The position numbers were made by a program, and so were the translations under genes. From Leucoraja ocellata (taxonomy: Eukaryota): 64,000 bases of DNA. The stretch lies in NCBI GenBank assembly GCA_036785375.1, contig JAWMAR010000424.1:620001-684000 (forward strand), read 5' to 3'. Below are positions 1 through 64,000 of this stretch, one piece after another (positions within the stretch are counted from its first letter, which is position 1; every line of letters begins with the position of its first letter). The notes below the pieces were generated by a model. The model was not told where the DNA came from, ran no database searches, and was given only the letters and a program-made list of their open reading frames with translations.

Positions 1-2200
1 AAATGATACCAACCAACCTGCCGCCACCACTTCCACTGGAAGCTCATTCCACACCGCTACCACTCTCTGAGTAAAGAAGTTCCCCCTCATGTTACCTGTA
101 AACATCTGTCCCTTAATACACCTGGGAGATTGTTTGCGTCTTCCTTAGTGAAGACAGATCCGAAGTACCTATTCAACTCTTCTGCCATTTCCTTGTTGCC
201 CATAATAATTTCACCCGTGTCTGCCTTCAAGGGACCCACATTTGACTTTGCTACTCTTTTTCCCTTAACATATCTAAAGAAGCTTTTACTGTCCTTCTTT
301 ACCTTAACATATCTAAAGAAGCTTTTACTGTCCTTTATATTCCTGGCCAGCTTCCCTTCATACTTCATCTTTTCAGCCCGTTTTGTTTCCTTCTGTTGTC
401 CTATGAAAGTTTCCCAATCCTCTGGCTTCCGGCTACTCTTTGCTGTGTTATACATATTTTATTTTAGTTTTATTCTATCCCTAACGTCTCTTGTCAGCCA
501 TTCCCTTAGAATCCCTAACGTCTCTTGTCCTACTGCCCTTAGAGTCTTTCTTCGTTTTTGGAATGAAATGATCCTGCGTCTTCCGGATTATGCCCAGAAA
601 TTCCTGCCATTGCTGTTCCACCGTCATTCCTGCTAGGATCCCTTTCCAGTCTACCTTGGCTAGCTCCTCCCTCATGCCTTCATAGTCCCCTTTGTTCACC
701 TGCATCACTGACATTTCCAATTTAACCTTCTCCTTCTCAAATTGCAGATTAAAACTAATCATGTTATGATCACTACCTCCGAGCGGTTCCTTTACCTCGA
801 GTTCTCTTATCATATCTGGTTCATTGGACAACACTAAATCTGGTTGGCTCGATTACAAGCTGCTCTAAGAATCCATCTCGGAGGCATTCTACAAACTCTC
901 TTTCTTGGGGTCCTGAACCAACCTGATTTTCCCAGTCTACTTGCATGTTGAAATCCCCCATCACCACAGTGGCATTACCTTTGTTACATGCCAGTTTTAA
1001 CTCCTGCTGTAACTTACACCCTACATCCGGGCTACTATTTGGGAGTCTGTAGATAACACCAATTAGTGTCTTCTTGCCTTTACAATTCCTCAACCCAATC
1101 CGCAGTGACTCTACCTCGTCAGTCCCTATGTCTTCCCTCACAAGGGACTGAATTCCATCCCTCACCAGCAGAGCTACCCCCCCTCCTCTGTCCACCTGTC
1201 TGTCCTTTCTATACGATGTATAACCCTGAATATTAAGTTCCCAGTCCCGATCACCCTGTAGCCACATCTCAGTAATCCCCACAATGTCATATCTACCAAC
1301 CTCTAACTGAGCCTCAAGCTCATCTACTTTACTTCTTATACTTCGCACATTCATATACAATACTTTTAATTCCTTACGCATCTCACCTTTCACATCGATC
1401 CCTATTACACTTGGCCATACTCTCCTATCTCTTTTTGAGCTTCCTTTCCCGTTAATTCTGGGGTCATTAACCATCCCGTTGCTCCCTTTCCCTTTAACTC
1501 CATCCTCGACTATCCCATTTGACACCCCACCCCCCTTATTCAGTTTAAAACCACCCGTGTAGCAGTGGCAAACCTGCCTGCCAGAATGCTGGTCCCCCAC
1601 CTGTTAAGATGCAATCCGTCCCTTTTGTACAGTTCCCCCTTACTCCAAAACAGATCTCAGTGATCTAAGAATCTAAATCCCTGCCCCGTGGACCAGTTCC
1701 TCAGCCACACATTCAGGTCCCGTATCTCCCTGTTCCTGCTCTCGCCAGCACGAGGAACTGGAAGCAAACTGGAGATAACAACCCTGGAGGTCCTGCTTTT
1801 TAGCATTTTTCCGAGCTCTCTAAAGTCACGCTGCAGAATATTCATCCCCTTCTTTCCGACATCGTTTGTGCCGACATGCACTACCACTTCCGGATGTTCA
1901 CCTTCGCCCTTGAGGATTTTCTGCACTCTGTCCGTGACATCCTGGATCCTGGCACCAGGAAGGCAGCACACCATCCTCGAATCCCGTCTGTTGCCGCAGA
2001 AACCCCTGTCTGTACCTCTCACAATGGAGTCTCCAACTACAATGGCGTTGCCTGACGTAGGCCTCTTTGGTTTTGGCTCAACAGCCCTTTTTGCTTCGCA
2101 AGCCAGTCCGCTAATCAGTGTGATAACGTCATCTGTCCCGACAGCTTCTAAGTGGGTGAACCTGTTCACAAGAGGTACAACACCCGGGGACTTTTGCATT
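1..2200 (-). mobile_element. CR1-clade LINE, 5' part: ORF1 SGNH/esterase domain and ORF2 AP-endonuclease (decayed)
   Basis: ORF 1657-2199 has AIVVGDSIVR...CLPGARIQDV...VVVHVGTND (CR1 ORF1 esterase). ORF 821-1600 has YMNVRSI, IVGITEMW, GGGVALLV and VMGDFN. ORF 481-834 has GSDHN. Frameshifts and small tandem duplications are present. Confidence 0.92.
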
Positions 2201-2395
2201 CCGGATTAAAAAGATATTTTAAAATGTCGACTAATATCAAATGACTATGGGACATGCTGGCACGGGTGGGCAGATTGGGCTGAAGGGCCTGTTTCCACAC
2301 TGTATGACTATGGGACATGCTGGCACGTGTGGGCAGATTGGGCTGAAGGGCCTGTTTCCACACTGTATGACTAACATTGATTATTATCTTCACAG

Positions 2396-2716
2396 CTAAA
2401 CCACAAATGAGTTTATCCGCAACTGCGATCACAATTGAGAATGGGACGGAGAAATCGGTGAAATGTGACAGTACTGCGTTTTACCCCTTGGCCATTCAGA
2501 TAAGCTGGCTCAAGAAATCAAAGAGTGGAGAACAGAAGATCCTAGACCACATTTGCACAGGATCTCCTGTTAAAAATGAGGATGGAACCTACAATGTGTC
2601 GAGCCACATGAGGCTACGTCCAACACTCCAGGATGATGGTAACACTTATGTCTGCATAGTGAGACATAGATCACTTGGTAAGGACACAGAGTTGACCACC
2701 CATCTGACTGTCAGAG
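2396..2716 (+). CDS. Ig-superfamily receptor gene, exon a: extracellular C1-set Ig domain (upstream leader/V exons lie outside the window)
   Basis: Acceptor ttatcttcacag|CT and donor AGAG|gtaagt, phase 1-1, 321 nt. Motifs VKCDSTAFYPLAIQISW, KNEDGTYNVSS and YVCIVRHRSL. Both cysteines and the Trp are present. Sequons NGT and NVS. Confidence 0.9.
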
Positions 2717-4051
2717 GTAAGTTTAATTTCAGTTATAGAGGTAATGTGGAAAGAGGCCCTTCAGCCCAATGAATCCACACCGACTATCGATCGGCCAAAT
2801 ATGGGGAGGTTAGTCTGGAGTAGATGGGTATCTTGGACAGTATGGACAAGTTGGGTTGAAGGGCATTTGTCTGTGTGGCATGATTCTAACTGATTGAAAG
2901 ATACAGCATGGAAACAGGCCCTTCGGCCCACCAAATCCATGCCAACCATCGATCACCTGTTCACACTAGTTCTATGTTATCCCACGTTCTTATCCACTCC
3001 CTGCACACTAGGTAGACAGAAATGCTGGAGAAACTCAGCGGGTGAGGCAGCATCAATGGAGTGAAGGAATAGGTGACGTTTCGGGTCGAGACCCTTCTTC
3101 AAACTGATGTGGGGGGGTGGGGGGGGGCGTTAAGAAAGGAAGAGGCAGAGGCAGTGGGCTGTGAGAGAGCTGGGAAGGGGAAAGAAGGAGGGAGAAAGCA
3201 GGGACTACCTGAAATTGGAGAAGTCAATGTTCAAAATATGAGGTGCTGCTCCTCCAATTTACGGTGGGACTCACTCTGGCCATGGAGAAGGCCCAGGACA
3301 GAAAGGTCACTACACCAATTGGTGTATGTGGCAATAAATGAAACATTGAGATGAGCTTCTCACTGGGGTCTCCTCTATATCCCGTAGCTCAACTCTCACT
3401 CCCCATCCCCACTCGTAACAAGGACAGAGTCCCCCTTGTCCTCACCTTCCACCCCATCAGCCGCCACAAACAACAGATAATACTCCAACATTTTTGCCAC
3501 CTCCAACGGGATCCCACCACAGGCCAAATCTTCCCATCTCCTCCCCTTTCAGCTTTCCGTAGAGACGGCTCCCACGTAACTCCCTGGTCAATTTGTCCCT
3601 TCCCACCCAAACTACCCGCTCCCCTGGTACTTTCCCTTGCAACCGCAGGAAATGCCACACTTGTCACTTTACCTCCCCCCGCGACTCCACCCAAGGACCC
3701 AAGCAGTCTTTCCAGGTGAGGCAGAGGTTCACCTGCACCTCCTCCAACCTCATCTATTGCATCCGCTGCTCTAGGTGTCAACTATTCTATATCGGTGAGA
3801 CCATGCGCAGGTTTGGCAATCACTTCGCCCAACATCTCCGCTTGGTTCGTATTAACCAACCTGATCTCCCGGTGGCTCAGTACTTCATCTTCCCCTCCCA
3901 TTCCGAATCCGACCTTTCTGTCCTGAGCCTCCTCCATGGCCAGTATGAGTCACACCTCAAATTGGAGGAGCAGCACCTTATATTTCGCTTGGGTAGTTTA
4001 CACCCCAGCGATATGAACATTAACTTCTCCAATTTCAGGTAGTCCTTGCTT

Positions 4052-4735
4052 TATATCTGCAATAATCTAAAATGGCACACCAACGCAGACCACATCATCA
4101 AGATAGGACAACAACGCCTATACTTCCTCAGACAGCTCAAAACGTTCAGAGTCCACAAACACCTCCTGGTCCGTTTCTATCAATCCATCATTGAAAGCAT
4201 CATCACCTCCTCAATCACAGTCTGGTATGGAAACACTGACAGTCACTCACTACACAGATTACAGCGCATTGTCTCCAAGGCCTCCAGGATCATCAACTCC
4301 CCCCTGCCCTCAACCCATTCCATTTATCTCCAACGTACCTCAAAACAGGCAATAAAGACCCCTCCCATCCAGCAAACCACCTTTTTCAGTCTCTCCCTTC
4401 AGGGAGGCGCCTCAGGTCACTTGCTACAAAATCCACCTGCTTTAAAAACAGTTTCTTCCCCTCAGCAATAAGAACACTTCATTCCCTCCAATAATCAGAC
4501 AATACTAAGACTTTTGATGTATACAGTGTCTTGTCTATGGTCTCGTTTGTTCTTTTGCTCTATGTATTGTTGGTGAGATTTGTGATTTGTGATGTGGTAT
4601 GGATGCACTTTATTACTGTGATCTGTGTTGTTATTAGTGTTAATGTGACTAAAGCAGTGTACCATCATGTACCGAACCCACATACCACCTACCCTGGTCG
4701 TGTGGCAAATAAAGATTCTATCTATCTATCTATCT
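4052..4735 (+). mobile_element. Rex1/Babar-like LINE 3' fragment inserted in the Penelope element
   Basis: QQRLYFLRQLK...FYQSIIESIITSSITVWYG. Ends with aataaa and a (tatc)n tail. Confidence 0.8.
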
Positions 4736-4818
4736 TTCTCTCCCCTTCCCAGCTCTCCCACAGCCTACTTACTGTCTCCACCTCTTCTTTTCTTTTTCCT
4801 GCCCCCCTACTTTAGATC

Positions 4819-4852
4819 AGTCTGAAGAAGGGTCTCGACCCGAAACGTCACT
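4819..4852 (+). ncRNA. Minimal type I hammerhead ribozyme motif at the Penelope 3' end
   Basis: agt-CTGAAGA-a-GGGTC tc GACCC-GAAA-cg-TC-act. Core boxes present, stem II, palindromic ACGT stem III, GUC cleavage triplet and a 3-bp stem I. Confidence 0.7.
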
Positions 4853-5164
4853 TATTCCTTTGCTCCATCGATGCTGCCTCGCCTGCGGAGTTTCTCCAGC
4901 ATTTTGGTCTTCCTTCGATTCATCCTGCATCTACAGTTCTTTCTTAAACAACCCTGCACACTAGGAGGCATTTATTTATGTAAACCAACATCTGCAGCAA
5001 GGAATCTGGCCAAACTTGCCTATGCCGATCAAGATGCCCCATCTAAGCTAGTCCCACCTGCCCGCGTTTGGTCCATGGCCCTCTCAACCTTTCTTATCCA
5101 TGTATCTGTCCAAGTGTCTTTTAAATGTAGTTATTGCACCTGCCTCAACTACCTCTTCTGGCAG

Positions 5165-5820
5165 TGAAAAAGCTACTTATCTTAACTACTAAACCAGGTT
5201 CGCTTCTTAATAAACAGACACCACACAAACGGTTTGGTAGACCAGTTCAAAACTTTACTTAGCATCGGCCGATGGAAGGGAGGGAGAACTCCAGTCAAGT
5301 GACCAACACAGACACTTGACTGTCCTCAGTCACCTTCCCTGAACAACAGAATTACATTGCTTTAAATAGGTTTTTTGTCCCCTTATCACATTCCACAGAC
5401 ATTAGTCATGGTCAGAAGTACTGGAAAAGGTTTCCACAGAATGCATCACATCAAACCTTTTTTTTACATGGTACAAGATATACTAAAAACATTGTCCATT
5501 TGTTTTATCTCCAAATAGACCACCCTTGCTCTGGTCGCTGCTTCCTCTGTCATTTGGTCCCTCATAAACATAGGTTATTTGTTTACAAAGATGTGACTGT
5601 TTATTTCTCTCTTCCTTTATCGCCTCCTCCCCATAAACATTGGTTTATGGCATCTCCCTGTGAAGATATCTCTCTAGCTCCTTCACTTGGGAGACAATGT
5701 TATCTCACACACCCCTGCAACCTGAGGCAAGCCTAATTTGAGACTAAATATAAGCTGTAAGCTAGCCCAGAAACCAATTTAATATCTTCTTATATTCTTT
5801 ACTAAAATTCAGCTTCATCA
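5165..5820 (-). repeat. ERV 3' LTR
   Basis: Direct repeat of 11679-12334. On the - strand it is preceded by the purine tract AAAAGGATGGAA (5821-5832) and contains TATTTAAA and AGTAAA. Confidence 0.95.
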
Positions 5821-6419
5821 TTCCATCCTTTTATCAAAATTTTGATAACAACTACAGTCCTTCCTGAGTACATACGAAAGACCATAAGCATCTCATCAGA
5901 CAATTTAATAGTACACTAGTAACACAATCAATTCATAGTGGACAATCGTTCCACAAGTCCCTCCAAACATTTTAAATGGCCACCAACCTCCCCCGGACGT
6001 GACACTATAATATACTACCATAGGACAGGAAAAGGATCATAAAAATTGCTCAGCCTTTATTCGGCTTCGCTTGGAATTCCCTGTGTGCTGGTGTAACTGG
6101 TTCATGCTTCTCTTGTGTGCACTGCATTTGCAACATAACAATGCCCTGTCACAAATATACTGTTTCCTTAAAATACACCAGTGCCTTGGTTGTGGCAAAA
6201 ACAGGTAGATTTAACTGGCCTTTGCAGACCTCTTACTGTCTGTAGTCAGGGTATCTTTGCTGCGCTTGTCATGTTTGCCTTCAATCTTGTTTAAAAGGAG
6301 GTGTGTACCATCCTTTAAATGTGGGTTAGTCCGCAAGTTTGCCATTCTGAAGAAAGTTCAGTCCATGTGGGCTAGGCCACCCCAGAATAAAGGAACATCA
6401 ATAGCCCATCGTCCTTGTT

Positions 6420-6510
6420 TCCACAAACTGTTCACAGTCAATCAAATGTATCCAGCGATGATGATCTTTCATCTTTACAGCAGTTCATGTTGTTAGCAAC
6501 ACTTGGTTGT
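6420..6510 (-). pseudogene. Retroviral integrase C-terminal remnant
   Basis: The minus strand reads QVLLTT*TAVKMKDHHRWIHLIDC, matching the gamma/epsilon-type QVLLTTxTAVK...WIH..hC motif. Confidence 0.7.
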
Positions 6511-9500
6511 TTCTTTTCAATACAGTTTCAATTTCTTCTTGTCCCAGCACCCCCATCGTATAGCTTTTATGGCTCCCAGCAAAGCTCCTCCAACCTGGGA
6601 ATGTAGATCTGGCAAGACATGGGTTAATTGCCGACCATACATAATTAGTTAATTGCACAGGGCCTGTTAGTGGCTTCCCCCCACTCTCCAGGGGTAATAA
6701 AACGTTGTAAATCTTGTTCACCAGCTTAGTTTCACCAGCACTTTTGTCCCCCTTTGATCCTCCATTTTCCTTCTTAACACTTCCCTGTGAATTTATTCTT
6801 TAATCCTATTATATCCGAAGAGGCTCTCTCCACCTAAATATTCAATTCTCCAAATATGTTCTCTTCCCCAATCTACTTTATCTTCTCACCTTTCATCCCT
6901 CATTGTGAGTTCCCTCAAACCTCCTTTTTTAAGTCATAAAACAATTTTTTCATCTACCTTCATTTCTCTCACACAGCCCATGCTTCAACATCTTTGTTTG
7001 CTTGAAAACAGTAATCTTGCTTCATTTGCATTTTAAAAGACAACCTCTGTTATCATATCAAAACAATCTTTTCCAAAAGAACTCATTCAGAATCGGTAAT
7101 CAATAATACATTTACTTTTCTCTGTAATTTTGACATTTCCAATCTCATTTAACACTTTAATCGGGATGAGTCTTTTTTAAACTTGGTTCAAAAGATCTAT
7201 AATCATCCAACACATTAGCACACCATAACCTTTGTAAATTTGCATTTTAAAGGACAACTTCTTAAAAAGTGACACACAACTTTGCTCATTGCTTCGAATT
7301 TCCCACATTCCACATACAAAAACATTGTTTTACAAGCAGTACATATACAAAAACATTGTTTTACCAGCTGTATATAATATTTCATTTTCAAAGACGTCTC
7401 TTTGTAATTTACTTTCCCTTTTTCTTTTTTTTTTCTTAGTTCTCATTTGATTGTTCTAAAACACACAATTTTAGGCCTACTGCTATTCCTAGCAATACTA
7501 TAAGCCTCTTCCTTTATTTTCTCCTGGCATTCAAAAACAAATCACATTTCTTGGGTTTTGATGCTTTAGAGGAATTATATAAATCATTTATTTGAATGAT
7601 AGCCATTGCATATCCATCATCAAGCTTTCTAATGTGGCTTGTCAGCCATCCCACTGCTCATAACTTCATAAATCCTTTTATTTCGATTTGAGAGTCCAAT
7701 TTTGTATTAACCCACATCAAACTCAATGTAAAATTCCACCATCCTATGTGGAATTTTCCCTAAAAGTGTCTTTAAAACAAGACTATTAATCAATCCCCTT
7801 AGTGTACAATACTCAATTCAACAATAAGCTTTTCCTTAGCTGGATCCTTAACATCATAGTTCTGAAAACCCTTGTATATATATTCTACAAATTTGTCCTT
7901 CACCTATAACTGATCATTCATTTTGTCGATCCTATATATGTAGATGATAGTACTTCATGCTTTTTCTATTTATCCATATCTGCATCTATTTTTTAATTAT
8001 GTTGTACTTAATGAATACACTACATTTCCACATTGCAGAGGGGATGAATTCCCAACAAAATGTCCACAAAGAGATTTAATGTACTGCCAAACCCTTGACA
8101 AAATTTGTTGATTCTTTTGCCTTTATTTAATTTTTCCTTACACAATTTCTATTAGAGAAAAGTAGGCCCAAATCCTCTATCGATTTCCTCCACAGATGCT
8201 GCCTGTCCCGCTGAGTTACTCCAGCACTTTGTGTTTTACTATTGCATTTACATTTTATTTGTGCTGTTAATTTATCTACCTTATTGCAATGCCGTACGCA
8301 ATTAAGTACATTGCCTTATTTTTCCTCATTTTATATACTCCAACCTAATTTACTACTTGTTTTTGTTTCCACTGCCTATTTATTTTGCTTTCCAGTTGTC
8401 TAATCTTTATTTTCCAACTTTCCTTCTTAAATTTCCTTTTGTTCCCATCCCCCTGCCAAGCTAGTTTAAATTCTCCCAACAGCACTTTGTGATTAATAAC
8501 ATATGTATATATCATTTTCCTCAATGCCAGAGAGCTAAAGACACATAATTCTCCGGATATGCTCCTACAAGCTCACCTTGCCCACAGAACTAAATCTGCA
8601 TTTTCTCCTGATTTTAAATTTATTTTTTTTTAAACACAAAATCATTCAATATCCCTTCCTTCTCATCTTTTTTACTTATTTTGCTTATATGTAATACTTC
8701 TCAGTTAGTCCCTTCAAACATGTTGTCATATTCCCAATACATATCGTGTAAACATCTCCCAACCACTTGTTCTTGAATATAGTACTGGTATCACCAAAAT
8801 CAATCCTCTATTTAATAGTTTAACAAATACAACGTGTTGCTAAAGTAGGAGCAATTCCAATCCAAGTCATTCTCATCATTCTTAATCTGTTACCTTCGAC
8901 ATAGAGATAACCAAATTTGTTCATCTTGGACCTTGCCTACAACTGAGACTCACTACCGAGAGACGTTATCCATCCAGACTTACTTTTACCAGAACCCCAG
9001 GACAGACTGAGTAGTCTCTCACAAGGTTGAACAACCTACCTACTGCAGGAATTGCCAGGCAGAGTGTTCTACAGACTCACCCTCAATGACATTTTGAAGG
9101 CTTTTTTTTGTTGCCAAAGGCATTAAAAAGGAATCAAATATATTCAAATAACAACTATTTAAATAGTTTAAACATAACAGATAGTTTAAAACATGAACAG
9201 TAAAACAACTCAAGCATGTAACTTTTTACACAGGTCGGCAACCCCATGCAAATGAATAAAGTTGCCATTCCTAATATGCAGTGCCACCACATTTCCTTTG
9301 TTATCCTATCATTCCCTCCTTACCAGCATGGGTAAGACGGGTAAAAATGTATCGTTATACACCAACTTGTCCAAGCGGGGTGTGCTGAATCAATGGCACA
9401 GCCCTCTTGTTTCCATAGTTATTATTATATACAAGAGGCGTCCCTCTATAATGTACATACCTCCCTCATGTTTGGCAGGACCGTTCTATTTGCTAGCATC

Positions 9501-10013
9501 TGTTTAGCTGCTGTCACTATGCATTAGGATGTACAGGCTGCACTGTTTGGATACACTATCAGCAACCCATTGCCTTTTGCTATAGGGTCCCCAGCACCAG
9601 TGTGTGCAGTACATTTAATAATGATCAGCTGTTCTGGTAGCATCAATGCCTTAACAAATTACACCCAGAAAGGCATTACCCTGCTCCCACTCCTGGAGAG
9701 CTTTGTAAGGTCAGAACTTCAAGTTATAGGGATGTTACTGACAGAACTGTCCCAGGTAAAGATGTCATTGCTACTGGTGGACATCTCCCAAGATTATCTA
9801 ACGCCTCATCTTCATTACCAAATAGGGTCGTCGTGCCAGACATGAAGTCTCCTCCAGAGGATTTACCAGTACTGGGTTTATTCTTTCGAACCATCACCTA
9901 TTTCTCACCTCCTGTCTGTCTTTTAATTCTATTCTCTTGTTCCTCTGCCCACTGGCATTCTAGTTGCAGTAATTTCCATCCTTTCCTAGTGCTATCCTTG
10001 TTTCTTAACTATC

Positions 10014-10600
10014 TAGCAATTTACCAAACTGTGAGATTTAAAAAAAAAATCAAATCTGCAATTTATCCCATCAGATAAAGCATAATAATAAGTTTAATTT
10101 GACACCTAATTCACTTTCATATCTCAAGTAATAAAAAAAATTATGGCCATTTTCATACTCGGAAATTAGCATCTTGTTCCCTATTGATTTTCTATGGACA
10201 TACAAAAAAACTGTGATCATGGACCGTCAAAAGCCCATAACCTTCTTAAAAATTAAGAGAACTGAATGAAATTTTCAGTTATCATAGATTGAACCATTCT
10301 GACACAAATATAAAATAATCTTACTTGGATGACCTGAAATTAAAACATATAATTAGTTAGTTACCCAATTGTAGCTAATTTCAAACTTCAATTACTAGAT
10401 CTAAACATATATCTATTTCTTAATAAATGATTAACATTTTTAAATAGCCTAAGTGTCCAAATTATATTCACAAATAATTCACAATAAAACATGATTTGTA
10501 AATCTCATTTACATCAATTTATAGGCCAAATGGAAGGAATTTAGTGTTCAATTGCTGTAAATTAAAGTCTATTTTAAATCGGCTTTCTAGTGGGTTCCTG
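10014..10600 (-). mobile_element. One-ended fragment of a TAG-terminated TIR element embedded in the ERV
   Basis: Approximate reverse complement of about 54510-55094, including the terminus TAGCAAT-TTAC. Confidence 0.85.
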
Positions 10601-10814
10601 TCTTCCTTTCCCATATCAACACCTCTGCTTATTTAATTGTCTCAACATTCCATGTGCCCCCTACTGGCCAGGCTTCATCCCGTAACCGTTTGGTCAACTT
10701 GTAACTTAACATTCTAAATTTCTTATTATACATAGGATTCAAATAACACATATATAGGACTGGTTTCCAGAGCATTCCCCATAGATAGATAGAAAGAAAG
10801 AGAGAGAAAAAACA

Positions 10815-11280
10815 GACTTCTTAATTCCGAATCGTTCCAAATATATCAACCAGGCCGACCCACTAAATGAGACCCCAGTTTCTCAACTTGGCTGACTTTT
10901 TAATTCCGAATTGTTCCAAATATATCAACCAGGCCGACTCGCTACCCGAGACCCCAATTTCTCAATTTGGCTGACCTTTTTTAACTCTTTAATATACGAC
11001 CCAAGTGTCTCAGCGAAGCCGACTTGCTAACCAAGACCCCCGTTTCTCAACCTGGCAGACGTCTTAACTCTTAAAATAAGCCCCAGGTGTCTCAACGAAG
11101 CAGACCCGCGAACCGGGACCCCCGTTTCTCAACCTAGCAGACTTCTTAATTCTTTAATATACAACGTCACTTATTTCTCAACCCGACAATTCTTCGGATG
11201 TCTCAATAAGCCAGACACACACCTCAACCCCCGTATCTCAACCCGACAAATCACGGATGTCTCAACGAGGCCGATGAGCC
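10815..11280. repeat. Degenerate tandem repeats (about 70-80 bp) in the ERV 5' leader
   Basis: Recurring units such as gacccc..tttctcaac..ggc.gac.t.ttaa and ttaattccgaat.gttccaaatatatcaaccaggccgac. Confidence 0.75.
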
Positions 11281-11660
11281 CTTAGTAGAGAGAGAAAAAG
11301 AGAAAACAAAGAGAGATAGACAGAGAGAGAAAAAGAGAAAGAGAAACCGCTCAAGTCCTTCTTAAAAATATACACAATTCCGTCTTAAAAATACATACAC
11401 AATCCTGTCTTAAAAATACCTACACAATCCCTTCTTTTAAAAAAAACCCATATAAAGCCCAACTGGTCTTACCTTTGTCTGTTTCGAAGAACCTCGGCAG
11501 GGAACCAAGTCAACCTCTGATGAAGGATCACAGACGTTCCCGGGAGTTTCTAGGGAGTCGGTCTTACAAGGGGGCCGATAGAGCTCAGTTATCTCCCTTC
11601 CAATCCCGGCAACCTCCGCAACCTCTTGCACAGTCAGCCGTTGATGTGGTCCCAGCGAGG

Positions 11661-11677
11661 CCTGCATAACTACGCCA
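11661..11677 (-). promoter_or_regulatory. Primer-binding site, tRNA-Ser type
   Basis: The minus strand reads TGGCGTAGTTATGCAGG directly after the 5' LTR. The + strand CCTGCATAACTACGCCA resembles the vertebrate tRNA-Ser 3' end CCTGCCGACTACGCCA. Confidence 0.75.
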
Positions 11678-11678
11678 A

Positions 11679-12334
11679 TGAAAAAGCTACTTATCTTAAC
11701 TACTAAACCAGGTTCGCTTCTTAATAAACAGACACCACACAAACGGTTTGGTAGACCAGTTCAAAACTTTACTTAGCATCGGCCGATGGAAGGGAGGGAG
11801 AACTCCAGTCAAGTGACCAACACAGACACTTGACTGTCCTCAGTCACCTTCCCTGAACAACAGAATTACATTGCTTTAAATAGGTTTTTTGTCCCCTTAT
11901 CACATTCCACAGACATTAGTCATGGTCAGAAGTACTGGAAAAGGTTTCCACAGAATGCATCACATCAAACCTTTTTTTTACATGGTACAAGATATACTAA
12001 AAACATTGTCCATTTGTTTTATCTCCAAATAGACCACCCTTGCTCTGGTCGCTGCTTCCTCTGTCATTTGGTCCCTCATAAACATAGGTTATTTGTTTAC
12101 AAAGATGCAACTGTTTATTTCTCTCTTCCTTTATCGCCTCCTCCCCATAAACATTGGTTTATGGCATCTCCCTGTGAAGATATCTCTCTAGCTCCTTCAC
12201 TTGGGAGACAATGTTATCTCACACACCCCTGCAACCTGAGGCAAGCCTAATTTGAGACTAAATATAAGCTGTAAGCTAGCCCAGAAACCAATTTAATATC
12301 TTCTTATATTCTTTACTAAAATTCAGCTTCATCA
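11679..12334 (-). repeat. ERV 5' LTR
   Basis: 656 bp. By eye it differs from the other LTR only at 12108-12109 (CA vs TG). Confidence 0.95.
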
Positions 12335-13473
12335 GCAGCTCGTTCCATATACACCTGTATGGAAAAAAGTTGTCCCTCGGGTTCCCTTTAAATCTTTCCC
12401 TTACTTATGTCCCCCGATTTTGTAATCCTATGGTATTAACCTGAAATTCAAAGCTCCTCTACTGGTATACTGGGTCAGGCTACATCTCTCGAAAACATGG
12501 ATAGGTGACATTTCAAATCGGGACTCTTCAAGTCTTGCATTTTAATGCGAGCAGTTTGGAACACAAAATCTAGACGTTTTGGAACAAAAATGAATTGTGC
12601 CGGGCATTCATTCTCAGTAGAGACCAGACACACCAAGTTGTGAAGCAGCGTTACAAAGCAAATTCATCAAATACATTTGAGAGTGTTGTCTGAAGCAAAA
12701 TATCCCGGATCCAATAGGGAATACTAGTTTTGCTTAGTTTAGAGATACAGCGTGGAAACCGACCCTTCGGCCCTCTGAGTCCATGTCAACCATGTACATT
12801 AGTTCTCTGTTAGACAAAACTCAGCGGGTGAGGCGGCATCTATGGAGCGAAGGAAATAGGCAACATTTTGGGCCAAAACCCTTCTTCAGACTGATGTGAG
12901 GGGGGGGGGGGGGGGAGAAGGGGAAGAAGAAAGGAAGAGGTGGAGCCAGTGGGCAGAGGGAGAGCTGAGAAGGGGAGGAAAAAGTAAAGACTACCTGAAA
13001 GCAGAGAAGTTAATGTTCATACCGCTGGTGTGCAAACTTCCCAAGCGAAATATGAGGTGCTGCTCATCCACAGATGGTCCTCACTCTGGCCATGGAGGAG
13101 GCCGTTCTCTATTATCCCAGTTTTGCATCCTGCACACAAGGGAGAATTTACAGAATCCAATTAACTCACAGTCCCGAACGACTTTGGCGTGTGGGAGGAA
13201 ACCGAATCACCCGGAGGAAACTCACGAGGTCACGGGGACAACGTACATACTCCGCACAATTAGCAACCGGAGTCAGGATCGAACCCAGGTTTAGATTACT
13301 TGATTGTCATTTGTACTGAGGTACATTGAAAAGCTTTTCTTTGTCTCTGGCATTGTGAGGCAGCAACTCTACCGCTGTGCTACTATGCTGCCTATGTCGT
13401 TGTTTTGGAAATAGTCTTGTGTAATGAATGTAGGTTTTTTTGCTAATAGTTATTAAAACTTTTTTTCTTACAG

Positions 13474-13590
13474 AGCCAGAAGTCGTTGTGCCAGGGGGAA
13501 TAATAACAGGCTGTGTTATTGGTAGTATACTGCTGTGTTCCTTGTTTATGATCGGAGGATTTTTAATGTATCTAAAGATTTTAAAAAAAG
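13474..13590 (+). CDS. Ig receptor exon b: transmembrane segment
   Basis: Acceptor ttttttcttacag|AG and donor AAAG|gtaaag, phase 1-1, 117 nt. Encodes EPEVVVPGGIITGCVIGSILLCSLFMIGGFLMYLKILKK, a hydrophobic helix followed by K..KK. Confidence 0.88.
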
Positions 13591-15155
13591 GTAAAGTTTC
13601 CTTCCCTGAACATTCAAAACAGTTTTGCCTAAGATCGTTTTTTGTGTTTGATATGGTATGGTATAGACTGCTTGCCTCCATCAGACACAACATTGAGTAT
13701 AAGAGGCAGGAAGTCATGTTGCAGCTTTATAGGACTTTAGTTAGGCCATATTTGGAGTAGTGCATGCAGTTATGCTCGCTACTTTACAAGAAGGATGTGG
13801 AGGCATGGGGAGAGATTTACCACAATGCTGCCTGGGTTAGAGGGTATTAAATACGGGAAAGATTGGACAAACTTGAGTGGTGAATCTCTGGAACTCTCTG
13901 CCACAGGTAGTTGAGGCCAGTTCTCTGGCTATATTTAAGAGTGAGTTAGATGTGGCCCTTGTGGCTAAAGGGATCAGGAGGTATGGCGAGAAGGCAGGTA
14001 CAGGATACTGATTTGGATGATCAGCCATGATCATATTGAATGGCGAATGGTGCAGGCTCGAAGGGCCGAATGGCCTACTCCTGCACCTATTTTCTATGTT
14101 TCTAAACTTTGATTATTTTCTCTAGAGTGAGGAAAAGGCTGAGGAAAGATCTGATAGAAATTATCAAATTATGCGAAGCATAGATAATCAGAATCTTATC
14201 CCTGGGGTGGAAATGTCAAAGACCAGAGGGCATAACTTTAAGATGAGAGGGGCAAAGTTTTATGGTTTTTTTACACAGAGGTGTGTTGGGGGTTGCCTGG
14301 AACATGCTGCGGAGGCAGAGCAGATTAATTTATGTTTGGCATGAGCATTGTGGGCTGAAGGGCCTGTTCCTGTGCTGTACTCTGTTCAATGTTCTATATT
14401 TCATGCATTTATTCACTTGACTGAATGTGAACTGTCAGATAGTTTTAGCTGATCTCCTGGAAAACATTAGTTAGATAGATAGAGTGGACGTGGAGAGGAT
14501 GGTTCCAGTAGTGGGAGAGTCTAGGACCAGAGGCCACAGCCTCAGAGTAAAAGGACGTTCCTTTAGAATGGAGATGAGAAAGAATTTCTTTAGCCAGAAG
14601 GGGGTGAATCTGTGGAATTAATTGCCACAGGCAGTTGTGGAGGCCAAATCATTGGGTATTTCTAAAGCCAAATAAATTGATAGGTTTTAAAGAATTGATA
14701 GGTTTGTGATTCCTTTCTAAAGGTAGGTACGTCCTTTTATTCTGAGGCTGTTCCCTCTGGTCCTAGACTCTCCCACTTGTGGAAGCATCCTCTCCACATC
14801 CATTCATTTCTATTAACGTCTAACTTTCATCGGCTGATCTTTCTTTGTTCTTGAGGTGCACCAGCATTTTTCACCTCTGCATTTCCAGTTCTTTTGTCCT
14901 TGCATCCTGATTTTGATTCATTTTTTCATATCCTTGGCCTTATTTTTGTCTCTGATCTACTTACTGATTCTCATGTTATTTATAAATGTGGAGATACCAA
15001 AAATGTAATGAGATATTGAGCCAGGTGTTCTTACATCCATATTTATTACAGTGGATGTTTTATGTAGATGAATGATGAATTTGTTCTGATACTTTTAAAG
15101 TGACATAAACCTCTTCCAAAAGAAGAATAACATCAAAATGCATTTATTTTTCTAG

Positions 15156-15569
15156 TACCTCCTAAAGTGTCTGAAATCGCCAAACCACCACACATTATAC
15201 ATTTGGAAGAAACTGTTCTGACTTGTCACATTTCAGGATATAAGCCTGCAGACATTTCGCTTTGTTGTTTTCTACAAAGAGAGGGAGGAAATAAAAGTGA
15301 GATTTTCCAATGGAGTTCTGCACCTGGCCACTCGCAAGCACCTGAAGCTATTGACCAGCAAAGTCTTATTTGCAACGGCGACTCTCCAAAGGAGTCTTTC
15401 AACATTGAGATGACAGCTGCTACACATGATGGCCGCTCCAGTGCAAAATGCAAAATTATATTCATCCCTGATATTGATAATGATGACGGAACTATCCTCT
15501 TTCTTCACGTTTTACATAGCACTCTTGGAAAGCCTATTATTAAATCCATCCAATTGAATGTTGAAGGAA
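15156..15569 (+). CDS. Ig receptor exon c: post-TM C1-like domain 1 (long insert; C-strand Trp and F-strand Cys absent)
   Basis: Acceptor tttttctag|TA and donor GGAA|gtaagt, phase 1-1, 414 nt. VPPKVSEI...LTCHISGYKP...FIPDIDNDDGTILFLHVLHSTL. Confidence 0.85.
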
Positions 15570-15582
15570 GTAAGTATACACT

Positions 15583-15895
15583 GCGGCACACGGTGCAGCA
15601 GGTAGAGCTGCTGCCTCACAGGGACAGAGGCTCGGAGTTTGACCTGGGGTGTTGTCTGTGTGGAGTTTGCACGTTCTCCTTGTGACTGCTGGGTTTTCTC
15701 CCGGTGCTCCAGTTTCATCCCATATTCCAAAGACGTGCGGGTTTGTAGGTTAATTGGCCTCTGTAAATTGCCCCTAGTGTTAAGGGAGTGGTTGAAAAAG
15801 TGGGATGACATAGAACTAGTGTGAACAGATGATCGATGGTTGCTGTGGGTTTTTTTTAATTGAAGGGTCTGTTTGCATGCTGTGTTTCTAAAGTA
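15583..15895 (+). mobile_element. tRNA-derived SINE with CR1-like tail (HE1/V-SINE-like); further copies near 13110-13390(-), 16030-16255(-), 17660-17870, 26418-26720, 33908-34210 and 59555-59770(-)
   Basis: A/B-box-like head ggcacacggtgcagcaggtagagctgctgcctcac, core gtctgtgtggagtttgcacgttctcc and tail gggcctgtttcc...ctaaa. Confidence 0.75.
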
Positions 15896-16901
15896 GACTA
15901 AATGATGTCAAGAAACCAATGATCTTTATTTGTTTATAAAAGCGTATTACTAAATCAATACCTCAGGTAAAATGTAGTTTAGCTGAGAGATACAGCATGG
16001 AAACAGGCGCTTCTACCCACCAAGTCCACACCAAACATCGATCACCTGTTCCACATTATTCCACTTCCGCACCTATTCCCTACACGCTGAGGGCATTAAC
16101 CTACAAACCCACACGTCTTTGGGATGTGGGAGGAAACTCACGCGGTCATAGGGAGAATGTGCAAACTCCACACAGACAGCACCGGAGGTCAGGATCGAAC
16201 CTGGATGTCCGGCTCTATGAGACAGCAGCTCTACCAGCTACGCCACTGTTCCGCCCAAAATTACTCTGTTTTAAATATATACTTTTAAGTTAGCCGTCCT
16301 TTCTGTAATTATATCTCACGAATAATCCAAAATACTATGCAGTAAATCTTACTAGTGTGTGTGGGTCTGTTAAAATGGCTGGATTGCAGTTACATCTCAA
16401 CTGTATTTGAGTATAGGAGCAGGGAGGTTCTACTGCAGTTGGACAAGGTCTTGGTGATACCACACCTGGAGTATTGCGTACAGTTTTGGTCTCCAAATCT
16501 GAGGAAAGGCATTCTTGCCATAGAGGGAGTGCAGAGAAGGTTCACCAGACTGATTCCTGGGATGTCAGGACTTTCATATATCTTTGGAATTCTCTGCCAC
16601 AGAAGGTAGTTGAGGCCAGTTCATTGGCTATATTTAAGAGGGAGTTAGATGTGGCCCTTGTGGCTAAGGGGATCAAGGGGTGTGGAGAGAAGGCAGGTAC
16701 AGGATACTGAGTTGGATGATCAGCCATGATCATATTGAATGGCGGTGCAGGCTCGAAGGGCCGAATGGCCTACTCCTGCACCTATTTTCTATGTTTCTAT
16801 GTAACTGCACTAGACAAAATAAACTCAGCAAGTTTTATACAATGCACTGTAAATTCATAAACCATGAAATCTCTCCTTTTTCCTTTCTCAAATAAAAACA
16901 G

Positions 16902-17288
16902 TTGCACCAAAGATGACGAATATTCTTGCTCCGCCTCACATTATTCATGAAGAGATGATTGTTCTGTCTTGTCCTATTGATGGATTTAAGCCAAGACCAC
17001 TGGCCATCACTTGGTACCAAAAACCCAACAGAGCAAACGAGAACATGGGATTGAAAGAAATTGTGAGAACTGTGTTTGGAAGCGAGGATGTTATTGCTGA
17101 TTGGGATCTGCCTAAATATTCCCACTCTCTAAATGAGTTGACCAATGAAGACAATACTTATAGTGTCACCAGTTTCCTAAAATTTACACCGACGATTCTC
17201 GCAGACCATGAAACAGTGTATGTTTGTGAAGTTGAACATCCAGCTACGGCTTCAAATACACAACGGCAGGTCAAACTTGACGTAAAAG
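16902..17288 (+). CDS. Ig receptor exon d: post-TM C1-set domain 2 (both cysteines kept)
   Basis: Pyrimidine tract plus aaaacag|TT acceptor and donor AAAG|gtacag, phase 1-1, 387 nt. LSCPIDGFKPRPLAITW...NEDNTYSVTSFL...YVCEVEHPA. Confidence 0.9.
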
Positions 17289-17869
17289 GTACAGTCTGAA
17301 TTTCTCTATTCCTATTATGGATTGTAAGATACAATAGGAGCAGGCTCTTCCCCTCAGCACGTACTCCTGCAGTCTGGAATGTGCCAGTGGCCATCTGCTG
17401 GGAGACCAACAAGTTTCGGGCAGACCAAATAATGTATTTTACCAAATCTATATGCAGGTTAGACCAGGCATCAGGATAATAATTCAGGTGAATGTGCTAC
17501 CAATGTCCACTCTGGCTTAATATCAACACTTTTTAATTACCCTTTCAAAGTAGGTGGTAACGTGGACAGTGAAGATGAATATCAAAAATCACATTTGGCT
17601 TTTGATCATCTGTGCAAGTGGGCTATGGAATAGCCAATGGAGTTTAATGCAGATCAATATAGTTTGTATGTTCTCCTTGTGACTGTGTGGGTTTTCTCTG
17701 GGTGCTCTGGTCTCCTACACTTCAAAGACCTACAGATGTGTAGGTTAGTTGGCTTTTGTAAATTGTAAATTGCCCCGTGTGGAGGATTGTGGTAGAGTAT
17801 GGGGCAATCGATGGTCGGCATGGACTCTGTTGGCTGAAGAGCCGGTTTCACTCTGTATCTCCAAAGTCT

Positions 17870-18590
17870 AAAGTGCCAGGTGCTGCATATTTGGTAAATC
17901 AAACCAAGGCAGAACCTTACAATGAATGGTAGGACCCTGGGAAATGTTGTAGAACAGAGGGACCTGGGAGTGCAGGTGCGTTGTTCCCTGAAAGTGGTGT
18001 CGAAGGTAGATAGGGTAATAAAGAAGGATTTTGGTACATTGGCCTTCATTTGTCATGGTATTGAGGATAGAAGTATGTTACAGTTGTACAAGATGTTGGC
18101 GAGGCAACATTTAGTTGTTCAGTTTTGGTCACCCTGCTATAGGAAGGATGTCACTAAGCTTCAAGGAGTGAAGAGAAGATGTATGTGGATGTTGCTGGGA
18201 CTTGAGGGCCTGAGCAAGAGGGAGAGTTTGAGCAGGTTAGAACTTTTTTTTGGAGCGCAGGTTGGCTGATCTTATAGAGGCGTCTTTTACACAGGATAGG
18301 GGAATCAACAAACTGGTGGCATAGGTTTAAAGTGAAAGGGGCAAGATTTAGTAGAAATCTGAGGGGAAATGTTTTCAATCAGAAGGTATTGGGTGTGTGG
18401 AAAGAGTGCCAGAGGAGGTAGTTGAGACGGGTACTATAACAACATTTTAAAGACTTGAACAGATAGATACATGGATCGGAAAGGTTTAAAGGGATATAAG
18501 CCAAATGTCTATAAATGGGATGAGCTGAGATGGGGCATCTTGGTTGTGGACAAGCTTGACTGAAGGGCCTATTTCCGTGTTATATGACTC
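17870..18590 (+). mobile_element. Old CR1 3' fragment
   Basis: Decayed RT C-terminus (QRDLGV...LQLYKML...QFWSP) and a CR1 tail. Confidence 0.75.
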
Positions 18591-18653
18591 GAACAAAAAT
18601 CCCTGCAGAATGTCTGAACCTTTCACAGCTTTTTCCTTCCCCTTTCTCTTCAG

Positions 18654-18965
18654 CAATCCCAGAATGTGAAGACATTAAGTTGTCGCCGGAAATCCCAATT
18701 GCAGAAGAATTTGCTGTTTCAACCTGCAGGATACATTCCTTCTTCCCAAAGAACATTACAGTTACTTGGAAAATGGATAACAAACTAATGCAGGAAACTA
18801 AAGCTGAAAATGAACCCACCTTGGGCCCCGATGGTCGTTATAGCTTCACAGATCTTCTGAAGTTCATCCCTGCGCGAGAAGACCTTGGAAAGATATTAAC
18901 CTGCAAATTCCAGCATGAAAGTATCATCGGCACAAAAAGAACTGACCATAAATTGGATAAACTGA
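18654..18965 (+). CDS. Ig receptor exon e: post-TM C1-set domain 3 (both cysteines kept)
   Basis: Acceptor tttctcttcag|CA and donor CTGA|gtaagg, phase 1-1, 312 nt. STCRIHSFFPKNITVTW...GPDGRYSFTDLL...LTCKFQHES. Confidence 0.9.
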
Positions 18966-19436
18966 GTAAGGGAATGTTTTATTTCTTTTTTATTTTGAAA
19001 GATTGAATATCGGAGTCCATTGTTGTTCATTTACCTAGAGTGATCGAGCATGGAAACAGGCCCTTCGGCCCAACTTGCCCACACCAGCCAACATGTCCCA
19101 GCTACACTAGTCCACCCCTGCTTGCATTTGGTCCATATCCCTCCAAACCTGTCCTAACCATGTACCTGTTTAACTGTTTCTTAAACATTGGGATAGTCCC
19201 AGCCTCGACTACCTCCTCTGGCAGCTCGTTCCACACACCCACCACCCTTTGTGTGAAAACGTAACCCCACAGATTTCTATCAAATCTTTTCCCCTTCACC
19301 TTCAACCTATGTCCTCTGGTCCTCGATTCACCTAATCTGGGCAAGAGACTCTGTGCATCTACCTGATCTATTCCTCTCATAATTTTATACACCTATATAA
19401 GATCACCCTTCACCGCCCCTGCACTTCAAGGTCCAA

Positions 19437-21955
19437 GTTATATAAAGGAGGATATATAGGAGGATAGTCAAATAAGAATATAAAGCAGGATAGTAAAAGC
19501 TTATTTAGGTATGTGAAGAGGAAAAAAGTACTTAAGACCAAAGTTGGACCCTTGAAGACTGAAAAAGGTGAATTTATTATGGGGAACAAGGAAATGGCAG
19601 ATGAGTTGAACAGGTACTTTGGATCCATCTTCACTAAGGAGGACACAAACAATCTTCCTGATATACTAGTGGCCAGAGGATTTGGAGTGACGGAGGAACT
19701 GAAGGAAATCCACATTAGGCAGGAAATGGTGTTGGGTAGACTGATGGGACTGAAGGCTGATAAATCCCCAGGGCCTGATGGTCTGCATCCCAGGGTACTT
19801 AAGGGAGTGGCTCTACAAATCGTGGATGCATGGTGATAATTTTCCAATGTTCTATAGATTCAGGATCAGTTCCTGTGGATTGGAGGGTAGCTAATGTTAT
19901 CCCACTTTTTAAGAAAGGAGGGAGAGGGAAAACAGGAAATTATAGGCCAGTTAGCCTGACATCGGTGGTGGGGAAGATGCTGGAGTCAAATATAAAAAAT
20001 GAAATACCGGCACATTTGGATAGCAGTAACAGAATCGGTCTGAGTCAGCATGGATTTACGAAGGCTTGACTAATGTTCTGGAATTTTTTGAGGATGTAAC
20101 TTGGAAAATGGACCAGTGGATGTAGTGTACCTGGACTTTCAGAAAGCATTTGATAAGGTCCCACATAGGAGATTAGTGGGTAAAATTAGGGCACATCGTA
20201 TTGGGGGTAGAGTGCTGACATGGATAGAAAATTGGTTGGCAGAGAGGAAACAAAGAGTAGGGATTAACGGGTCTCTTTAAGAATGGCAGGCAATGACTAG
20301 TGGAGTTCCGCAAGGTTCAGTGCTGAGATCGCAGCTATTTACAATTTCCATCAATGATTTAGATGAAGGGATTCAAAGTAACATTAGCAACTTTGCAGAT
20401 GACCCAAAGCTGGGTGGCAGTGTGAACTGTGAGTAGGATGCTATGAGAATGCAGGGTGACTTGGACGGAGTGGGCAGATGCAGATGAAGTTTAATGCGGA
20501 TAAATGGACGGAGTGGGCAGATGCATGGCAGATGAAGTTTAATGCGGATAAATGTGAGGTTATCCACTTTGGTAGCAAAAACAGGAAGGCCGATTATTAT
20601 CTAAATGGCGTCAAGTTGGGAAAAGGGGAAGTACAATGGGATCTGGGGGTCCTTGTTCATCAGTCAATGAAAGTAAGCATGCAGGCACAGAAGGCAGTGA
20701 AGAAAGTGAATTGCATGTTGGCCTTTATAACAAGAGGATTTGAGTATAGGAGCAAAGAGGTCCTTCTGCAGTTGTATAGGGCCCTAGTGCAACCACACCT
20801 GGAGTATTGTGTGCAGTTTTGGTCCCCTAATTTGAGGAAGGACATTCTTGCTATTGAGGGAGTGCAGCATAGGTTTACAAGGTTAATTCCCGGGATGGCA
20901 GGACTGTCATATGCTGAGAGAATGGAGCTGCTGGGCTTGTACACTCTGGAGTTTAGAAGGATGAGAGGATATCTTATTGAAACATATAAGATTGTTAAGG
21001 GTTTGGACACACTAGAGGCAGGAAACATGTTCCCGATGTTGGGGGAGTCCAGAACCAGGGGCCACAGTGACAATTAAACACTTTTTTTCACAGAGAGTTG
21101 TGAGTTTGTGGAATTCTCTGCCTCGGTGGATACTTTGGATAAGTTCTCTGGATACGGTGAATAGGTTCTCGGGATACTTTCAAGAGAGCTAGATAGGGCT
21201 CTTAAAAATATCGGAGTCGGGGGATATGGGGAGGGCAGGAACGGGGTAGTGATTGGGGATGATCAGCCATGATCACATTAAATGGCGGTGCTGGCTCGAA
21301 GGGCTGAATGGCCTACTCCTGCACCTATTGTCTGAGTTCCAATCTTAAATTGCAAGAATTAGTGACAAACACAAAGTGCTGGAGGAACTCAGTGGGGTGG
21401 GCAACACCTCTGGAGAAAATTGATGGGTGATGTTTTGGGTCGGGACCCATCTTCAGACCGTTCTTCAGTCCCAATCCAAAACGTCATCTATCCATGTTCT
21501 CCAGAGATGCTACCTGACCTGCTGAGTTATTACTGAATACTCTCTAGAATTTAGGAGATTGAGAGGGGATCTTATAGAAACTTACTAAATTCTTAAGGGG
21601 TTAGACAGGCTAGATGCAGGAAGATTGTTCCCGATGTTAGGGAAGTCCAGGACAAGGGGTCACAGCTTAAGGATAAGGGGGAAATCCTTTAAAACCGAGA
21701 TGAGAAGAACTTTTTTCACACAGAGAGTGGTGAATCTCTGGAACTCTCTGCCACAGAGGGTAGTTGAGGCCAGTTCATTGGCTATATTTAAGAGGGAGTT
21801 AGATGTGGCCCTTGTGGCTAAGGGGATCAGGGGGTATGGAGAGAAGGCAGGTACGGGATACTGAGTTGGATGATCAGCCATGATCATATTGAATGGCGGT
21901 GCAGGCTCGAAGGGCCGAATGGCCTACTCCTGCACCTATTTTCTATGTTTCTATG
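19437..21955 (+). mobile_element. CR1 LINE ORF2 remnants (5'-truncated copy 19437-21335 plus a second 3' end 21535-21955)
   Basis: KSPGPDGLHP, NYRPVSLTS, DFQKAFDKV, FADD and HLEYCVQFWSP. The second piece ends in a (ttctatgt)n tail. Confidence 0.9.
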
Positions 21956-22214
21956 TTACTGCCATTTAATTTGGCCATTCAGCCTATCAAGTCTACTTCA
22001 TCATCGATTCATAGTTGACCTATCTTTCCCCCTCAACCCCCTTCTCCTGCCTTCTCCCCATAACCCCCGACACCCGTACTAATCACCCCTGTCAACCCCC
22101 ACCTTAAAAATATCCATTGATTTGGCTTCCACAGCCTTTTGTGGCAATGAATTCCACAGATTTCACACACTCTGACTAAATAAATTCTTCCTCATCTCCT
22201 TTGAAAAGATACAT

Positions 22215-22429
22215 TGAAGTGTGATGATAATCCCGAAATGAAGGCGAGGAGCCCGGTGTTTCGGGAAGCATTTTATTTGCTGTCCTTCTCCTGACCAGAC
22301 AAGTCGGCAAGAGAGAGATTGCACCTAAATGTCCTTTATCCCTGTAGCTAAGGGCCGCCCCCGGACTCATCCATGCCCGTGCCGAGGAGTTCCATAGTGG
22401 AAATGGCCCGACTCTTGGGAGCCGCCACA
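22215..22429 (-). mobile_element. 215-bp solo LTR inserted in a CR1 fragment
   Basis: TG...CA ends, 4-bp TSD ACAT (22211-14 and 22430-33), AATAAA on the - strand. The flanks rejoin as CR1. Confidence 0.7.
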
Positions 22430-22605
22430 ACATCATTTTATTCTGAGGCTGTGGCCTGTGGTCGGAGAATCTCCCACTAGTAGAAACATCCTCTCCACAT
22501 TCACTCCATGTCGATTTTATGTCTATCTTTGGTATAAACCAGCATCTGCATTTGCTTTTGTATTACATTCTATCCAAGAGTTAATGTTGTTTTGTTTTTT
22601 TGCAG

Positions 22606-22929
22606 CGTCTCCACCGTTATTGGACGACATGAAAATTGAACCACAAAATCCCAAACCAGGAGATTTGACAACATTCTCGTGCCATGCACGTGGCTTCTAT
22701 CCAAAGGATGTTAAGTTCATGTGGTTCAAAAATGAGAAGATGATTGATGATAATGAGATCACTTTTACTGACCCAGAGATCGATAAAAACACTGGCTTCT
22801 TCTGCTGTGAAAGTCGGTGGAAGTATAAGATTTTACCTGATGACCATCAAATCAATTTCAAAGTTGAGGCTCTTCACTTTCAAACTGTTCATCGACCCGC
22901 TAAGGTCTTTCACACCTTACACCTTGGAG
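22606..22929 (+). CDS. Ig receptor exon f: post-TM C1-like domain 4 (F-strand Cys replaced by Val)
   Basis: Acceptor ttttttgcag|CG and donor GGAG|gtatgt, phase 1-1, 324 nt. FSCHARGFYPKDVKFMWFKN...TGFFCCESRW...FKVEALH. Confidence 0.9.
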
Positions 22930-23419
22930 GTATGTCATAGTCATACAGCCTGGAAACGGGCCCAGTTGCTCAACTTGTCCACACCGACCAACATGTCCCA
23001 TCTACACTAGTACCACCTGCTTACGTTTGGCCCATATCTCACTAAACCTGTCCTATCCAAGTACCTACCTAATTGTATACACCCACCACTCTTTGTGTGA
23101 GGAAGTTACCCCTCAGATTCATATTAAACCTTTCCCCCATTTACCTTGAATCTATGTCCCCTGGTTCTTGATTCCCTTTCTCTGGGCAAGCGACTGAGTC
23201 TACCTGCTCTATTCCTCTCATGATCTTGTCATGCGTTCATCATCTATTTTGTGGCTTGGACTAGTTTGGTTTCCCCGCCTTTTTCTTCTTCCTGTCTGAA
23301 GAAAGGTCCCAACTGTATATGATATTATGGAGACATATATAAAGTCGACAGTCAGAACCTTATTCCCCAGGGTGGAAATGCAAAGAATGCAAGGCATAGC
23401 TATGAATGTAGACACCAAG

Positions 23420-24730
23420 AAACTGTGGATAAGCTTTTCCCACTGAGAGTAGAGAAGATTCAAACTAGGGGGCATGACTTGAGAATTAAGGGACTGAAGT
23501 TTAGGGGTACCATGAGGGGGAACTTCTTTACTCAGAGAGTGGTGGCTGTGTGGAATGAGCTTCCAGTGGAAGTGGTGGAGGCAGGTTTGATTTTATCATT
23601 TAAAAATAAATTTGATAGATATATGGATGGGAAAGGAATGGAGGGTTATGGTCTGAGTGCAGGTAGATGGGACTAGGGGAGAATAAGTGTTCGGCATGGA
23701 CTAGAAGGGCCGAGATGGCCGATTAGGAAAAGGGGAGATGCAACGAGACCTGGGTGTCATGGTACACCAGTCATTGAAAGTAGGCATGCAGGTGCAGCAG
23801 GCAGTGAAGAAGGCGAATGGTATGTTAGCATTCATAACATAAGGACTTGAGTGTAGGAGCAGGGAGGTTCTACTGCAGTTGTACAGGGTCTTACTGAGAT
23901 CACACCTGGAGTATTGCGTACAGTTTTGGTCTCCTAATCTGAGGAAGGACATTCTTGCCATAGAGGGAGTGCAGAGAAGGTTCACCAGGCTGATTCCTGG
24001 GATGTCAGGACTTTCATATGAAGAGAGACTGGATAGATTTGGCTTGTACTCGCTAGAATTTAGAAGATTGGGGGGGGGGATCTTATAGAAACTTACAAAA
24101 ACAAGATGCAGGAAGATTGTTCCCGATGTTGGGGAAGTCCAGAACAAGGGGTCACAGTTTAAGGATAAGGGGGAAATCTTTTAGGACCAAGATGAGTGGT
24201 GAATCTTTGGAATTCTCTGCCACAGAATGTAGTTGAGGCCAGTTCATGGGCTATATTTAAGAGGGATGTGGCCCTTGTGGCTAAAGGGATCAGGGGGTAT
24301 GGAGAGAAGGCAAGTACAGGATACTGAGTTGGATGATCAGCCATGATCATGACTTCAGAATTAAGGGACAGAAGTTTAGGGGTAACATGAGGGGGAACTT
24401 CTTTACTCAGAGAGTGGTAGCGGTGTGGAATGAGCTTCCAGTGGAAGTGGTGTTGGCAGGTTCATTGGTATCATTTAAAAATAAATTGGATAAGCATATG
24501 GATGAGAAGGGAATGGAGGGTTATGGTATGAGTGCAGGCAGGTGGGACTAAGGGAAAAAAGTTGTTCGGCACGGACTTGTAGGGCCGAGATGGCCTGTTT
24601 CCGTGCTGTAATTGTTATATGGTTATATGATCATATTGAATGGCGGTGCAGGCTCGAAGGGCCGAATGGCCTACTGCTGCACCTATTTTCTTTGTTTCTA
24701 TGTTTCCGTGCTGTAATGGTTATATGGTTA
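23420..24730 (+). mobile_element. Nested 3' ends of two CR1 subfamilies (B containing A containing B)
   Basis: Alternating blocks with (ggttatat)n and (ttctatgt)n tails. The interrupted sequences resume at about 24630 and about 24701. Confidence 0.75.
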
Positions 24731-24780
24731 AGTCAATGTTCATACAACCATCCTACCAACAATTAGTGAGCATTCCTGAC

Positions 24781-25707
24781 CAAAGATCCTATAGCGGAGC
24801 AAGATAGGCTACTCCTGCGAAATGCGATGGGCTGACGTGTAGTACGCTATGGAGGCGATCCTGGGCATTTTTCCCCGCCCATTTTAGTAACCGGAGCCTA
24901 CCTGACCCGACCCGACCCGACTCGCAGTGTTATCAACGTTGTGGGGGAACAGTTTGTGTGTGTGATATAGGGTTAGATTCATAATTCTGTTAGTTCATAC
25001 TTCTGTTCATTCTTGTTAAAGAATTAAATGTTTATAAACACACAAACATGAATGTGATATAAATGTATATACTCATATAACACACAGAATTATAGTTCTT
25101 CTGATTTTTATATCCAATAATGAACTTTATTTCAGACTAGACAAGGGACATTAAATAAGAAACATTGTAAACCTCCCCGCAACTTCACACACACTAAGCC
25201 CTAACCCCCCCCCCCCCCCCGGCACTCCCTCGCCTCCCCCCACACTACAATGTCTCCCCCCCCGCCTATGCTGTAGTCCCTTAACCCACCAGCCCTCAGC
25301 CCCCAACCCCACATCTCTCCCCATGCTTTCTGCACCCCGGCCCCTACCCCACCTCTCTCTCCCAAAGATCTTATACCGGAGCTCCGCTATAAGATCTTTG
25401 CTCTCTCCCTCCCCCGGCCCTACTTAACCTTCCTGCGCCACCACTACCCCACTTGCACTACTCCCTTCCTCTCTTCCAGCTGCCCCGGACCGCACACCCC
25501 CCCTCTCCCCGGGCCGTGCACCCCTTCTCCCCACCCAAGTCAAAGACTTGCGAAGATACGGGAGCGGAGGTGGAAGCAAAGATCCGATCTTTGGCCGGAA
25601 GCAAGATGGCGGAACAAGATGGCGTAGGCTGGTTGCTAAAATGAGTCCTATAATCACCCATGAATCTGCCCAGGAGTAGGCCATCTTGCTCTGCTATAAG
25701 ATATTTG
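24781..25707. mobile_element. Non-autonomous P-superfamily-like DNA transposon (MITE)
   Basis: TIRs CAAAGATCCTATAGCGGAGCAAGAT and ATCTTGCTCTGCTATAAGATATTTG, CA...TG termini, and an 8-bp TSD ttcctgac/gtcctgac (7/8). Confidence 0.8.
25363..25400. mobile_element. 38-bp TIR-TIR remnant of the same family (probable excision footprint)
   Basis: CAAAGATCTTATACCGGAGCTCCGCTATAAGATCTTTG, flanked by a perfect 8-bp TSD CTCTCTCC (25355-62 and 25401-08). Confidence 0.8.
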
Positions 25708-26013
25708 GTCCTGACCTACTCTCTACCATCAGACTGTAATTGATCAGACTTTACTGTACTTTATATTGCACTAAACTATATTCAAGTTACTCCCTGTATC
25801 CTGTATCTACACCGAGGATGGCTCGAATGCAATCACGTATAGCCTGTCCACTGACTGGAGAGCACACATACTTCAGTACACGTGACAACAAAACTAAAAT
25901 AATTGCCAGTTTGAGTGCATTTGTTCTGGGAAAAGGCAGGTTTGTTTACCGCAACTGCACTATAATAAAATTGAGCAATATCTAAACTTTGTCTGTTTTA
26001 TTTTTCCAAATAG

Positions 26014-26325
26014 GAACTCCAATGCTTTCTGATATCATTCTTGAGCCAGAAACTCCATTCTATGGCCAGCCTCTAGTTCTTAAATGCAACGTGACCAATT
26101 TTTCTCAGAATGGAATCTCCACCAATTGGCTAATGGACAATGAACCTATTTTGAAAGGAGTCAGGAATACAGACCCCAGGGAGGAACAAGATGGAATTTA
26201 TCAGTTGTGCTCCTGTCTGGACCTGACACCCACAGCTTTACATTACAACAAGAAACTTGTCTTTGAGGTGAAAAATGAAGTTACATCTGAAGTTATTACC
26301 AAACACTTATATTTACCACTTCCAG
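26014..26325 (+). CDS. Ig receptor exon g: post-TM C1-like domain 5 (F-strand Cys replaced by Phe)
   Basis: Acceptor tttttccaaatag|GA and donor CCAG|gtaagt, phase 1-1, 312 nt. LKCNVTNFSQNGISTNW...QDGIYQLCSCL...LVFEVKN. Confidence 0.88.
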
Positions 26326-26925
26326 GTAAGTGAAACTGGTGGGAAGCCTTAACTTAAAAAAATTGTTAACAAGGATGGAATTGATCAGTCGGGTACTAAG
26401 GTTTTAAAAGTAAACTTTGGGTGGCGCAGAGGTGGAGTTGTGGACTTGCAACACCAGACACTCGGATTCGATCCTGACCTCGGGTGCTATCTATGCCGAG
26501 TTTGCATGTTCTCCCCTTGACCGAGTGGGCTTCCACCGGGTGCTCTGGTTTCCTCCCACATCCCAAAGAGCTGCAGGTTTGGAGGTTAATTGGCTTTGGT
26601 AAAATTGTAAATTGCCCCTTGTGTGTAGGTTAGGGCTAGTGAATGGGCTGATCGCTAGTCGGCTTACTCAGTGGGCCGAAGGCCCTGTTTCCACTATGTA
26701 TCTCCAAAGTCTAAAGTAAAAGTTAATTGACCTCTGTAAATTGTCCCCTACTGTATGGGGAGTGGATGAGAAAATGGGATAACATAGAACTAGTGTGAAC
26801 ATGTTAGCGATGGCCAGCGTGGATTAGCTAGGCCTAAGAGCCCAGCTTGCAGTATTTCTGAACTAAACTATCCACTGTCGAAAGTGAGACCATCTCAATA
26901 TGTGCATATTCTACTCTATTTTAAG

Positions 26926-27233
26926 GTAATTCCCCCAATGTGTCTGAAATCAACCGCAAAGCTCAAGAGGAAAGCACAGTGGCATCTTTCATGGTTTCGT
27001 TGACTGATTATGTACCTCAGAAAATTGAGGTGAAGTGGTTCAAAGGAGAACAACGCTATGTAGGGCCTGTCCATAATAGTCAACCTCGGGTTGCCACCAC
27101 TGGCCTCTTCTCTTCAACAACAGAAATACAATTTATTCCAGAACCATCTGATCATGACTTGGAAATCAGATGTGAGATATTTCATCTGGAAACAAAGAAA
27201 AGGATTTACCGAAAGTGTCGCTTAACATTTTGA
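26926..27233 (+). CDS. Ig receptor exon h: post-TM C1-like domain 6 (B-strand Cys replaced by Val), ends in TGA
   Basis: Acceptor ctctattttaag|GT, phase 1. SFMVSLTDYVPQKIEVKWFKG...TGLFSSTTEI.FIP...IRCEIFH. The TGA at 27231-33 is followed by G|gtaaat. Confidence 0.85.
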
Positions 27234-28117
27234 GGTAAATATGACATTGCCTCCAAAGCATGGTTTCGACAAGGCTAGGTTTTAAAATAGCTAGTTTATT
27301 CCCAGCTGTTATCATGCAATTGAACCGTCATCTCACCAACTAGATTGCAGTCCTGACCTCCCTTCCAACTTTATCTTGCACTAAATGTTGTACCCTTTTA
27401 AATTTATGAGTCATGGGAGCAGAATTAGACCATTCGGCCCATTGAGTCTACTCCGCCATTCAATCATGGTTGGTGCATCTTTCACTCTCAACCCCATTCT
27501 CCTGCCTTTATCTGTTCACTTTGGACAGTTTGATTTTACCATGCATAGTCTTTCCGCTGACTAGTCTTCTACTGACTGGATAGCATGCAACAAAAAACAT
27601 TTCACTGTACCTCGGTACATGTGACAATAAACTAAACTAAACCATTGGATCATATTGCCATTCCTGGCAAAATGTCATGTAATCAATGTGCTGGAGTGAC
27701 TCAGCGGGTCAGGCAGCATCTATGGAGAACATGCATAGGGATGACGTTTTTGGTCGGGTCCCTCCTTCAGATTGATTGTGCTGGGTGGAGGAAATCTCAT
27801 AAACTATCATGTCGGAAGGAACTGAGGCTGATCGAATGTCGGTACCTGTACCTGGTTTACAGGTACCTGTAATACCTGTAAACTCCACTATCATATCTGC
27901 CTCCACCACCACCACCACTGGCAGCTTTGAAGGCTCCACCATCCTCTGTATAAAAAAAAAACTCACCCCGTACATCTGCTTTAAACTCCTTAAATCTCCT
28001 TTAAACTGGCTACTCGCGCTTTCAAGCTACGGCCTCTTATATTTGATATTTTCACCCTGGGGGGAAAACGTTCTGGCTATCTACCCTAAATATGCCTCTC
28101 ATAATTTTATATACTTA

Positions 28118-28600
28118 CTAGACTAAGTGGGACCCATTGGGGGACCTGTTTGGGGTGGGGCTGGGCTGCTTGGGGCTGGGCTGCTTGGGGTGGGGCTGGG
28201 CTGCTTGGGGTGGGGCTGGGCTGCTTGGGGCTGGGCTGCTTTGGGTCCCTCCGAAAGTCCGGTTGGAAACCTTCCGCTGGCCACCCTTATAAATACGCGA
28301 TGGCGCAGGAAGGGGCCGATCGTCACGGAGAGTGACGGGAAGAGACTAACCCGCGCGGCGCTGATTGCCAGGTGAAGAGATCGATCTGCGCACGCGCGGT
28401 TTTTAAGATTTATAAACCTCGCTAACATTTACGACATTCAACCAATCTGAACGAAACTTGGTGCAATCGCAGCACAGGAGAACGGTGAGTGAACTGGCGA
28501 AAAATCATAGCGTTATCGCGAACCATTTTTGCGTAAATAGAATGACCGCCAAACCGGAAGATAAAAAGATCAGAGTTTTAGGTATGTGTAGATAGATAGA
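28118..28600 (-). mobile_element. Non-autonomous Helitron
   Basis: The minus strand begins TCTATCT...AAAA and ends with a GC-rich, degraded hairpin followed by acttagtCTAG|T. Internal ggggctgggctgctt repeats. Confidence 0.6.
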
Positions 28601-28914
28601 ATATATCAGGTTTCCCCTCAATCTCTGTCGTTCCAGAGAAAACAATTCAAGTTTGTTCAATCTTCCCGTGTTGGTAATGTGCCTAATTCAGGCTGTTAAC
28701 CACAATGACCTTGCAGTTTGATGCAAGGCAAGGAGATCATAAAAATGTAGGTGTGTTAGGGTAACTAACACAGCAATGCGGGATGTGAACATTCTTGAGT
28801 TTTGTTGAAGGGACATTGACTCTGTTTCTCTCTCCACAGATGCTGCCTGGTCTGCTGACTATTTCCAGAGGGATTTTGTACCAATATGTAAAGTTAAATC
28901 TTGCCATAAGCTGT

Positions 28915-30875
28915 GAGCCTTGGAGGAGTTGGAGGATCAATCACTATAGCAGTTTTGGGAACTAAGGAGCAAACTAAAAAAGGAGACCAGAAGGGCAAAA
29001 GAGGGCCAGGAGATAGCACTGGCCGGCAGCATAAAAGACAATCCCAAAAGATTTTATGAATACATAAGGGGGAAAGGGGGAACTAGAGAGCGAGTGGGAC
29101 CTCTCAGGAATAAAAGCGGCCATCTCTGTGTGGAGCCACAGGAGATGGGAAAGGTGCTCAATGAGTATTTCTCCTCTGTATTAACCAAGGAGAAAGACAG
29201 TAGGACAGAAGAAATTGGAGTAGTCACTGGAAGTATCATGAGAGCAGTCAGGGTTATCGTCGAGGAAGTACTGAAGGTACTGTCGTATTTAAAGGTAGAC
29301 AAATCTATCAGATACTAGACCAAGTGCAGACCCGTTGGGTCTGCTCCCCCAATGGTGTGATCCCCCAACCCAATATTCCACCATGCACCCGTCTCCTCCA
29401 ACGGAACTGAACCCGTTCCCAAATGTAAGATTCCAGCACTCCCCTGCCTCCCTCAGCAGTGGATTTAAAAAAAATCCAATTGCACCTCCCCTGCCCGCTG
29501 CAGCAGTTCCAATTGCAATACCAATTGGCCCTCCCCCTCCTGTTGAAGCACTTGCTGTGCTATCCCATTGAGGTGAAAAGTTCAGAGTGTTCCTGTCTTG
29601 CAACTTTGTTTTGAAGTGTGTTGGAAGCTGATAGGAAGGAGCAGCCGTCAACGAATCAAAAGGCAGAATGGTAGCCGGACGGCAGGCGGCAGCCACACAG
29701 TTTTAATATATAATAGATATCCGAGAACATTGCGTGAAACTAGAGAGGAAATTGCGGGAGCCCTTGTTGAAATTTACGTGTTGTCCTTAAATACAGGAGA
29801 GGTGCTTGAGGATTGGAGAGTGGCAAATGGTGTGCCTCTTCAAGAAGGGCTGCAGGGAAAATGCTGGGAACTATAGGCCAGTGAGCTCAACATCTGCAGT
29901 TGGTACGTTACTGGAGAGTATTCTGAGGGATGGGATATCCTGGCATTTAGACTGTCAAGGCTGATATCAGCATGGTTTTGTACATGAGAGGTCGTGTCTC
30001 ACAAATCTGATTGATTTTTTTGAAGACATGAGCAAAAAGATTGATATTTGCACATGGACTTCAGTGTGGACTTCGACAAGCTGCCGCATGGTAGGCTGCT
30101 CCAGAAGGTTATATCTCATGGGATCCAAGGAGAGATAGCTGAATGGATAGCAAATTGGCTCCCTGGAAGGAAGCAGAGGGTGATGGTGGAAGGTTGCTTC
30201 TCAGAATAGAGGCCTGTGACTAGTGGTGTGCCACAGGGTTCGGTGCTGGGCCCGTTACTGTTTGTCATCTGCATTAATGATTTGGATGAGAACATACACG
30301 GCAAGATTAGCATGTTTGCTAATGATATAAAAGTTAAGTTTTTGCAGATAGTGAAGATGGTTGTGAACAATTGCAGCAGGGTCTGGAACGATTGGTCAGG
30401 TGGGCGGAGGAATGGTTGATGGAATTTAATACAGAGAAGTGTGAGGTGAGGTGTCGAACAAGGGCAGGCCTCTGGGTTGTGTTGTAGAGCAGAGAGATCA
30501 AGGAGTGCAAGTGTACAAGTGCATGATTCCTTGAAGGTCGAGTCGCAGGTAGATAAGGTGGTCAAAAAGGCTTGGCACTTTGGCCTTCATCAGTCAGTTG
30601 CAGTTTGGAGGTCATGTTGCAGTTGTATAAGACGTTGGTGAGGCTGCATTTTGAGCATTGTTTTTAGTTCTGGGCAAAATGTTCTATGAATGATGTTGTC
30701 AAGCTGGAAAGGATACAGAAAGGATTTACGATAATGTTGCCAGGACTAGATGATGTGAACTATAGGGAGAGGTTATGTAGGCTGGGTCTCTATTCCATGG
30801 AGCGTAGGAGAATGAGGGGTGATCTTATAGAGGCATACAAAATCATGAGAGGAATAGATCGGGTAGATGCACATG
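28915..30875 (+). mobile_element. Decayed CR1 ORF2 interrupted by a Helitron
   Basis: GPLRNKSG...[26 protein letters not shown] and LERIQK.FT.MLPGL. Confidence 0.85.
29315..29717 (-). mobile_element. Non-autonomous Helitron (403 bp)
   Basis: Minus strand A|TCTATTATATATTAAAA...GCAGACCCaacGGGTCTGC-acttggt-CTAG|T. It has a 5' TC, a perfect 8-bp hairpin and a 3' CTAG, sits between A and T, and has no TSD. Confidence 0.82.
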
Positions 30876-32446
30876 ATATATACATCTGTTGCTTCCAATT
30901 GCTGCCAATACACAGCATATTTTAATTCAGAGCAATTTGATATTGGCAAGTTAGGCGAGATCATGACTCATCTTTGAGATTTACAGGAGCGTTCAGGAAC
31001 TTCCAACGGAATATCTAACATAGCATATAATGTACATAAAACAGCACAGCATAGGTACAGGCCCCACGTCCCACCAAGTCTGTGCCAAACATGATGCGAA
31101 GACTTAATTAATCTCTGCCTGCATGTGCTCCATATCCTTCCGTTCCCAGTATATCTAAAAGCCTGTTAAACACCACTATGGTATCTGCCTATACTGCCAC
31201 TCCTGGCAGCATGTTCCAGGCACCCACCTCCTCTGCAGAAAAACCTGCCCTATACGTCCTTTAAACTATTACACTTCCAACCTCCGAGCTATGCCCCCTA
31301 ATATTTGATATAATGTTGGATATACATTTACTGATGATAACTGTAAGGTGCAGATACTCCATTCTGTAAAATTAAGGCCACAAAAGACCAGACATTTCGT
31401 GTAAAATTATCCCTCATCTCACTGTTACAATTCTTCCCATTACATTCCATTCAAACATTATGTTCAAATGCCATTGACAAAAAAGTCAACTTTTTTTTCC
31501 CCAGTTGGAGAATCTAGAACCAGAGGACACAGGTTTAAGGTGATAGGGGAAAGATTTAAACGGTAACTGAGGGACAGCTGTATCACACAGAGGGTAGTGG
31601 GTGTATGGAACGAGCTGCCAGGCAAGCTAGTTGACTGATTTACTGATCTGAAGAAGAATCGTGTCCAGAAACGTCATCTCTCCATTCCCTCCAGAGATGC
31701 TGCCTGACCTGCTGAGTTCCTCCAGCACTTTGTGTTTTGTTATCATCCCGAGTATTAATGATGTAACCTGTAAATGCTTAAAAGTTGAAATACATTTTAA
31801 AAGCATTTCAGATGCAATCTCAATATATTTTCAAAATCATTATTTTATCCCAGTCTTCCCAAAAGATTTGCTTAATGTTTCCATTATACTCAAATATTTG
31901 AGGATTTAAATGTTTCTGTTGTGTAGGTGATTTTGAATGTTTTCTGTAAAGATTATGTTTTTCATTAAAATATTTGCTATTAAATAACAATGCATTCCTA
32001 GAGTATTTTAGTTCCTTTCTTACATATCTTGACCTAAATGATTTCAAAGCTATTTATGTTGCATAATTACTTGAAATAACCTATTCCATATTGAAAAATG
32101 GCCAAGAGATGCTGAATATTGGTTAAACATATTGGTTAATTTGTTTATTGTTTTGCGCTCTTATTGAGGATTAGATACCTATGATGGGCAATCCTGGACA
32201 TCAAATATGTCTCATTTGACAACACAAGGAACTGCAGACACTGGAATCTTGAGTAAAACACAAAGTGCTGGAGGAACTCATTGGGTCTGGCAGCATTTGT
32301 GGAGGGAATGACATTGCACGTCAGGACCCTTCAGACTCATGAAACATCATGTGTCCATTTCCTCCATGGATGCTGCCTGACCTGCTAAGTTCCTCCAGCA
32401 CCTTTACTCGTGACTATTTGACATCCAGTAGGGGACAAGATCGTTT

Positions 32447-32620
32447 TACACCAAGCTGGAGTAACAGCGGGACAGGCAGCATCTCCGGAGTGAAGGAATG
32501 GGTGACATTTTCGGGTCGAGACCCTTCTTCATTCTGAAGGGTTTCGACCTGAAACGTCACCCATTCCTTCTCTACAGAGATGCTGCCCGTCCCACTGAGT
32601 TACTGCAGCTTTTTGTGTCT
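32447..32620. repeat. About 170-bp palindrome made of two inverted Penelope 3' ends (similar units at about 21370-21530 and 32258-32405)
   Basis: The left arm gctggagtaac...cagcatctc...gggtgac.tttcgggtcgagacccttc is complementary to the right arm gaagggtttcgacctgaaacgtcaccc...gagatgctg...gttactgcagc. Confidence 0.75.
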
Positions 32621-35600
32621 ATAGGGACATTGCATGCAGTCGAGGTCACGACTCGTGACCCGTACTGTTGCCACGCAACGCCAACTGCAGTACACGCGAT
32701 GAACTGCAGGTAAGCATTTATTATGGCTGGCAGTACAGCGGGCCCTTCTTCTGGCCCAGCATCCGGACTGGTTGCACAGCCGTGGACCCCGGGACGTCTA
32801 TCCCTGCGGCCGGGGGTGGTAGGAGGAGGAGGAGGAGGTGGTGGTGGTCGAGGGGGGGGGGGGGGGGGGGGGGAGGAAGAGGTCGGGGTGTCGGTGCAGT
32901 GATTGGGTGGGTGGAGGGAGCAGACCGTCCCCAACTCTGCTGCAGCTGACGTTGCCTGGAGCCGCGGCCACGCTCCACCCGTCCTTGCTCCACCCGTCCC
33001 CGCTCCCCTGTCCCCGCTCTCCCCGGCCCCGTGTGTGGGCGATGCCGACCCACAGCCCCGGATAGTGCGGCCCACAGGGGGAGACGGGTCAGAGGGTGGC
33101 CATGGCCTGAGAGCGCTGACGGGGGGGGGGGGGGGCGGGGGAAGAATAGGGGCTGTACCGAGGGATGCGCTTCTTCGGCCGCTTACACCTTGGTGCTCAG
33201 ATTCGGAGCAAAGATTTCCCGCTTTCAATGACAGTACCCACAAATATTTATAGCGCAAAAAATGACAATTTCTGCTTTTTAACAGGTAAGAAGGTACAAG
33301 TTCTGTGTGTTAACAGTGTGTGCCGGAAGCTGCCATGTCCTCCACATGGATTGAGCTGCTACGTGTGTCACGCCCTTTGACCCGATGACCTTGCGTGCAA
33401 CCCCCGCCCATAGAAAATAGGTGCAGGCCATTCGGGCCTTCATGCCAGCACCGCTTGGTTTTTAGCTTAAATCAGCATCTGCAGTTCCATCGTACACCAG
33501 CTTTTTACATTGTGCCTTTTAAAATTTCAGTTCTCACTTTGAACCACAAAGTTCCCCACAGATGTCAGGCCGGCACAGTGACACAACTGGTAGAGCTGCT
33601 GTCAGTGTCAGAGACCCGGGTCCGGCCCGGTCCGGACTAGTTCTGGGCCTGTTTCCGTGCTGCCTCTCTCAAATCAATTGACAAACTAGTTGACAGATGT
33701 TCAGTTATCATCACAACAATTCAATCGCCAGTTCTACATTCTCTACATTGTCTTTGTTCTTAGGAGTATAAACACTCGATGTAATTTGAATTTGCGGAGA
33801 TTCTCGCAGGCGGGAGGTAGTCGGCTACTGAGTGCTCTCCCCAGTGTCGGCTTCTGTTGACAAAAAACTCTCATTGGTCATCGCTCTGTCCGACTGCTCT
33901 CTCTGGCCACAGCGGTAGAGTTGCTGCCTTACAGAGCCACAGACCCACCCGTGTTCCATCCTGACTATGGGTGCAGTCTGCATGCAGTTAGCACTTTCTC
34001 CCTGTGACCATGTGGGTTTTATCAGAGATCTCCAGTTTCCCCCCCAAGCTCCAAAGACATACAGGTTTGTAGGTTAATTGCCTTCAGTTAAAAAAAAATG
34101 TAAGTTGTCCCTAGTGTGTGTAGAATACTGTTAGTGTGCGGGGATTGCCCACCGGCGTGGACTCTGCGGGCTGAAGGGCCTGTTTCTGCACCCTATCTCT
34201 AAACTAAAATCTCTTTCCTTCTGTAATCTCTGCAGTCTGTACATCTGGGATCCAGCCACAAAATGCTGAAGTAACTCAGTGGGACAGGCAGCATCTCTGG
34301 ATACAAGGAATGAGTGACGTTTTGGGTCGAGACATCTGGGATCAATATGTCCTCTCACTCTCCAATCTGTCTGCGATCTCTGTGTGTGATGTCTCTGTTC
34401 TCTGTGTTCTGTCGGTGATCTGTGTGTGTGTTATCTCTGTAATCTCCAAGATCTGAGATTTCTGTCTGTCTCTGTGATCTCTGTTCTCTGTCTGTAATCT
34501 CTGTGATCTCTCTCTGTGATCTGTTGGGATCTCTGCCTGATCTCTCTTTGCCTGGGATCTTTGTCTATGGAAATAAATTCATTATCTCACTGTCTGAGAT
34601 TTCTCTCTCTGTCTGGGATCTCCCTCTGTCTAGGGAAAGAGGTCCTTGCTCTCACTCTGGAGAGACTCTGATCTGGCTGATGTCTCTGTTTGGGGAAAGA
34701 GACCTGCTTTCTGTCTCCGATCTCTCCCTGCCTGGGATAGGGGTTCTCCCTCTCCCTCTCCCTCTCCCTCTCCCTCTCCCTCTCCTCCTCCCGACTCTCT
34801 CCGGGCAGGCTGCGCTCCGTGAGACACAGCCTCTCCCCGCCCACCTGCAGCGGAAGTGAAACCAGCACAGAGAGAGAGAAGGGAGCGGGGGGAGAGAGGG
34901 GAGCGGGGGGAGCGGGGGGAGAGAGGGGAGCGGGGGGAGAGGGGAGCGGTGAGAGCATTGAAGGGCCTGTTTCTCTGCTGTACTGTTGTATGTATAATGG
35001 TCAGTACCAAGATTACAGGCCGAAGGGCCTGATCCTGTGCTGTTCTATACGTTATGGGCAGCACGGATATTGTGGGCCAAAGGGTCTGAAACTGTACAGC
35101 ATTATTTAAGATTCTTGGGGTTCCTGACAGGATAGTTGTTGCGATGATTTCGCTGGTGGGAAAGTCATGATCAAGTGGAAATAGCCACAAAGTAAGGAGT
35201 CAATCATAGAGCCGTACAGCACAGAAACAAGCCCTTCAGCCCAACTTGTCCATGCCGACCAAGACCCACATCGAAGCTAGTCCCTTTTGCCTGCGTTTGG
35301 TCCATATCTGTCAAAACACTTCCTATCCATATACCTATCTTTTAAATGTTATAGTACCGGTCTCAACTAACTCCTCTGGCAGCTTGTTCCATATATCACT
35401 GTGTGAAAGCGTTGCCCTTCAGCTTCTAACCCCTCACCTTAAACTTCTGCCCTCTAGCTCTTAATTCCCCTACTCTAATTGTGTATTCTATGCCCCACAT
35501 GATTTTGTACACCTCTATAAGATCATCCTTCATCCTGCAAGGAATGAAGTCCTAGACTGCTCAAACTCTCCATGTAATAAATGAAACATGAAGTTAAAGC

Positions 35601-36094
35601 GACGAGTGGAAAGGCTTGGTGGAAAGATAGTCAGTCTCCGCCTATTGAAGGGGGAGGAGTTGTGTAGTTTGATAGAACTGGTTTGGCAAGTCAGAGTGCT
35701 GATTAACCTAAAACCCACATGTTGTTTTTGGGCGTGGGAGGAAACTCATGCAATCGCAGGGGGAACGTGCCAACTCTGTATGTAAATTGTCCCTAGTGTG
35801 TAGGATAGTGCCAATGTGTGGGTATCACTGGTCAGCACAGACATTGTGGGCCGAAGGGTCTGTTTCCACACTGTATCTCTATAAAGTCTAATTAATTTAA
35901 TGTAATGAACATGATCCCAAATTCAACTTATCTCCTCGGCCTGCATGTGATCCACACCCACCCAGTTACTGCACATCCGTGCCTATCTAAAAACCTGTCA
36001 TATCTGCCTCTAGCAGCATGTTCCAGACACACACCACTCTCTGCATGCAAAAATAACTTGCCCTGCACAATTCCTTTCAACTTATATCACTGAA

Positions 36095-39000
36095 AAGAAA
36101 GAGATTAGTTAAAACAAATGTAGGTCCCTTGCAGTCAGAAACAGGTGAGTTGATCATGGGGAACAAGGATATGGAGGACCAATTGAATAACTACTTTGTT
36201 TCTGTCTTCACTAAGGAAGACATAAATAATCTGCCGGAAATAGCAGGGGACCGCGGGTCAAAGGAGTTGGAGGAATTAGGTTAGTCGGGAAGTGGTGTTA
36301 GGTAAATTGAATGGATTAAAGGCCGATAAATCCCCGGGGCCAGATAGGCTGCATCCCAGAGTACTTAAGGAAGTAGCTCCAGAAATAGTGGATGCATTAG
36401 TAATAATCTTTCAAAACTCTTTAGATTCTGGAGTAGTTCCTGAGGATTGGCGGGTAGCAAACGTAAACCCACTTTTTAAAAAGGGAGGGAGAGAGAAAAT
36501 GGGGAATTACAGACCAGTTAGTCTAACATCGGTAGTGGGGAAACTGCTAGAGTCAGTTATTAAAGATGGGATAGCAGCACATTTGGAAAGTGGTGAAATC
36601 ATTGGACAAAGTCAGCATGGATTTACGAAAGGTAAATCATGTCTGACGAATCTTATAGAATTTTTCGAGGATGTAACTAGTAGCGTGGATAGGGGAGAAC
36701 CAGTGGATGTGGTGTATCTAATTTCCAGAAGGCTTTCGACAAGGTCCCACATAAGAGATTAGTACAGGTGCACAACCTTTTATCCGAAAGCCATGGGACC
36801 AGACACCTTTCGTAATTCAGAATTTGTCGGTCTTCGGAATGGAAATTTTTTTGCATAGATTTTAATGGCTGGCTCAGTGGTAGAGTGCTCGGCTCATATC
36901 CGCAAGGTCGCGAGTTTGCGCCTTGATCCCGGCAGAAGAAGTTGGAGCGGGGCTGGGCTGGGCTGCTGCTGGCTGTGGGTCTCTGGGATCTCTGTGCTTG
37001 CGGTGGGCCTGGTGGTCGACGTCCAATTGGTCCTGACGTCTCCGGTGATTGCACTGAACTGCAGCCATCGCCGTCGTGAAGACAGTACAAAGCCCCCACG
37101 CCGGTGCAATGAGCGGGGAGAGGGGAGGGAAGGGGTCACACACATGGCCGGGAAGCAGAGGGGTGTAGGTGGGGTGAAATTGAAGGGAGCGACAATCGTG
37201 TATCGTGTCTACCGTGGGAACTTTTTAACTCAGCGGGCAGGTAGCAGCAGATTGTCAATTATTAACCCTCCCGCGCAATATACTCTCACCTTCTCTTTTA
37301 TGAATGGGGATTTAGTTCCCCTTTCTTCGAGGACCGACCGGAGGTTCCGCTGTCACCTCTGCGGGCTGCCCTCGGTGAACGTCCTGTCTCCCTGTCCCTG
37401 GGATAGTAGGGGGCGATCAAACAGCACAATACCCCCCTCCCCCTCCAACTCCAGAGGAATCCGCTCCCCGATGGGCCGCTATGGCGACAAGTGGCAGTTC
37501 GCCCACAGCCCAAGCTGCGCGACCCCAAGAACAAGAAGTACCTTCCACACTATCAGCTTCTGCCCATACACTGCGTGTTCCTCTGGAGTTGGAACGGGGC
37601 TGGGCTGGAGTTGCTGATCTGGGATCTCCGTGCTTGCAGTGGGCCTGGGGGTCGGTGTCCCGATGAGAGGGCGCAGCTCGGGCTGTGGGCGAACTGCCAC
37701 TTGTCGCCGTAGCGGCCCATCGGGGAGTGGCTTCTGGTGGTCCTGACGTCTCCGGCCAGTTTGCAGTTTTCCTCTGGAGTTGGAACGGGGCTGGGCTGCT
37801 GCTGGCTGTGGGTCTCTGGGTTCTCTGTGGTTGCAGTGGGCCTGGGGGTCAGTGTCCCATTGGTCCTGACGTCTCCGGTGACTGCACTGCGCTGCTAGAA
37901 TCGCCGACGTGAAGACAGTGCAAAGCCCCCGCGCCGGTGCAATGAGCGGGGAGCTGGAGAGGGGAGGGAAGGGGTCACACACATGGCCGGGAAGCAGAGG
38001 GGTGTAGGTGGGGTGAAACTGAAGGGAGCGACAATTTGCTGCTGCCTGCACGCTGAGTTAAAATGTTCCCACGCAAGACTCACGATACACTGTGTATCGT
38101 GTCTACCGTGGGAACTTTTTAACTCAGCGGGCAGGTAGCAGCATATTGTCAATTATTAACCCTCCCGCGCAATATACCCTCACCTCTTTTATGAATGGGG
38201 ATTTAGTTCCCCTTTCTTCGAGGACCGACTGGAGGTTCCGCTGTCACCTCTGCGGGTCGCCCTCGGTGAACGTTTTCAAGGACCTTTCTTCAAGGACCGA
38301 AAAAATGTCGCTATTCGGAGGTTTTCGTTATTTGGATCGTCGGATAAAAGGTTGTGCACCTGTATACAAACTTAAAGCACAAGGCATTGGGGGTTCAGTA
38401 TTGATGTGGATAGAGAACTGGCTGGCAAACAGTAAGCAAAGAGTAGGAGTAAACGGGTCCTTTTCACAATGGCGGGCAGTGACTAGTGGGGTACTGCAAG
38501 GCTCAGTGCTGGGACCCCAGCTAGTTACAATATATATTAATGATCTGGATGAGGGAATTGAATGCAATATCTCCCAGTTTGCGGATGACACTAAGCTGGG
38601 GGGCAGTGTTAGCTGTGAGGAGGATGCTAGGAGACTGCAAGGTGACTTGGATAGGCTGGGTGAGTGGGCAAATGTTTGGCAGATGCAGTATAATGTGGAT
38701 AAATGTGAGGTTATCCATTTTGGTGGCAAAAACAGGAAAGCTGACTTTTATCTAAATGGTGGCCGATTAGGAAAAGGGGAGATGCAGCGAGACCTGGGTG
38801 TCATGGTACACCAGTCATTGAAAGTAGGCATGCAGGTGCAGCAGGCAGTGAAGAAAGCGTATGGTATGTTAGCTTTCATAGCAAAAGGATTTGAGTATAG
38901 GAGCAGGGAGGTTCTACTGCAGTTGTACAGGGTCTTGGTGAAACCACATCTGGAGTATTGCGTACAGTTTTGGTCTCCAAATCTGAGGAAGGACATTATT

Positions 39001-39510
39001 GCCATAGAGGGAGTGCAGAGAATGTTCACCAGACTGATTCCTGGGATGTCAGGACTGTCTTATGAGGAAAGACTGGATAGACTTGGTTTATACTCTCTAG
39101 AATTTAGGAGATTGAGAGGGGATCTTATAGAAACTTACAAAATTCTTAAGGGGTTGGACAGGCTAGATGCAGGAAGATTGTTCCCGATGTTGGGGAAGTC
39201 CAGGACAAGGGGTCACAGCTTAAGGATAAGGGGGAAATCCTTTAAAACCGAGATGAGAAAAACTTTTTTCACACAGATAGTGGTAAATCTCTGGAACTCT
39301 GCCACAGAGGGTAGATGAGGCCAGTTCATTGGATATATTTGAGGGATTTAGATGTGGCCCTTGTGGCTAAAGGGATCAGAGGGTATGGAGAGAAGGCAGG
39401 TACAGGATACTGAGTTGGATGATCAGCCATGATCATATTGAATGGTGGTGCAGGCTCGAAGGGCCGAATGGCCTACTCCTGCACCTAATTTCTATGTTTC
39501 TATGTTTCTA
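36095..39510 (+). mobile_element. Young CR1 ORF2 (RT), split by a Tc1/mariner-type insertion
   Basis: ORF 36292-36762 and the 3' part of ORF 38092-39318 give RT motifs (SGVLQGSVLGP, FADD). Tail (ttctatgt)n. Confidence 0.92.
36765..38362. mobile_element. Non-autonomous pogo/Tigger-like (Tc1/mariner) element with an internal duplication
   Basis: TIR CAGGTGCACAACCTTTTATCCGA at both ends, TA TSD (36763-64 and 38363-64). An internal block of about 430 bp is duplicated (about 36950-37385 vs 37785-38272). Confidence 0.88.
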
Positions 39511-39514
39511 TATA

Positions 39515-40950
39515 ATAACCATATAACCATATAACAATTACAGCACGGAAACAGGCCATCTCGACCCTTCTAGTCCATGCCGAACACATAATCTCCCCTA
39601 GTCCCATATACCTGCGCTCAGACCATAACCCTCCATTCCCTTCCCATCCATATAACTATCCAATTTATTTTTAAATGATAAAAACGAAACTGCCTCCACC
39701 ACCTTCACTGGAAGCTCATTCCACACAGCTACCACTCTCTGAGTAAAGAAGTTCCCCCTCATGTTACCCCTAAACTTCAGTCCCTTAATTCTCAAGTCAT
39801 GTCCCCTTGTTTGAATCTTCCCTACTCTCAGTGGGAAAAGCTTTTCCACTTCAACTCTGTCTATCCCTCTCATCATTTTAAAAACCTCTATCAAGTCCCC
39901 CCTTAGCCTTCTGCGCTCCAAAGAATAAAGCCCTAACTTGTTCAACCTTTCTCTGTAACTTAGTTGCTGAAACCCAGGCAACATTCTAGTAAATCTCCTC
40001 TGTACTCTCTATTTTGTTGACATCATTCCTATAATTAGGCGACCAAAATTGTACACCATACTCCAGAATTGGCCTCGCCAATGCCTTGTACAATTTTAAC
40101 ATTACATCCCAACTTCTATACTCAATGCTCTGATTTATAAAGGCCAGCACACCAAAAGCTTTCTTTACCACCCTATCTACATGAGATTCCACTTTCAGGG
40201 AACTGTGCAGTTATTCCCAGATCCCTCTGTTCATCTACATTCTTCAATTCCCTACCATTTACCATGTACATCCTATTTTGATTTGTCCTGCCAAGATGTA
40301 GCACCTCACACTTATCAGCATTAAACTCCATCTGCCATCTTTCAGCCCACTCTTCCAACTGGCATAAATCTCTCTGTAGACTTTGAAACTCTACTTCATT
40401 ACCCACAACCCCACCTATCTTAGTATCATCTGCATACTTACTAATCCAATTTACCACACCATCATCCAGATCATTGATGCACATGACAAACAACAGTGGA
40501 CCCAACACAGATCCCTGTGGCACCCCACTCGTCACTGGCCTCCAACCTGACAAACAACCATCCACCATTACTCTCTGGCATCTCCCATTCAGCCACTGTT
40601 GAATCCATCTTGCTACTCCACCATTAATACCCAACCATTGAACCTTCTTAACCAACCTTCCATGAGGAACCTTGTCAAAGGCCTTACTGAAGTCCATATG
40701 TACAACATCCACTGCTTTACCCTCATCAATTTCCCGAGTAACATCTTCAAAAAATTCAAGAAGATTAGTCAAACATGACCTTCCAGGCACAAATCCATGG
40801 TGATTGTTCCTAATCAGACCCTGTTTATCCAGATGCTTATATATATTATCTCTAAGTATTCTTTCCATTAATTTGCCCACCACTGACGTCAAACTAACAG
40901 GTCTATAATTGCTAGGTTTACTCTTAGATTGCTAGGTTTACTCTTATCTA
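39515..40950 (-). mobile_element. CR1 LINE (second subfamily), tail-to-tail with the preceding copy
   Basis: ORFs 40173-40892, 39986-40192 and 39598-39984 carry [19 protein letters not shown] and YADD. Tail (ggttatat)n. Confidence 0.92.
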
Positions 40951-41269
40951 GGCTTGCCCCTCTCATCTAGGCTTTCTAGTCTTTGACATTTTCACCCAGG
41001 GGTAAAAGGTTACCCTTTCCCTTTAGCCGCAAGGGCCACATCTAACCCTCTTAAATATAGCCAATGAACTGGCCTCAACTACCTTCTGTGGCAGAGAATT
41101 CCACAGATTCACCACTCTCTGTGTGAAAAATGTTTTTCTCATCTCGGTCCTAAAAGATTTCCCCCCGATCCTGTGATCCATTTGTTCTGGACTTCCCCAA
41201 CATCGGGAACAACCTTCTTGCACCTAGCCTGTCCAACCCCTTAAGAATTTTGTACGTTTCTATGCAATA

Positions 41270-43280
41270 GTGGTTTAAAACTGTATAAAGTACCTGTAAG
41301 GCATTCGATGTGCTGACTGGCGATAGATACGGATAAGAAAAGTGTTGACATCAAATGGGGCCTGAGCGATCCATAGTACAAACTATAGTCGACTGTAATA
41401 AAGTGTAATTGGGAAAATGATAGAGAAAGATTATTATCTGAGAAAAAGCATGGTGGCAGGGACAAGAAAAGGGTGAATATTAAAATGGAGTAATTATATT
41501 CACAGCCATGGCAACGAACCGACATCAAAAGGTAAATATAACAGCATATAATTGACTAGGATGTGACTGAATGAATCCGCTCTATGTGAAATATATGTGT
41601 AGTACCTCTTGTGTTTTAAGAGGTAGTGTCCCATTAAGAAGTTGTGTGAGGGGACCTCTCAAACCCATTCATCTTTTATGCTTTGGACACTTGTTAGAAG
41701 CTTTCAATGTGGAAATTAACTGTTTATTCTTTGTTTTATTACAAAGGTTTGAATGAAGGAGATGTGCAAAGATGCTCCTAATTCTTTCATTTTTAATTGA
41801 TTTCAGAAACTGGCCACGTGGAATCCAGGTTAAAGTGTTTGAAATGTGAGTTACGGATATGAATATTACGGATATGAGATGCCAACATTTCAGAAAGAAA
41901 TCAGTATTTGGGGAAATTGTGATTAGTATACATTTGGACTATGTATTTGAAATTGTCATTTTGGAAGATAGATTAGACAATAGACAATAGACAATAGGTG
42001 CAGGAGTAGGCCATTCGGCCCTTCAATTTACCCAATATCCCCTGACTCCGCTATCTTCAAGAACCCTATCTAGCTCTCTCTTGAAAGTATCCAGAGAACC
42101 TGCCTCCACCGCCCACTGTGGCAGAGAATTCCACAGACTCACAGCTCTCGTTTTTCTGTGTGAAAATGTGTTTCCTCATCTCCGTTCTAAATGGCTTACC
42201 CCTTATTCTTAAACTGTTGCCCCTGGTTTTGGACTCCCCCAACATCGGGAACATGTTTCCTGCCTCTAGCGTGTCCAAACCCTTAATAATCTTATATTTC
42301 AATAAGATTCCCTCTCATCGTTCCAGAATATACAAGCCCAGCTGCTTCACTCTCTCAGCATATGACAGTCCCACCATCCCGGGAATTAACCTACGCTGCA
42401 CTCCCTCAATAGTAAGAATGTCCTTCCTCAAATTTGGACCCCAAAACTGCCACAATATTCCAGGTGTGGTCTCACTAGGGCCCCGTACAGCTGCAGAAGG
42501 CCCTGTTTGCTCCTATACTCAACTCTTCTTGTTATGAATGCCAACATGCCATTTGCTCTCTTTGATTGGAACAATTGGGGAACAATTTTCAACATTGCTT
42601 TTCTTACTAATAATGTACTTCTGCATTTTAAAAATATTGCTCAAGAGTTACAGATTGCTGATTTTGAGTTTATAAATTATTTTGTAAATGCTTGTATTGA
42701 TGCAAGTGCTGGAAGTTCAGAAAGTGTCTGGTAAAATGCAAATGAGGGTCCATGCAGTGCTCTGCTGGTCAATTATACCAGACCCTGTCTTACAGGAAGG
42801 AGATTTAAGGAAAATCCCGAGGGAAGGCAAACGGTTGAGAGAGGGAAAGTAGATTGCGTGGGAGAAATAAATTTGGGCATTTGCAAAAATCAAGCAACCC
42901 CTGACCTCCTCCCCAGCATTGGGACTACAAGATTTAACTGAACCCTTCGATCTGCATTGTGATAATGGAAGAGGACACTGCACAGCTAAACATGAGGATA
43001 GAATGAGGCCAGTAGCATAGTATCCAAGATGTGCTCAAGCACTTGACTGTGCAACATGGACAGTTGAAATCTTAGAGCACATTACTTTGATGGCAAATAT
43101 AATTTTACATTCACCTCATAGTGTGGTGCAACTTTTAGAGGCAGGGAAGTTAAAGAGAGTATCAGATAATCAACAAGTGAAATGGGAAAGCATATTATTA
43201 CCAGCGGATAAGCATGTACTGATTGATAGTCAAAGACAATGTGGTGAATCCGGCCACAATGATGGTGAAGGACTATTTCC
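41270..43280 (+). pseudogene. Old class I ERV relic; pol RT-connection region recognisable at about 42874-43270, interrupted by an antisense CR1 (about 41975-42560)
   Basis: WAFAKIKQPLTSSPALGLQDLTEPFDLHC...RPVA*YPRCAQAL...IILHSPHSVVQLL...KWESILL...VVNPATMM. The upstream extent is uncertain. Confidence 0.65.
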
Positions 43281-43340
43281 CCCCCCTCCACCCCCACACA
43301 GATAAGGAAGCCTGTTTCACAACAGAATGCATCAGCCTTA

Positions 43341-43519
43341 AGGGCCTGTCCCACTTGGCGATTTTCCAGCGGCGACAAAAAAAATGTTGCGACACTTGAG
43401 GAAACACCGTGCGTCAATACGACGTCACGCGGCATCACGCCGCATCTTTTTCGGTGACCTGACATGTCAGTCAATGATGCTGGCATGCGCTGAAAAAATT
43501 GCCAAGTGGGACAGTCCCT
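43341..43519. mobile_element. PIF/Harbinger MITE
   Basis: TIRs AGGGCCTGTCCCACTTGGCGATTTT and AAAATTGCCAAGTGGGACAGTCCCT, with a 3-bp TTA TSD. Confidence 0.82.
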
Positions 43520-44472
43520 TTAACTACTTTAACTACATTCTATCTTGACCATTTTCCCATCATGCTCCCCAGTATGGAAATTCCTGGGTTAACCAAACTA
43601 TAACCTACTCATCTTCCTTACAATACTCAACATTTCCTACATCACATTTTCATTTCAAAAGTGCAGACACTTCTGCTTTTCACAATAGTCTGACGTAATG
43701 AAGGGCAGGGGAATTTGCTTCCTCTGCTGGCATGTATTGATGACTAACGTGAGTTTAGTCAAAACTGCATAACTTAACAATTCTATTTTAACCAACACTG
43801 AGGTTTAAAGCAAGACATTTTGAATTGAGCAAGATGCCCCATCTAAGTACAGTCAACGCATTTTATAAAGCAGTGTCTAAATCAAAAGGCGTGCAAATAA
43901 CACGTATACTGTATGCCAGGCCGATTAGGAAAAGGGGTGATGCACCGAGACCTGGGTGTCATGATACACCAGTCATTGAAAGTAGGCATGCAGGTGCAGC
44001 AGGCAGTGAAGAAAGCTAATGGTATGTTAGCATTCATAGCAAAATGATTTGAGTATAAGAGCAGGGAGGTTCTACTGCAGTTGTACAGGGTCTTTGTGAG
44101 ACCACACTTGGAGTATTGCGTACAGTTTTGGTCTCCTAATCTGAGGAAAGACATTCTTGCCATAGAGGGAGTACTGAGGAGGTTCACCAGACTAATTCCT
44201 GGGATGTCAGGACTTTCATATTGAGAAAGACTGGATAGACTCGGCTTGTACTCGCTAGAATTTAGAAGATTGAGGGGGATTTTATAGAAACTTACAAAAT
44301 TCTTAAGGGGTTGGACAGGCTAGATGCAGGAAGATTGTTCCCGATGTTGGGGAAGTCCCGGACAAAGGGTCACAGTTTAAGGCTAAAGGGGAAATCTTTT
44401 AGGACCGAGATGAGTGGTGAATCTCTGGAATTCTCTGCCACAGAATGTAGTTGAGGCCAGTTCATTGGCTCG

Positions 44473-47462
44473 TTGTAATGTTATGACTCTGGCTGAGTTT
44501 GTCAGGGTCAAGAACATTAAAACTGTTGAAACACGAAGGCTTTGTTAATTCCCTTTTGGGGAGGAGAGGTTCGGCCAGTTGGCAGGGTTGACTTGCAGTG
44601 CCACCTAGCGACACGTGTGCACAAGCTGAACTTTCTTATTGTCCCTGGCAAAGTAACAACTCCACTTGGTATTGATGTCTGCCGGGATCTGAGTGATAAG
44701 CTTTGCAGAAGAGGTGCATCAACTTTCCCCTGCCTAAGATTCCACTGAACAAATTCTAGCTCAGTATAAGGTACATTTTGACAACAAGCTTGGAAAGATG
44801 CCACTCAAATACTCAATTGTAACCAACCCTGACATAATGCCTGGTAGACTAAAATGCTGGAGAAACTCAGCGGGTGAGGCAGCATCTATGGAGCGAAGGA
44901 AATAGGCCAATTTAAAGGAAGTACTGGATCGGGTGAAGGACATCGACCTTAAACTTAACCCCCGAAAATGCAGGTTTCGTGTCAGAGAAGTAAAGTACAT
45001 AGGACACGTTTTTGCTAGTGATGGACCCAAACTAGATCCTTCCAAGACCAGTTCCCAAGGATGTAACCAGCTTACAAAGATTCCTTGGCATGGTGAATTG
45101 CCTGGGTAAGTTCATTCTGAACTTCAGCGAACTGTCAGCACCACTGCGGCAGCTGACACACAGAGACGTAAGCTGGTCCTGGTACACATTTGTCTAAAAC
45201 AGCAGTTATCCTGTGCCCTGACTCTGGCTTACTTTGATGTAAAACTGCTGGTAATGCGATGCCTCCCAGTACGGACTGGGTGCTGCCTGTCATCAGAGTG
45301 ACAGTGACAACAAACCTGTGGCATATGCCTCTAGCACGATGTCTGACACCGAGCAATGCTATGCTCAAATCGAAAAGGAACTACTGCCATGGACTTTGCC
45401 AACATAAAATTCAAAGACTTTATTTTTGGAAAGACTGTAGCTGTTGAAACAGACCACCGGTCCCTAATCAGCATTCTAAACAAGCCGATCCATGCTGTAG
45501 ATTGGTTTATGCATGCAACCAATCATATATAGGTTAGCATCACTAACCCCGCCTTACTGTATCATTTATATTCACACCCACTTCCTATGCTACGCAGTGA
45601 CAACTAACATGCTACTGTGCTGTTAAGTCTGTATGTAGATTAAAGATGATCTTAAATTACATGCCGTGTATATGTCTGTCTTATCTACACATGCTGCTCC
45701 CGCTCATCTGCAGCGGATGATGATGCAGCTTCAAAGGTACGATATCAACCTGGTTTACACGGCAGGCAAAGCCATACACCTAGCCGACACACTATCCAGA
45801 GCCCCATGCAAGACCAGCGAGCAACAAATAGTCAACGACACGTACATTGTGATGATGGTGTTGTACCTTCCCACAGAGTGCCTGGACAACTTGGCTGCCC
45901 AGACAGCAGCCGATGACACCCTACAGTCCCTGTCCTCGACTATCCGGCATGGCTGGCTGGATAAACAGCACAAGGTACCTGTTGCCATTCACCCGTTCTT
46001 CCCGGTCGGTGACGAGCTAGTGCTCCAGGACGGTGTGATTGTCAAAGGACACAAGGCGGTCATTCCAACTGCTGTACGAGACAAGTATTTCGACTTGGAG
46101 CACATGGGACATCCCGGGATCGCGGCAACCATCCCTTCGAGCCAAGAGCATGTTTATCTGGCCCGGAATGACCGAGTTTATACGAAAGAAAGTGGAAGCC
46201 TGCGTGATCTGCAATAGCCCGGCACCCCATCAACCTAAGTAGCCGCTTCTCACTCACCCAGTCCCTGCGCTACCATGGTCCATACTGGCACCAGACATTT
46301 TCGAATGGCATGATAAACAATACCTGGTTCTAGTTGACTCGTACTCGGGCTGGTTTGGGATTGACTTGCTTCCCAGCCCCACTGCAGCAGTGGTGGTTCA
46401 CAAACTAGCGCGACACTTTTCAAGTCATGGGGCGCCCGCAAAACTCCTGTCGGACAACGGTAGCCAGTTCACCAGCCAGTGCTTCAAGAATTTTGCCCAA
46501 CGATGGGACTTTCATCACATTACCAGCAGTCCCGAATACCCTCGATCCAACAGGCTGGCCGAGAGGGCAGTCTGGAGTGCCAAGCAGCTGCCAGCATCTG
46601 CAGTTCCTTCTTGAACACAGCTGATGGAAAGATCTCATTTTGTAAAGTCCGGTGTTTACCTGGACTCGCTCAACTTGATAAACATTGCCCGGGTCAAGTA
46701 GGTCACTCGAGCCGCTGGCAAGGGGTCAAGTTGTAAGGCTTCAAACAGACAAGGGTTACGGATGCCTTGGTACAATCCACAGCCCGGCACCAGAACCACG
46801 CTAGTACATGGTCGACTATGATGGGGGGACTTACCGGCGAAACCATCAACACCTGTAGCAGTGAAGGAACCGCAACCTGTAATCCCGCATCCAGATGTTC
46901 CTGCACTGTGTCACTGTGTGACTAATACTCTCCCACCCCTCACTCCGTAGTCTGCGCCCAGCACGTATCCTGCCTTCTCGCCACCGCCATTGGTGTCCCA
47001 CTCTCCCGTCTCCCCATACCCGTCTTACGGGTGCTCCACCAGCACCCGGTCTCGCAATTCTCGCCAGTGAAGGATGGAGATGCGAGCCTGTATCGTACAT
47101 GCACGGGTCGCATTTGCAAACCACCCCTTAGATATGGGGACTGTGCTTAACCTGCTCCAGTACTGATTTTATCAGACGCCAGTTAAACCTGATTTATTGT
47201 ATTCACAGATATGTATTCGTAGTCATGTTATTTTCTCAAGATGTAGATCTGCTCTACCTAATACTAACACATATGTTATACAACACTCGGATCCAGAATC
47301 CAGTCCGGGTCTCACCTTACAATCACCATATGTTACTAACGTTTTCAGCCACTAGTCATTAATCGGGATGTAGTTACGGTGGTGACTACTTTCAGTGTAA
47401 CTTTACTGTATGCTAATAAACTTGTTGAACCGTTACTTGGTGTGTTCTTTATTAGTTCTACA
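44473..47462 (+). mobile_element. Decayed Gypsy/Ty3 LTR retrotransposon (protease, partial RT, RNase H, integrase, probable 3' LTR 47242-47462)
   Basis: LQRMMMQLQRYDINLVY..GK...ADTLSRA, HMGHPGI...CVICN and LLSDNGSQFTS..F...HITSSPEYPRSN.LAERAV. The terminal segment runs TGTAGA...TCTACA and contains AATAAA. Confidence 0.88.
45496..45689 (+). mobile_element. 194-bp solo LTR inserted in the Gypsy pol
   Basis: TGTAGAT...ATCTACA with a 5-bp TSD CATGC. Removing it restores NKPIHAAPAHLQRM. Confidence 0.85.
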
Positions 47463-47486
47463 ACTAATTTCCATCCTGCACTCAAA

Positions 47487-50400
47487 GCAATGGCAGGAAT
47501 TTCTGGGCATAATCCGGAAGACGCAGGATAATTTCATTCCAAAAAGGAAGAAAGATTCTAAGGGGAGTAGGAGGCAACCGTGGCTGACAAGAGAAGTTAG
47601 GGATAGAATAAAACAAAAAGAAAAGATGTATAACACAGCAAAGAGTAGCCGGAAGCCAGAGGATTGGGAAACTTTCATAGGACAACAGAAGAAAACAAAA
47701 CGGGCAATACAGGCTGAAAAGATGAAGTACGAGGGGAAGCTGGCCAGGAATATAAAGAAGGACAGCAAAAGCTTCTTTAGATATGTTAAGGGAAAAAGAG
47801 TAGCAAAGTCAAATGTGGGTCCCTTGAAGGCAGACACAGGTGAAATTATTATGGGCAACAAGGAAATGGCAGAAGAGTTGAATAGGTACTTCGGATCTGT
47901 CTTCACTAAGGAAGACACAAACAATCTCGCAAATGTACTGGAGGACAGAGGATCTAAGGGGGTAGAGGAACTGAAAGAAATTGTCATTAGGCGAGAAATA
48001 GTATTTGGTAAGCTAATGGGACTGAAGGATGATAAATCCCCTGGGCCTGATGGTCTGCATCCCAAGGTCTTCAGGGAGGTGGCTCTAGAAATAGTGGATG
48101 CATTGGTAATCATTTTCCAATGTTCAATAGATTCAGGATCAGTTCCTGTGGATTGGAGGATAGCTAATGTTATCCCACTATTCAAGAAAGGAGCGAGAGA
48201 GAAAATGGGGAATTACAGACCAGTTAGCCTGACTTCGGTGGTGGGAAAGTTGCTGGAGTCAATTTTTAAAGAGGTAATAATGGGGCATTTGGATAGCAGT
48301 AAAAGGATTAGTCCAAGTCAACGGATTTATGAAAGGCTTGACTAATCTTCTGGAATTTTTTGAGGATGTGACAAGTAAAATGTGACATCCAGTTCTTCTG
48401 GATGAAGGGGAGCCAGTGGATGTAGTGTATCTAGACTTTCAGAAAGCCTTTGATAAGGTCCCGCATGGGAGACTGGTGATTAAAATTAGAGCACATGGTA
48501 GGGTGTTGACATGGAAGTGGTGGAGGCAGGTTCGTTGGTATAATTTAAAAATAAATTGGATAGGCATATGGATGAGAAGGGAATGGAGGGTTATGGTATG
48601 AGTGCAGGCAGGTGGGACTAAGGGAAAAAAGTTGTTCGGCACGGACTTGTAGGGCTGAGATGGCCTGTTTCCGTGCTGTAATTGTTATATGGTTATATGG
48701 TTATTATATGGATAGAAATTCGTGGGCAGAGCGGAAGCAAAGAGTAGGACTGAACGGGTCCTTTTCAGAATAGCAGGCAGTGGCGAGTGGAGTGCCGCAA
48801 GGCTCGGTGTTGGGGCCGCAACTGTTTACCATATATATTAATGATTTGGAAGAGGGAATTAGGAGCAACACTAGCAAGTTTGCGGTTGACACAAAGCTAG
48901 GTAGCAGTGTGAACTGTGAAGAGAATGTTAGGAGGTTGCAGGGTGACCTGGACAGGTTGAATGAGTGGGCAGATGCGTGGCAGATGCAGTATAATATAGA
49001 TAAATGTGAGGTTATCCATTCACCATCAATAGCAGTGCAGTGGAGTCTGTGAAAAGCACCAAGTTCCTGGGAGTGCACATCACAGATGAGCAGACATGGT
49101 CTACCAACACCATCTCCCTAGTCAAGAAAGCACAGCAACGCCTCCACTTCCTTCGACGGATGAGGAGAGCCGACCTCCCCCCTTCTGCCCTCACCACTTT
49201 TTACAGGGGTGCCATTGAGAGCATTCTTACCAGCAGTCTCTCAGTCTGGTATGGCAGTTGCTCTGCTGCTGACCAGAAGGCACTACAGAGAGTGGTGAGG
49301 ACAGCGGAGAAGATCACCAGATCACCCCAACCAGCAATCCAGGACCTATACCCATCTCACTGTCGCAAGAGAGCAACCAATATCATCAAAGACACCACCC
49401 ACCCAGCACACAAACTGTTCACCCTCCTACCATCCGGCAAGCGCTACCGCAGCATGCGGAGCAAAACCACCAGATTCAAAAACAGTTTTTTGCCTCAGGC
49501 CATCAGACTACTCAACACACTCAAGAAAATTCCATGAACATTACACAAACAAAGACCAACTGACTGTCAAAATAACTTTAACTCAATGTCTGCAGTATGC
49601 TATTTGCACTTTTCTATATTGCACCTTTATTATTGCACCTTAATAACATACCTTAAAATTTTACTACACTCTGGCACACTGTGAATATTTTATATAATGT
49701 ATATGTCCATTGTCTATCTTTATTGGTATATAGTCTGTCTGTGTTATAAATATTACTTGCACATTTGGAGTATGGGGAAACGCAATTTCAATCCTCTGTG
49801 TAACTACTTGTTGCATTATTTGAATTGACAATAAAGTTTACTTTGACTTTGACTTTGAGTTTGGCTGCAAAAACAAGGGAGCAGATTATTATCTCAATGG
49901 GGTTAGGTTAGGTAAGGGGGAGGTGAAGCGAGACCTGAGCGTCCTTGTACACCGGTCACTGAAAGTTGGCTTACAGGTACAGCAGGCAGTGAAGAAAGCT
50001 AATGGAATATTAGTCTTCATAACAAGAGGATTTCAGTATAGGAGTAAAGAGGTTCTTCTGCAGTTGGATAGGGCTCTGGTGAGACCACATCTGGAGTATT
50101 GTGTACAGTTTTGGTCTCCTAATTTGAGGAAGGACATCCTTGTGATTGAGGCAGCACAGCGTAGGTTCACAAGATTGATCCCGGGGATGGCGGGACTGTA
50201 ATATAAGGAAAGATTGAAAAGACTAGACTTGTATTCACTGGAGTTTTGAGGGATGAGGGGGATCTTATAGAAACATATAAAATTATAAAAGGACTGGACA
50301 AGCTAGATGCAGGAAAAATGTTCATAATGTTGGGTGAGTCCAGAACCAGGGGCCACAGTCTTAGAATAAAGGGGGGGGGGGGGGTCATTTAAGACTGAGG

Positions 50401-50655
50401 TGAGAATTTTGTTTTTCACTCAGAGAGCTGTGAATTTATGGAATTCCCTGCCACAGAGGGCAGTGGAGGCCAAATCACTGGATGGATTTAAGAGATAGTT
50501 AGATAGAGCTCTAGGGGCTAGTGGAGTCAAGGGATATGGGGAGAAGGCAGGCACGGGTTATTGATAGGGGACGATCAGCCATGATCGCAATGAATGACGG
50601 TGTTGGCTCGAAGGGCCGAATGGCCTCCTGCACCTATTTTCTATGTTTCTATGTT
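47487..50655 (+). mobile_element. CR1 LINE ORF2 with a nested CR1 3' end (about 48512-48705) and a Rex1 insertion
   Basis: ORF 47410-48345 closely matches the CR1 at about 120-610 in opposite orientation. RT motifs and a (ttctatgt)n tail. Confidence 0.9.
49020..49858 (+). mobile_element. Rex1/Babar-like LINE 3' fragment
   Basis: KFLGVHIT...KAQQRLHFLRR...IESILT...VWYG...LLPSGKRYR...NSFLPQAIRLLN. Tail (ctttga)n. Confidence 0.88.
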
Positions 50656-51229
50656 TCCAGATCCCAGAGGTCATCACAAAGCTGGTAAAACCTTACTTCC
50701 AGGACCTCCAGTTCTGCATCACAACACAGGACAACACCATCGCCTGGCAGCACCTTGAGGTAGGCATAATGGCAGGCTGTACCATTTCTCCGCTGGTTTT
50801 CATCATGGCAATGGAGCTCATCATTCAAGCATCACGATGGATGGTTGGAGGCAGGGCCGGATTTAGATGAAGAGAGGCCCTAAGCTATTTCACTTGTGAG
50901 GCCCCACCCACAATCCCCCACCCCCACAAACGAGGACCATGACTACCTGACAGTGACAGTGTGACACTTTTAGATCCTACTGTATGTTGTCATTAAACAG
51001 TTGGTTTTAATGGTTATTGGATTCACTGCGGAGCGGGCGATGCCTTACCTGGATTGCCATTTGAAGGTCTGGAGTGTTGGGCCTGCTGCTTCAACATCAT
51101 GGAGCTGTGGTTTGTTGAGCTCCCAGCCTCAGGCCGCGCTGATTTCAACATCGCGGAGCCCTGGGATCCCTTTGCCGAGGGCTGCCAGCGTGAATCTCCG
51201 CCCTGCTCAGCCTGTGGACTTCGGGTGGT

Positions 51230-53850
51230 GCGGGAGGGAAGAGAAGAATTGACCAGGGAGTTGCGGAGGGAGCGGTCTTTGCGGAAAGCATACGGGGGGG
51301 ATGGGAAGATGTGGCGATTAGAGGTGGTGAAACTGACGGAGGATTACTTGTTGTATGTGACGGCTGGTGGGGTGAAAGGTGAGGACTAGGAGAGAGCAGT
51401 GTTACGGGGTATGGAAGAGACCCCGGTGAGAGCCTCATCTATAGTAGGGGAGGGGAACCCCCGTTTCCTGAAGAAGGAGGACATTTCCGATGCCCTGGTG
51501 TGAATCACCTCATCCTGGGAGCAGATGCGGCGTAAACGGAGGAATTAGGAGTAGGGGATGGAGTCCTTACAGGAAGAAGTGTAGCCCAGATAGCCATGGG
51601 AGTCAGTGGGTTGATAGTGGATTCAGTCAAAAGTCTATCACCTGCAATGGAGATAGTGAGGTCAAGAAATGGTAGGGAAGTGTTGGAAATGGTCCAGGTG
51701 TATTTGAGTGCTGAATGGAAGCTAGTGGTGAAGCGGATTAAGTCAGTGAGTTGCATGTGAGGGCTGGAGGTGGCACCAAAGCAATCGTCGATGTAGCGGA
51801 GGTAGAGGTCGGGGATGGGGCCCTGGTACGCTTCGAACAAGGATTGTTTGACGTACCCGACAAAGAGGCAGACGTAGCTGGGGCCCATGCGCATGTCCAT
51901 AGCTACGCCTCGTATTTGGAGGAAATGGGAGGAGTCAAATGTAAAGTTGTTGAGGGTAAAGACCAACTCCGCTAGGCGGAGGAGAGTGTCAGTGGACGGG
52001 TATAGGTTGCTCCTCTGGTCGAGGAAGAACCGGATGGCTTTGAGACCATCCTGGTGGGGGATGGAGGTGTAGAGTGACTGGACATCCATGGTGAAGATGA
52101 GGGGGTGAGGGCCTAGAGAGTGGAATGCGTGGAGGCGGCGGAGAGTGTCTGAGGTGTCTAGAACATAGGTGGGAAGGGATTTGACCAAGGGGGATAGTAT
52201 GGAGTCAAGGTATGTGGAGATGAGTTCGGTGGGGCACGAACAGGCAGAGACAATGGGTCTACCGGGAGAGCCGGGTTTGTGGGTTTTGGGGAGAAGGTAA
52301 AATAGGGCCGTGCGGGGCTGGGGTTCGATGAGGTTGGAGGCTCGGAGGGGCAGGGAGTCGGGGTGGATGAAGCCAGTGATGGTGCTAGAGATAGTGGCCT
52401 GGTGCTCGTCTGTGGGGTCATGGTCCAAGGATAGGTAGGAGGAGATGGCGCGTGGCCTCAGCCTTGTAGAGGGGGGGGGGAGAGAGATTGGAGTGAGACG
52501 GGAGTGGAGAAGTTGAGGTGGTTGATGCCCCCCCGGCAGTTTTGGATAAAAAGATCTAAAGTCGGGGGGCCACGAGGGGGGTTCCACGAGGAGAGGGTTC
52601 GTTGGAGACGGGAAAAGGGATCATCAATAGGGGGCGAGGACTCATTCCCATGGAAGAACGCTGTGAGGCGGAGGCGACGGTAGAAGAGCTCCAAGTCGTG
52701 GTGGGCGCGGAACTCATTGAGGTGGGGACGGAGGGGGACAAAGGTACCACCTCTGCTGAGGACAGACCGTTCGGTGTCGGAGAGGAGGAGGTCACGGGGG
52801 GGATGAACACCCGGCAGGGTGGGGGTTGGGGTCGGAAGAAGGCAGGTGAGTGAACTGAGGACGAGGCTGATGTCTGGTGGGGAGGGTGGTGGGTGGTCAG
52901 GGTGTGTGTGTGAGTGGTGAGGAGCAGGGGTCACATAGTTTGAGGGGGAGGTGGAAGACCCAGTGGAACAGCCACTGAGGTTACCACGGTTAGGGAGACT
53001 AGCACTAGGACCCAGTGCAGTCAAACCAACAGGAGTGGGAATCAGCAGCATGGAGGCTTCCGGTCCGGTGCTGAGTCCAGGCTGCAGGTAAGGCAATGGC
53101 TGCAGGCTGATGGAGAACGGTGGAGTGGCCAGGGTCGGCAGACCCGGCAGTAGAGTCGGGGTCGGCGGGCAATTCGTGGTAGGTCCCGGTGGGCGGATGG
53201 TCGGTGGGGTGACGTGGTTCGGCCAGCCCGGTGAGGCGACGATGTTCGGTAAGTCCGATCCGGTGGCGATTTTGGATGGGCCCGGTGCGAAGGCAATGTT
53301 GGGTGGGCCCAGTGCGAGGTGGGTTGGCCAGGTGCGGCGGCGAGGTGGATAGGCCCCAGTGCAGATGCGAGGTGGATAGGCCCCAGTGCGGATGCGAGGT
53401 GGATAGGCCCCAGTGCGGATGCGAGGTGGATAGGCCCCAGTGCGGATGCGAGGTGGATAGGCCCCAGTGCGGATGCGAGGTGGATAGGCCCCAGTGCGGA
53501 TGCTAGGTGGGTGGGCCCCAGTGCAGATGCGAGGTGGATAGGCCCCAGTGCGGATGCGAGGTGGATAGGCCCCAGTGCAGATGCGAGGTGGATAGGCCCC
53601 AGTGCGGATGCGAGGTGGATAGGCCCCAGTGCGGATGCGAGGTGGATAGGCCCCAGTGCAGATGCGAGGTGGATAGGCCCCAGTGCGGATGCGAGGTGGG
53701 TGGGCCCCAGTGCAGATGCGAGGTGGGTGGGCCCCAGTGCGGATGCGAGGTGGGTGGGCCCCAGTGCGGATGCGAGGTGGGTGGGCCCCAGTCCGGTTGT
53801 GAGGTGGGTGGGCCCCCAGGTGCGGCGACGAGGTTCGGCGGGGGAAAAGG
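51230..53850 (-). mobile_element. Penelope-like element (RT region, frameshifted)
   Basis: FYLLPKTHKPGSPGRPIVS, FTMDVQSLYTSIP, GVAM..MGPSY and YLRYIDDCFG. Upstream ERSVLSRG.TF.P. Confidence 0.88.
53305..53830. repeat. 27-bp minisatellite, about 18 copies
   Basis: Unit GGCCCCAGTGCGGATGCGAGGTGGATA with GGGTG variants. Confidence 0.95.
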
Positions 53851-54054
53851 GTTAAATAAACTACATACCTTATGCTTTATCCTGCACTTACAATGATCCA
53901 AGGATCTGTGGAGCAAATTCCTCTCCACAACGAATATAAACCTCACCTGCATTTTAATCCCTCCCCTCCACACCATCGGAATCGCAAGCACAGCGCCACC
54001 GATGGTAGGTTTTGTAACAATGCCACTATCTCAAAAGTTTTATACACCTTGGTG

Positions 54055-55094
54055 TAGGTATGTTACAAAACCTACCTGAATCGTCATTGAGAATCTGCCC
54101 CACCCCGTGTCCGCGATTTTGGCGCTGTTTAGAGGGGGCGGGTTTAAAACGCGATTTTTACTAAGCTGTTGCAATCGAAAATGTGCAGCCTAGTAAATCA
54201 TTAACGGAAAATCGCTGAAAGACCCCGTCGCAAAAGGTATTATTAGTTTTTATTGCCCTGGTATAATAGTTATAGTAGTTTAAAAACCACTCTCTAAACA
54301 CGCGACCTCTCGCAGCCCCAGGGTTTTATAAAGCAAACAATTAAAGGTATGTACCTTATTTTTACATTAAAAGGGGCTTCTTAAGAACCCTGTATATAAT
54401 GTTTTCTATAGCGAATAGTTCATTTTGGGCTCTTTATATCCCGCAGTATTTTTCTGGGCATTTGGGGGCACAAATCCACTGCAATGTGAACGTTCTAAAC
54501 CAGCGCGTTCTCAGGAACCGACTAGAAAGCGGATTTAAATTGACTTTAATTTACAGCAATTGAACACTAAATTCCTTCCATTTGGCCTATAAATTGATGT
54601 AAATGAGATTTAAAAATCATGTTTTATTGTGAATTATTTGTGAATATTATTTGGACACTTGGGCTATTTAAAAATGTTAATCATTTATTAAGAAATGGAT
54701 AGATGTTTAGATCTAGTAATTGAAGTTTGAAATTAGCTACAATTGGGTAACTAACTAATTATATGCTTTAATTTCAGGTCCTCCAAGTAAGATTATTTTA
54801 TATTTGTTTCAGAATGGTTCAATCTATGATAACTGAAAATTTCATTCAGTTCTCTTAATTTTTAAGAAGGTTATGGGCTTTTGACTGTCCTCGATCACAG
54901 CTTTTTTGTTATGTTCATAGAAAATCAATAGGGAACAAGATGCTAATTTCCGGGTATGAAAATGGCCATAACATTTTTATTACTTGAGATATGAAAGTGA
55001 ATTAGGTGTCAAATTAAACTTATTGTTATGCTTTATCTGATGGGATAAATTGCAGACTTGATTTTTTAAATCTCAAAATTTTGTAACATTGCTA
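54055..55094. mobile_element. Non-autonomous TIR element, TAG...CTA termini, superfamily unresolved
   Basis: Ends TAGGTATGTTACAAAA and TTTTGTAACATTGCTA, flanked by the direct repeat CTTGGTG (54048-54 and 55095-101). Confidence 0.75.
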
Positions 55095-57114
55095 CTTGGT
55101 GGAGTGAGCAGAGGCCCCCCTAGATCTCGAAGCCCTGAGCTTAAGCTTGTCTAGCTTATACGTAAATCCAGCCCTGGTCGGAGGGGAACGCTTGAAGAGC
55201 GGGCTGCGTCTTCCTCCAATCCGGGCGTACATGGATGACATGACCACAATAACAACAACAAAAGCCTGCTGGATAAACTCCAGGAAAACATCAAATGGGC
55301 ACGAATGGAGATTAAACCCAGCAAATCATGCAGCATTTCCATCGTCAAAGGCCGACTCACCGATGAAAGGTTCCGCATCAATAACGAGACAATACCAACT
55401 GTCCTGGAGAAGCGTGTCAAAAGCCTCGGGCGATGGTACACCGCATACCTCAAGGATGCAGAGCAGGTGGAACAACTCAGGCAGGATACAATCAGTGGCC
55501 TCAAGCAAATCAACAACACTGTTCTCCCAGGGAAGCTGAAGCTTTGGTGCCTACAATATGGTCTACTGCCCCGACTCATGTGGCCAATGACCATCTACGA
55601 GGTCACTTTATCCCATGTCAACCAGCTGGAGAGACTGGTGAACTCACAAGTGAGGAAGTGGCTTGGGCTACTGAGATGCCTCAGCAGCATAGGGCGCTAT
55701 GGGAATGGAGCCCTCTCACTGCCAGTCTCAAGCCCGGTGGAGGAATATAAATGTGCCAAAGTGAGGCTGGACATGACACTAACAGAATCCTGGGACCCAA
55801 TAATAAGAAGTGTCGCTCCAACCCTAGCAACATTGAAGAAATGGACTCCAGCATCAGTGGTACTGGACACAAAATCCGCCCTCCGACACCGGGACACAGT
55901 GGGCCCTGTACAACAAGGCCGAGGGGGCTTTGGCCTGGGAGCAATGAAACATACCTGGCAAAAGGCGACTCCAGCGGAACGTCGGCACCTGGTGGTGGAG
56001 GAGGTGCGCCACCAGGAAGAAGCAGCCAGGTGTGCTAAAGCTATGTCCCAGGCCAAACAAGGCCGCTGTATGAGGTGGGATGGCGTTGAGAAGAGGAAGA
56101 TCACATGGAGAGAGCTGTGGACCATGGAGTCAAATAAGTTGAGCTTCATTATCTGAGCCACATATGACGTCCTTCCCTCTCCCACAAACCTAAATCTTTA
56201 GCTGGGAGAGGATCCAGCCTGCCCCCTGTGTGCAGTTCCAGCAAACCTCAAGCACATCCTGGTCGGTTGTATGACCAGCCTAACACAAGGCAGATACACC
56301 TGGCGACACAACCAGGTGCTGAGCTGTTTGGCAGCTGAACCCTAGTGCAAGAAAATTACCACCAACGCCATGCCTATCAATGCCCAGATAACATTCCCGC
56401 AAATACCGACCTTCATCCGGGAAGGAGAGAAACGGAGGACTAATCCCTCGCCTCTTAACTCATGCCCACTGAATGCAGCCAAGGACTGGGAAATGCGTGT
56501 TGACCTAGGCCAAAGGCTTTCGTTCCCAGTTGAAATCGCAGTTACCAACCTGTGACCAGACCTCGTTCTCTGGTCCAACTTCTGTCGGTGTGTTTCCATC
56601 ATTGAGCTGACGGTCCCCTGGGCGGAGGCTGTGGAAGAGGCTAATAAAAGTAAAAGGCTTCGATCTTCAAACCTTGCAGCAGAGGCAGAGGAGAGAGGTT
56701 GGAGTGTAAATGTGTGTCCAGTGGAGGTGGGGTGCAGGGGCTTTGTACATAGTTCCATCGCAAGGCTCCTGAGGGAAGTAGGAGTCAAAGGACAGGCACA
56801 AAGGAGGGCAATAAAAGAACTTGCCAATGCCGCCAAACGGAGCAGTCACTGGCTGAAGAGAAAAGATGCTGTCTGGGCTGCCACGTGGCCATCTAGAGGC
56901 TAACCATAAGACACACACCCAGGTCTGATCACCTTGCGGTGGGCCTGCCTCGACTGAGGGTGTCGTGATAAAAGGCCAAAACACCCAGTGACGTTGAGGT
57001 ACACAATTGGAGATGGGTCTGAATGGGCAAATTCACCTAGTAGTCATCCCCAAGAATATCAATTGGAGTGAAAAACCTTAGGGATTGTAACATGCAGTCC
57101 TACTAATCAATCAT

Positions 57115-58372
57115 GATGAGGTGCTTCGAGCGACTAGTCAAAACTCACATCTGCTCTCTCACTGACACCTTGGACCCTCTTCAGTTTGTGTATAGACCAA
57201 CAGGGCCATGGACTATGCCATCACCATGGCAACACACACTGCGCTCACCCACCTGGACAAAGGGAATACATATGTGAGAATGCTCTTCATTGACTGCAGC
57301 TCGGCATTCAACACTATCATTCCCTCAAAACTCCTCCCCAAGCTCTTTGATCTTGGACTGGAGACCTCCATCTGCGGCTGGATATTCGACTTCCTGACGG
57401 GCAGGCGCCAGGTGGTGAGAATTGGCAGCCACACCTCTTCCTCACTGACCTTCAACACAGGCACATCACGGGGCTGTGTGCTGAGTCCTCTCCTGTACTC
57501 CCTGTTCACGCACGACTGTACTGTTATCACAGCTCTAACATCATCTGAAAGTTTGCTGAAGACACGACCATCCTGGGCCTCATCACAGACAATAATGAGA
57601 CGGCGTATAGAGAGCAGGTAAAGCCACTAAACAGCTGGTGCCAGGAAAATAACCTCTCTCTCAATGTCAGCAAAACAAAAGAGATGATCGTGGACTACAG
57701 GTGACAGCAGGGGAGTGGACACCTCCCCATCCACATCGGTGATTCTGAGGTTGAAAGGGTCAGCAGCTTCAAGTTCCTCGGTGTGCACATCACTGAGGAC
57801 CCCTCTTAGACACTGCACATGGACACAATAACTAAGAAAGCCCGCCAGCAGCTCCTTTTCCTGAGAAGACTGAGGAAGTTTGGCATGGACGCCAGCATCC
57901 TCACAAACCTCTACAGTTGCACCATCGCGAGTCTGCTGACGGGCTCCATCACAGTCTGGTACGGGAACTGTTCTGCCCACTGACGCAAATCACTACAGAG
58001 ACTGGTGAAGGTGGCACAGCACAGCACTGGCAACTGTCTCCCGGCCATTCAGGACATTTTCCATAGGCGGAATGCTCTTGTTACCATCAAGTAAATGATA
58101 TAGGAGCATGGCTGCACGTACCACCAGACTTAAGAACAGTTTTTATCATCAGGCCATCGGGCTTCTGAACTCATAAACACATCATATATGTTGATTCTTT
58201 TATTTTTTTTAATTATTGTCTTTTACTTACCAATGTCACTTTTATCTTATCTTTTTTAATCTTATTTTTATCCTTGTATTATCATTGTTGAGGTGACCTG
58301 TTGCCTTGTCTAACACATTTCATTGTACCGTTGCCCCTGTGTTAACCTACATATGACAAATGAAACTGAACT
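57115..58372 (+). mobile_element. Rex1/Babar-like LINE (RT, decayed)
   Basis: [29 protein letters not shown]...[16 protein letters not shown]. Confidence 0.88.
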
Positions 58373-59934
58373 GGTTTCCTAAGGATGCAGATATTGTATT
58401 TTACAATAAACAGATCACCTCCCTCAGATATTGTTGCATAAAGCCGCATTACATTAATTTATTCTTTAATATGTTTGTCAGGAAATATCTCCACCCCTGT
58501 GATCATTGAAGCAACAAGTTATACCCTGTTATACTACACCAGCATGGGCACGCCTCAAAACACATTCCAACTTGTCATATTATGAAAACAGTATCGATTT
58601 TGACAGCTCATAAACATTCCAAGGTTGTAATCTGTCAAAAGATTTGTATTTCTTTAATAAAGATCTCTCATGGTTTATTGTATTATATAAACTATATACC
58701 ATGGACATGTGCAACACTAGAGGGCGTAGCATTAAGGTGAAAGGGGGAAAGTTTAAAGGAGATGTGTGGTACAGGCTTTTTACACGAAGGTTGGTGGAGG
58801 ACTGGAAGCTGTTGCCACGGGTGGTGCTGGAGGCAGATACTACAGTGGAGAGGCTTTGAATAGGCACATGGAAGTGGAGGGAATGGAGGGATATGGATCA
58901 TGTGCAGGCAGAGAAATCGGTTCAGCTGTGCATCATGTTTGGCACAAACACTGTGGGCCGGAGGTCTCATTCCTGTGGATGCTCTATGATTGATTACAGC
59001 CAGGTTTCCATCATTCTCTGCAAGTTGGCTGTTAGTAGAGTTGCACAATAACCCATGGAGGATGGCAGTGCATATACTGTACTAGTATTGGTTTATTATT
59101 GTCATTGTGCAGTGTAAAGCATTTGTTTGCATGCTAATCCAGTCAGATCAGATTAATTGTACTGCAGGAGGCTGAGGGGTGATTTTATAGAGATGTATAA
59201 ATTCAAGAGAGGAATAGATCAGGTAAATGCACAGAGGCTCTTGCCCAGAGGAGTGGAATCGAGAACTAAAGGACATAGGTGAAGGGGAAAAGATTTAATA
59301 GGAATCTGAGGGATAACTTTTTCCCACAAAAGGGTGTATGGAACTAGCTGCCAGAGGAGGCAGTTGAGGCAGGGACCATCCCAACATTTAAGAAACTAAC
59401 AGGTACAAGGAAAGGACAGGTTTGGAGGGATATGGACCAAACACGGGCACGTGGGACTAGCGTTGCTGGGACATGTTGGCGGTGTGGGCAAGTTGGGCCG
59501 AAGGGCCCGTTTCCACACTGTATCATTCTATGAGTCTATGATCAGCAATCACTTGTACACTAGTTCAATCCTAGACACTAGGGGAAATTTACAGAAGCCA
59601 ATTAACCTGCATATCTGGGATGTGGGAGGAAACTGGAGCACCTGGAGAAAACCCATGCTGTCACAGGGAGAATGTACAAAATACACACACAGACAGCACC
59701 CGAGGTCAGGATCGAACCTGGGCCGCTGTCACTGTGAGGCAGCAGCTCTACCTGCTGTGCTGCACTGTATACTTACTTCCTTCAACTTTCAATAGTGTGT
59801 AGGGAGTGGATGACGTAGAACTCGTGTGAATGGGTGATCGACGGTTGGCATTAACTTGGTGGGTGGAAAGACATGTTTCCATGCTGTATCTCTAAACTAA
59901 ACTAAATGTTACCTGTGACAATTACTCAGTAACT

Positions 59935-60720
59935 CATTTCCCTGGTTATCTCATCCCTTCCCACGCAATCCGCCCCCTCCCTAGCTTTCTTCCCCTGCAA
60001 TCGCAGGAGATGCAACACCTGTCTCTACACCTCATTCCCTGACTCAGTCCAGGGACCACGGCAGTCCTTCCAGGTGAGGCAGAGGTCCACTTGCACATCC
60101 TCCAACCTCATCTACTGTATCCATTGATCAAGTTGTGAACTCTTATTCATTGGCGAGACCAAACATAGACTGGGCGATCGTTTCGCTGAACACCTTCACT
60201 CAGCCTGACTGAACCTACCTGATCTCCCAGTTGCTGGACACGTTACTGCTCCTTTCCATTCCGACACAGACCTTTCTGTCCTAGGATTCCTCCATTGTCG
60301 GAGCGAGGCTAAACGCAAATTGGAGGAACAGCATCCCATATTTCCTTGGGTATTCAGTGGTACGAATTTTGATTTCTCTAATCTCAAGAAACCCTTGCAA
60401 CCCCTCTCTCTCTGTCCTTCCCCCACCCAAGTCATTGCACTCGCTTCAGTCATCTTGATGAGTCTCATTGTGTGTCATTCATTTTCACCTTGCTTACAGG
60501 TAATACTTTCCTTTAGCATTGTCACTTTTTTCCATATTTTTCATTAATTTCTTCTCTATCTCTCTATATTATCATCTACATCTCTCGTTACCCTCTGAAG
60601 AAAGGTCTCCACCCGAATCGTCACCTGCTCCTTTTTTCCAGAGATGCTGTTTGACACAAAATGCTGGAGTAACCACATTGAATTACTCAGTTTAAACCAG
60701 CATCTGCAGTTCCTTCATAC
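59935..60720 (+). mobile_element. Penelope GIY-YIG/3'-end remnant with a degenerate hammerhead at about 60595-60625
   Basis: Homologous to about 3600-4040 and 4815-4950. Confidence 0.75.
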
Positions 60721-62717
60721 ACACTCTGTCTTACCCGCTGAGTCACTTTTTGTGTCTATTCTTGGATTAAGCCAGCATCTGCAGTTCCTTCTGACATTTT
60801 GTCTATGAGATCAACCTTCATCCTCCTGCGCTCCAAGGAATAGTCCCATCCTGCTCAACACCTCCCGATAGTTCAGATCCTCGAGTACAGGCATCATCCT
60901 CGTAAATCCTCTCTATATCCTTTCCAGCTTTACAGCATATTTTGTGTTCACATTCTTTATTTCAATTTCACACAATTTCATTCACACTCTTCAGCAAATG
61001 TGAATTATGCAACAAGACATAAACAACAATTAGACATCGACTAGTGAATAGCAAGTGCCATTTGCACCAATAAAATAGACCAGGCCAATAATCACTCCAA
61101 GAACAGGGAATGTAACCATTACATTTTGTCAATGAACACCATTACCACCATTGATTTCCCTACCATCATGGATATCACCATGGACAAGAAACGTAACCCA
61201 TATAAATATTATAGGCACAAGAGCAGGCCAGAGGCTGTGGTGAATCATGCACCTCCTGATTACTGTGAAGGCTTCTTCATTATATACAATGCACATAGGA
61301 TACTTGCATGGATGAGTGCAGCACTAATAGCTCTGTCCTCTGTTAAATGCAGACTTTCAGAGGATCATGCACAACGTTACAAAGGTCAGTTCTAACAGAA
61401 TATAATTTCAATTATCGAAGTGACTGTTAACTATTTCAAGCTAACTTAGGGGGCCTCAAGGCAAACAAATCTTAGGGTCTTCCTGTGAAATTTCACAGAG
61501 TTAGCAACATTCTTCTTTGCTAAAGCACAGCGAGTGTATGCACAGCTCCTCTCGTGACTAGAATCACATTCATGGTGCCTACACTGGCTGTTCAATGATT
61601 AATAATAACTTCACAGCTTAGGAGTTTAAGTTTAGTTTTAATGTTGTCATGTGTATTGAGGTACATTGAAAAGCTTCTTGTTTTTACTTTGTCTTCATCC
61701 GTTTCTTTTCCATAGATTTCAGGGTAATCAGGGACAGAAATCTTATCAAGATGACTGAAATCCTTTCATCATAAATTGTTGTTTTTGAAGGTATCACAAA
61801 ACTGTGAATCGGTGAATCGGTGAAAACCGCTACAGATGGCAGTGGAGGCCAAGTCTTTGGGTATTTTTAAAGCAGAGATTAACAGGTTCTTGATTAGTAA
61901 ATGTGTAAAAGGTTACGGGGTGAAGGCAGGGAGAGAGTGAAAGATGTATCAACCAGGATTGAATGGCGGAGTGGAATTGATGGGCCAAATGGCCTAATTC
62001 TGCTCCCATATGTATGAACTCTGGGAAGTAGCCAAATCTGAGAGAGTTATTAAAGGAGATGGCATGTATATATAAGGCTTCACAGCTTTAATAGACATTT
62101 TACTGTCCTCCTGACTGAGAGGACTAAAACAGTTCATATGCATTACCGAATTTACAAAATGCTGCAGTAACTCAGCGGGACAGGCAGCATCTCTGAACAG
62201 AAGGAAGGGGAGATGTTTCGTTTTGAGACCGTTCTTCAGACTTCTTCTTCTTCTTATGCATTACTCATGGTTTTATTTTCAATCCAAATAGCTGGTGGGA
62301 AATAAGTGGATAGAAACCTGGGGAAATTGCCAGTAGTTTTGATTGCCTTGATGAATGAAGCCATGATAACAAACTATTTTTCAATGAGGATGTTACGAGC
62401 ATTTTGCAGGAGTTCAAGGAAATGCAGTGTCTCATTAATAAAGACGTATAGGAAAAAAATCACTTTTCTTTCAAATGTACACATGATACCAATAGACTAT
62501 GCTATTATTAACATTCATCCATATTTTGCAGGCCATAAATTTGTATAATTTATGCAAATTATTAATCAGTCAATTATTTGATTGGAAGAGCATAAAACAG
62601 TTAAACAGCCCAAAGTTAATTTCAGCTATATTAATCCCAAAATTCTGGTATTGTCTCCAATCTTTATGTTATCTGAAATTACAGGCAACCAAATACTGGA
62701 ATTAAAAATGTTAAATG

Positions 62718-62838
62718 TTACAAATTATAAATTTGTTTCAGCAAAGAAACAGAATCCTCCTCTTCTACAATGTTTCTACTCTTTTCTCCTTGAATATTTA
62801 CCTGGCTTTCCCTTGTATGCATATATACTGCTGGGTGA
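62718..62838 (-). CDS. Candidate terminal coding exon of an unidentified convergent gene
   Basis: Pyrimidine-rich acceptor ...gatactttacag|T, then an open frame HPAVYMHTRESQVNIQGEKSRNIVEEEDSVSLLKQIYNL*. It is followed by about 1.8 kb of mostly unique AT-rich DNA ending in AATAAA (60956-61, - strand). Confidence 0.3.
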
Positions 62839-63265
62839 CTGTAAAGTATCTAAAGTTATGTGAAGTAAAGAGGCAAAGATAACGTAGACAGTCAGAAGCT
62901 TTATCTGTCAGTGGAAAAGACTAGAGGTTGAGGGAAAGCTGAGCAAATTGTTTACACAAAGAATGGTGGGTGCCTTGAACACCCTGCCGGGGTGGTGTGG
63001 AGACAGATATGATAATAGTATTGAGGAGGTTTTTAGATAAGCACGTGGATATGTAGAGAATGGAGGCATATGGATCATGTACTTATTTATTCCACTTTTT
63101 CTGCAAGGACATAACAGCTAATTAAACAGAAAGTTCTCTGAAAGACAGTTGTATATGCCATTGTGTAAATTCTACAATTTATTCCTTCATCAAAGGGATC
63201 AACAAGTTTAAATTCTCTGCAGACAAATTCAATTCAAGGTTAATTCAAGATCAGAAATATACTAC

Positions 63266-63295
63266 CTATACAATTCTGGAAACGGTGTATTTTGT
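63266..63295 (-). CDS. Candidate 30-nt microexon of the same convergent gene
   Basis: tactaatttgtag|ACAAAATACACCGTTTCCAGAATTGTATAG|gtagta. Phase-compatible with 62718-62838 (QNTPFPELYS). Confidence 0.22.
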   Translation of the reverse strand, partial: TKYTVSRIV

Positions 63296-63334
63296 CTACA
63301 AATTAGTAATAAAGTACCACCAAATGGTACTTTA

Positions 63335-63990
63335 TTCGAGTTGACTGTGCCTGAACCCCTCTGTCGGTGGATTACCAGCTTTCTGACAGACAGGAAGCAG
63401 CATGTGAGGCTGGGAAAACACATCTCGGACCCGCAAAAGCTCAGCATAGGAGCACCGCAAGGCTGCGTACTCTCTCCTCTCCTCTACACTCTCAACACCA
63501 ACGACTGCAGATCTGTCAAGCTTATCAAGTTTGCGGACGACACAACCCTGATTGTAGTGATCCAGGATGGGGAGGAATCTGCCTACAGACAGGAGGTGTC
63601 ACAGCTGGCATCCTGGTGCCATCGCAACAACCTAGAGCTCAATGCTCTTAAGACAGTGGAATTGATTGTAGACTTTAGGAGAGCTCCCCCTCCCCTCACC
63701 CCATTCACCATCAACAACACCACAGTCACATCTGTGGAGTATTTTAAGTTCCTGGGAACTATCATCTCCAGGAACCTTAAGTGAGGGGCTACCATCGAAT
63801 CCACAGTCAAAACGACAGAACAGAGGATGTACTTCCTACGGCAGCTGAGGAAGCACAATCTGCCACAGGCAATGATGGTCCAATTCTACACGGCCATCAT
63901 AGAGTCTTCTCCATCATGGTCTGGTTTGGCTCAGCCACCAAGCACGACACCTGGAGGCTGCAGCGAATCGTCCGATCAGCAGAGAAGGTT
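63335..63990 (+). mobile_element. Rex1/Babar-like LINE RT fragment
   Basis: [13 protein letters not shown]...KFADDTT...NNLELNALKTVELIVDFR...FKFLG. Confidence 0.88.
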
Positions 63991-64000
63991 ATAATAATAA

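What the first reader, a model, noticed from the sequence alone, without database searches (positions are those of the whole stretch)
2396..27233. Membrane receptor with a predicted cytoplasmic array of six C1-type Ig domains
Seen: eight exons with AG/GT sites, all phase 1, join into one frame of about 831 aa: C1 domain, TM, then 6 C1-like domains (about 685 aa), then stop. The TM is followed by LKILKK. The domain before the TM has both cysteines and two N-glycosylation sequons. Only 1.56 kb, mostly CR1 debris, separates the TM from the next Ig exon, and I saw no leader exon or second TM. Established: the positive-inside rule gives type I topology, and C1-set domains (Ig, TCR, MHC, B2M, tapasin, SIRP, some B7 members) are normally lumenal or extracellular. 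Inference: this is a B7-H6/tapasin/SIRP-like receptor whose cytoplasmic tail is a tandem Ig scaffold rather than a motif-bearing peptide, a possibly undescribed signalling architecture. I cannot tell whether homologues are already described.
Basis: partly seen in the sequence, partly recalled or inferred. Interest (0 to 1): 0.92.

Follow-up and report, generated by a model that had tools for sequence, protein, structure and literature searches.

The report
B7-like receptor with cytoplasmic Ig array
This cartilaginous-fish gene encodes a B7-family surface protein whose tail behind the membrane helix is built of six antibody-type (C1-like) domains, an arrangement shared by sharks, coelacanth, lungfish, bichirs and amphibians that I could not find described in print.

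Summary
Eight phase-1 exons (2396-27233, + strand) encode a C1-set domain, a transmembrane (TM) segment, and six further C1-like Ig domains before a stop.

An intron-less 3,517-nt public contig encodes a 958-aa protein. It matches all eight exons at 97-100% identity, with one junction residue between neighbours. So the TM exon is joined to the next Ig exon in RNA.

Proteins with the same order (signal peptide, B7-type V, C1, TM, Ig array) occur in rays, sharks, chimaera, coelacanth, lungfish, bichir, newt and frogs. All are annotated "uncharacterized" or NCR3LG1. Each of the six post-TM domains forms its own cross-species clade.

Cytoplasmic placement is inferred, not shown. For it:
- one TM segment, with positive charge after it;
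- glycosylation sequons at chance level after the TM;
- an ancient loss of the disulfide in four of the six domain types;
- related arrays fused to PYRIN (frogs) or TRIM RING-B-box-coiled-coil (bichirs), with no signal peptide.

Against it:
- RefSeq isoforms in four species skip exactly the TM exon;
- domains d and e keep both cysteines;
- two domains carry semi-conserved sequons.

No paper describing this was found. The scan noted similar genes on other DNA of this genome (s1-884593, s1-884740, s1-884739).

The parts
2396..2716 (+). Exon a: the membrane-proximal extracellular C1-set Ig domain. It has both canonical Cys, the Trp, and the sequons NGT and NVS.
   Evidence: Pfam C1-set 1.1e-11. 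Best solved relative is the human B7-H6/NCR3LG1 C domain at 6.6e-16; UrIg2 C3 scores 1.6e-14. It is 98.1% identical to P0192 residues 129-234.
13474..13590 (+). Exon b: a short stalk, a hydrophobic TM segment of about 23 residues, and the basic stop-transfer LKILKK.
   Evidence: Sequence read. 100% identical to P0192 residues 236-273. Hydropathy is 2.34 over 19 residues. The homologous TM exon is present in 15 of 17 orthologues.
13591..15155 (+). Intron b-c, 1,565 bp of repeat debris. It holds no leader-like exon.
   Evidence: No ATG...GT phase-1 mini-ORF with a hydrophobic core was found. ATTAAA lies at 13846 and AATAAA at 14671. Reverse-transcriptase-like ORF fragments are present.
15156..15569 (+). 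Exon c: the first post-TM Ig domain, starting directly after the basic cluster (K-K-V-PPKVSEI). It is divergent: the Trp is replaced by Cys, the F-strand Cys by Leu, and there is a long C-D insertion.
   Evidence: Pfam C1-set is only 0.12. hhalign of c against d gives 99.5% probability, E 2.2e-22. The clade of 7 taxa has 100/97 support. 97.8% identical to P0192 residues 275-411.
16902..17288 (+). Exon d: the second post-TM Ig domain. It keeps both Cys and the Trp, and carries an insertion with the conserved K-Y-S-H-S motif.
   Evidence: Pfam C1-set 1.7e-09. As a query it found 226 relatives, 23 of them at E<=1e-30. Clade support 100/99. Both Cys are kept in 75 of 80 d-type domains.
18654..18965 (+). 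Exon e: the third post-TM Ig domain, with both Cys and the Trp.
   Evidence: Pfam C1-set 1.4e-11. Clade support 100/99. 99.0% identical to P0192 residues 542-644.
22606..22929 (+). Exon f: the fourth post-TM Ig domain. The F-strand Cys is replaced by Val.
   Evidence: Pfam C1-set 4.7e-07. Both Cys are present in only 2 of 26 f-type domains. Clade support 86/94.
26014..26325 (+). Exon g: the fifth post-TM Ig domain. The F-strand Cys is replaced by Phe. It carries the sequons NVT and NFS.
   Evidence: Pfam C1-set 5.8e-12. 100% identical to P0192 residues 754-856. Each of its two sequons is present in 6 of 11 orthologues.
26926..27233 (+). Exon h: the sixth post-TM Ig domain. The B-strand Cys is replaced by Val. 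It ends ...RLTF with the stop TGA at 27231-27233, followed at once by G|GTAAAT.
   Evidence: Pfam C1-set 2e-05. The same C-terminus...L[TA]F, is seen in 8 of the 9 orthologues printed. The donor-like site is at 27234.
27626..27631 (+). AATAAA, a candidate polyadenylation signal 393 nt after the stop.
   Evidence: Pattern scan. Its position fits a 3,517-nt transcript that carries a 2,877-nt ORF. The site itself is not tested.

Best explanation
The window holds the last eight exons of a B7-family gene. Its leader and V exons lie upstream of the window.

The main product is a type I membrane protein: signal peptide, B7-type IgV, C1-type IgC (exon a), a short stalk and one TM helix with a basic stop-transfer (exon b). 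The tail is made entirely of six C1-like Ig domains (exons c-h). The first of these abuts the inner face of the membrane with no linker.

Shown:
- the exons and their splicing into one mRNA;
- the B7 affinity of the ectodomain;
- the conservation of the whole plan, and of each tail domain, across cartilaginous and bony fishes and amphibians.

Inferred:
- The array is cytosolic and folds without the Ig disulfide.
- It acts as a rigid protein-binding or oligomerising scaffold that couples the B7-like ectodomain to partners inside the cell.
- In architecture it takes the place that B30.2 takes in butyrophilins, TRIMs and pyrin. Closely related arrays are attached to TRIM RING-B-box-coiled-coil modules in bichirs and to PYRIN domains in frogs.
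- A minor secreted isoform that skips the in-phase TM exon probably exists as well.
For: Splicing.
- P0192 has 958 aa and comes from a Logan contig of only 3,517 nt; 8 cluster members.
- It matches the exons at these identities: a 98.1%, b 100%, c 97.8%, d 96.9%, e 99.0%, f 99.1%, g 100%, h 99.0%.
- Exactly one residue lies between neighbouring exons, and the protein ends RLTF.
- The same exons span 24.8 kb in the window, so the contig has no introns.

Conservation.
- 17 proteins match at E<=1e-10 to the post-TM part of Pristis XP_051885227. They include Mobula, Hypanus, Rhinoraja, Narcine, Heptranchias, Rhincodon and Callorhinchus.
- The same plan occurs in Latimeria, Protopterus, Erpetoichthys, Lissotriton and frogs.
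- A Callorhinchus member, V9K7L7, I recall as transcript-derived; the transcript deposit itself is stated in PMC3964593.
- In a tree of 62 domains, c, d, e, g and h each form a clade of 7 taxa with support of at least 99/95; f has 86/94.
- Among 11 orthologues, mean pairwise identity is 52-62% for the tail domains, 63% for a and 64% for V.

Topology.
- 80 of 150 relatives have one internal TM followed by at least 250 aa. Net charge is -0.51 before the TM and +2.83 after it, and is higher after it in 71 of 80.
- Sequons run at 1.27 per 100 aa in the ectodomain (0.75 expected) and 0.64 after the TM (0.56 expected).
- Both canonical Cys are present in 85 of 99 pre-TM C-type domains and 201 of 391 post-TM domains. 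By type: c 1/34, f 2/26, g 6/26, h 0/14.

Cytosolic relatives.
- 7 of 29 bichir hits are RING + B-box + TRIM coiled coil + C1-set. Their array is 63% identical to residues 485-821 of a B7-like protein whose TM lies at 233-251.
- 16 of 120 frog hits from 11 genera carry PYRIN + C1-set. Six of these are 552-554 aa long.
- None of the 17 TRIM or PYRIN proteins examined has a hydrophobic segment above 1.51.
- These proteins still keep Cys pairs.
Against:
- RefSeq isoforms skip exactly the TM exon in the orthologues of Carcharodon and Cetorhinus ('QLTVK|VPPKVS'), and in Bombina and Erpetoichthys relatives. With the signal peptide present, that form would put the array in the secretory pathway.
- Domains d and e keep both cysteines (75/80 and 32/38), as a disulfide-bonded domain would.
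- In the orthologue set, sequons are partly conserved in c (7 of 11) and g (6 of 11, twice). Sequon density in c (0.97 per 100 aa) and g (1.40) is close to that of exon a (1.46).
- The best frog PYRIN-array alignments also run over the ecto C1 domain of the B7-like proteins. One PYRIN domain falls with the 'a' clade. So the frog arrays are not purely 'post-TM type'.
- The TRIM and PYRIN proteins are gene models. Two PYRIN rows (P0236, P0327) look like merged neighbouring genes.
- No structure could be predicted.
- The function is analogy only.
Confidence: 0.75

Rival explanations
1. The TM exon is usually skipped. The real product is then a secreted, UrIg-like chain of one V and seven C1 domains, all outside the cell. 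On this view the TM-containing mRNA is a minor or membrane-anchored variant, and its tail placement is incidental.
For: - Exon b is flanked by phase-1 introns, so the a-c join stays in frame.
- TM-skipped RefSeq isoforms exist in Carcharodon, Cetorhinus, Bombina and Erpetoichthys.
- Domains d and e keep both Cys.
- Sequons in c and g are semi-conserved.
- Shark UrIg is a secreted V + 3 C1 protein (PMC12227049, passages read).
Against: - The only transcript-like contig for this species or its sister includes the TM exon.
- 15 of 17 orthologue entries, and 80 of 150 relatives, carry the TM.
- The TM exon is as conserved as the domains, with 60.5% mean pairwise identity.
- Four of the six domain types have had a single unpaired canonical Cys since before the split of cartilaginous and bony fishes. 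By inference that is awkward in the ER.
- Related arrays sit in PYRIN and TRIM proteins that have no signal peptide.
Confidence: 0.13
2. Exons a-b and exons c-h belong to two neighbouring genes. On this view the single frame is a coincidence, or an artefact of gene prediction that merges neighbours.
For: - Merged models do occur in this family. P0236 of Lithobates reads PYRIN-Ig array, then V-C1-TM-Ig array.
- C1-set domains are otherwise known only outside the cell (recalled).
Against: - An intron-less 3,517-nt contig carries all eight exons in one ORF.
- The junction 'KK-V-PPKVS' recurs from sharks to coelacanth.
- There is no leader-like exon in the 1,565-bp gap.
- The d-like domain sits at about residues 430-560 in dozens of proteins.
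Confidence: 0.02
3. The protein is membrane-bound but the array is not cytosolic. Either the hydrophobic segment does not act as a stop-transfer anchor, or the protein sits in an internal organelle with the array facing a lumen.
For: Nothing direct. Retained Cys pairs in d and e and the sequons in c and g would fit a lumenal array.
Against: - N-terminal signal peptides are present in the orthologues.
- There is one strongly hydrophobic segment (2.3-3.5 over 19 residues), with the positive charge after it in 71 of 80 proteins.
- No second hydrophobic segment is seen in the tails.
Confidence: 0.05
4. The six tail exons are a decaying remnant (a pseudogene tail). That would explain the lost cysteines and the stop codon sitting next to a donor site.
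For: - Four of the six domains lack the canonical disulfide.
- The stop is followed at once by a consensus donor.
Against: - All eight exons are open with intact splice sites.
- The same Cys losses and the same ...L[TA]F end are shared by rays and sharks.
- The tail domains are as conserved as the ectodomain.
Confidence: 0.01

Closest known systems
Human B7-H6 (NCR3LG1), ligand of NKp30
   Same: It has the same start: signal peptide, IgV, C1-type IgC and a single TM. Exon a's best solved relative is the B7-H6 C domain (6.6e-16). Several long-tailed relatives are auto-named NCR3LG1, for example Bombina XP_053576614 and a Rhinophrynus model.
   Different: The human tail is not made of Ig domains; I recall it as a Gag-like stretch with ITIM, SH2 and SH3 motifs. 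Here the tail is six Ig domains. The V domain of the transcript scores higher with CD276/B7-H3 (3.8e-15) than with B7-H6 (9e-9). Orthology and NKp30 binding were not tested.
Butyrophilins (e.g. BTN3A1): B7-like ectodomain + TM + cytosolic B30.2
   Same: The logic is the same: a B7-type IgV-IgC ectodomain, one TM, then a folded beta-sandwich module in the cytosol. That module is also used by TRIM proteins and, with a PYRIN domain, by pyrin (recalled). Here the Ig array is likewise shared with TRIM (bichir) and PYRIN (frog) proteins.
   Different: No PRY/SPRY is present; only Ig families match. The tail module is an array of six Ig domains, not one B30.2. This is resemblance in plan, not homology.
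Shark UrIg2 (PMC12227049)
   Same: It is a non-rearranging elasmobranch IgSF gene with one V, many C1-type exons and a TM. Exons a and e hit UrIg2 C3 (1.6e-14 and 3e-10).
   Different: In UrIg2 all 9-11 C1 domains precede the TM and keep the disulfide and Trp (passages read). Here only one C1 precedes the TM, and four of the six that follow lack the disulfide. The V here is B7-type.
Integrin beta4 cytoplasmic tail (recalled, not tested)
   Same: It is a type I membrane protein whose long cytoplasmic tail is built of beta-sandwich modules of an otherwise extracellular type (FN3), and the tail serves as a scaffold.
   Different: The modules are FN3, not Ig C1. There is no sequence relation, and the ectodomain is different.
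Uncharacterized TRIM-Ig (Polypterus/Erpetoichthys) and PYRIN-Ig (frog) proteins
   Same: They carry the same kind of C1-like Ig array. The array of TRIM protein P0128 is 63% identical to the post-TM array of B7-like P0204. PYRIN arrays are 41-61% identical to frog B7-like proteins.
   Different: They have no signal peptide, V domain or TM. Their N-terminus is RING-B-box-coiled coil or PYRIN. They are distant from the window's own domains (18-39% identity per exon).

Membership tests
B7 family / B7-H6 (NCR3LG1)-like | N-terminal signal peptide and a B7-type IgV domain | tested here: met
   The V exon is not in the window. It is present in transcript P0192 and in the orthologues. Its best solved relatives are CD276 (3.8e-15), NCR3LG1 (9e-9) and PD-L2; 10 sequences match in all.
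B7 family / B7-H6 (NCR3LG1)-like | Membrane-proximal IgC domain of C1 type, followed by a single TM | tested here: met
   Exon a: Pfam C1-set 1.1e-11 and best hit the B7-H6 C domain. Exon b: TM hydropathy 2.34.
B7 family / B7-H6 (NCR3LG1)-like | One-to-one orthology with human NCR3LG1 (phylogeny, synteny with NCR3/MHC) | not tested
   I have only automatic names on some relatives and AI notes of a B7-H6-like cluster. The V domain scores higher with CD276.
B7 family / B7-H6 (NCR3LG1)-like | Binding to NKp30 | not testable with these tools
   This needs a binding assay.
Butyrophilin | Cytosolic B30.2 (PRY/SPRY) domain after the TM | tested here: not met
   No PRY/SPRY match in any exon or in the Pristis orthologue P0002. 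Only Ig families match.
UrIg / UrIg2 | All C1 domains N-terminal to the TM (UrIg2), or no TM at all (UrIg), with disulfide and Trp kept in every domain | tested here: not met
   The TM lies after the first C1. Domains c, f, g and h lack a canonical Cys, and c also lacks the Trp. UrIg features are taken from passages of PMC12227049.
Pfam C1-set (PF07654) Ig domain | Score above the gathering threshold (21 bits) | tested here: met
   Met for a, d, e, f, g and h (25.3-46.2 bits). Not met for c (13.2 bits). Domain c is tied to d by hhalign at 99.5% probability.
Pfam C1-set (PF07654) Ig domain | Canonical B-F disulfide pair and C-strand Trp | tested here: inconclusive
   The residues at the B-strand Cys, C-strand Trp and F-strand Cys positions are: a CWC, d CWC, e CWC, c CCL, f CWV, g CWF, h VWC.
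Type I membrane protein with a cytosolic tail | Cleavable signal peptide, one TM, positive-inside flank | tested here: met
   Signal peptides are seen in the orthologues. 80 of 150 relatives have one internal TM. Charge is -0.51 before and +2.83 after it, higher after in 71 of 80. This rests on hydropathy only; no dedicated predictor or experiment was used.

The most novel reading that the evidence does not exclude
The c-h array is one member of an unrecognised class of cytosolic C1-type Ig modules in non-amniote jawed vertebrates. It would be the Ig-fold counterpart of B30.2: a module that binds ligands or drives assembly inside the cell.
- Behind a B7-like ectodomain, it would report the cell's internal state to NKp30-like receptors, as BTN3A1 does for gamma-delta T cells.
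- Behind a PYRIN domain, it would seed inflammasome-type assemblies.
- Behind a TRIM RING-B-box-coiled coil, it would direct ubiquitination.

If true, the domain type that defines antibodies, TCR and MHC has had an intracellular life since before cartilaginous and bony fishes split.
Probability: 0.3. Interest if true: 0.93.

Novelty: new variant of a known kind. Interest (0 to 1): 0.82.

Why it matters
C1-set domains are the signature of the adaptive immune system: Ig, TCR, MHC, beta2-microglobulin, tapasin and a few B7 and SIRP members. By my recollection they are treated as strictly extracellular or lumenal.

Here a B7-family protein carries six of them behind its membrane anchor. The arrangement, and each tail domain individually, is kept from chimaera, sharks and rays to coelacanth, lungfish, bichirs and amphibians. 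Relatives of the same arrays sit in proteins whose other domains (PYRIN, TRIM RING-B-box-coiled coil) are cytosolic.

If the topology is confirmed, three things follow:
- an unrecognised intracellular use of the Ig C1 fold;
- a possible ancestral state of B7-H6-type NK ligands;
- a parallel to butyrophilin/B30.2 inside-out signalling.

The claim is directly testable with tagging, protease protection and pull-downs.

Tried and rejected
Reads and runs.
No junction counts exist for this genome.
- The look-up of sequencing runs listed no holder on record as RNA.

I therefore had no orthologue DNA, no dN/dS and no check of the P0192 contig.
There is no fold of any domain and no fold search.

Ideas tested and rejected.
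- Separate gene for c-h: no leader-like exon in the b-c gap, and the intron-less contig joins b to c.
- More exons downstream (a second TM, acidic exons, a last Ig as in Narcine or Callorhinchus long forms): tblastn of four relatives finds nothing outside the eight exons.
- Pseudogene tail: rejected on conservation.
- 'Systematic' loss of the disulfide after the TM: only partly true. Domains d and e keep it, and PYRIN and TRIM proteins keep Cys pairs too. Cysteine retention therefore argues neither way.
- P0236 and P0327 (V-set + PYRIN) as proof that PYRIN lies behind a TM: rejected. PYRIN is N-terminal and the models look like merged neighbours.
- Tyrosine motifs of ITIM/ITSM type in c-h: I looked by eye only, with no call, and saw none.

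Papers.
- Passages read: PMC12227049, PMC10751288, PMC3964593.
- Not held, so unseen: Flajnik et al. 2012 (PMC3709836) and Ohta & Flajnik 2015 (PMC4594805). Either could mention long B7H6 tails.
- Supplements were not asked for. Gene tables there could bear on the novelty claim.
- All other papers were seen only as search listings.

The joined step was left out. I never joined the window's exons into one protein. All searches used single exons or natural database proteins.

Full report
**1. What is in the window**

Reading the sequence and listing splice sites gives eight + strand exons. All are bounded by AG and GT, and all introns are phase 1:
- a: 2396-2716
- b: 13474-13590
- c: 15156-15569
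- d: 16902-17288
- e: 18654-18965
- f: 22606-22929
- g: 26014-26325
- h: 26926-27233, with the stop at 27231-27233

Searched exon by exon, Pfam puts C1-set first and above its threshold for a, d, e, f, g and h. Exon c reaches only 0.12. A profile of c from seven taxa matches the d profile at 99.5% probability (E 2.2e-22 over 122 columns). So c is a divergent sister of d.

Exon b encodes a short stalk, a hydrophobic stretch of about 23 residues, and LKILKK.

The canonical Cys / Trp / Cys residues are:
- CWC in a, d and e
- CCL in c
- CWV in f
- CWF in g
- VWC in h

The 1,565-bp b-c gap is repeat debris with no leader-like mini-exon.

It finds nothing but these eight exons. There is no V exon and nothing beyond 27,230.

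**2. Are the exons one mRNA?**

The answer came from proteins instead.

phmmer with exon d against 1.84 billion representatives gave 226 hits at E<=1e-3 and 23 at E<=1e-30. In many proteins of 950-1,250 aa the d-like domain sits at about residues 430-560.

The Pristis pectinata protein XP_051885227 (977 aa) reads: signal peptide, V, C1, TM, 'YLKYFRK-V-PPKVSDI', six Ig domains, '...HLTF'. The window's junction codons (E at a/b, V at b/c, I at c/d) are the same as in that model.

A word-based search with the post-TM part of the Pristis protein returned 17 proteins. One of them, P0192, comes from a Logan contig of only 3,517 nt and has 958 aa.
- Identity to the window's exons: a 98.1%, b 100%, c 97.8%, d 96.9%, e 99.0%, f 99.1%, g 100%, h 99.0%.
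- That is 12 mismatches in 823 residues.
- The exons occupy residues 129-234, 236-273, 275-411, 413-540, 542-644, 646-752, 754-856 and 858-958.
- One junction residue lies between each pair, and the protein ends at RLTF.

The same exons span 24.8 kb in the window. The contig therefore has no introns: it is a spliced transcript of this species or a sister species, or, less likely, a retrocopy.

**3. How old and how constrained**

Orthologues with the same six tail domains include Rhinoraja (75-91% per exon), Mobula, Hypanus, Pristis, Narcine, Heptranchias, Pristiophorus, Rhincodon, Chiloscyllium and Callorhinchus LOC103174894. Eight of the nine whose ends I printed also share the ...L[TA]F end; the Callorhinchus one ends differently.

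Longer relatives with the same start occur in Callorhinchus (LOC103174895), Amblyraja, Narcine, Latimeria, Protopterus, Erpetoichthys, Lissotriton and many frogs. All are named 'uncharacterized', or in a few cases NCR3LG1. The Callorhinchus entries include UniProt V9K7L7, which I recall as transcript-derived. PMC3964593 states that assembled transcripts were deposited.

Among all named hits I saw no teleost and no amniote. One odd nematode protein was the only hit outside these groups.

A tree of 62 single domains from the window and six species puts each of c, d, e, g and h in its own clade, with one member per taxon (support at least 99/95). Domain f has 86/94. The six-domain tail, with each domain already distinct, therefore predates the split of cartilaginous and bony fishes.

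Mean pairwise identity among 11 orthologues:
- tail domains: 52-62%
- exon a: 63%
- V: 64%
- TM exon: 60.5%

**4. On which side of the membrane is the array?**

Nothing here is direct.

*For a cytosolic array*

(i) Hydropathy and charge.
- Of the 150 best relatives, 80 have one internal hydrophobic segment at residues 200-520 followed by at least 250 aa.
- 48 have none. These are partial models, TM-skipped isoforms, and PYRIN or TRIM proteins.
- 3 have several. The rest (19 by subtraction) have one segment outside my limits.
- Net charge is -0.51 in the 15 residues before the segment and +2.83 after it. It is higher after it in 71 of 80.

(ii) N-x-S/T sequons.
- Ectodomains: 1.27 per 100 aa, against 0.75 expected from shuffles.
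- After the TM: 0.64, against 0.56 expected.

(iii) Cysteines.
- Both canonical cysteines are present in 85 of 99 pre-TM C-type domains and in 201 of 391 post-TM domains.
- The loss is type-specific and old: c 1/34, f 2/26, g 6/26, h 0/14.
- The surviving partner Cys is mostly kept. Inference: a lone buried thiol kept this long fits a reducing compartment.

(iv) Relatives without any signal peptide or TM carry cytosolic modules.
- 7 of 29 bichir hits are RING + B-box + TRIM coiled coil + two or three C1-set domains.
- One such protein is 733 aa in both Polypterus and Erpetoichthys.
- Its array is 63% identical to residues 485-821 of a B7-like protein whose TM is at 233-251.
- 16 of 120 frog hits, from 11 genera, are PYRIN + C1-set. 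Six of them are 552-554 aa long.
- None of the 17 such proteins I scanned has a hydrophobic window above 1.51.

*Against a cytosolic array*

(a) RefSeq lists isoforms that skip exactly the TM exon.
- This holds in the orthologues of Carcharodon and Cetorhinus ('QLTVK|VPPKVS').
- It also holds in Bombina and Erpetoichthys relatives.
- In the window the a-c join would also stay in frame.

(b) Domains d and e keep both cysteines (75/80 and 32/38). But the TRIM and PYRIN proteins keep Cys pairs as well, so this weighs little.

(c) Within the orthologue set, sequons are semi-conserved in c (7 of 11) and g (6 of 11, twice). Their density there is near that of exon a.

(d) The frog PYRIN arrays also resemble the ecto C1 domain. 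Two PYRIN rows look like merged gene models.

(e) No structure prediction was possible.

**5. Most likely working**

Shown: a B7-family type I membrane protein whose whole tail is six Ig domains, made from one mRNA and under long-term constraint.

Inferred, at about 0.75: in the TM-containing form the tail is cytosolic. The first tail domain starts one residue after the basic stop-transfer cluster, and the ecto C1 ends about eight residues before the helix. Ectodomain, helix and tail therefore look tightly coupled.

Inferred by analogy, and weaker: the array is a binding or oligomerising scaffold. It holds the same architectural slot as B30.2 in butyrophilins, TRIMs and pyrin, so it could link an intracellular event to what the B7-like ectodomain shows to a lymphocyte receptor.

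A secreted TM-less isoform probably exists beside it.

**6. Comparison with what is known**

- Ectodomain: B7 family. Exon a is nearest to the human B7-H6 C domain. The V domain of the transcript is nearest to CD276, then B7-H6. Orthology to NCR3LG1 and NKp30 binding are untested.
- Butyrophilin: it is not one, as it has no B30.2.
- UrIg/UrIg2: it is not one. There all C1 domains precede the TM and keep their disulfides (passages of PMC12227049).
- Integrin beta4's FN3 tail is a recalled analogy only.

**7. Novelty**

Nine full-text searches produced no paper that describes a B7-type protein with an Ig-domain tail, or PYRIN/TRIM proteins with C1-set arrays. They covered UrIg; B7H6 with shark, with Xenopus and cytoplasmic, and with IgSF; six locus and accession ids; six phrasings of 'cytoplasmic Ig domains'; and C1-set with tail, pyrin and TRIM terms.

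Two relevant papers were not held and remain unseen, and supplements were not consulted.

The proteins are in public databases as uncharacterized models. The sequences are therefore not new; the reading of them appears to be.

The scan's own notes list similar genes elsewhere in this genome. I used these as leads only.

Noticed in passing
window 5162-5820 and 11676-12334: A 659-bp segment occurs twice at 99.5% identity inside the 10.7-kb intron between exons a and b. Each copy carries the same 138-codon open frame. It looks like a recent duplication or two young copies of one element.
   Followed up: partly
window 53313-53825: A 27-bp tandem repeat of 19 copies with 93% matches. It lies in the most GC-rich part of the window (GC 0.61 at 52-54 kb).
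   Followed up: partly
window 27231-27240: The stop codon of exon h is followed at once by a consensus phase-1 donor, G|GTAAAT. Long paralogues in other species continue here into acidic repeats and a last Ig domain. This could be a vestige of that structure.
   Followed up: partly
window 36280-40931, 45639-48342, 51508-52620: Long open frames whose translations look like reverse transcriptase and integrase, on both strands. I did not run them against any family library.
   Followed up: no
P0236 (Lithobates pipiens), P0327 (Dendrobates tinctorius): These gene models read PYRIN-Ig array followed by V-C1(-TM)-Ig array with no second leader. They are probably two neighbouring genes merged, which would mean PYRIN-Ig and B7-like genes sit side by side in frogs.
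   Followed up: partly
P0199 and P0010 (Callorhinchus LOC103174894 and LOC103174895): A short form (962 aa, six tail domains) and a long form (1,106 aa, with an acidic stretch and an extra Ig) carry consecutive gene numbers. Notes s1-885067 and s1-885426 suggest the same tandem pair upstream of this window.
   Followed up: no
P0004 (Heterodera trifolii, 7,287 aa): A nematode protein matches exon d in 26 stretches at E 1.1e-52. It may be a generic giant Ig-repeat protein or contamination.
   Followed up: no
same genome, another piece (note s1-884578): An earlier AI note reports a B7-like IgV ectodomain joined in frame to NACHT-LRR. If real, that is another case of a B7-type head on a cytosolic innate-immunity module.
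   Followed up: no

Follow-up and report, generated by a model that had tools for sequence, protein, structure and literature searches.

Why does a skate gene place six immunoglobulin (Ig) domains behind a membrane-spanning segment, and why have four of them lost one cysteine of the canonical Ig disulfide? Most of these domains belong to the C1-set, the type that characterises antibodies, T-cell receptors and MHC and that normally lies outside the cell, pinned by a disulfide. The gene lies on a Leucoraja ocellata contig, partly within the window, that is, the whole 64,000-nucleotide stretch of DNA analysed here. With the exon order leader-V-C1-TM-c-d-e-f-g-h, we read it as encoding a type I receptor similar to B7-H6 (NCR3LG1). 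The leader and V exons lie 5' of the window (G000:C424:614224-614299 and G000:C424:616437-616793); within it follow the extracellular C1-set exon (2396..2716, +), which retains both canonical cysteines, and the transmembrane (TM) exon (13474..13590, +), whose 39 codons have phase 1-1 and end in the basic KILKK. The AlphaFold2 model has the TM helix at 246-271. In the reading we favour, with a probability of roughly 0.7, the cysteine pattern reflects ancient, fixed losses in cytosolic, disulfide-free tail domains.

The human NKp30 ligand B7-H6 (NCR3LG1) gave the best PDB sequence match to the V-C1 ectodomain (E 2e-28), its structure superposes on our V-C1 model at an rmsd of 2.2-2.4 Å (TM-score 0.9 by target), and several homologues carry the NCR3LG1 annotation. 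Like the human protein, the skate one is, by prediction, type I and single-pass. The human tail, however, is Gag-homologous with ITIM/SH2/SH3 motifs, as described in PMC7409301, whereas the skate protein has six Ig domains instead; neither an ITIM-like motif nor an enzyme domain was found in the tail of the spliced protein P0001. That the membrane form is type I with its tail in the cytosol, as the preliminary description proposed, is very probable judging from sequence features. A hydrophobic leader-like segment is present in 47 of the 53 homologues having at least 18 residues ahead of V, and the skate genome itself contains a leader exon. A single TM was found in 61 of 66 homologues, with a mean net charge of +2.2 after it and -0.7 before it, the after-side being the more positive in 57/61. 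The tail showed no further TM: the top 19-residue hydropathy there is 1.85, with values above 1.6 in 3/61.

All six post-TM exons are on the + strand and open in frame, with canonical AG/GT junctions in phase 1; the acceptor of d and the donor of e were placed by comparison with P0001. Domain c (15156..15569) keeps its B-strand Cys (15224) and has Leu for the F-strand Cys (codon 15503); its C-strand Trp is replaced by Cys at 15266, in skates only, and the E-strand Cys of its AKCK motif (15449) adjoins the B Cys. Both canonical cysteines are present in d (16902..17288; 16970 and 17225), the most conserved of the tail domains, and in e (18654..18965; 18725 and 18902), whose sequon NITV is poorly conserved. 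In f (22606..22929) the B Cys remains at 22680 and the F Cys has become Val (22863); in g (26014..26325), which has two sequons and additional cysteines at 26208 and 26214, the B Cys remains at 26085 and the F Cys has become Phe (26262). Domain h, with the stop codon (26926..27233), shows the reverse, with Val at the B position (26994) and the F Cys present at 27171; a further G-strand Cys at 27216 occurs in 10/43 family members. At the level of sequence positions, V, C1, d and e have the canonical pair and c, f, g and h do not. The preliminary description had reported four of the six post-TM domains without one canonical Cys (F-strand in c, f and g, B-strand in h), an intact pair in d and e, intact frames and splice sites, the motifs SLCCF, AKCK, GFFCCES and QLCSCL, and sequons in e, g (two) and h; all of this holds, and a sequon in c, NKSE, had been overlooked.

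The pattern extends well beyond the skate. Cysteines were counted in the 120 of 150 database matches with one internal hydrophobic segment; P0077, which has only c repeats, was excluded from the family counts of cysteines, topology and sequons. Both cysteines are kept in 162 of 171 pre-TM C1-like domains vs 242 of 485 post-TM domains, a count that leaves out 34 more post-TM domains with gaps; the nominal Fisher p of 7e-30 for this contrast is overstated because the compared sequences are related. Cysteine loss therefore tracks the likely cytosolic side. Within the tail, the pair in d (61/62 and 59/61) and in e (61/62 and 62/62) is intact in about 96-100% of the family. The lone cysteines are also retained (f B, 56/58; g B, 42/47; h F, 42/42), and the hydrophobic replacement of the lost Cys is conserved along with them from chimaera to lizards. 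The F Cys of f is missing in 57/57 family members. Among 22 reptile proteins the F Cys is absent from c in 21/21 and from f-type domains in 21/22, and e-type domains have both cysteines in 21/21. An F Cys was found in 9/48 g domains, nearly all from amphibians, and in 4/23 g-type reptile domains, which suggests regain or retention. The four losses count as separate events, since c groups most closely with d, e with g and f with h.

These counts bear on how the losses are to be explained. The preliminary description attributed them to a relaxed disulfide constraint in a reducing cytosol and took them as independent support for the topology. The first half of this, that loss goes with the cytosolic side, agrees with the pre- and post-TM counts; general relaxation does not, as the losses are few, ancient and fixed and the lone cysteines conserved. 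Since the same per-domain pattern runs from chimaera to lizards with d and e intact, this is not ongoing relaxation. Domains d and e keep both cysteines as strictly as the ectodomain does. Nor is the support for the topology independent: sequons fail to split the two sides cleanly, the AKCK Cys may make up for the loss in c, and the annotated isoforms include some that lack the TM. Relative to shuffled sequence, sequon ratios are 1.42 in V and 1.43 in C1, and below one in e (0.75), f (0.69) and h (0.79). The excess in c (1.37), d (1.30) and g (1.35) resembles that of V and C1, a point against the cytosolic account. We therefore regard the cysteine pattern as corroborating the architecture, not as a separate discovery, with the function of the tail putative.

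Domains d to h match the Pfam C1-set (PF07654) at 25-46 bits (cut-off 21). The I-set is matched by f only, at 13.6 bits vs a cut-off of 23.7, and the C1-set scores highest. Domain c has no Pfam match; its predicted fold is an Ig sandwich (best Z 11.6, with an rmsd of 2.4 across 111 residues); V-type domains rank highest among its structure matches, and its closest sister within the protein is the C1-set domain d. Its single-domain model is moderate (mean pLDDT 68.6, 5 sequences), with weak Foldseek matches to mixed Ig domains. The whole-protein AlphaFold2 model has eight Ig sandwiches at a mean pLDDT of 83.6, with a relative arrangement that is not fixed (pTM 0.42). One-Cys and reduced intracellular Ig cores have precedent (PMC1352370, PMC5766482): like the skate tail, titin, APEG-1/SPEG and telokin have tandem Ig domains that either carry a hydrophobic residue instead of one Cys or keep their cysteines reduced. 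Titin I65-I70 is the top Foldseek match of the whole model, although at 13% identity and an rmsd of 47.6 the likeness is one of tandem Ig domains only. These are I-set, soluble muscle proteins, whereas the skate tail is C1-set and sits on a membrane receptor; by analogy, the tail would work like the intracellular I-set proteins but is not a member of a titin-like class. Extracellular C1-set arrays (Ig heavy chains, SIRP, tapasin/TAPBPR) share the domain set of the tail, give weak sequence matches to d-f and are its feature neighbours in the Atlas, but they precede the TM and retain the B-F pair; in the present data set, three arrays of this kind, each with a C-terminal TM, have every pair intact, in 36/36 domains (P0087 10/10, P0138 13/13, P0195 13/13). 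The C1-set is otherwise known outside cells. We also considered c-Answer as a match and rejected it, its cytoplasmic region as described in PMC6871517 being short. The full-text articles searched showed no account of B7-H6 with a cytoplasmic Ig tail, and studies of B7H6 evolution may contain one.

Taken as a B7-H6-like single-pass receptor with six Ig domains likely in the cytosol, the protein may be pictured as follows. By analogy with human B7-H6, the V-C1 ectodomain would engage an NKp30-type receptor. For the tail domains the prediction is folding in the absence of disulfides; in four, one canonical Cys was probably swapped for a hydrophobic residue long ago, with an outcome common to chimaera through reptiles. 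The canonical cysteines that remain, a pair each in d and e and a single one in each of the other four, would be mostly reduced within a buried core, as in titin and APEG-1, and the scattered additional ones tolerated passengers, not modification sites. The tail may then serve cytosolic partners as a multi-domain scaffold or anchor and control ligand clustering or surface retention, a role to which we give somewhat less than even odds. More tentatively still, the ancestral jawed-vertebrate B7-H6 may have had a cytosolic C1-set array, locked early into a disulfide-free per-domain cysteine code that persists in lineages ranging from chimaeras to lizards and turtles, with a one-exon skip yielding a secreted eight-domain form and, in human, a Gag-like sequence in its place; such an array would give an NK-cell ligand a module for reverse signalling or anchoring that has not been described. 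If true, this would point to an unstudied intracellular B7-H6 function in most jawed vertebrates, there would be natural examples of C1 domains stable without a disulfide, and one could test whether the human Gag-like tail arose as a replacement.

Of the competing explanations, a secreted isoform survives best. The TM exon has phase 1-1 and is therefore skippable in frame, and of 158 database proteins that have C1 and then c, 7 join the two directly, namely isoforms annotated in Carcharodon, Cetorhinus, Bombina, Microcaecilia and Varanus and two unnamed records; in Carcharodon, the 39-residue TM exon is precisely what sets X1 and X2 apart. These TM-less forms in themselves speak against the cytosolic account. 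A secreted V-C1-(Ig)6 product is therefore a live rival for retention of the d and e pairs: selection would act there on the disulfides of d and e (perhaps also on a B-E bond in c), consistent with their near-invariant cysteines and with the sequon excess of c, d and g. However, the TM is included in 5/5 full-length Logan products of the gene, and the TM-less records are database isoform models. Moreover, unpaired cysteines harm the secreted human B7-H6 ectodomain (PMC7409301), yet the tail has 1.2-2.8 additional cysteines per domain. On balance we consider this explanation unlikely, though not strongly so. It is compatible with our favoured reading, since the membrane form would still hold the tail domains in the cytosol and both could hold.

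A second explanation concerns domain c only, where the AKCK Cys could replace the lost F-strand partner and bond the B-strand Cys across adjacent strands. This Cys, found in 39/61 c domains, lies two residues ahead of the E-strand Leu anchor, a backbone neighbour of the B Cys (PMC12051499). The equivalent site is mostly Ser/Thr in every other domain (in d, Ser in 64/65) and is Cys in 34 of the 39 c domains with a B Cys but no F Cys; overall, the E-strand Cys occurs in 40/53 c sequences without the F Cys vs 1/11 with it. As the AKCK Cys adjoins the B Cys and is conserved, such a bond is possible but unproven. The two cysteines are, however, lost singly about as often as jointly (B only 6, E only 5, both 8; among 21 reptiles, B only 4 and E only 4), and the anti-correlation with the F Cys depends on essentially one split of the tree, which comprises 62 of 67 proteins (four of fewer than 640 residues were omitted). 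In our view the bond is improbable.

The additional cysteines were also suggested to be redox or palmitoylation sites. That they are tolerated in the tail is borne out, with 1.2-2.8 non-canonical cysteines per tail domain vs 0.06 in V (C1 has 1.36, mainly one conserved Cys). A tail that is likely cytosolic and richer in such cysteines than V would suit modification, and conserved Ig cysteines of titin act as redox switches (PMC5766482). The named sites are nevertheless mostly lineage-restricted, at 4-10 of 47-61 sequences: the SLCC cysteines are present in 5/61 and 4/61 c domains, those of FCCES in 8/58 and 10/58 f domains and the first of QLCSCL in 7/47 g domains, leaving AKCK and the second Cys of QLCSCL (18/47) as the exceptions. 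The latter aligns with C212 of human B7-H6, an odd cysteine that is extracellular there. In addition, the near-identical P0001 has Ser at one FCCES Cys, and in the AlphaFold2 model the named cysteines sit within predicted beta-strands, 35 or more residues away from the membrane. A role as modification sites is thus very unlikely.

Least credible is a tail that is extracellular (by inverted topology or as a separate gene) or made of decaying pseudo-exons: C1-set domains normally lie outside cells and some sequons are present, but the leader, single TM and positive-inside charge argue against it, as do ORFs running unbroken over the TM-c junction on short contigs, the invariant C-strand Trp from d through g and an identity to sawfish of 64-69% in the tail vs 75-77% in the ectodomain (to chimaera, 37-49% vs 48-56%). 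Judged on protein identity to orthologues, the exons are under conservation, the tail being close to the ectodomain. The P0001 cluster has eight members, five of which are complete ORFs from V to h; their Logan contigs, 3156-3606 nt long, carry the whole spliced protein, vs a gene length of about 33 kb.

The skate genome has at least three paralogue types. In the one on contig C40, the g domain was a candidate for having both canonical cysteines and was rejected, the second Cys lying two residues beyond the canonical site. We take human NCR3LG1 to be syntenic with KCNJ11. The gene described here is on a separate contig, C424, with no Kir gene among 23 matches, and the C40 paralogue lies 15 kb from KCNJ11, tail to tail.

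The six tail exons, c to h, are the final six exons of a single B7-H6 (NCR3LG1)-like gene whose leader and V exons lie upstream of the window. Within it come the C1 exon (2396-2716), a TM exon of 39 codons (13474-13590) and then exons c to h, which are joined in phase 1 at AG/GT sites and end with a stop codon at 27233; when the window was searched with a profile of the gene's own domains, no additional Ig exon came up. Pfam assigned domains d to h to the C1-set and gave no match for c, the predicted structure of which by itself resembles Ig folds (Z 11.6). For the whole protein, the AlphaFold2 model, based on an alignment of 24 sequences, consists of eight Ig sandwiches plus a single TM helix (mean pLDDT 83.6, pTM 0.42). 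Human B7-H6 was the top PDB match to the ectodomain in a sequence search (E 2e-28) and superposed on the model with an rmsd of 2.2-2.4 A. The window exons differ at 12 residues, after removal of two boundary artefacts, from the reference protein P0001, whose 90% cluster contains the closest named proteins (Leucoraja erinacea, Amblyraja radiata). Complete V-to-h ORFs of 944-958 residues were found in 5/8 cluster members, on Logan contigs of 3156-3606 nt; since the gene spans ~33 kb of genome, we infer that these contigs are spliced transcripts joining TM to c.

Four tail domains do each lack one cysteine of the canonical Ig disulfide, as the preliminary description had stated: the F-strand Cys is replaced by Leu in c, Val in f and Phe in g, and the B-strand Cys by Val in h. 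Because the nearest sister pairs among tail domains are c-d, e-g and f-h, the four losses are separate events. No fixed Cys loss was found in V or C1, compared with four in the tail. A broad control drew on the best 150 representative matches, of which the 120 with one internal hydrophobic segment were used. Both cysteines were kept in 162/171 pre-TM C1-like domains versus 242/485 post-TM domains (34 gapped domains left out), a contrast in which the kinship of the sequences inflates any p-value; three arrays with a C-terminal TM retained 36/36 pairs. C1 has its own conserved third Cys, in DHICTG (57/62), so unpaired cysteines also occur before the membrane.

A TM segment was present in 61/66 family proteins and hydrophobic in 61/61, and no second one was found when these proteins were examined for hydrophobic segments in the tail. 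Mean net charge was -0.7 before the TM and +2.2 after it (n=61), being higher after it in 57 proteins and equal in 4, and 47/53 sequences long enough for testing had a leader-like stretch ahead of V. The membrane form is therefore predicted to be type I, with six tail domains in the cytosol. Sequons were denser before the TM (0.98-1.18 per 100 residues) than after it (0.27-0.84); their excess over shuffles was as large in c, d and g as in V and C1. Among 18 orthologues, the window's tail sequons were kept weakly (3/17, 2/18, 7/13, 5/13 and 2/13), compared with 14/18 and 7/18 for those of C1. Overall, the sequon evidence on the tail compartment is equivocal.

Domains d and e keep both cysteines almost without exception (61/62 and 59/61 in d; 61/62 and 62/62 in e). 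A secreted form made by in-frame skipping of the TM exon, an alternative that the preliminary description did not raise, would explain this strict retention. The TM exon is symmetrical, and C1 is joined directly to c in 7/158 homologous proteins, among which are five named isoforms from two sharks, a toad, a caecilian and a monitor lizard. However, the TM is present in every one of the five full-length Logan products from skate.

Among the extra tail cysteines, those of SLCC (5/61 and 4/61, the second taking the C-strand Trp position), of FCCES (8/58 and 10/58) and the first of QLCS (7/47) are lineage-restricted. The second of QLCSCL (18/47) aligns with C212 of human B7-H6, described in PMC7409301 as an odd Cys in the extracellular C domain, and is thus uninformative on compartment. 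The general excess of scattered cysteines (1.2-2.8 per tail domain versus 0.06 in V) nevertheless fits the reducing compartment originally suggested. The AKCK Cys of c might instead pair with the B-strand Cys in a B-E bond, since its position is predicted, following PMC12051499, to adjoin that Cys in the backbone; it occurs in 40/53 c domains without the F Cys versus 1/11 with it. Yet loss of just one of the two cysteines is about as frequent as loss of both, and we therefore consider the bond unlikely. If formed, it would be, for c, a compensating disulfide of the kind that the preliminary description itself named as counting against relaxed constraint.

The tree for the Cys pattern took in 62/67 sequences. 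The F Cys of f is missing in 57/57; retention of the c F Cys (10/61) and of the h B Cys (11/44) is confined to the C40-type subfamily; and the F Cys of g is present in 9/48, amphibians nearly throughout. The single Cys left in f (56/58), g (42/47) and h (42/42) is conserved, and the same Cys code was found again in reptile proteins (n=22). Ongoing decay of the tail exons is contradicted by these shared losses and lone cysteines, by the intact d and e pairs, and by a tail identity to orthologues that is just a little lower than the ectodomain's. The Cys pattern of the tail is a real, ancient feature, and it points to stasis after a small number of ancient remodelling events. A d-type domain, elsewhere the most conserved of the tail, was assigned in 0/22 reptile homologues (P0089, P0092, P0250-P0269).

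On the most likely reading, the ectodomain would, by homology, be an NKp30-type ligand and the tail a disulfide-independent cytosolic Ig chain serving as scaffold or anchor, a role proposed because the tail has long been conserved and neither enzyme domains nor ITIM-like motifs were found in it. The Cys pattern supports a cytosolic tail without proving it. Similar domains are known from APEG-1, where Ile41 and Cys93 stand in place of the bond (PMC1352370), and from those titin domains that remain reduced (PMC5766482). The feature was nowhere described among the texts searched, though earlier papers on B7H6 evolution may cover it.

Tail-bearing homologues occur in rays, sharks, chimaera, reedfish, coelacanth, lungfish, amphibians, squamates and turtles; birds and mammals were absent from the named matches of word-based, non-exhaustive searches. 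The skate's own genome holds more paralogues of the same layout. One lies in tandem upstream (contig C424, 512362-601383; L007-L016), in which the TM-c-d block is duplicated and neither cysteine is left in one c domain or in a probable seventh tail domain. A third type (contig C40, 6320001-6500000; L026-L034, L062-L064), in which c and h keep both cysteines, adjoins KCNJ11 tail to tail, a gene we take to neighbour the human gene too; its two near-identical copies lie ~130 kb apart, the second incomplete, reflecting duplication or assembly haplotype. Three more near-identical V-C1 copies lie on C424 at 216628, 376680 and 1222262 (L046, L035, L040), one followed by a single c-like exon without Cys. 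Two near-identical V exons on contig C276 (1083003 and 1416540; L054, L058) belong to another gene, presumably B7/butyrophilin-like. The tail has expanded by lineage in P0077, P0119, P0122 and P0132; in the horn shark, one protein carries seven copies of c, none with either Cys, and about ten post-TM domains that differ in their Cys losses are present in a protein of a spadefoot toad and in two relatives. The C1-TM intron (10.7 kb) carries near-identical segments of ~650 bp at about 5170-5810 and 11680-12330, and the window's numerous ORF fragments (821-2205, 19410-21080, 38062-39318, 47401-48345, 51505-52620) look, by eye, retroelement-like (reverse transcriptase or endonuclease-like).
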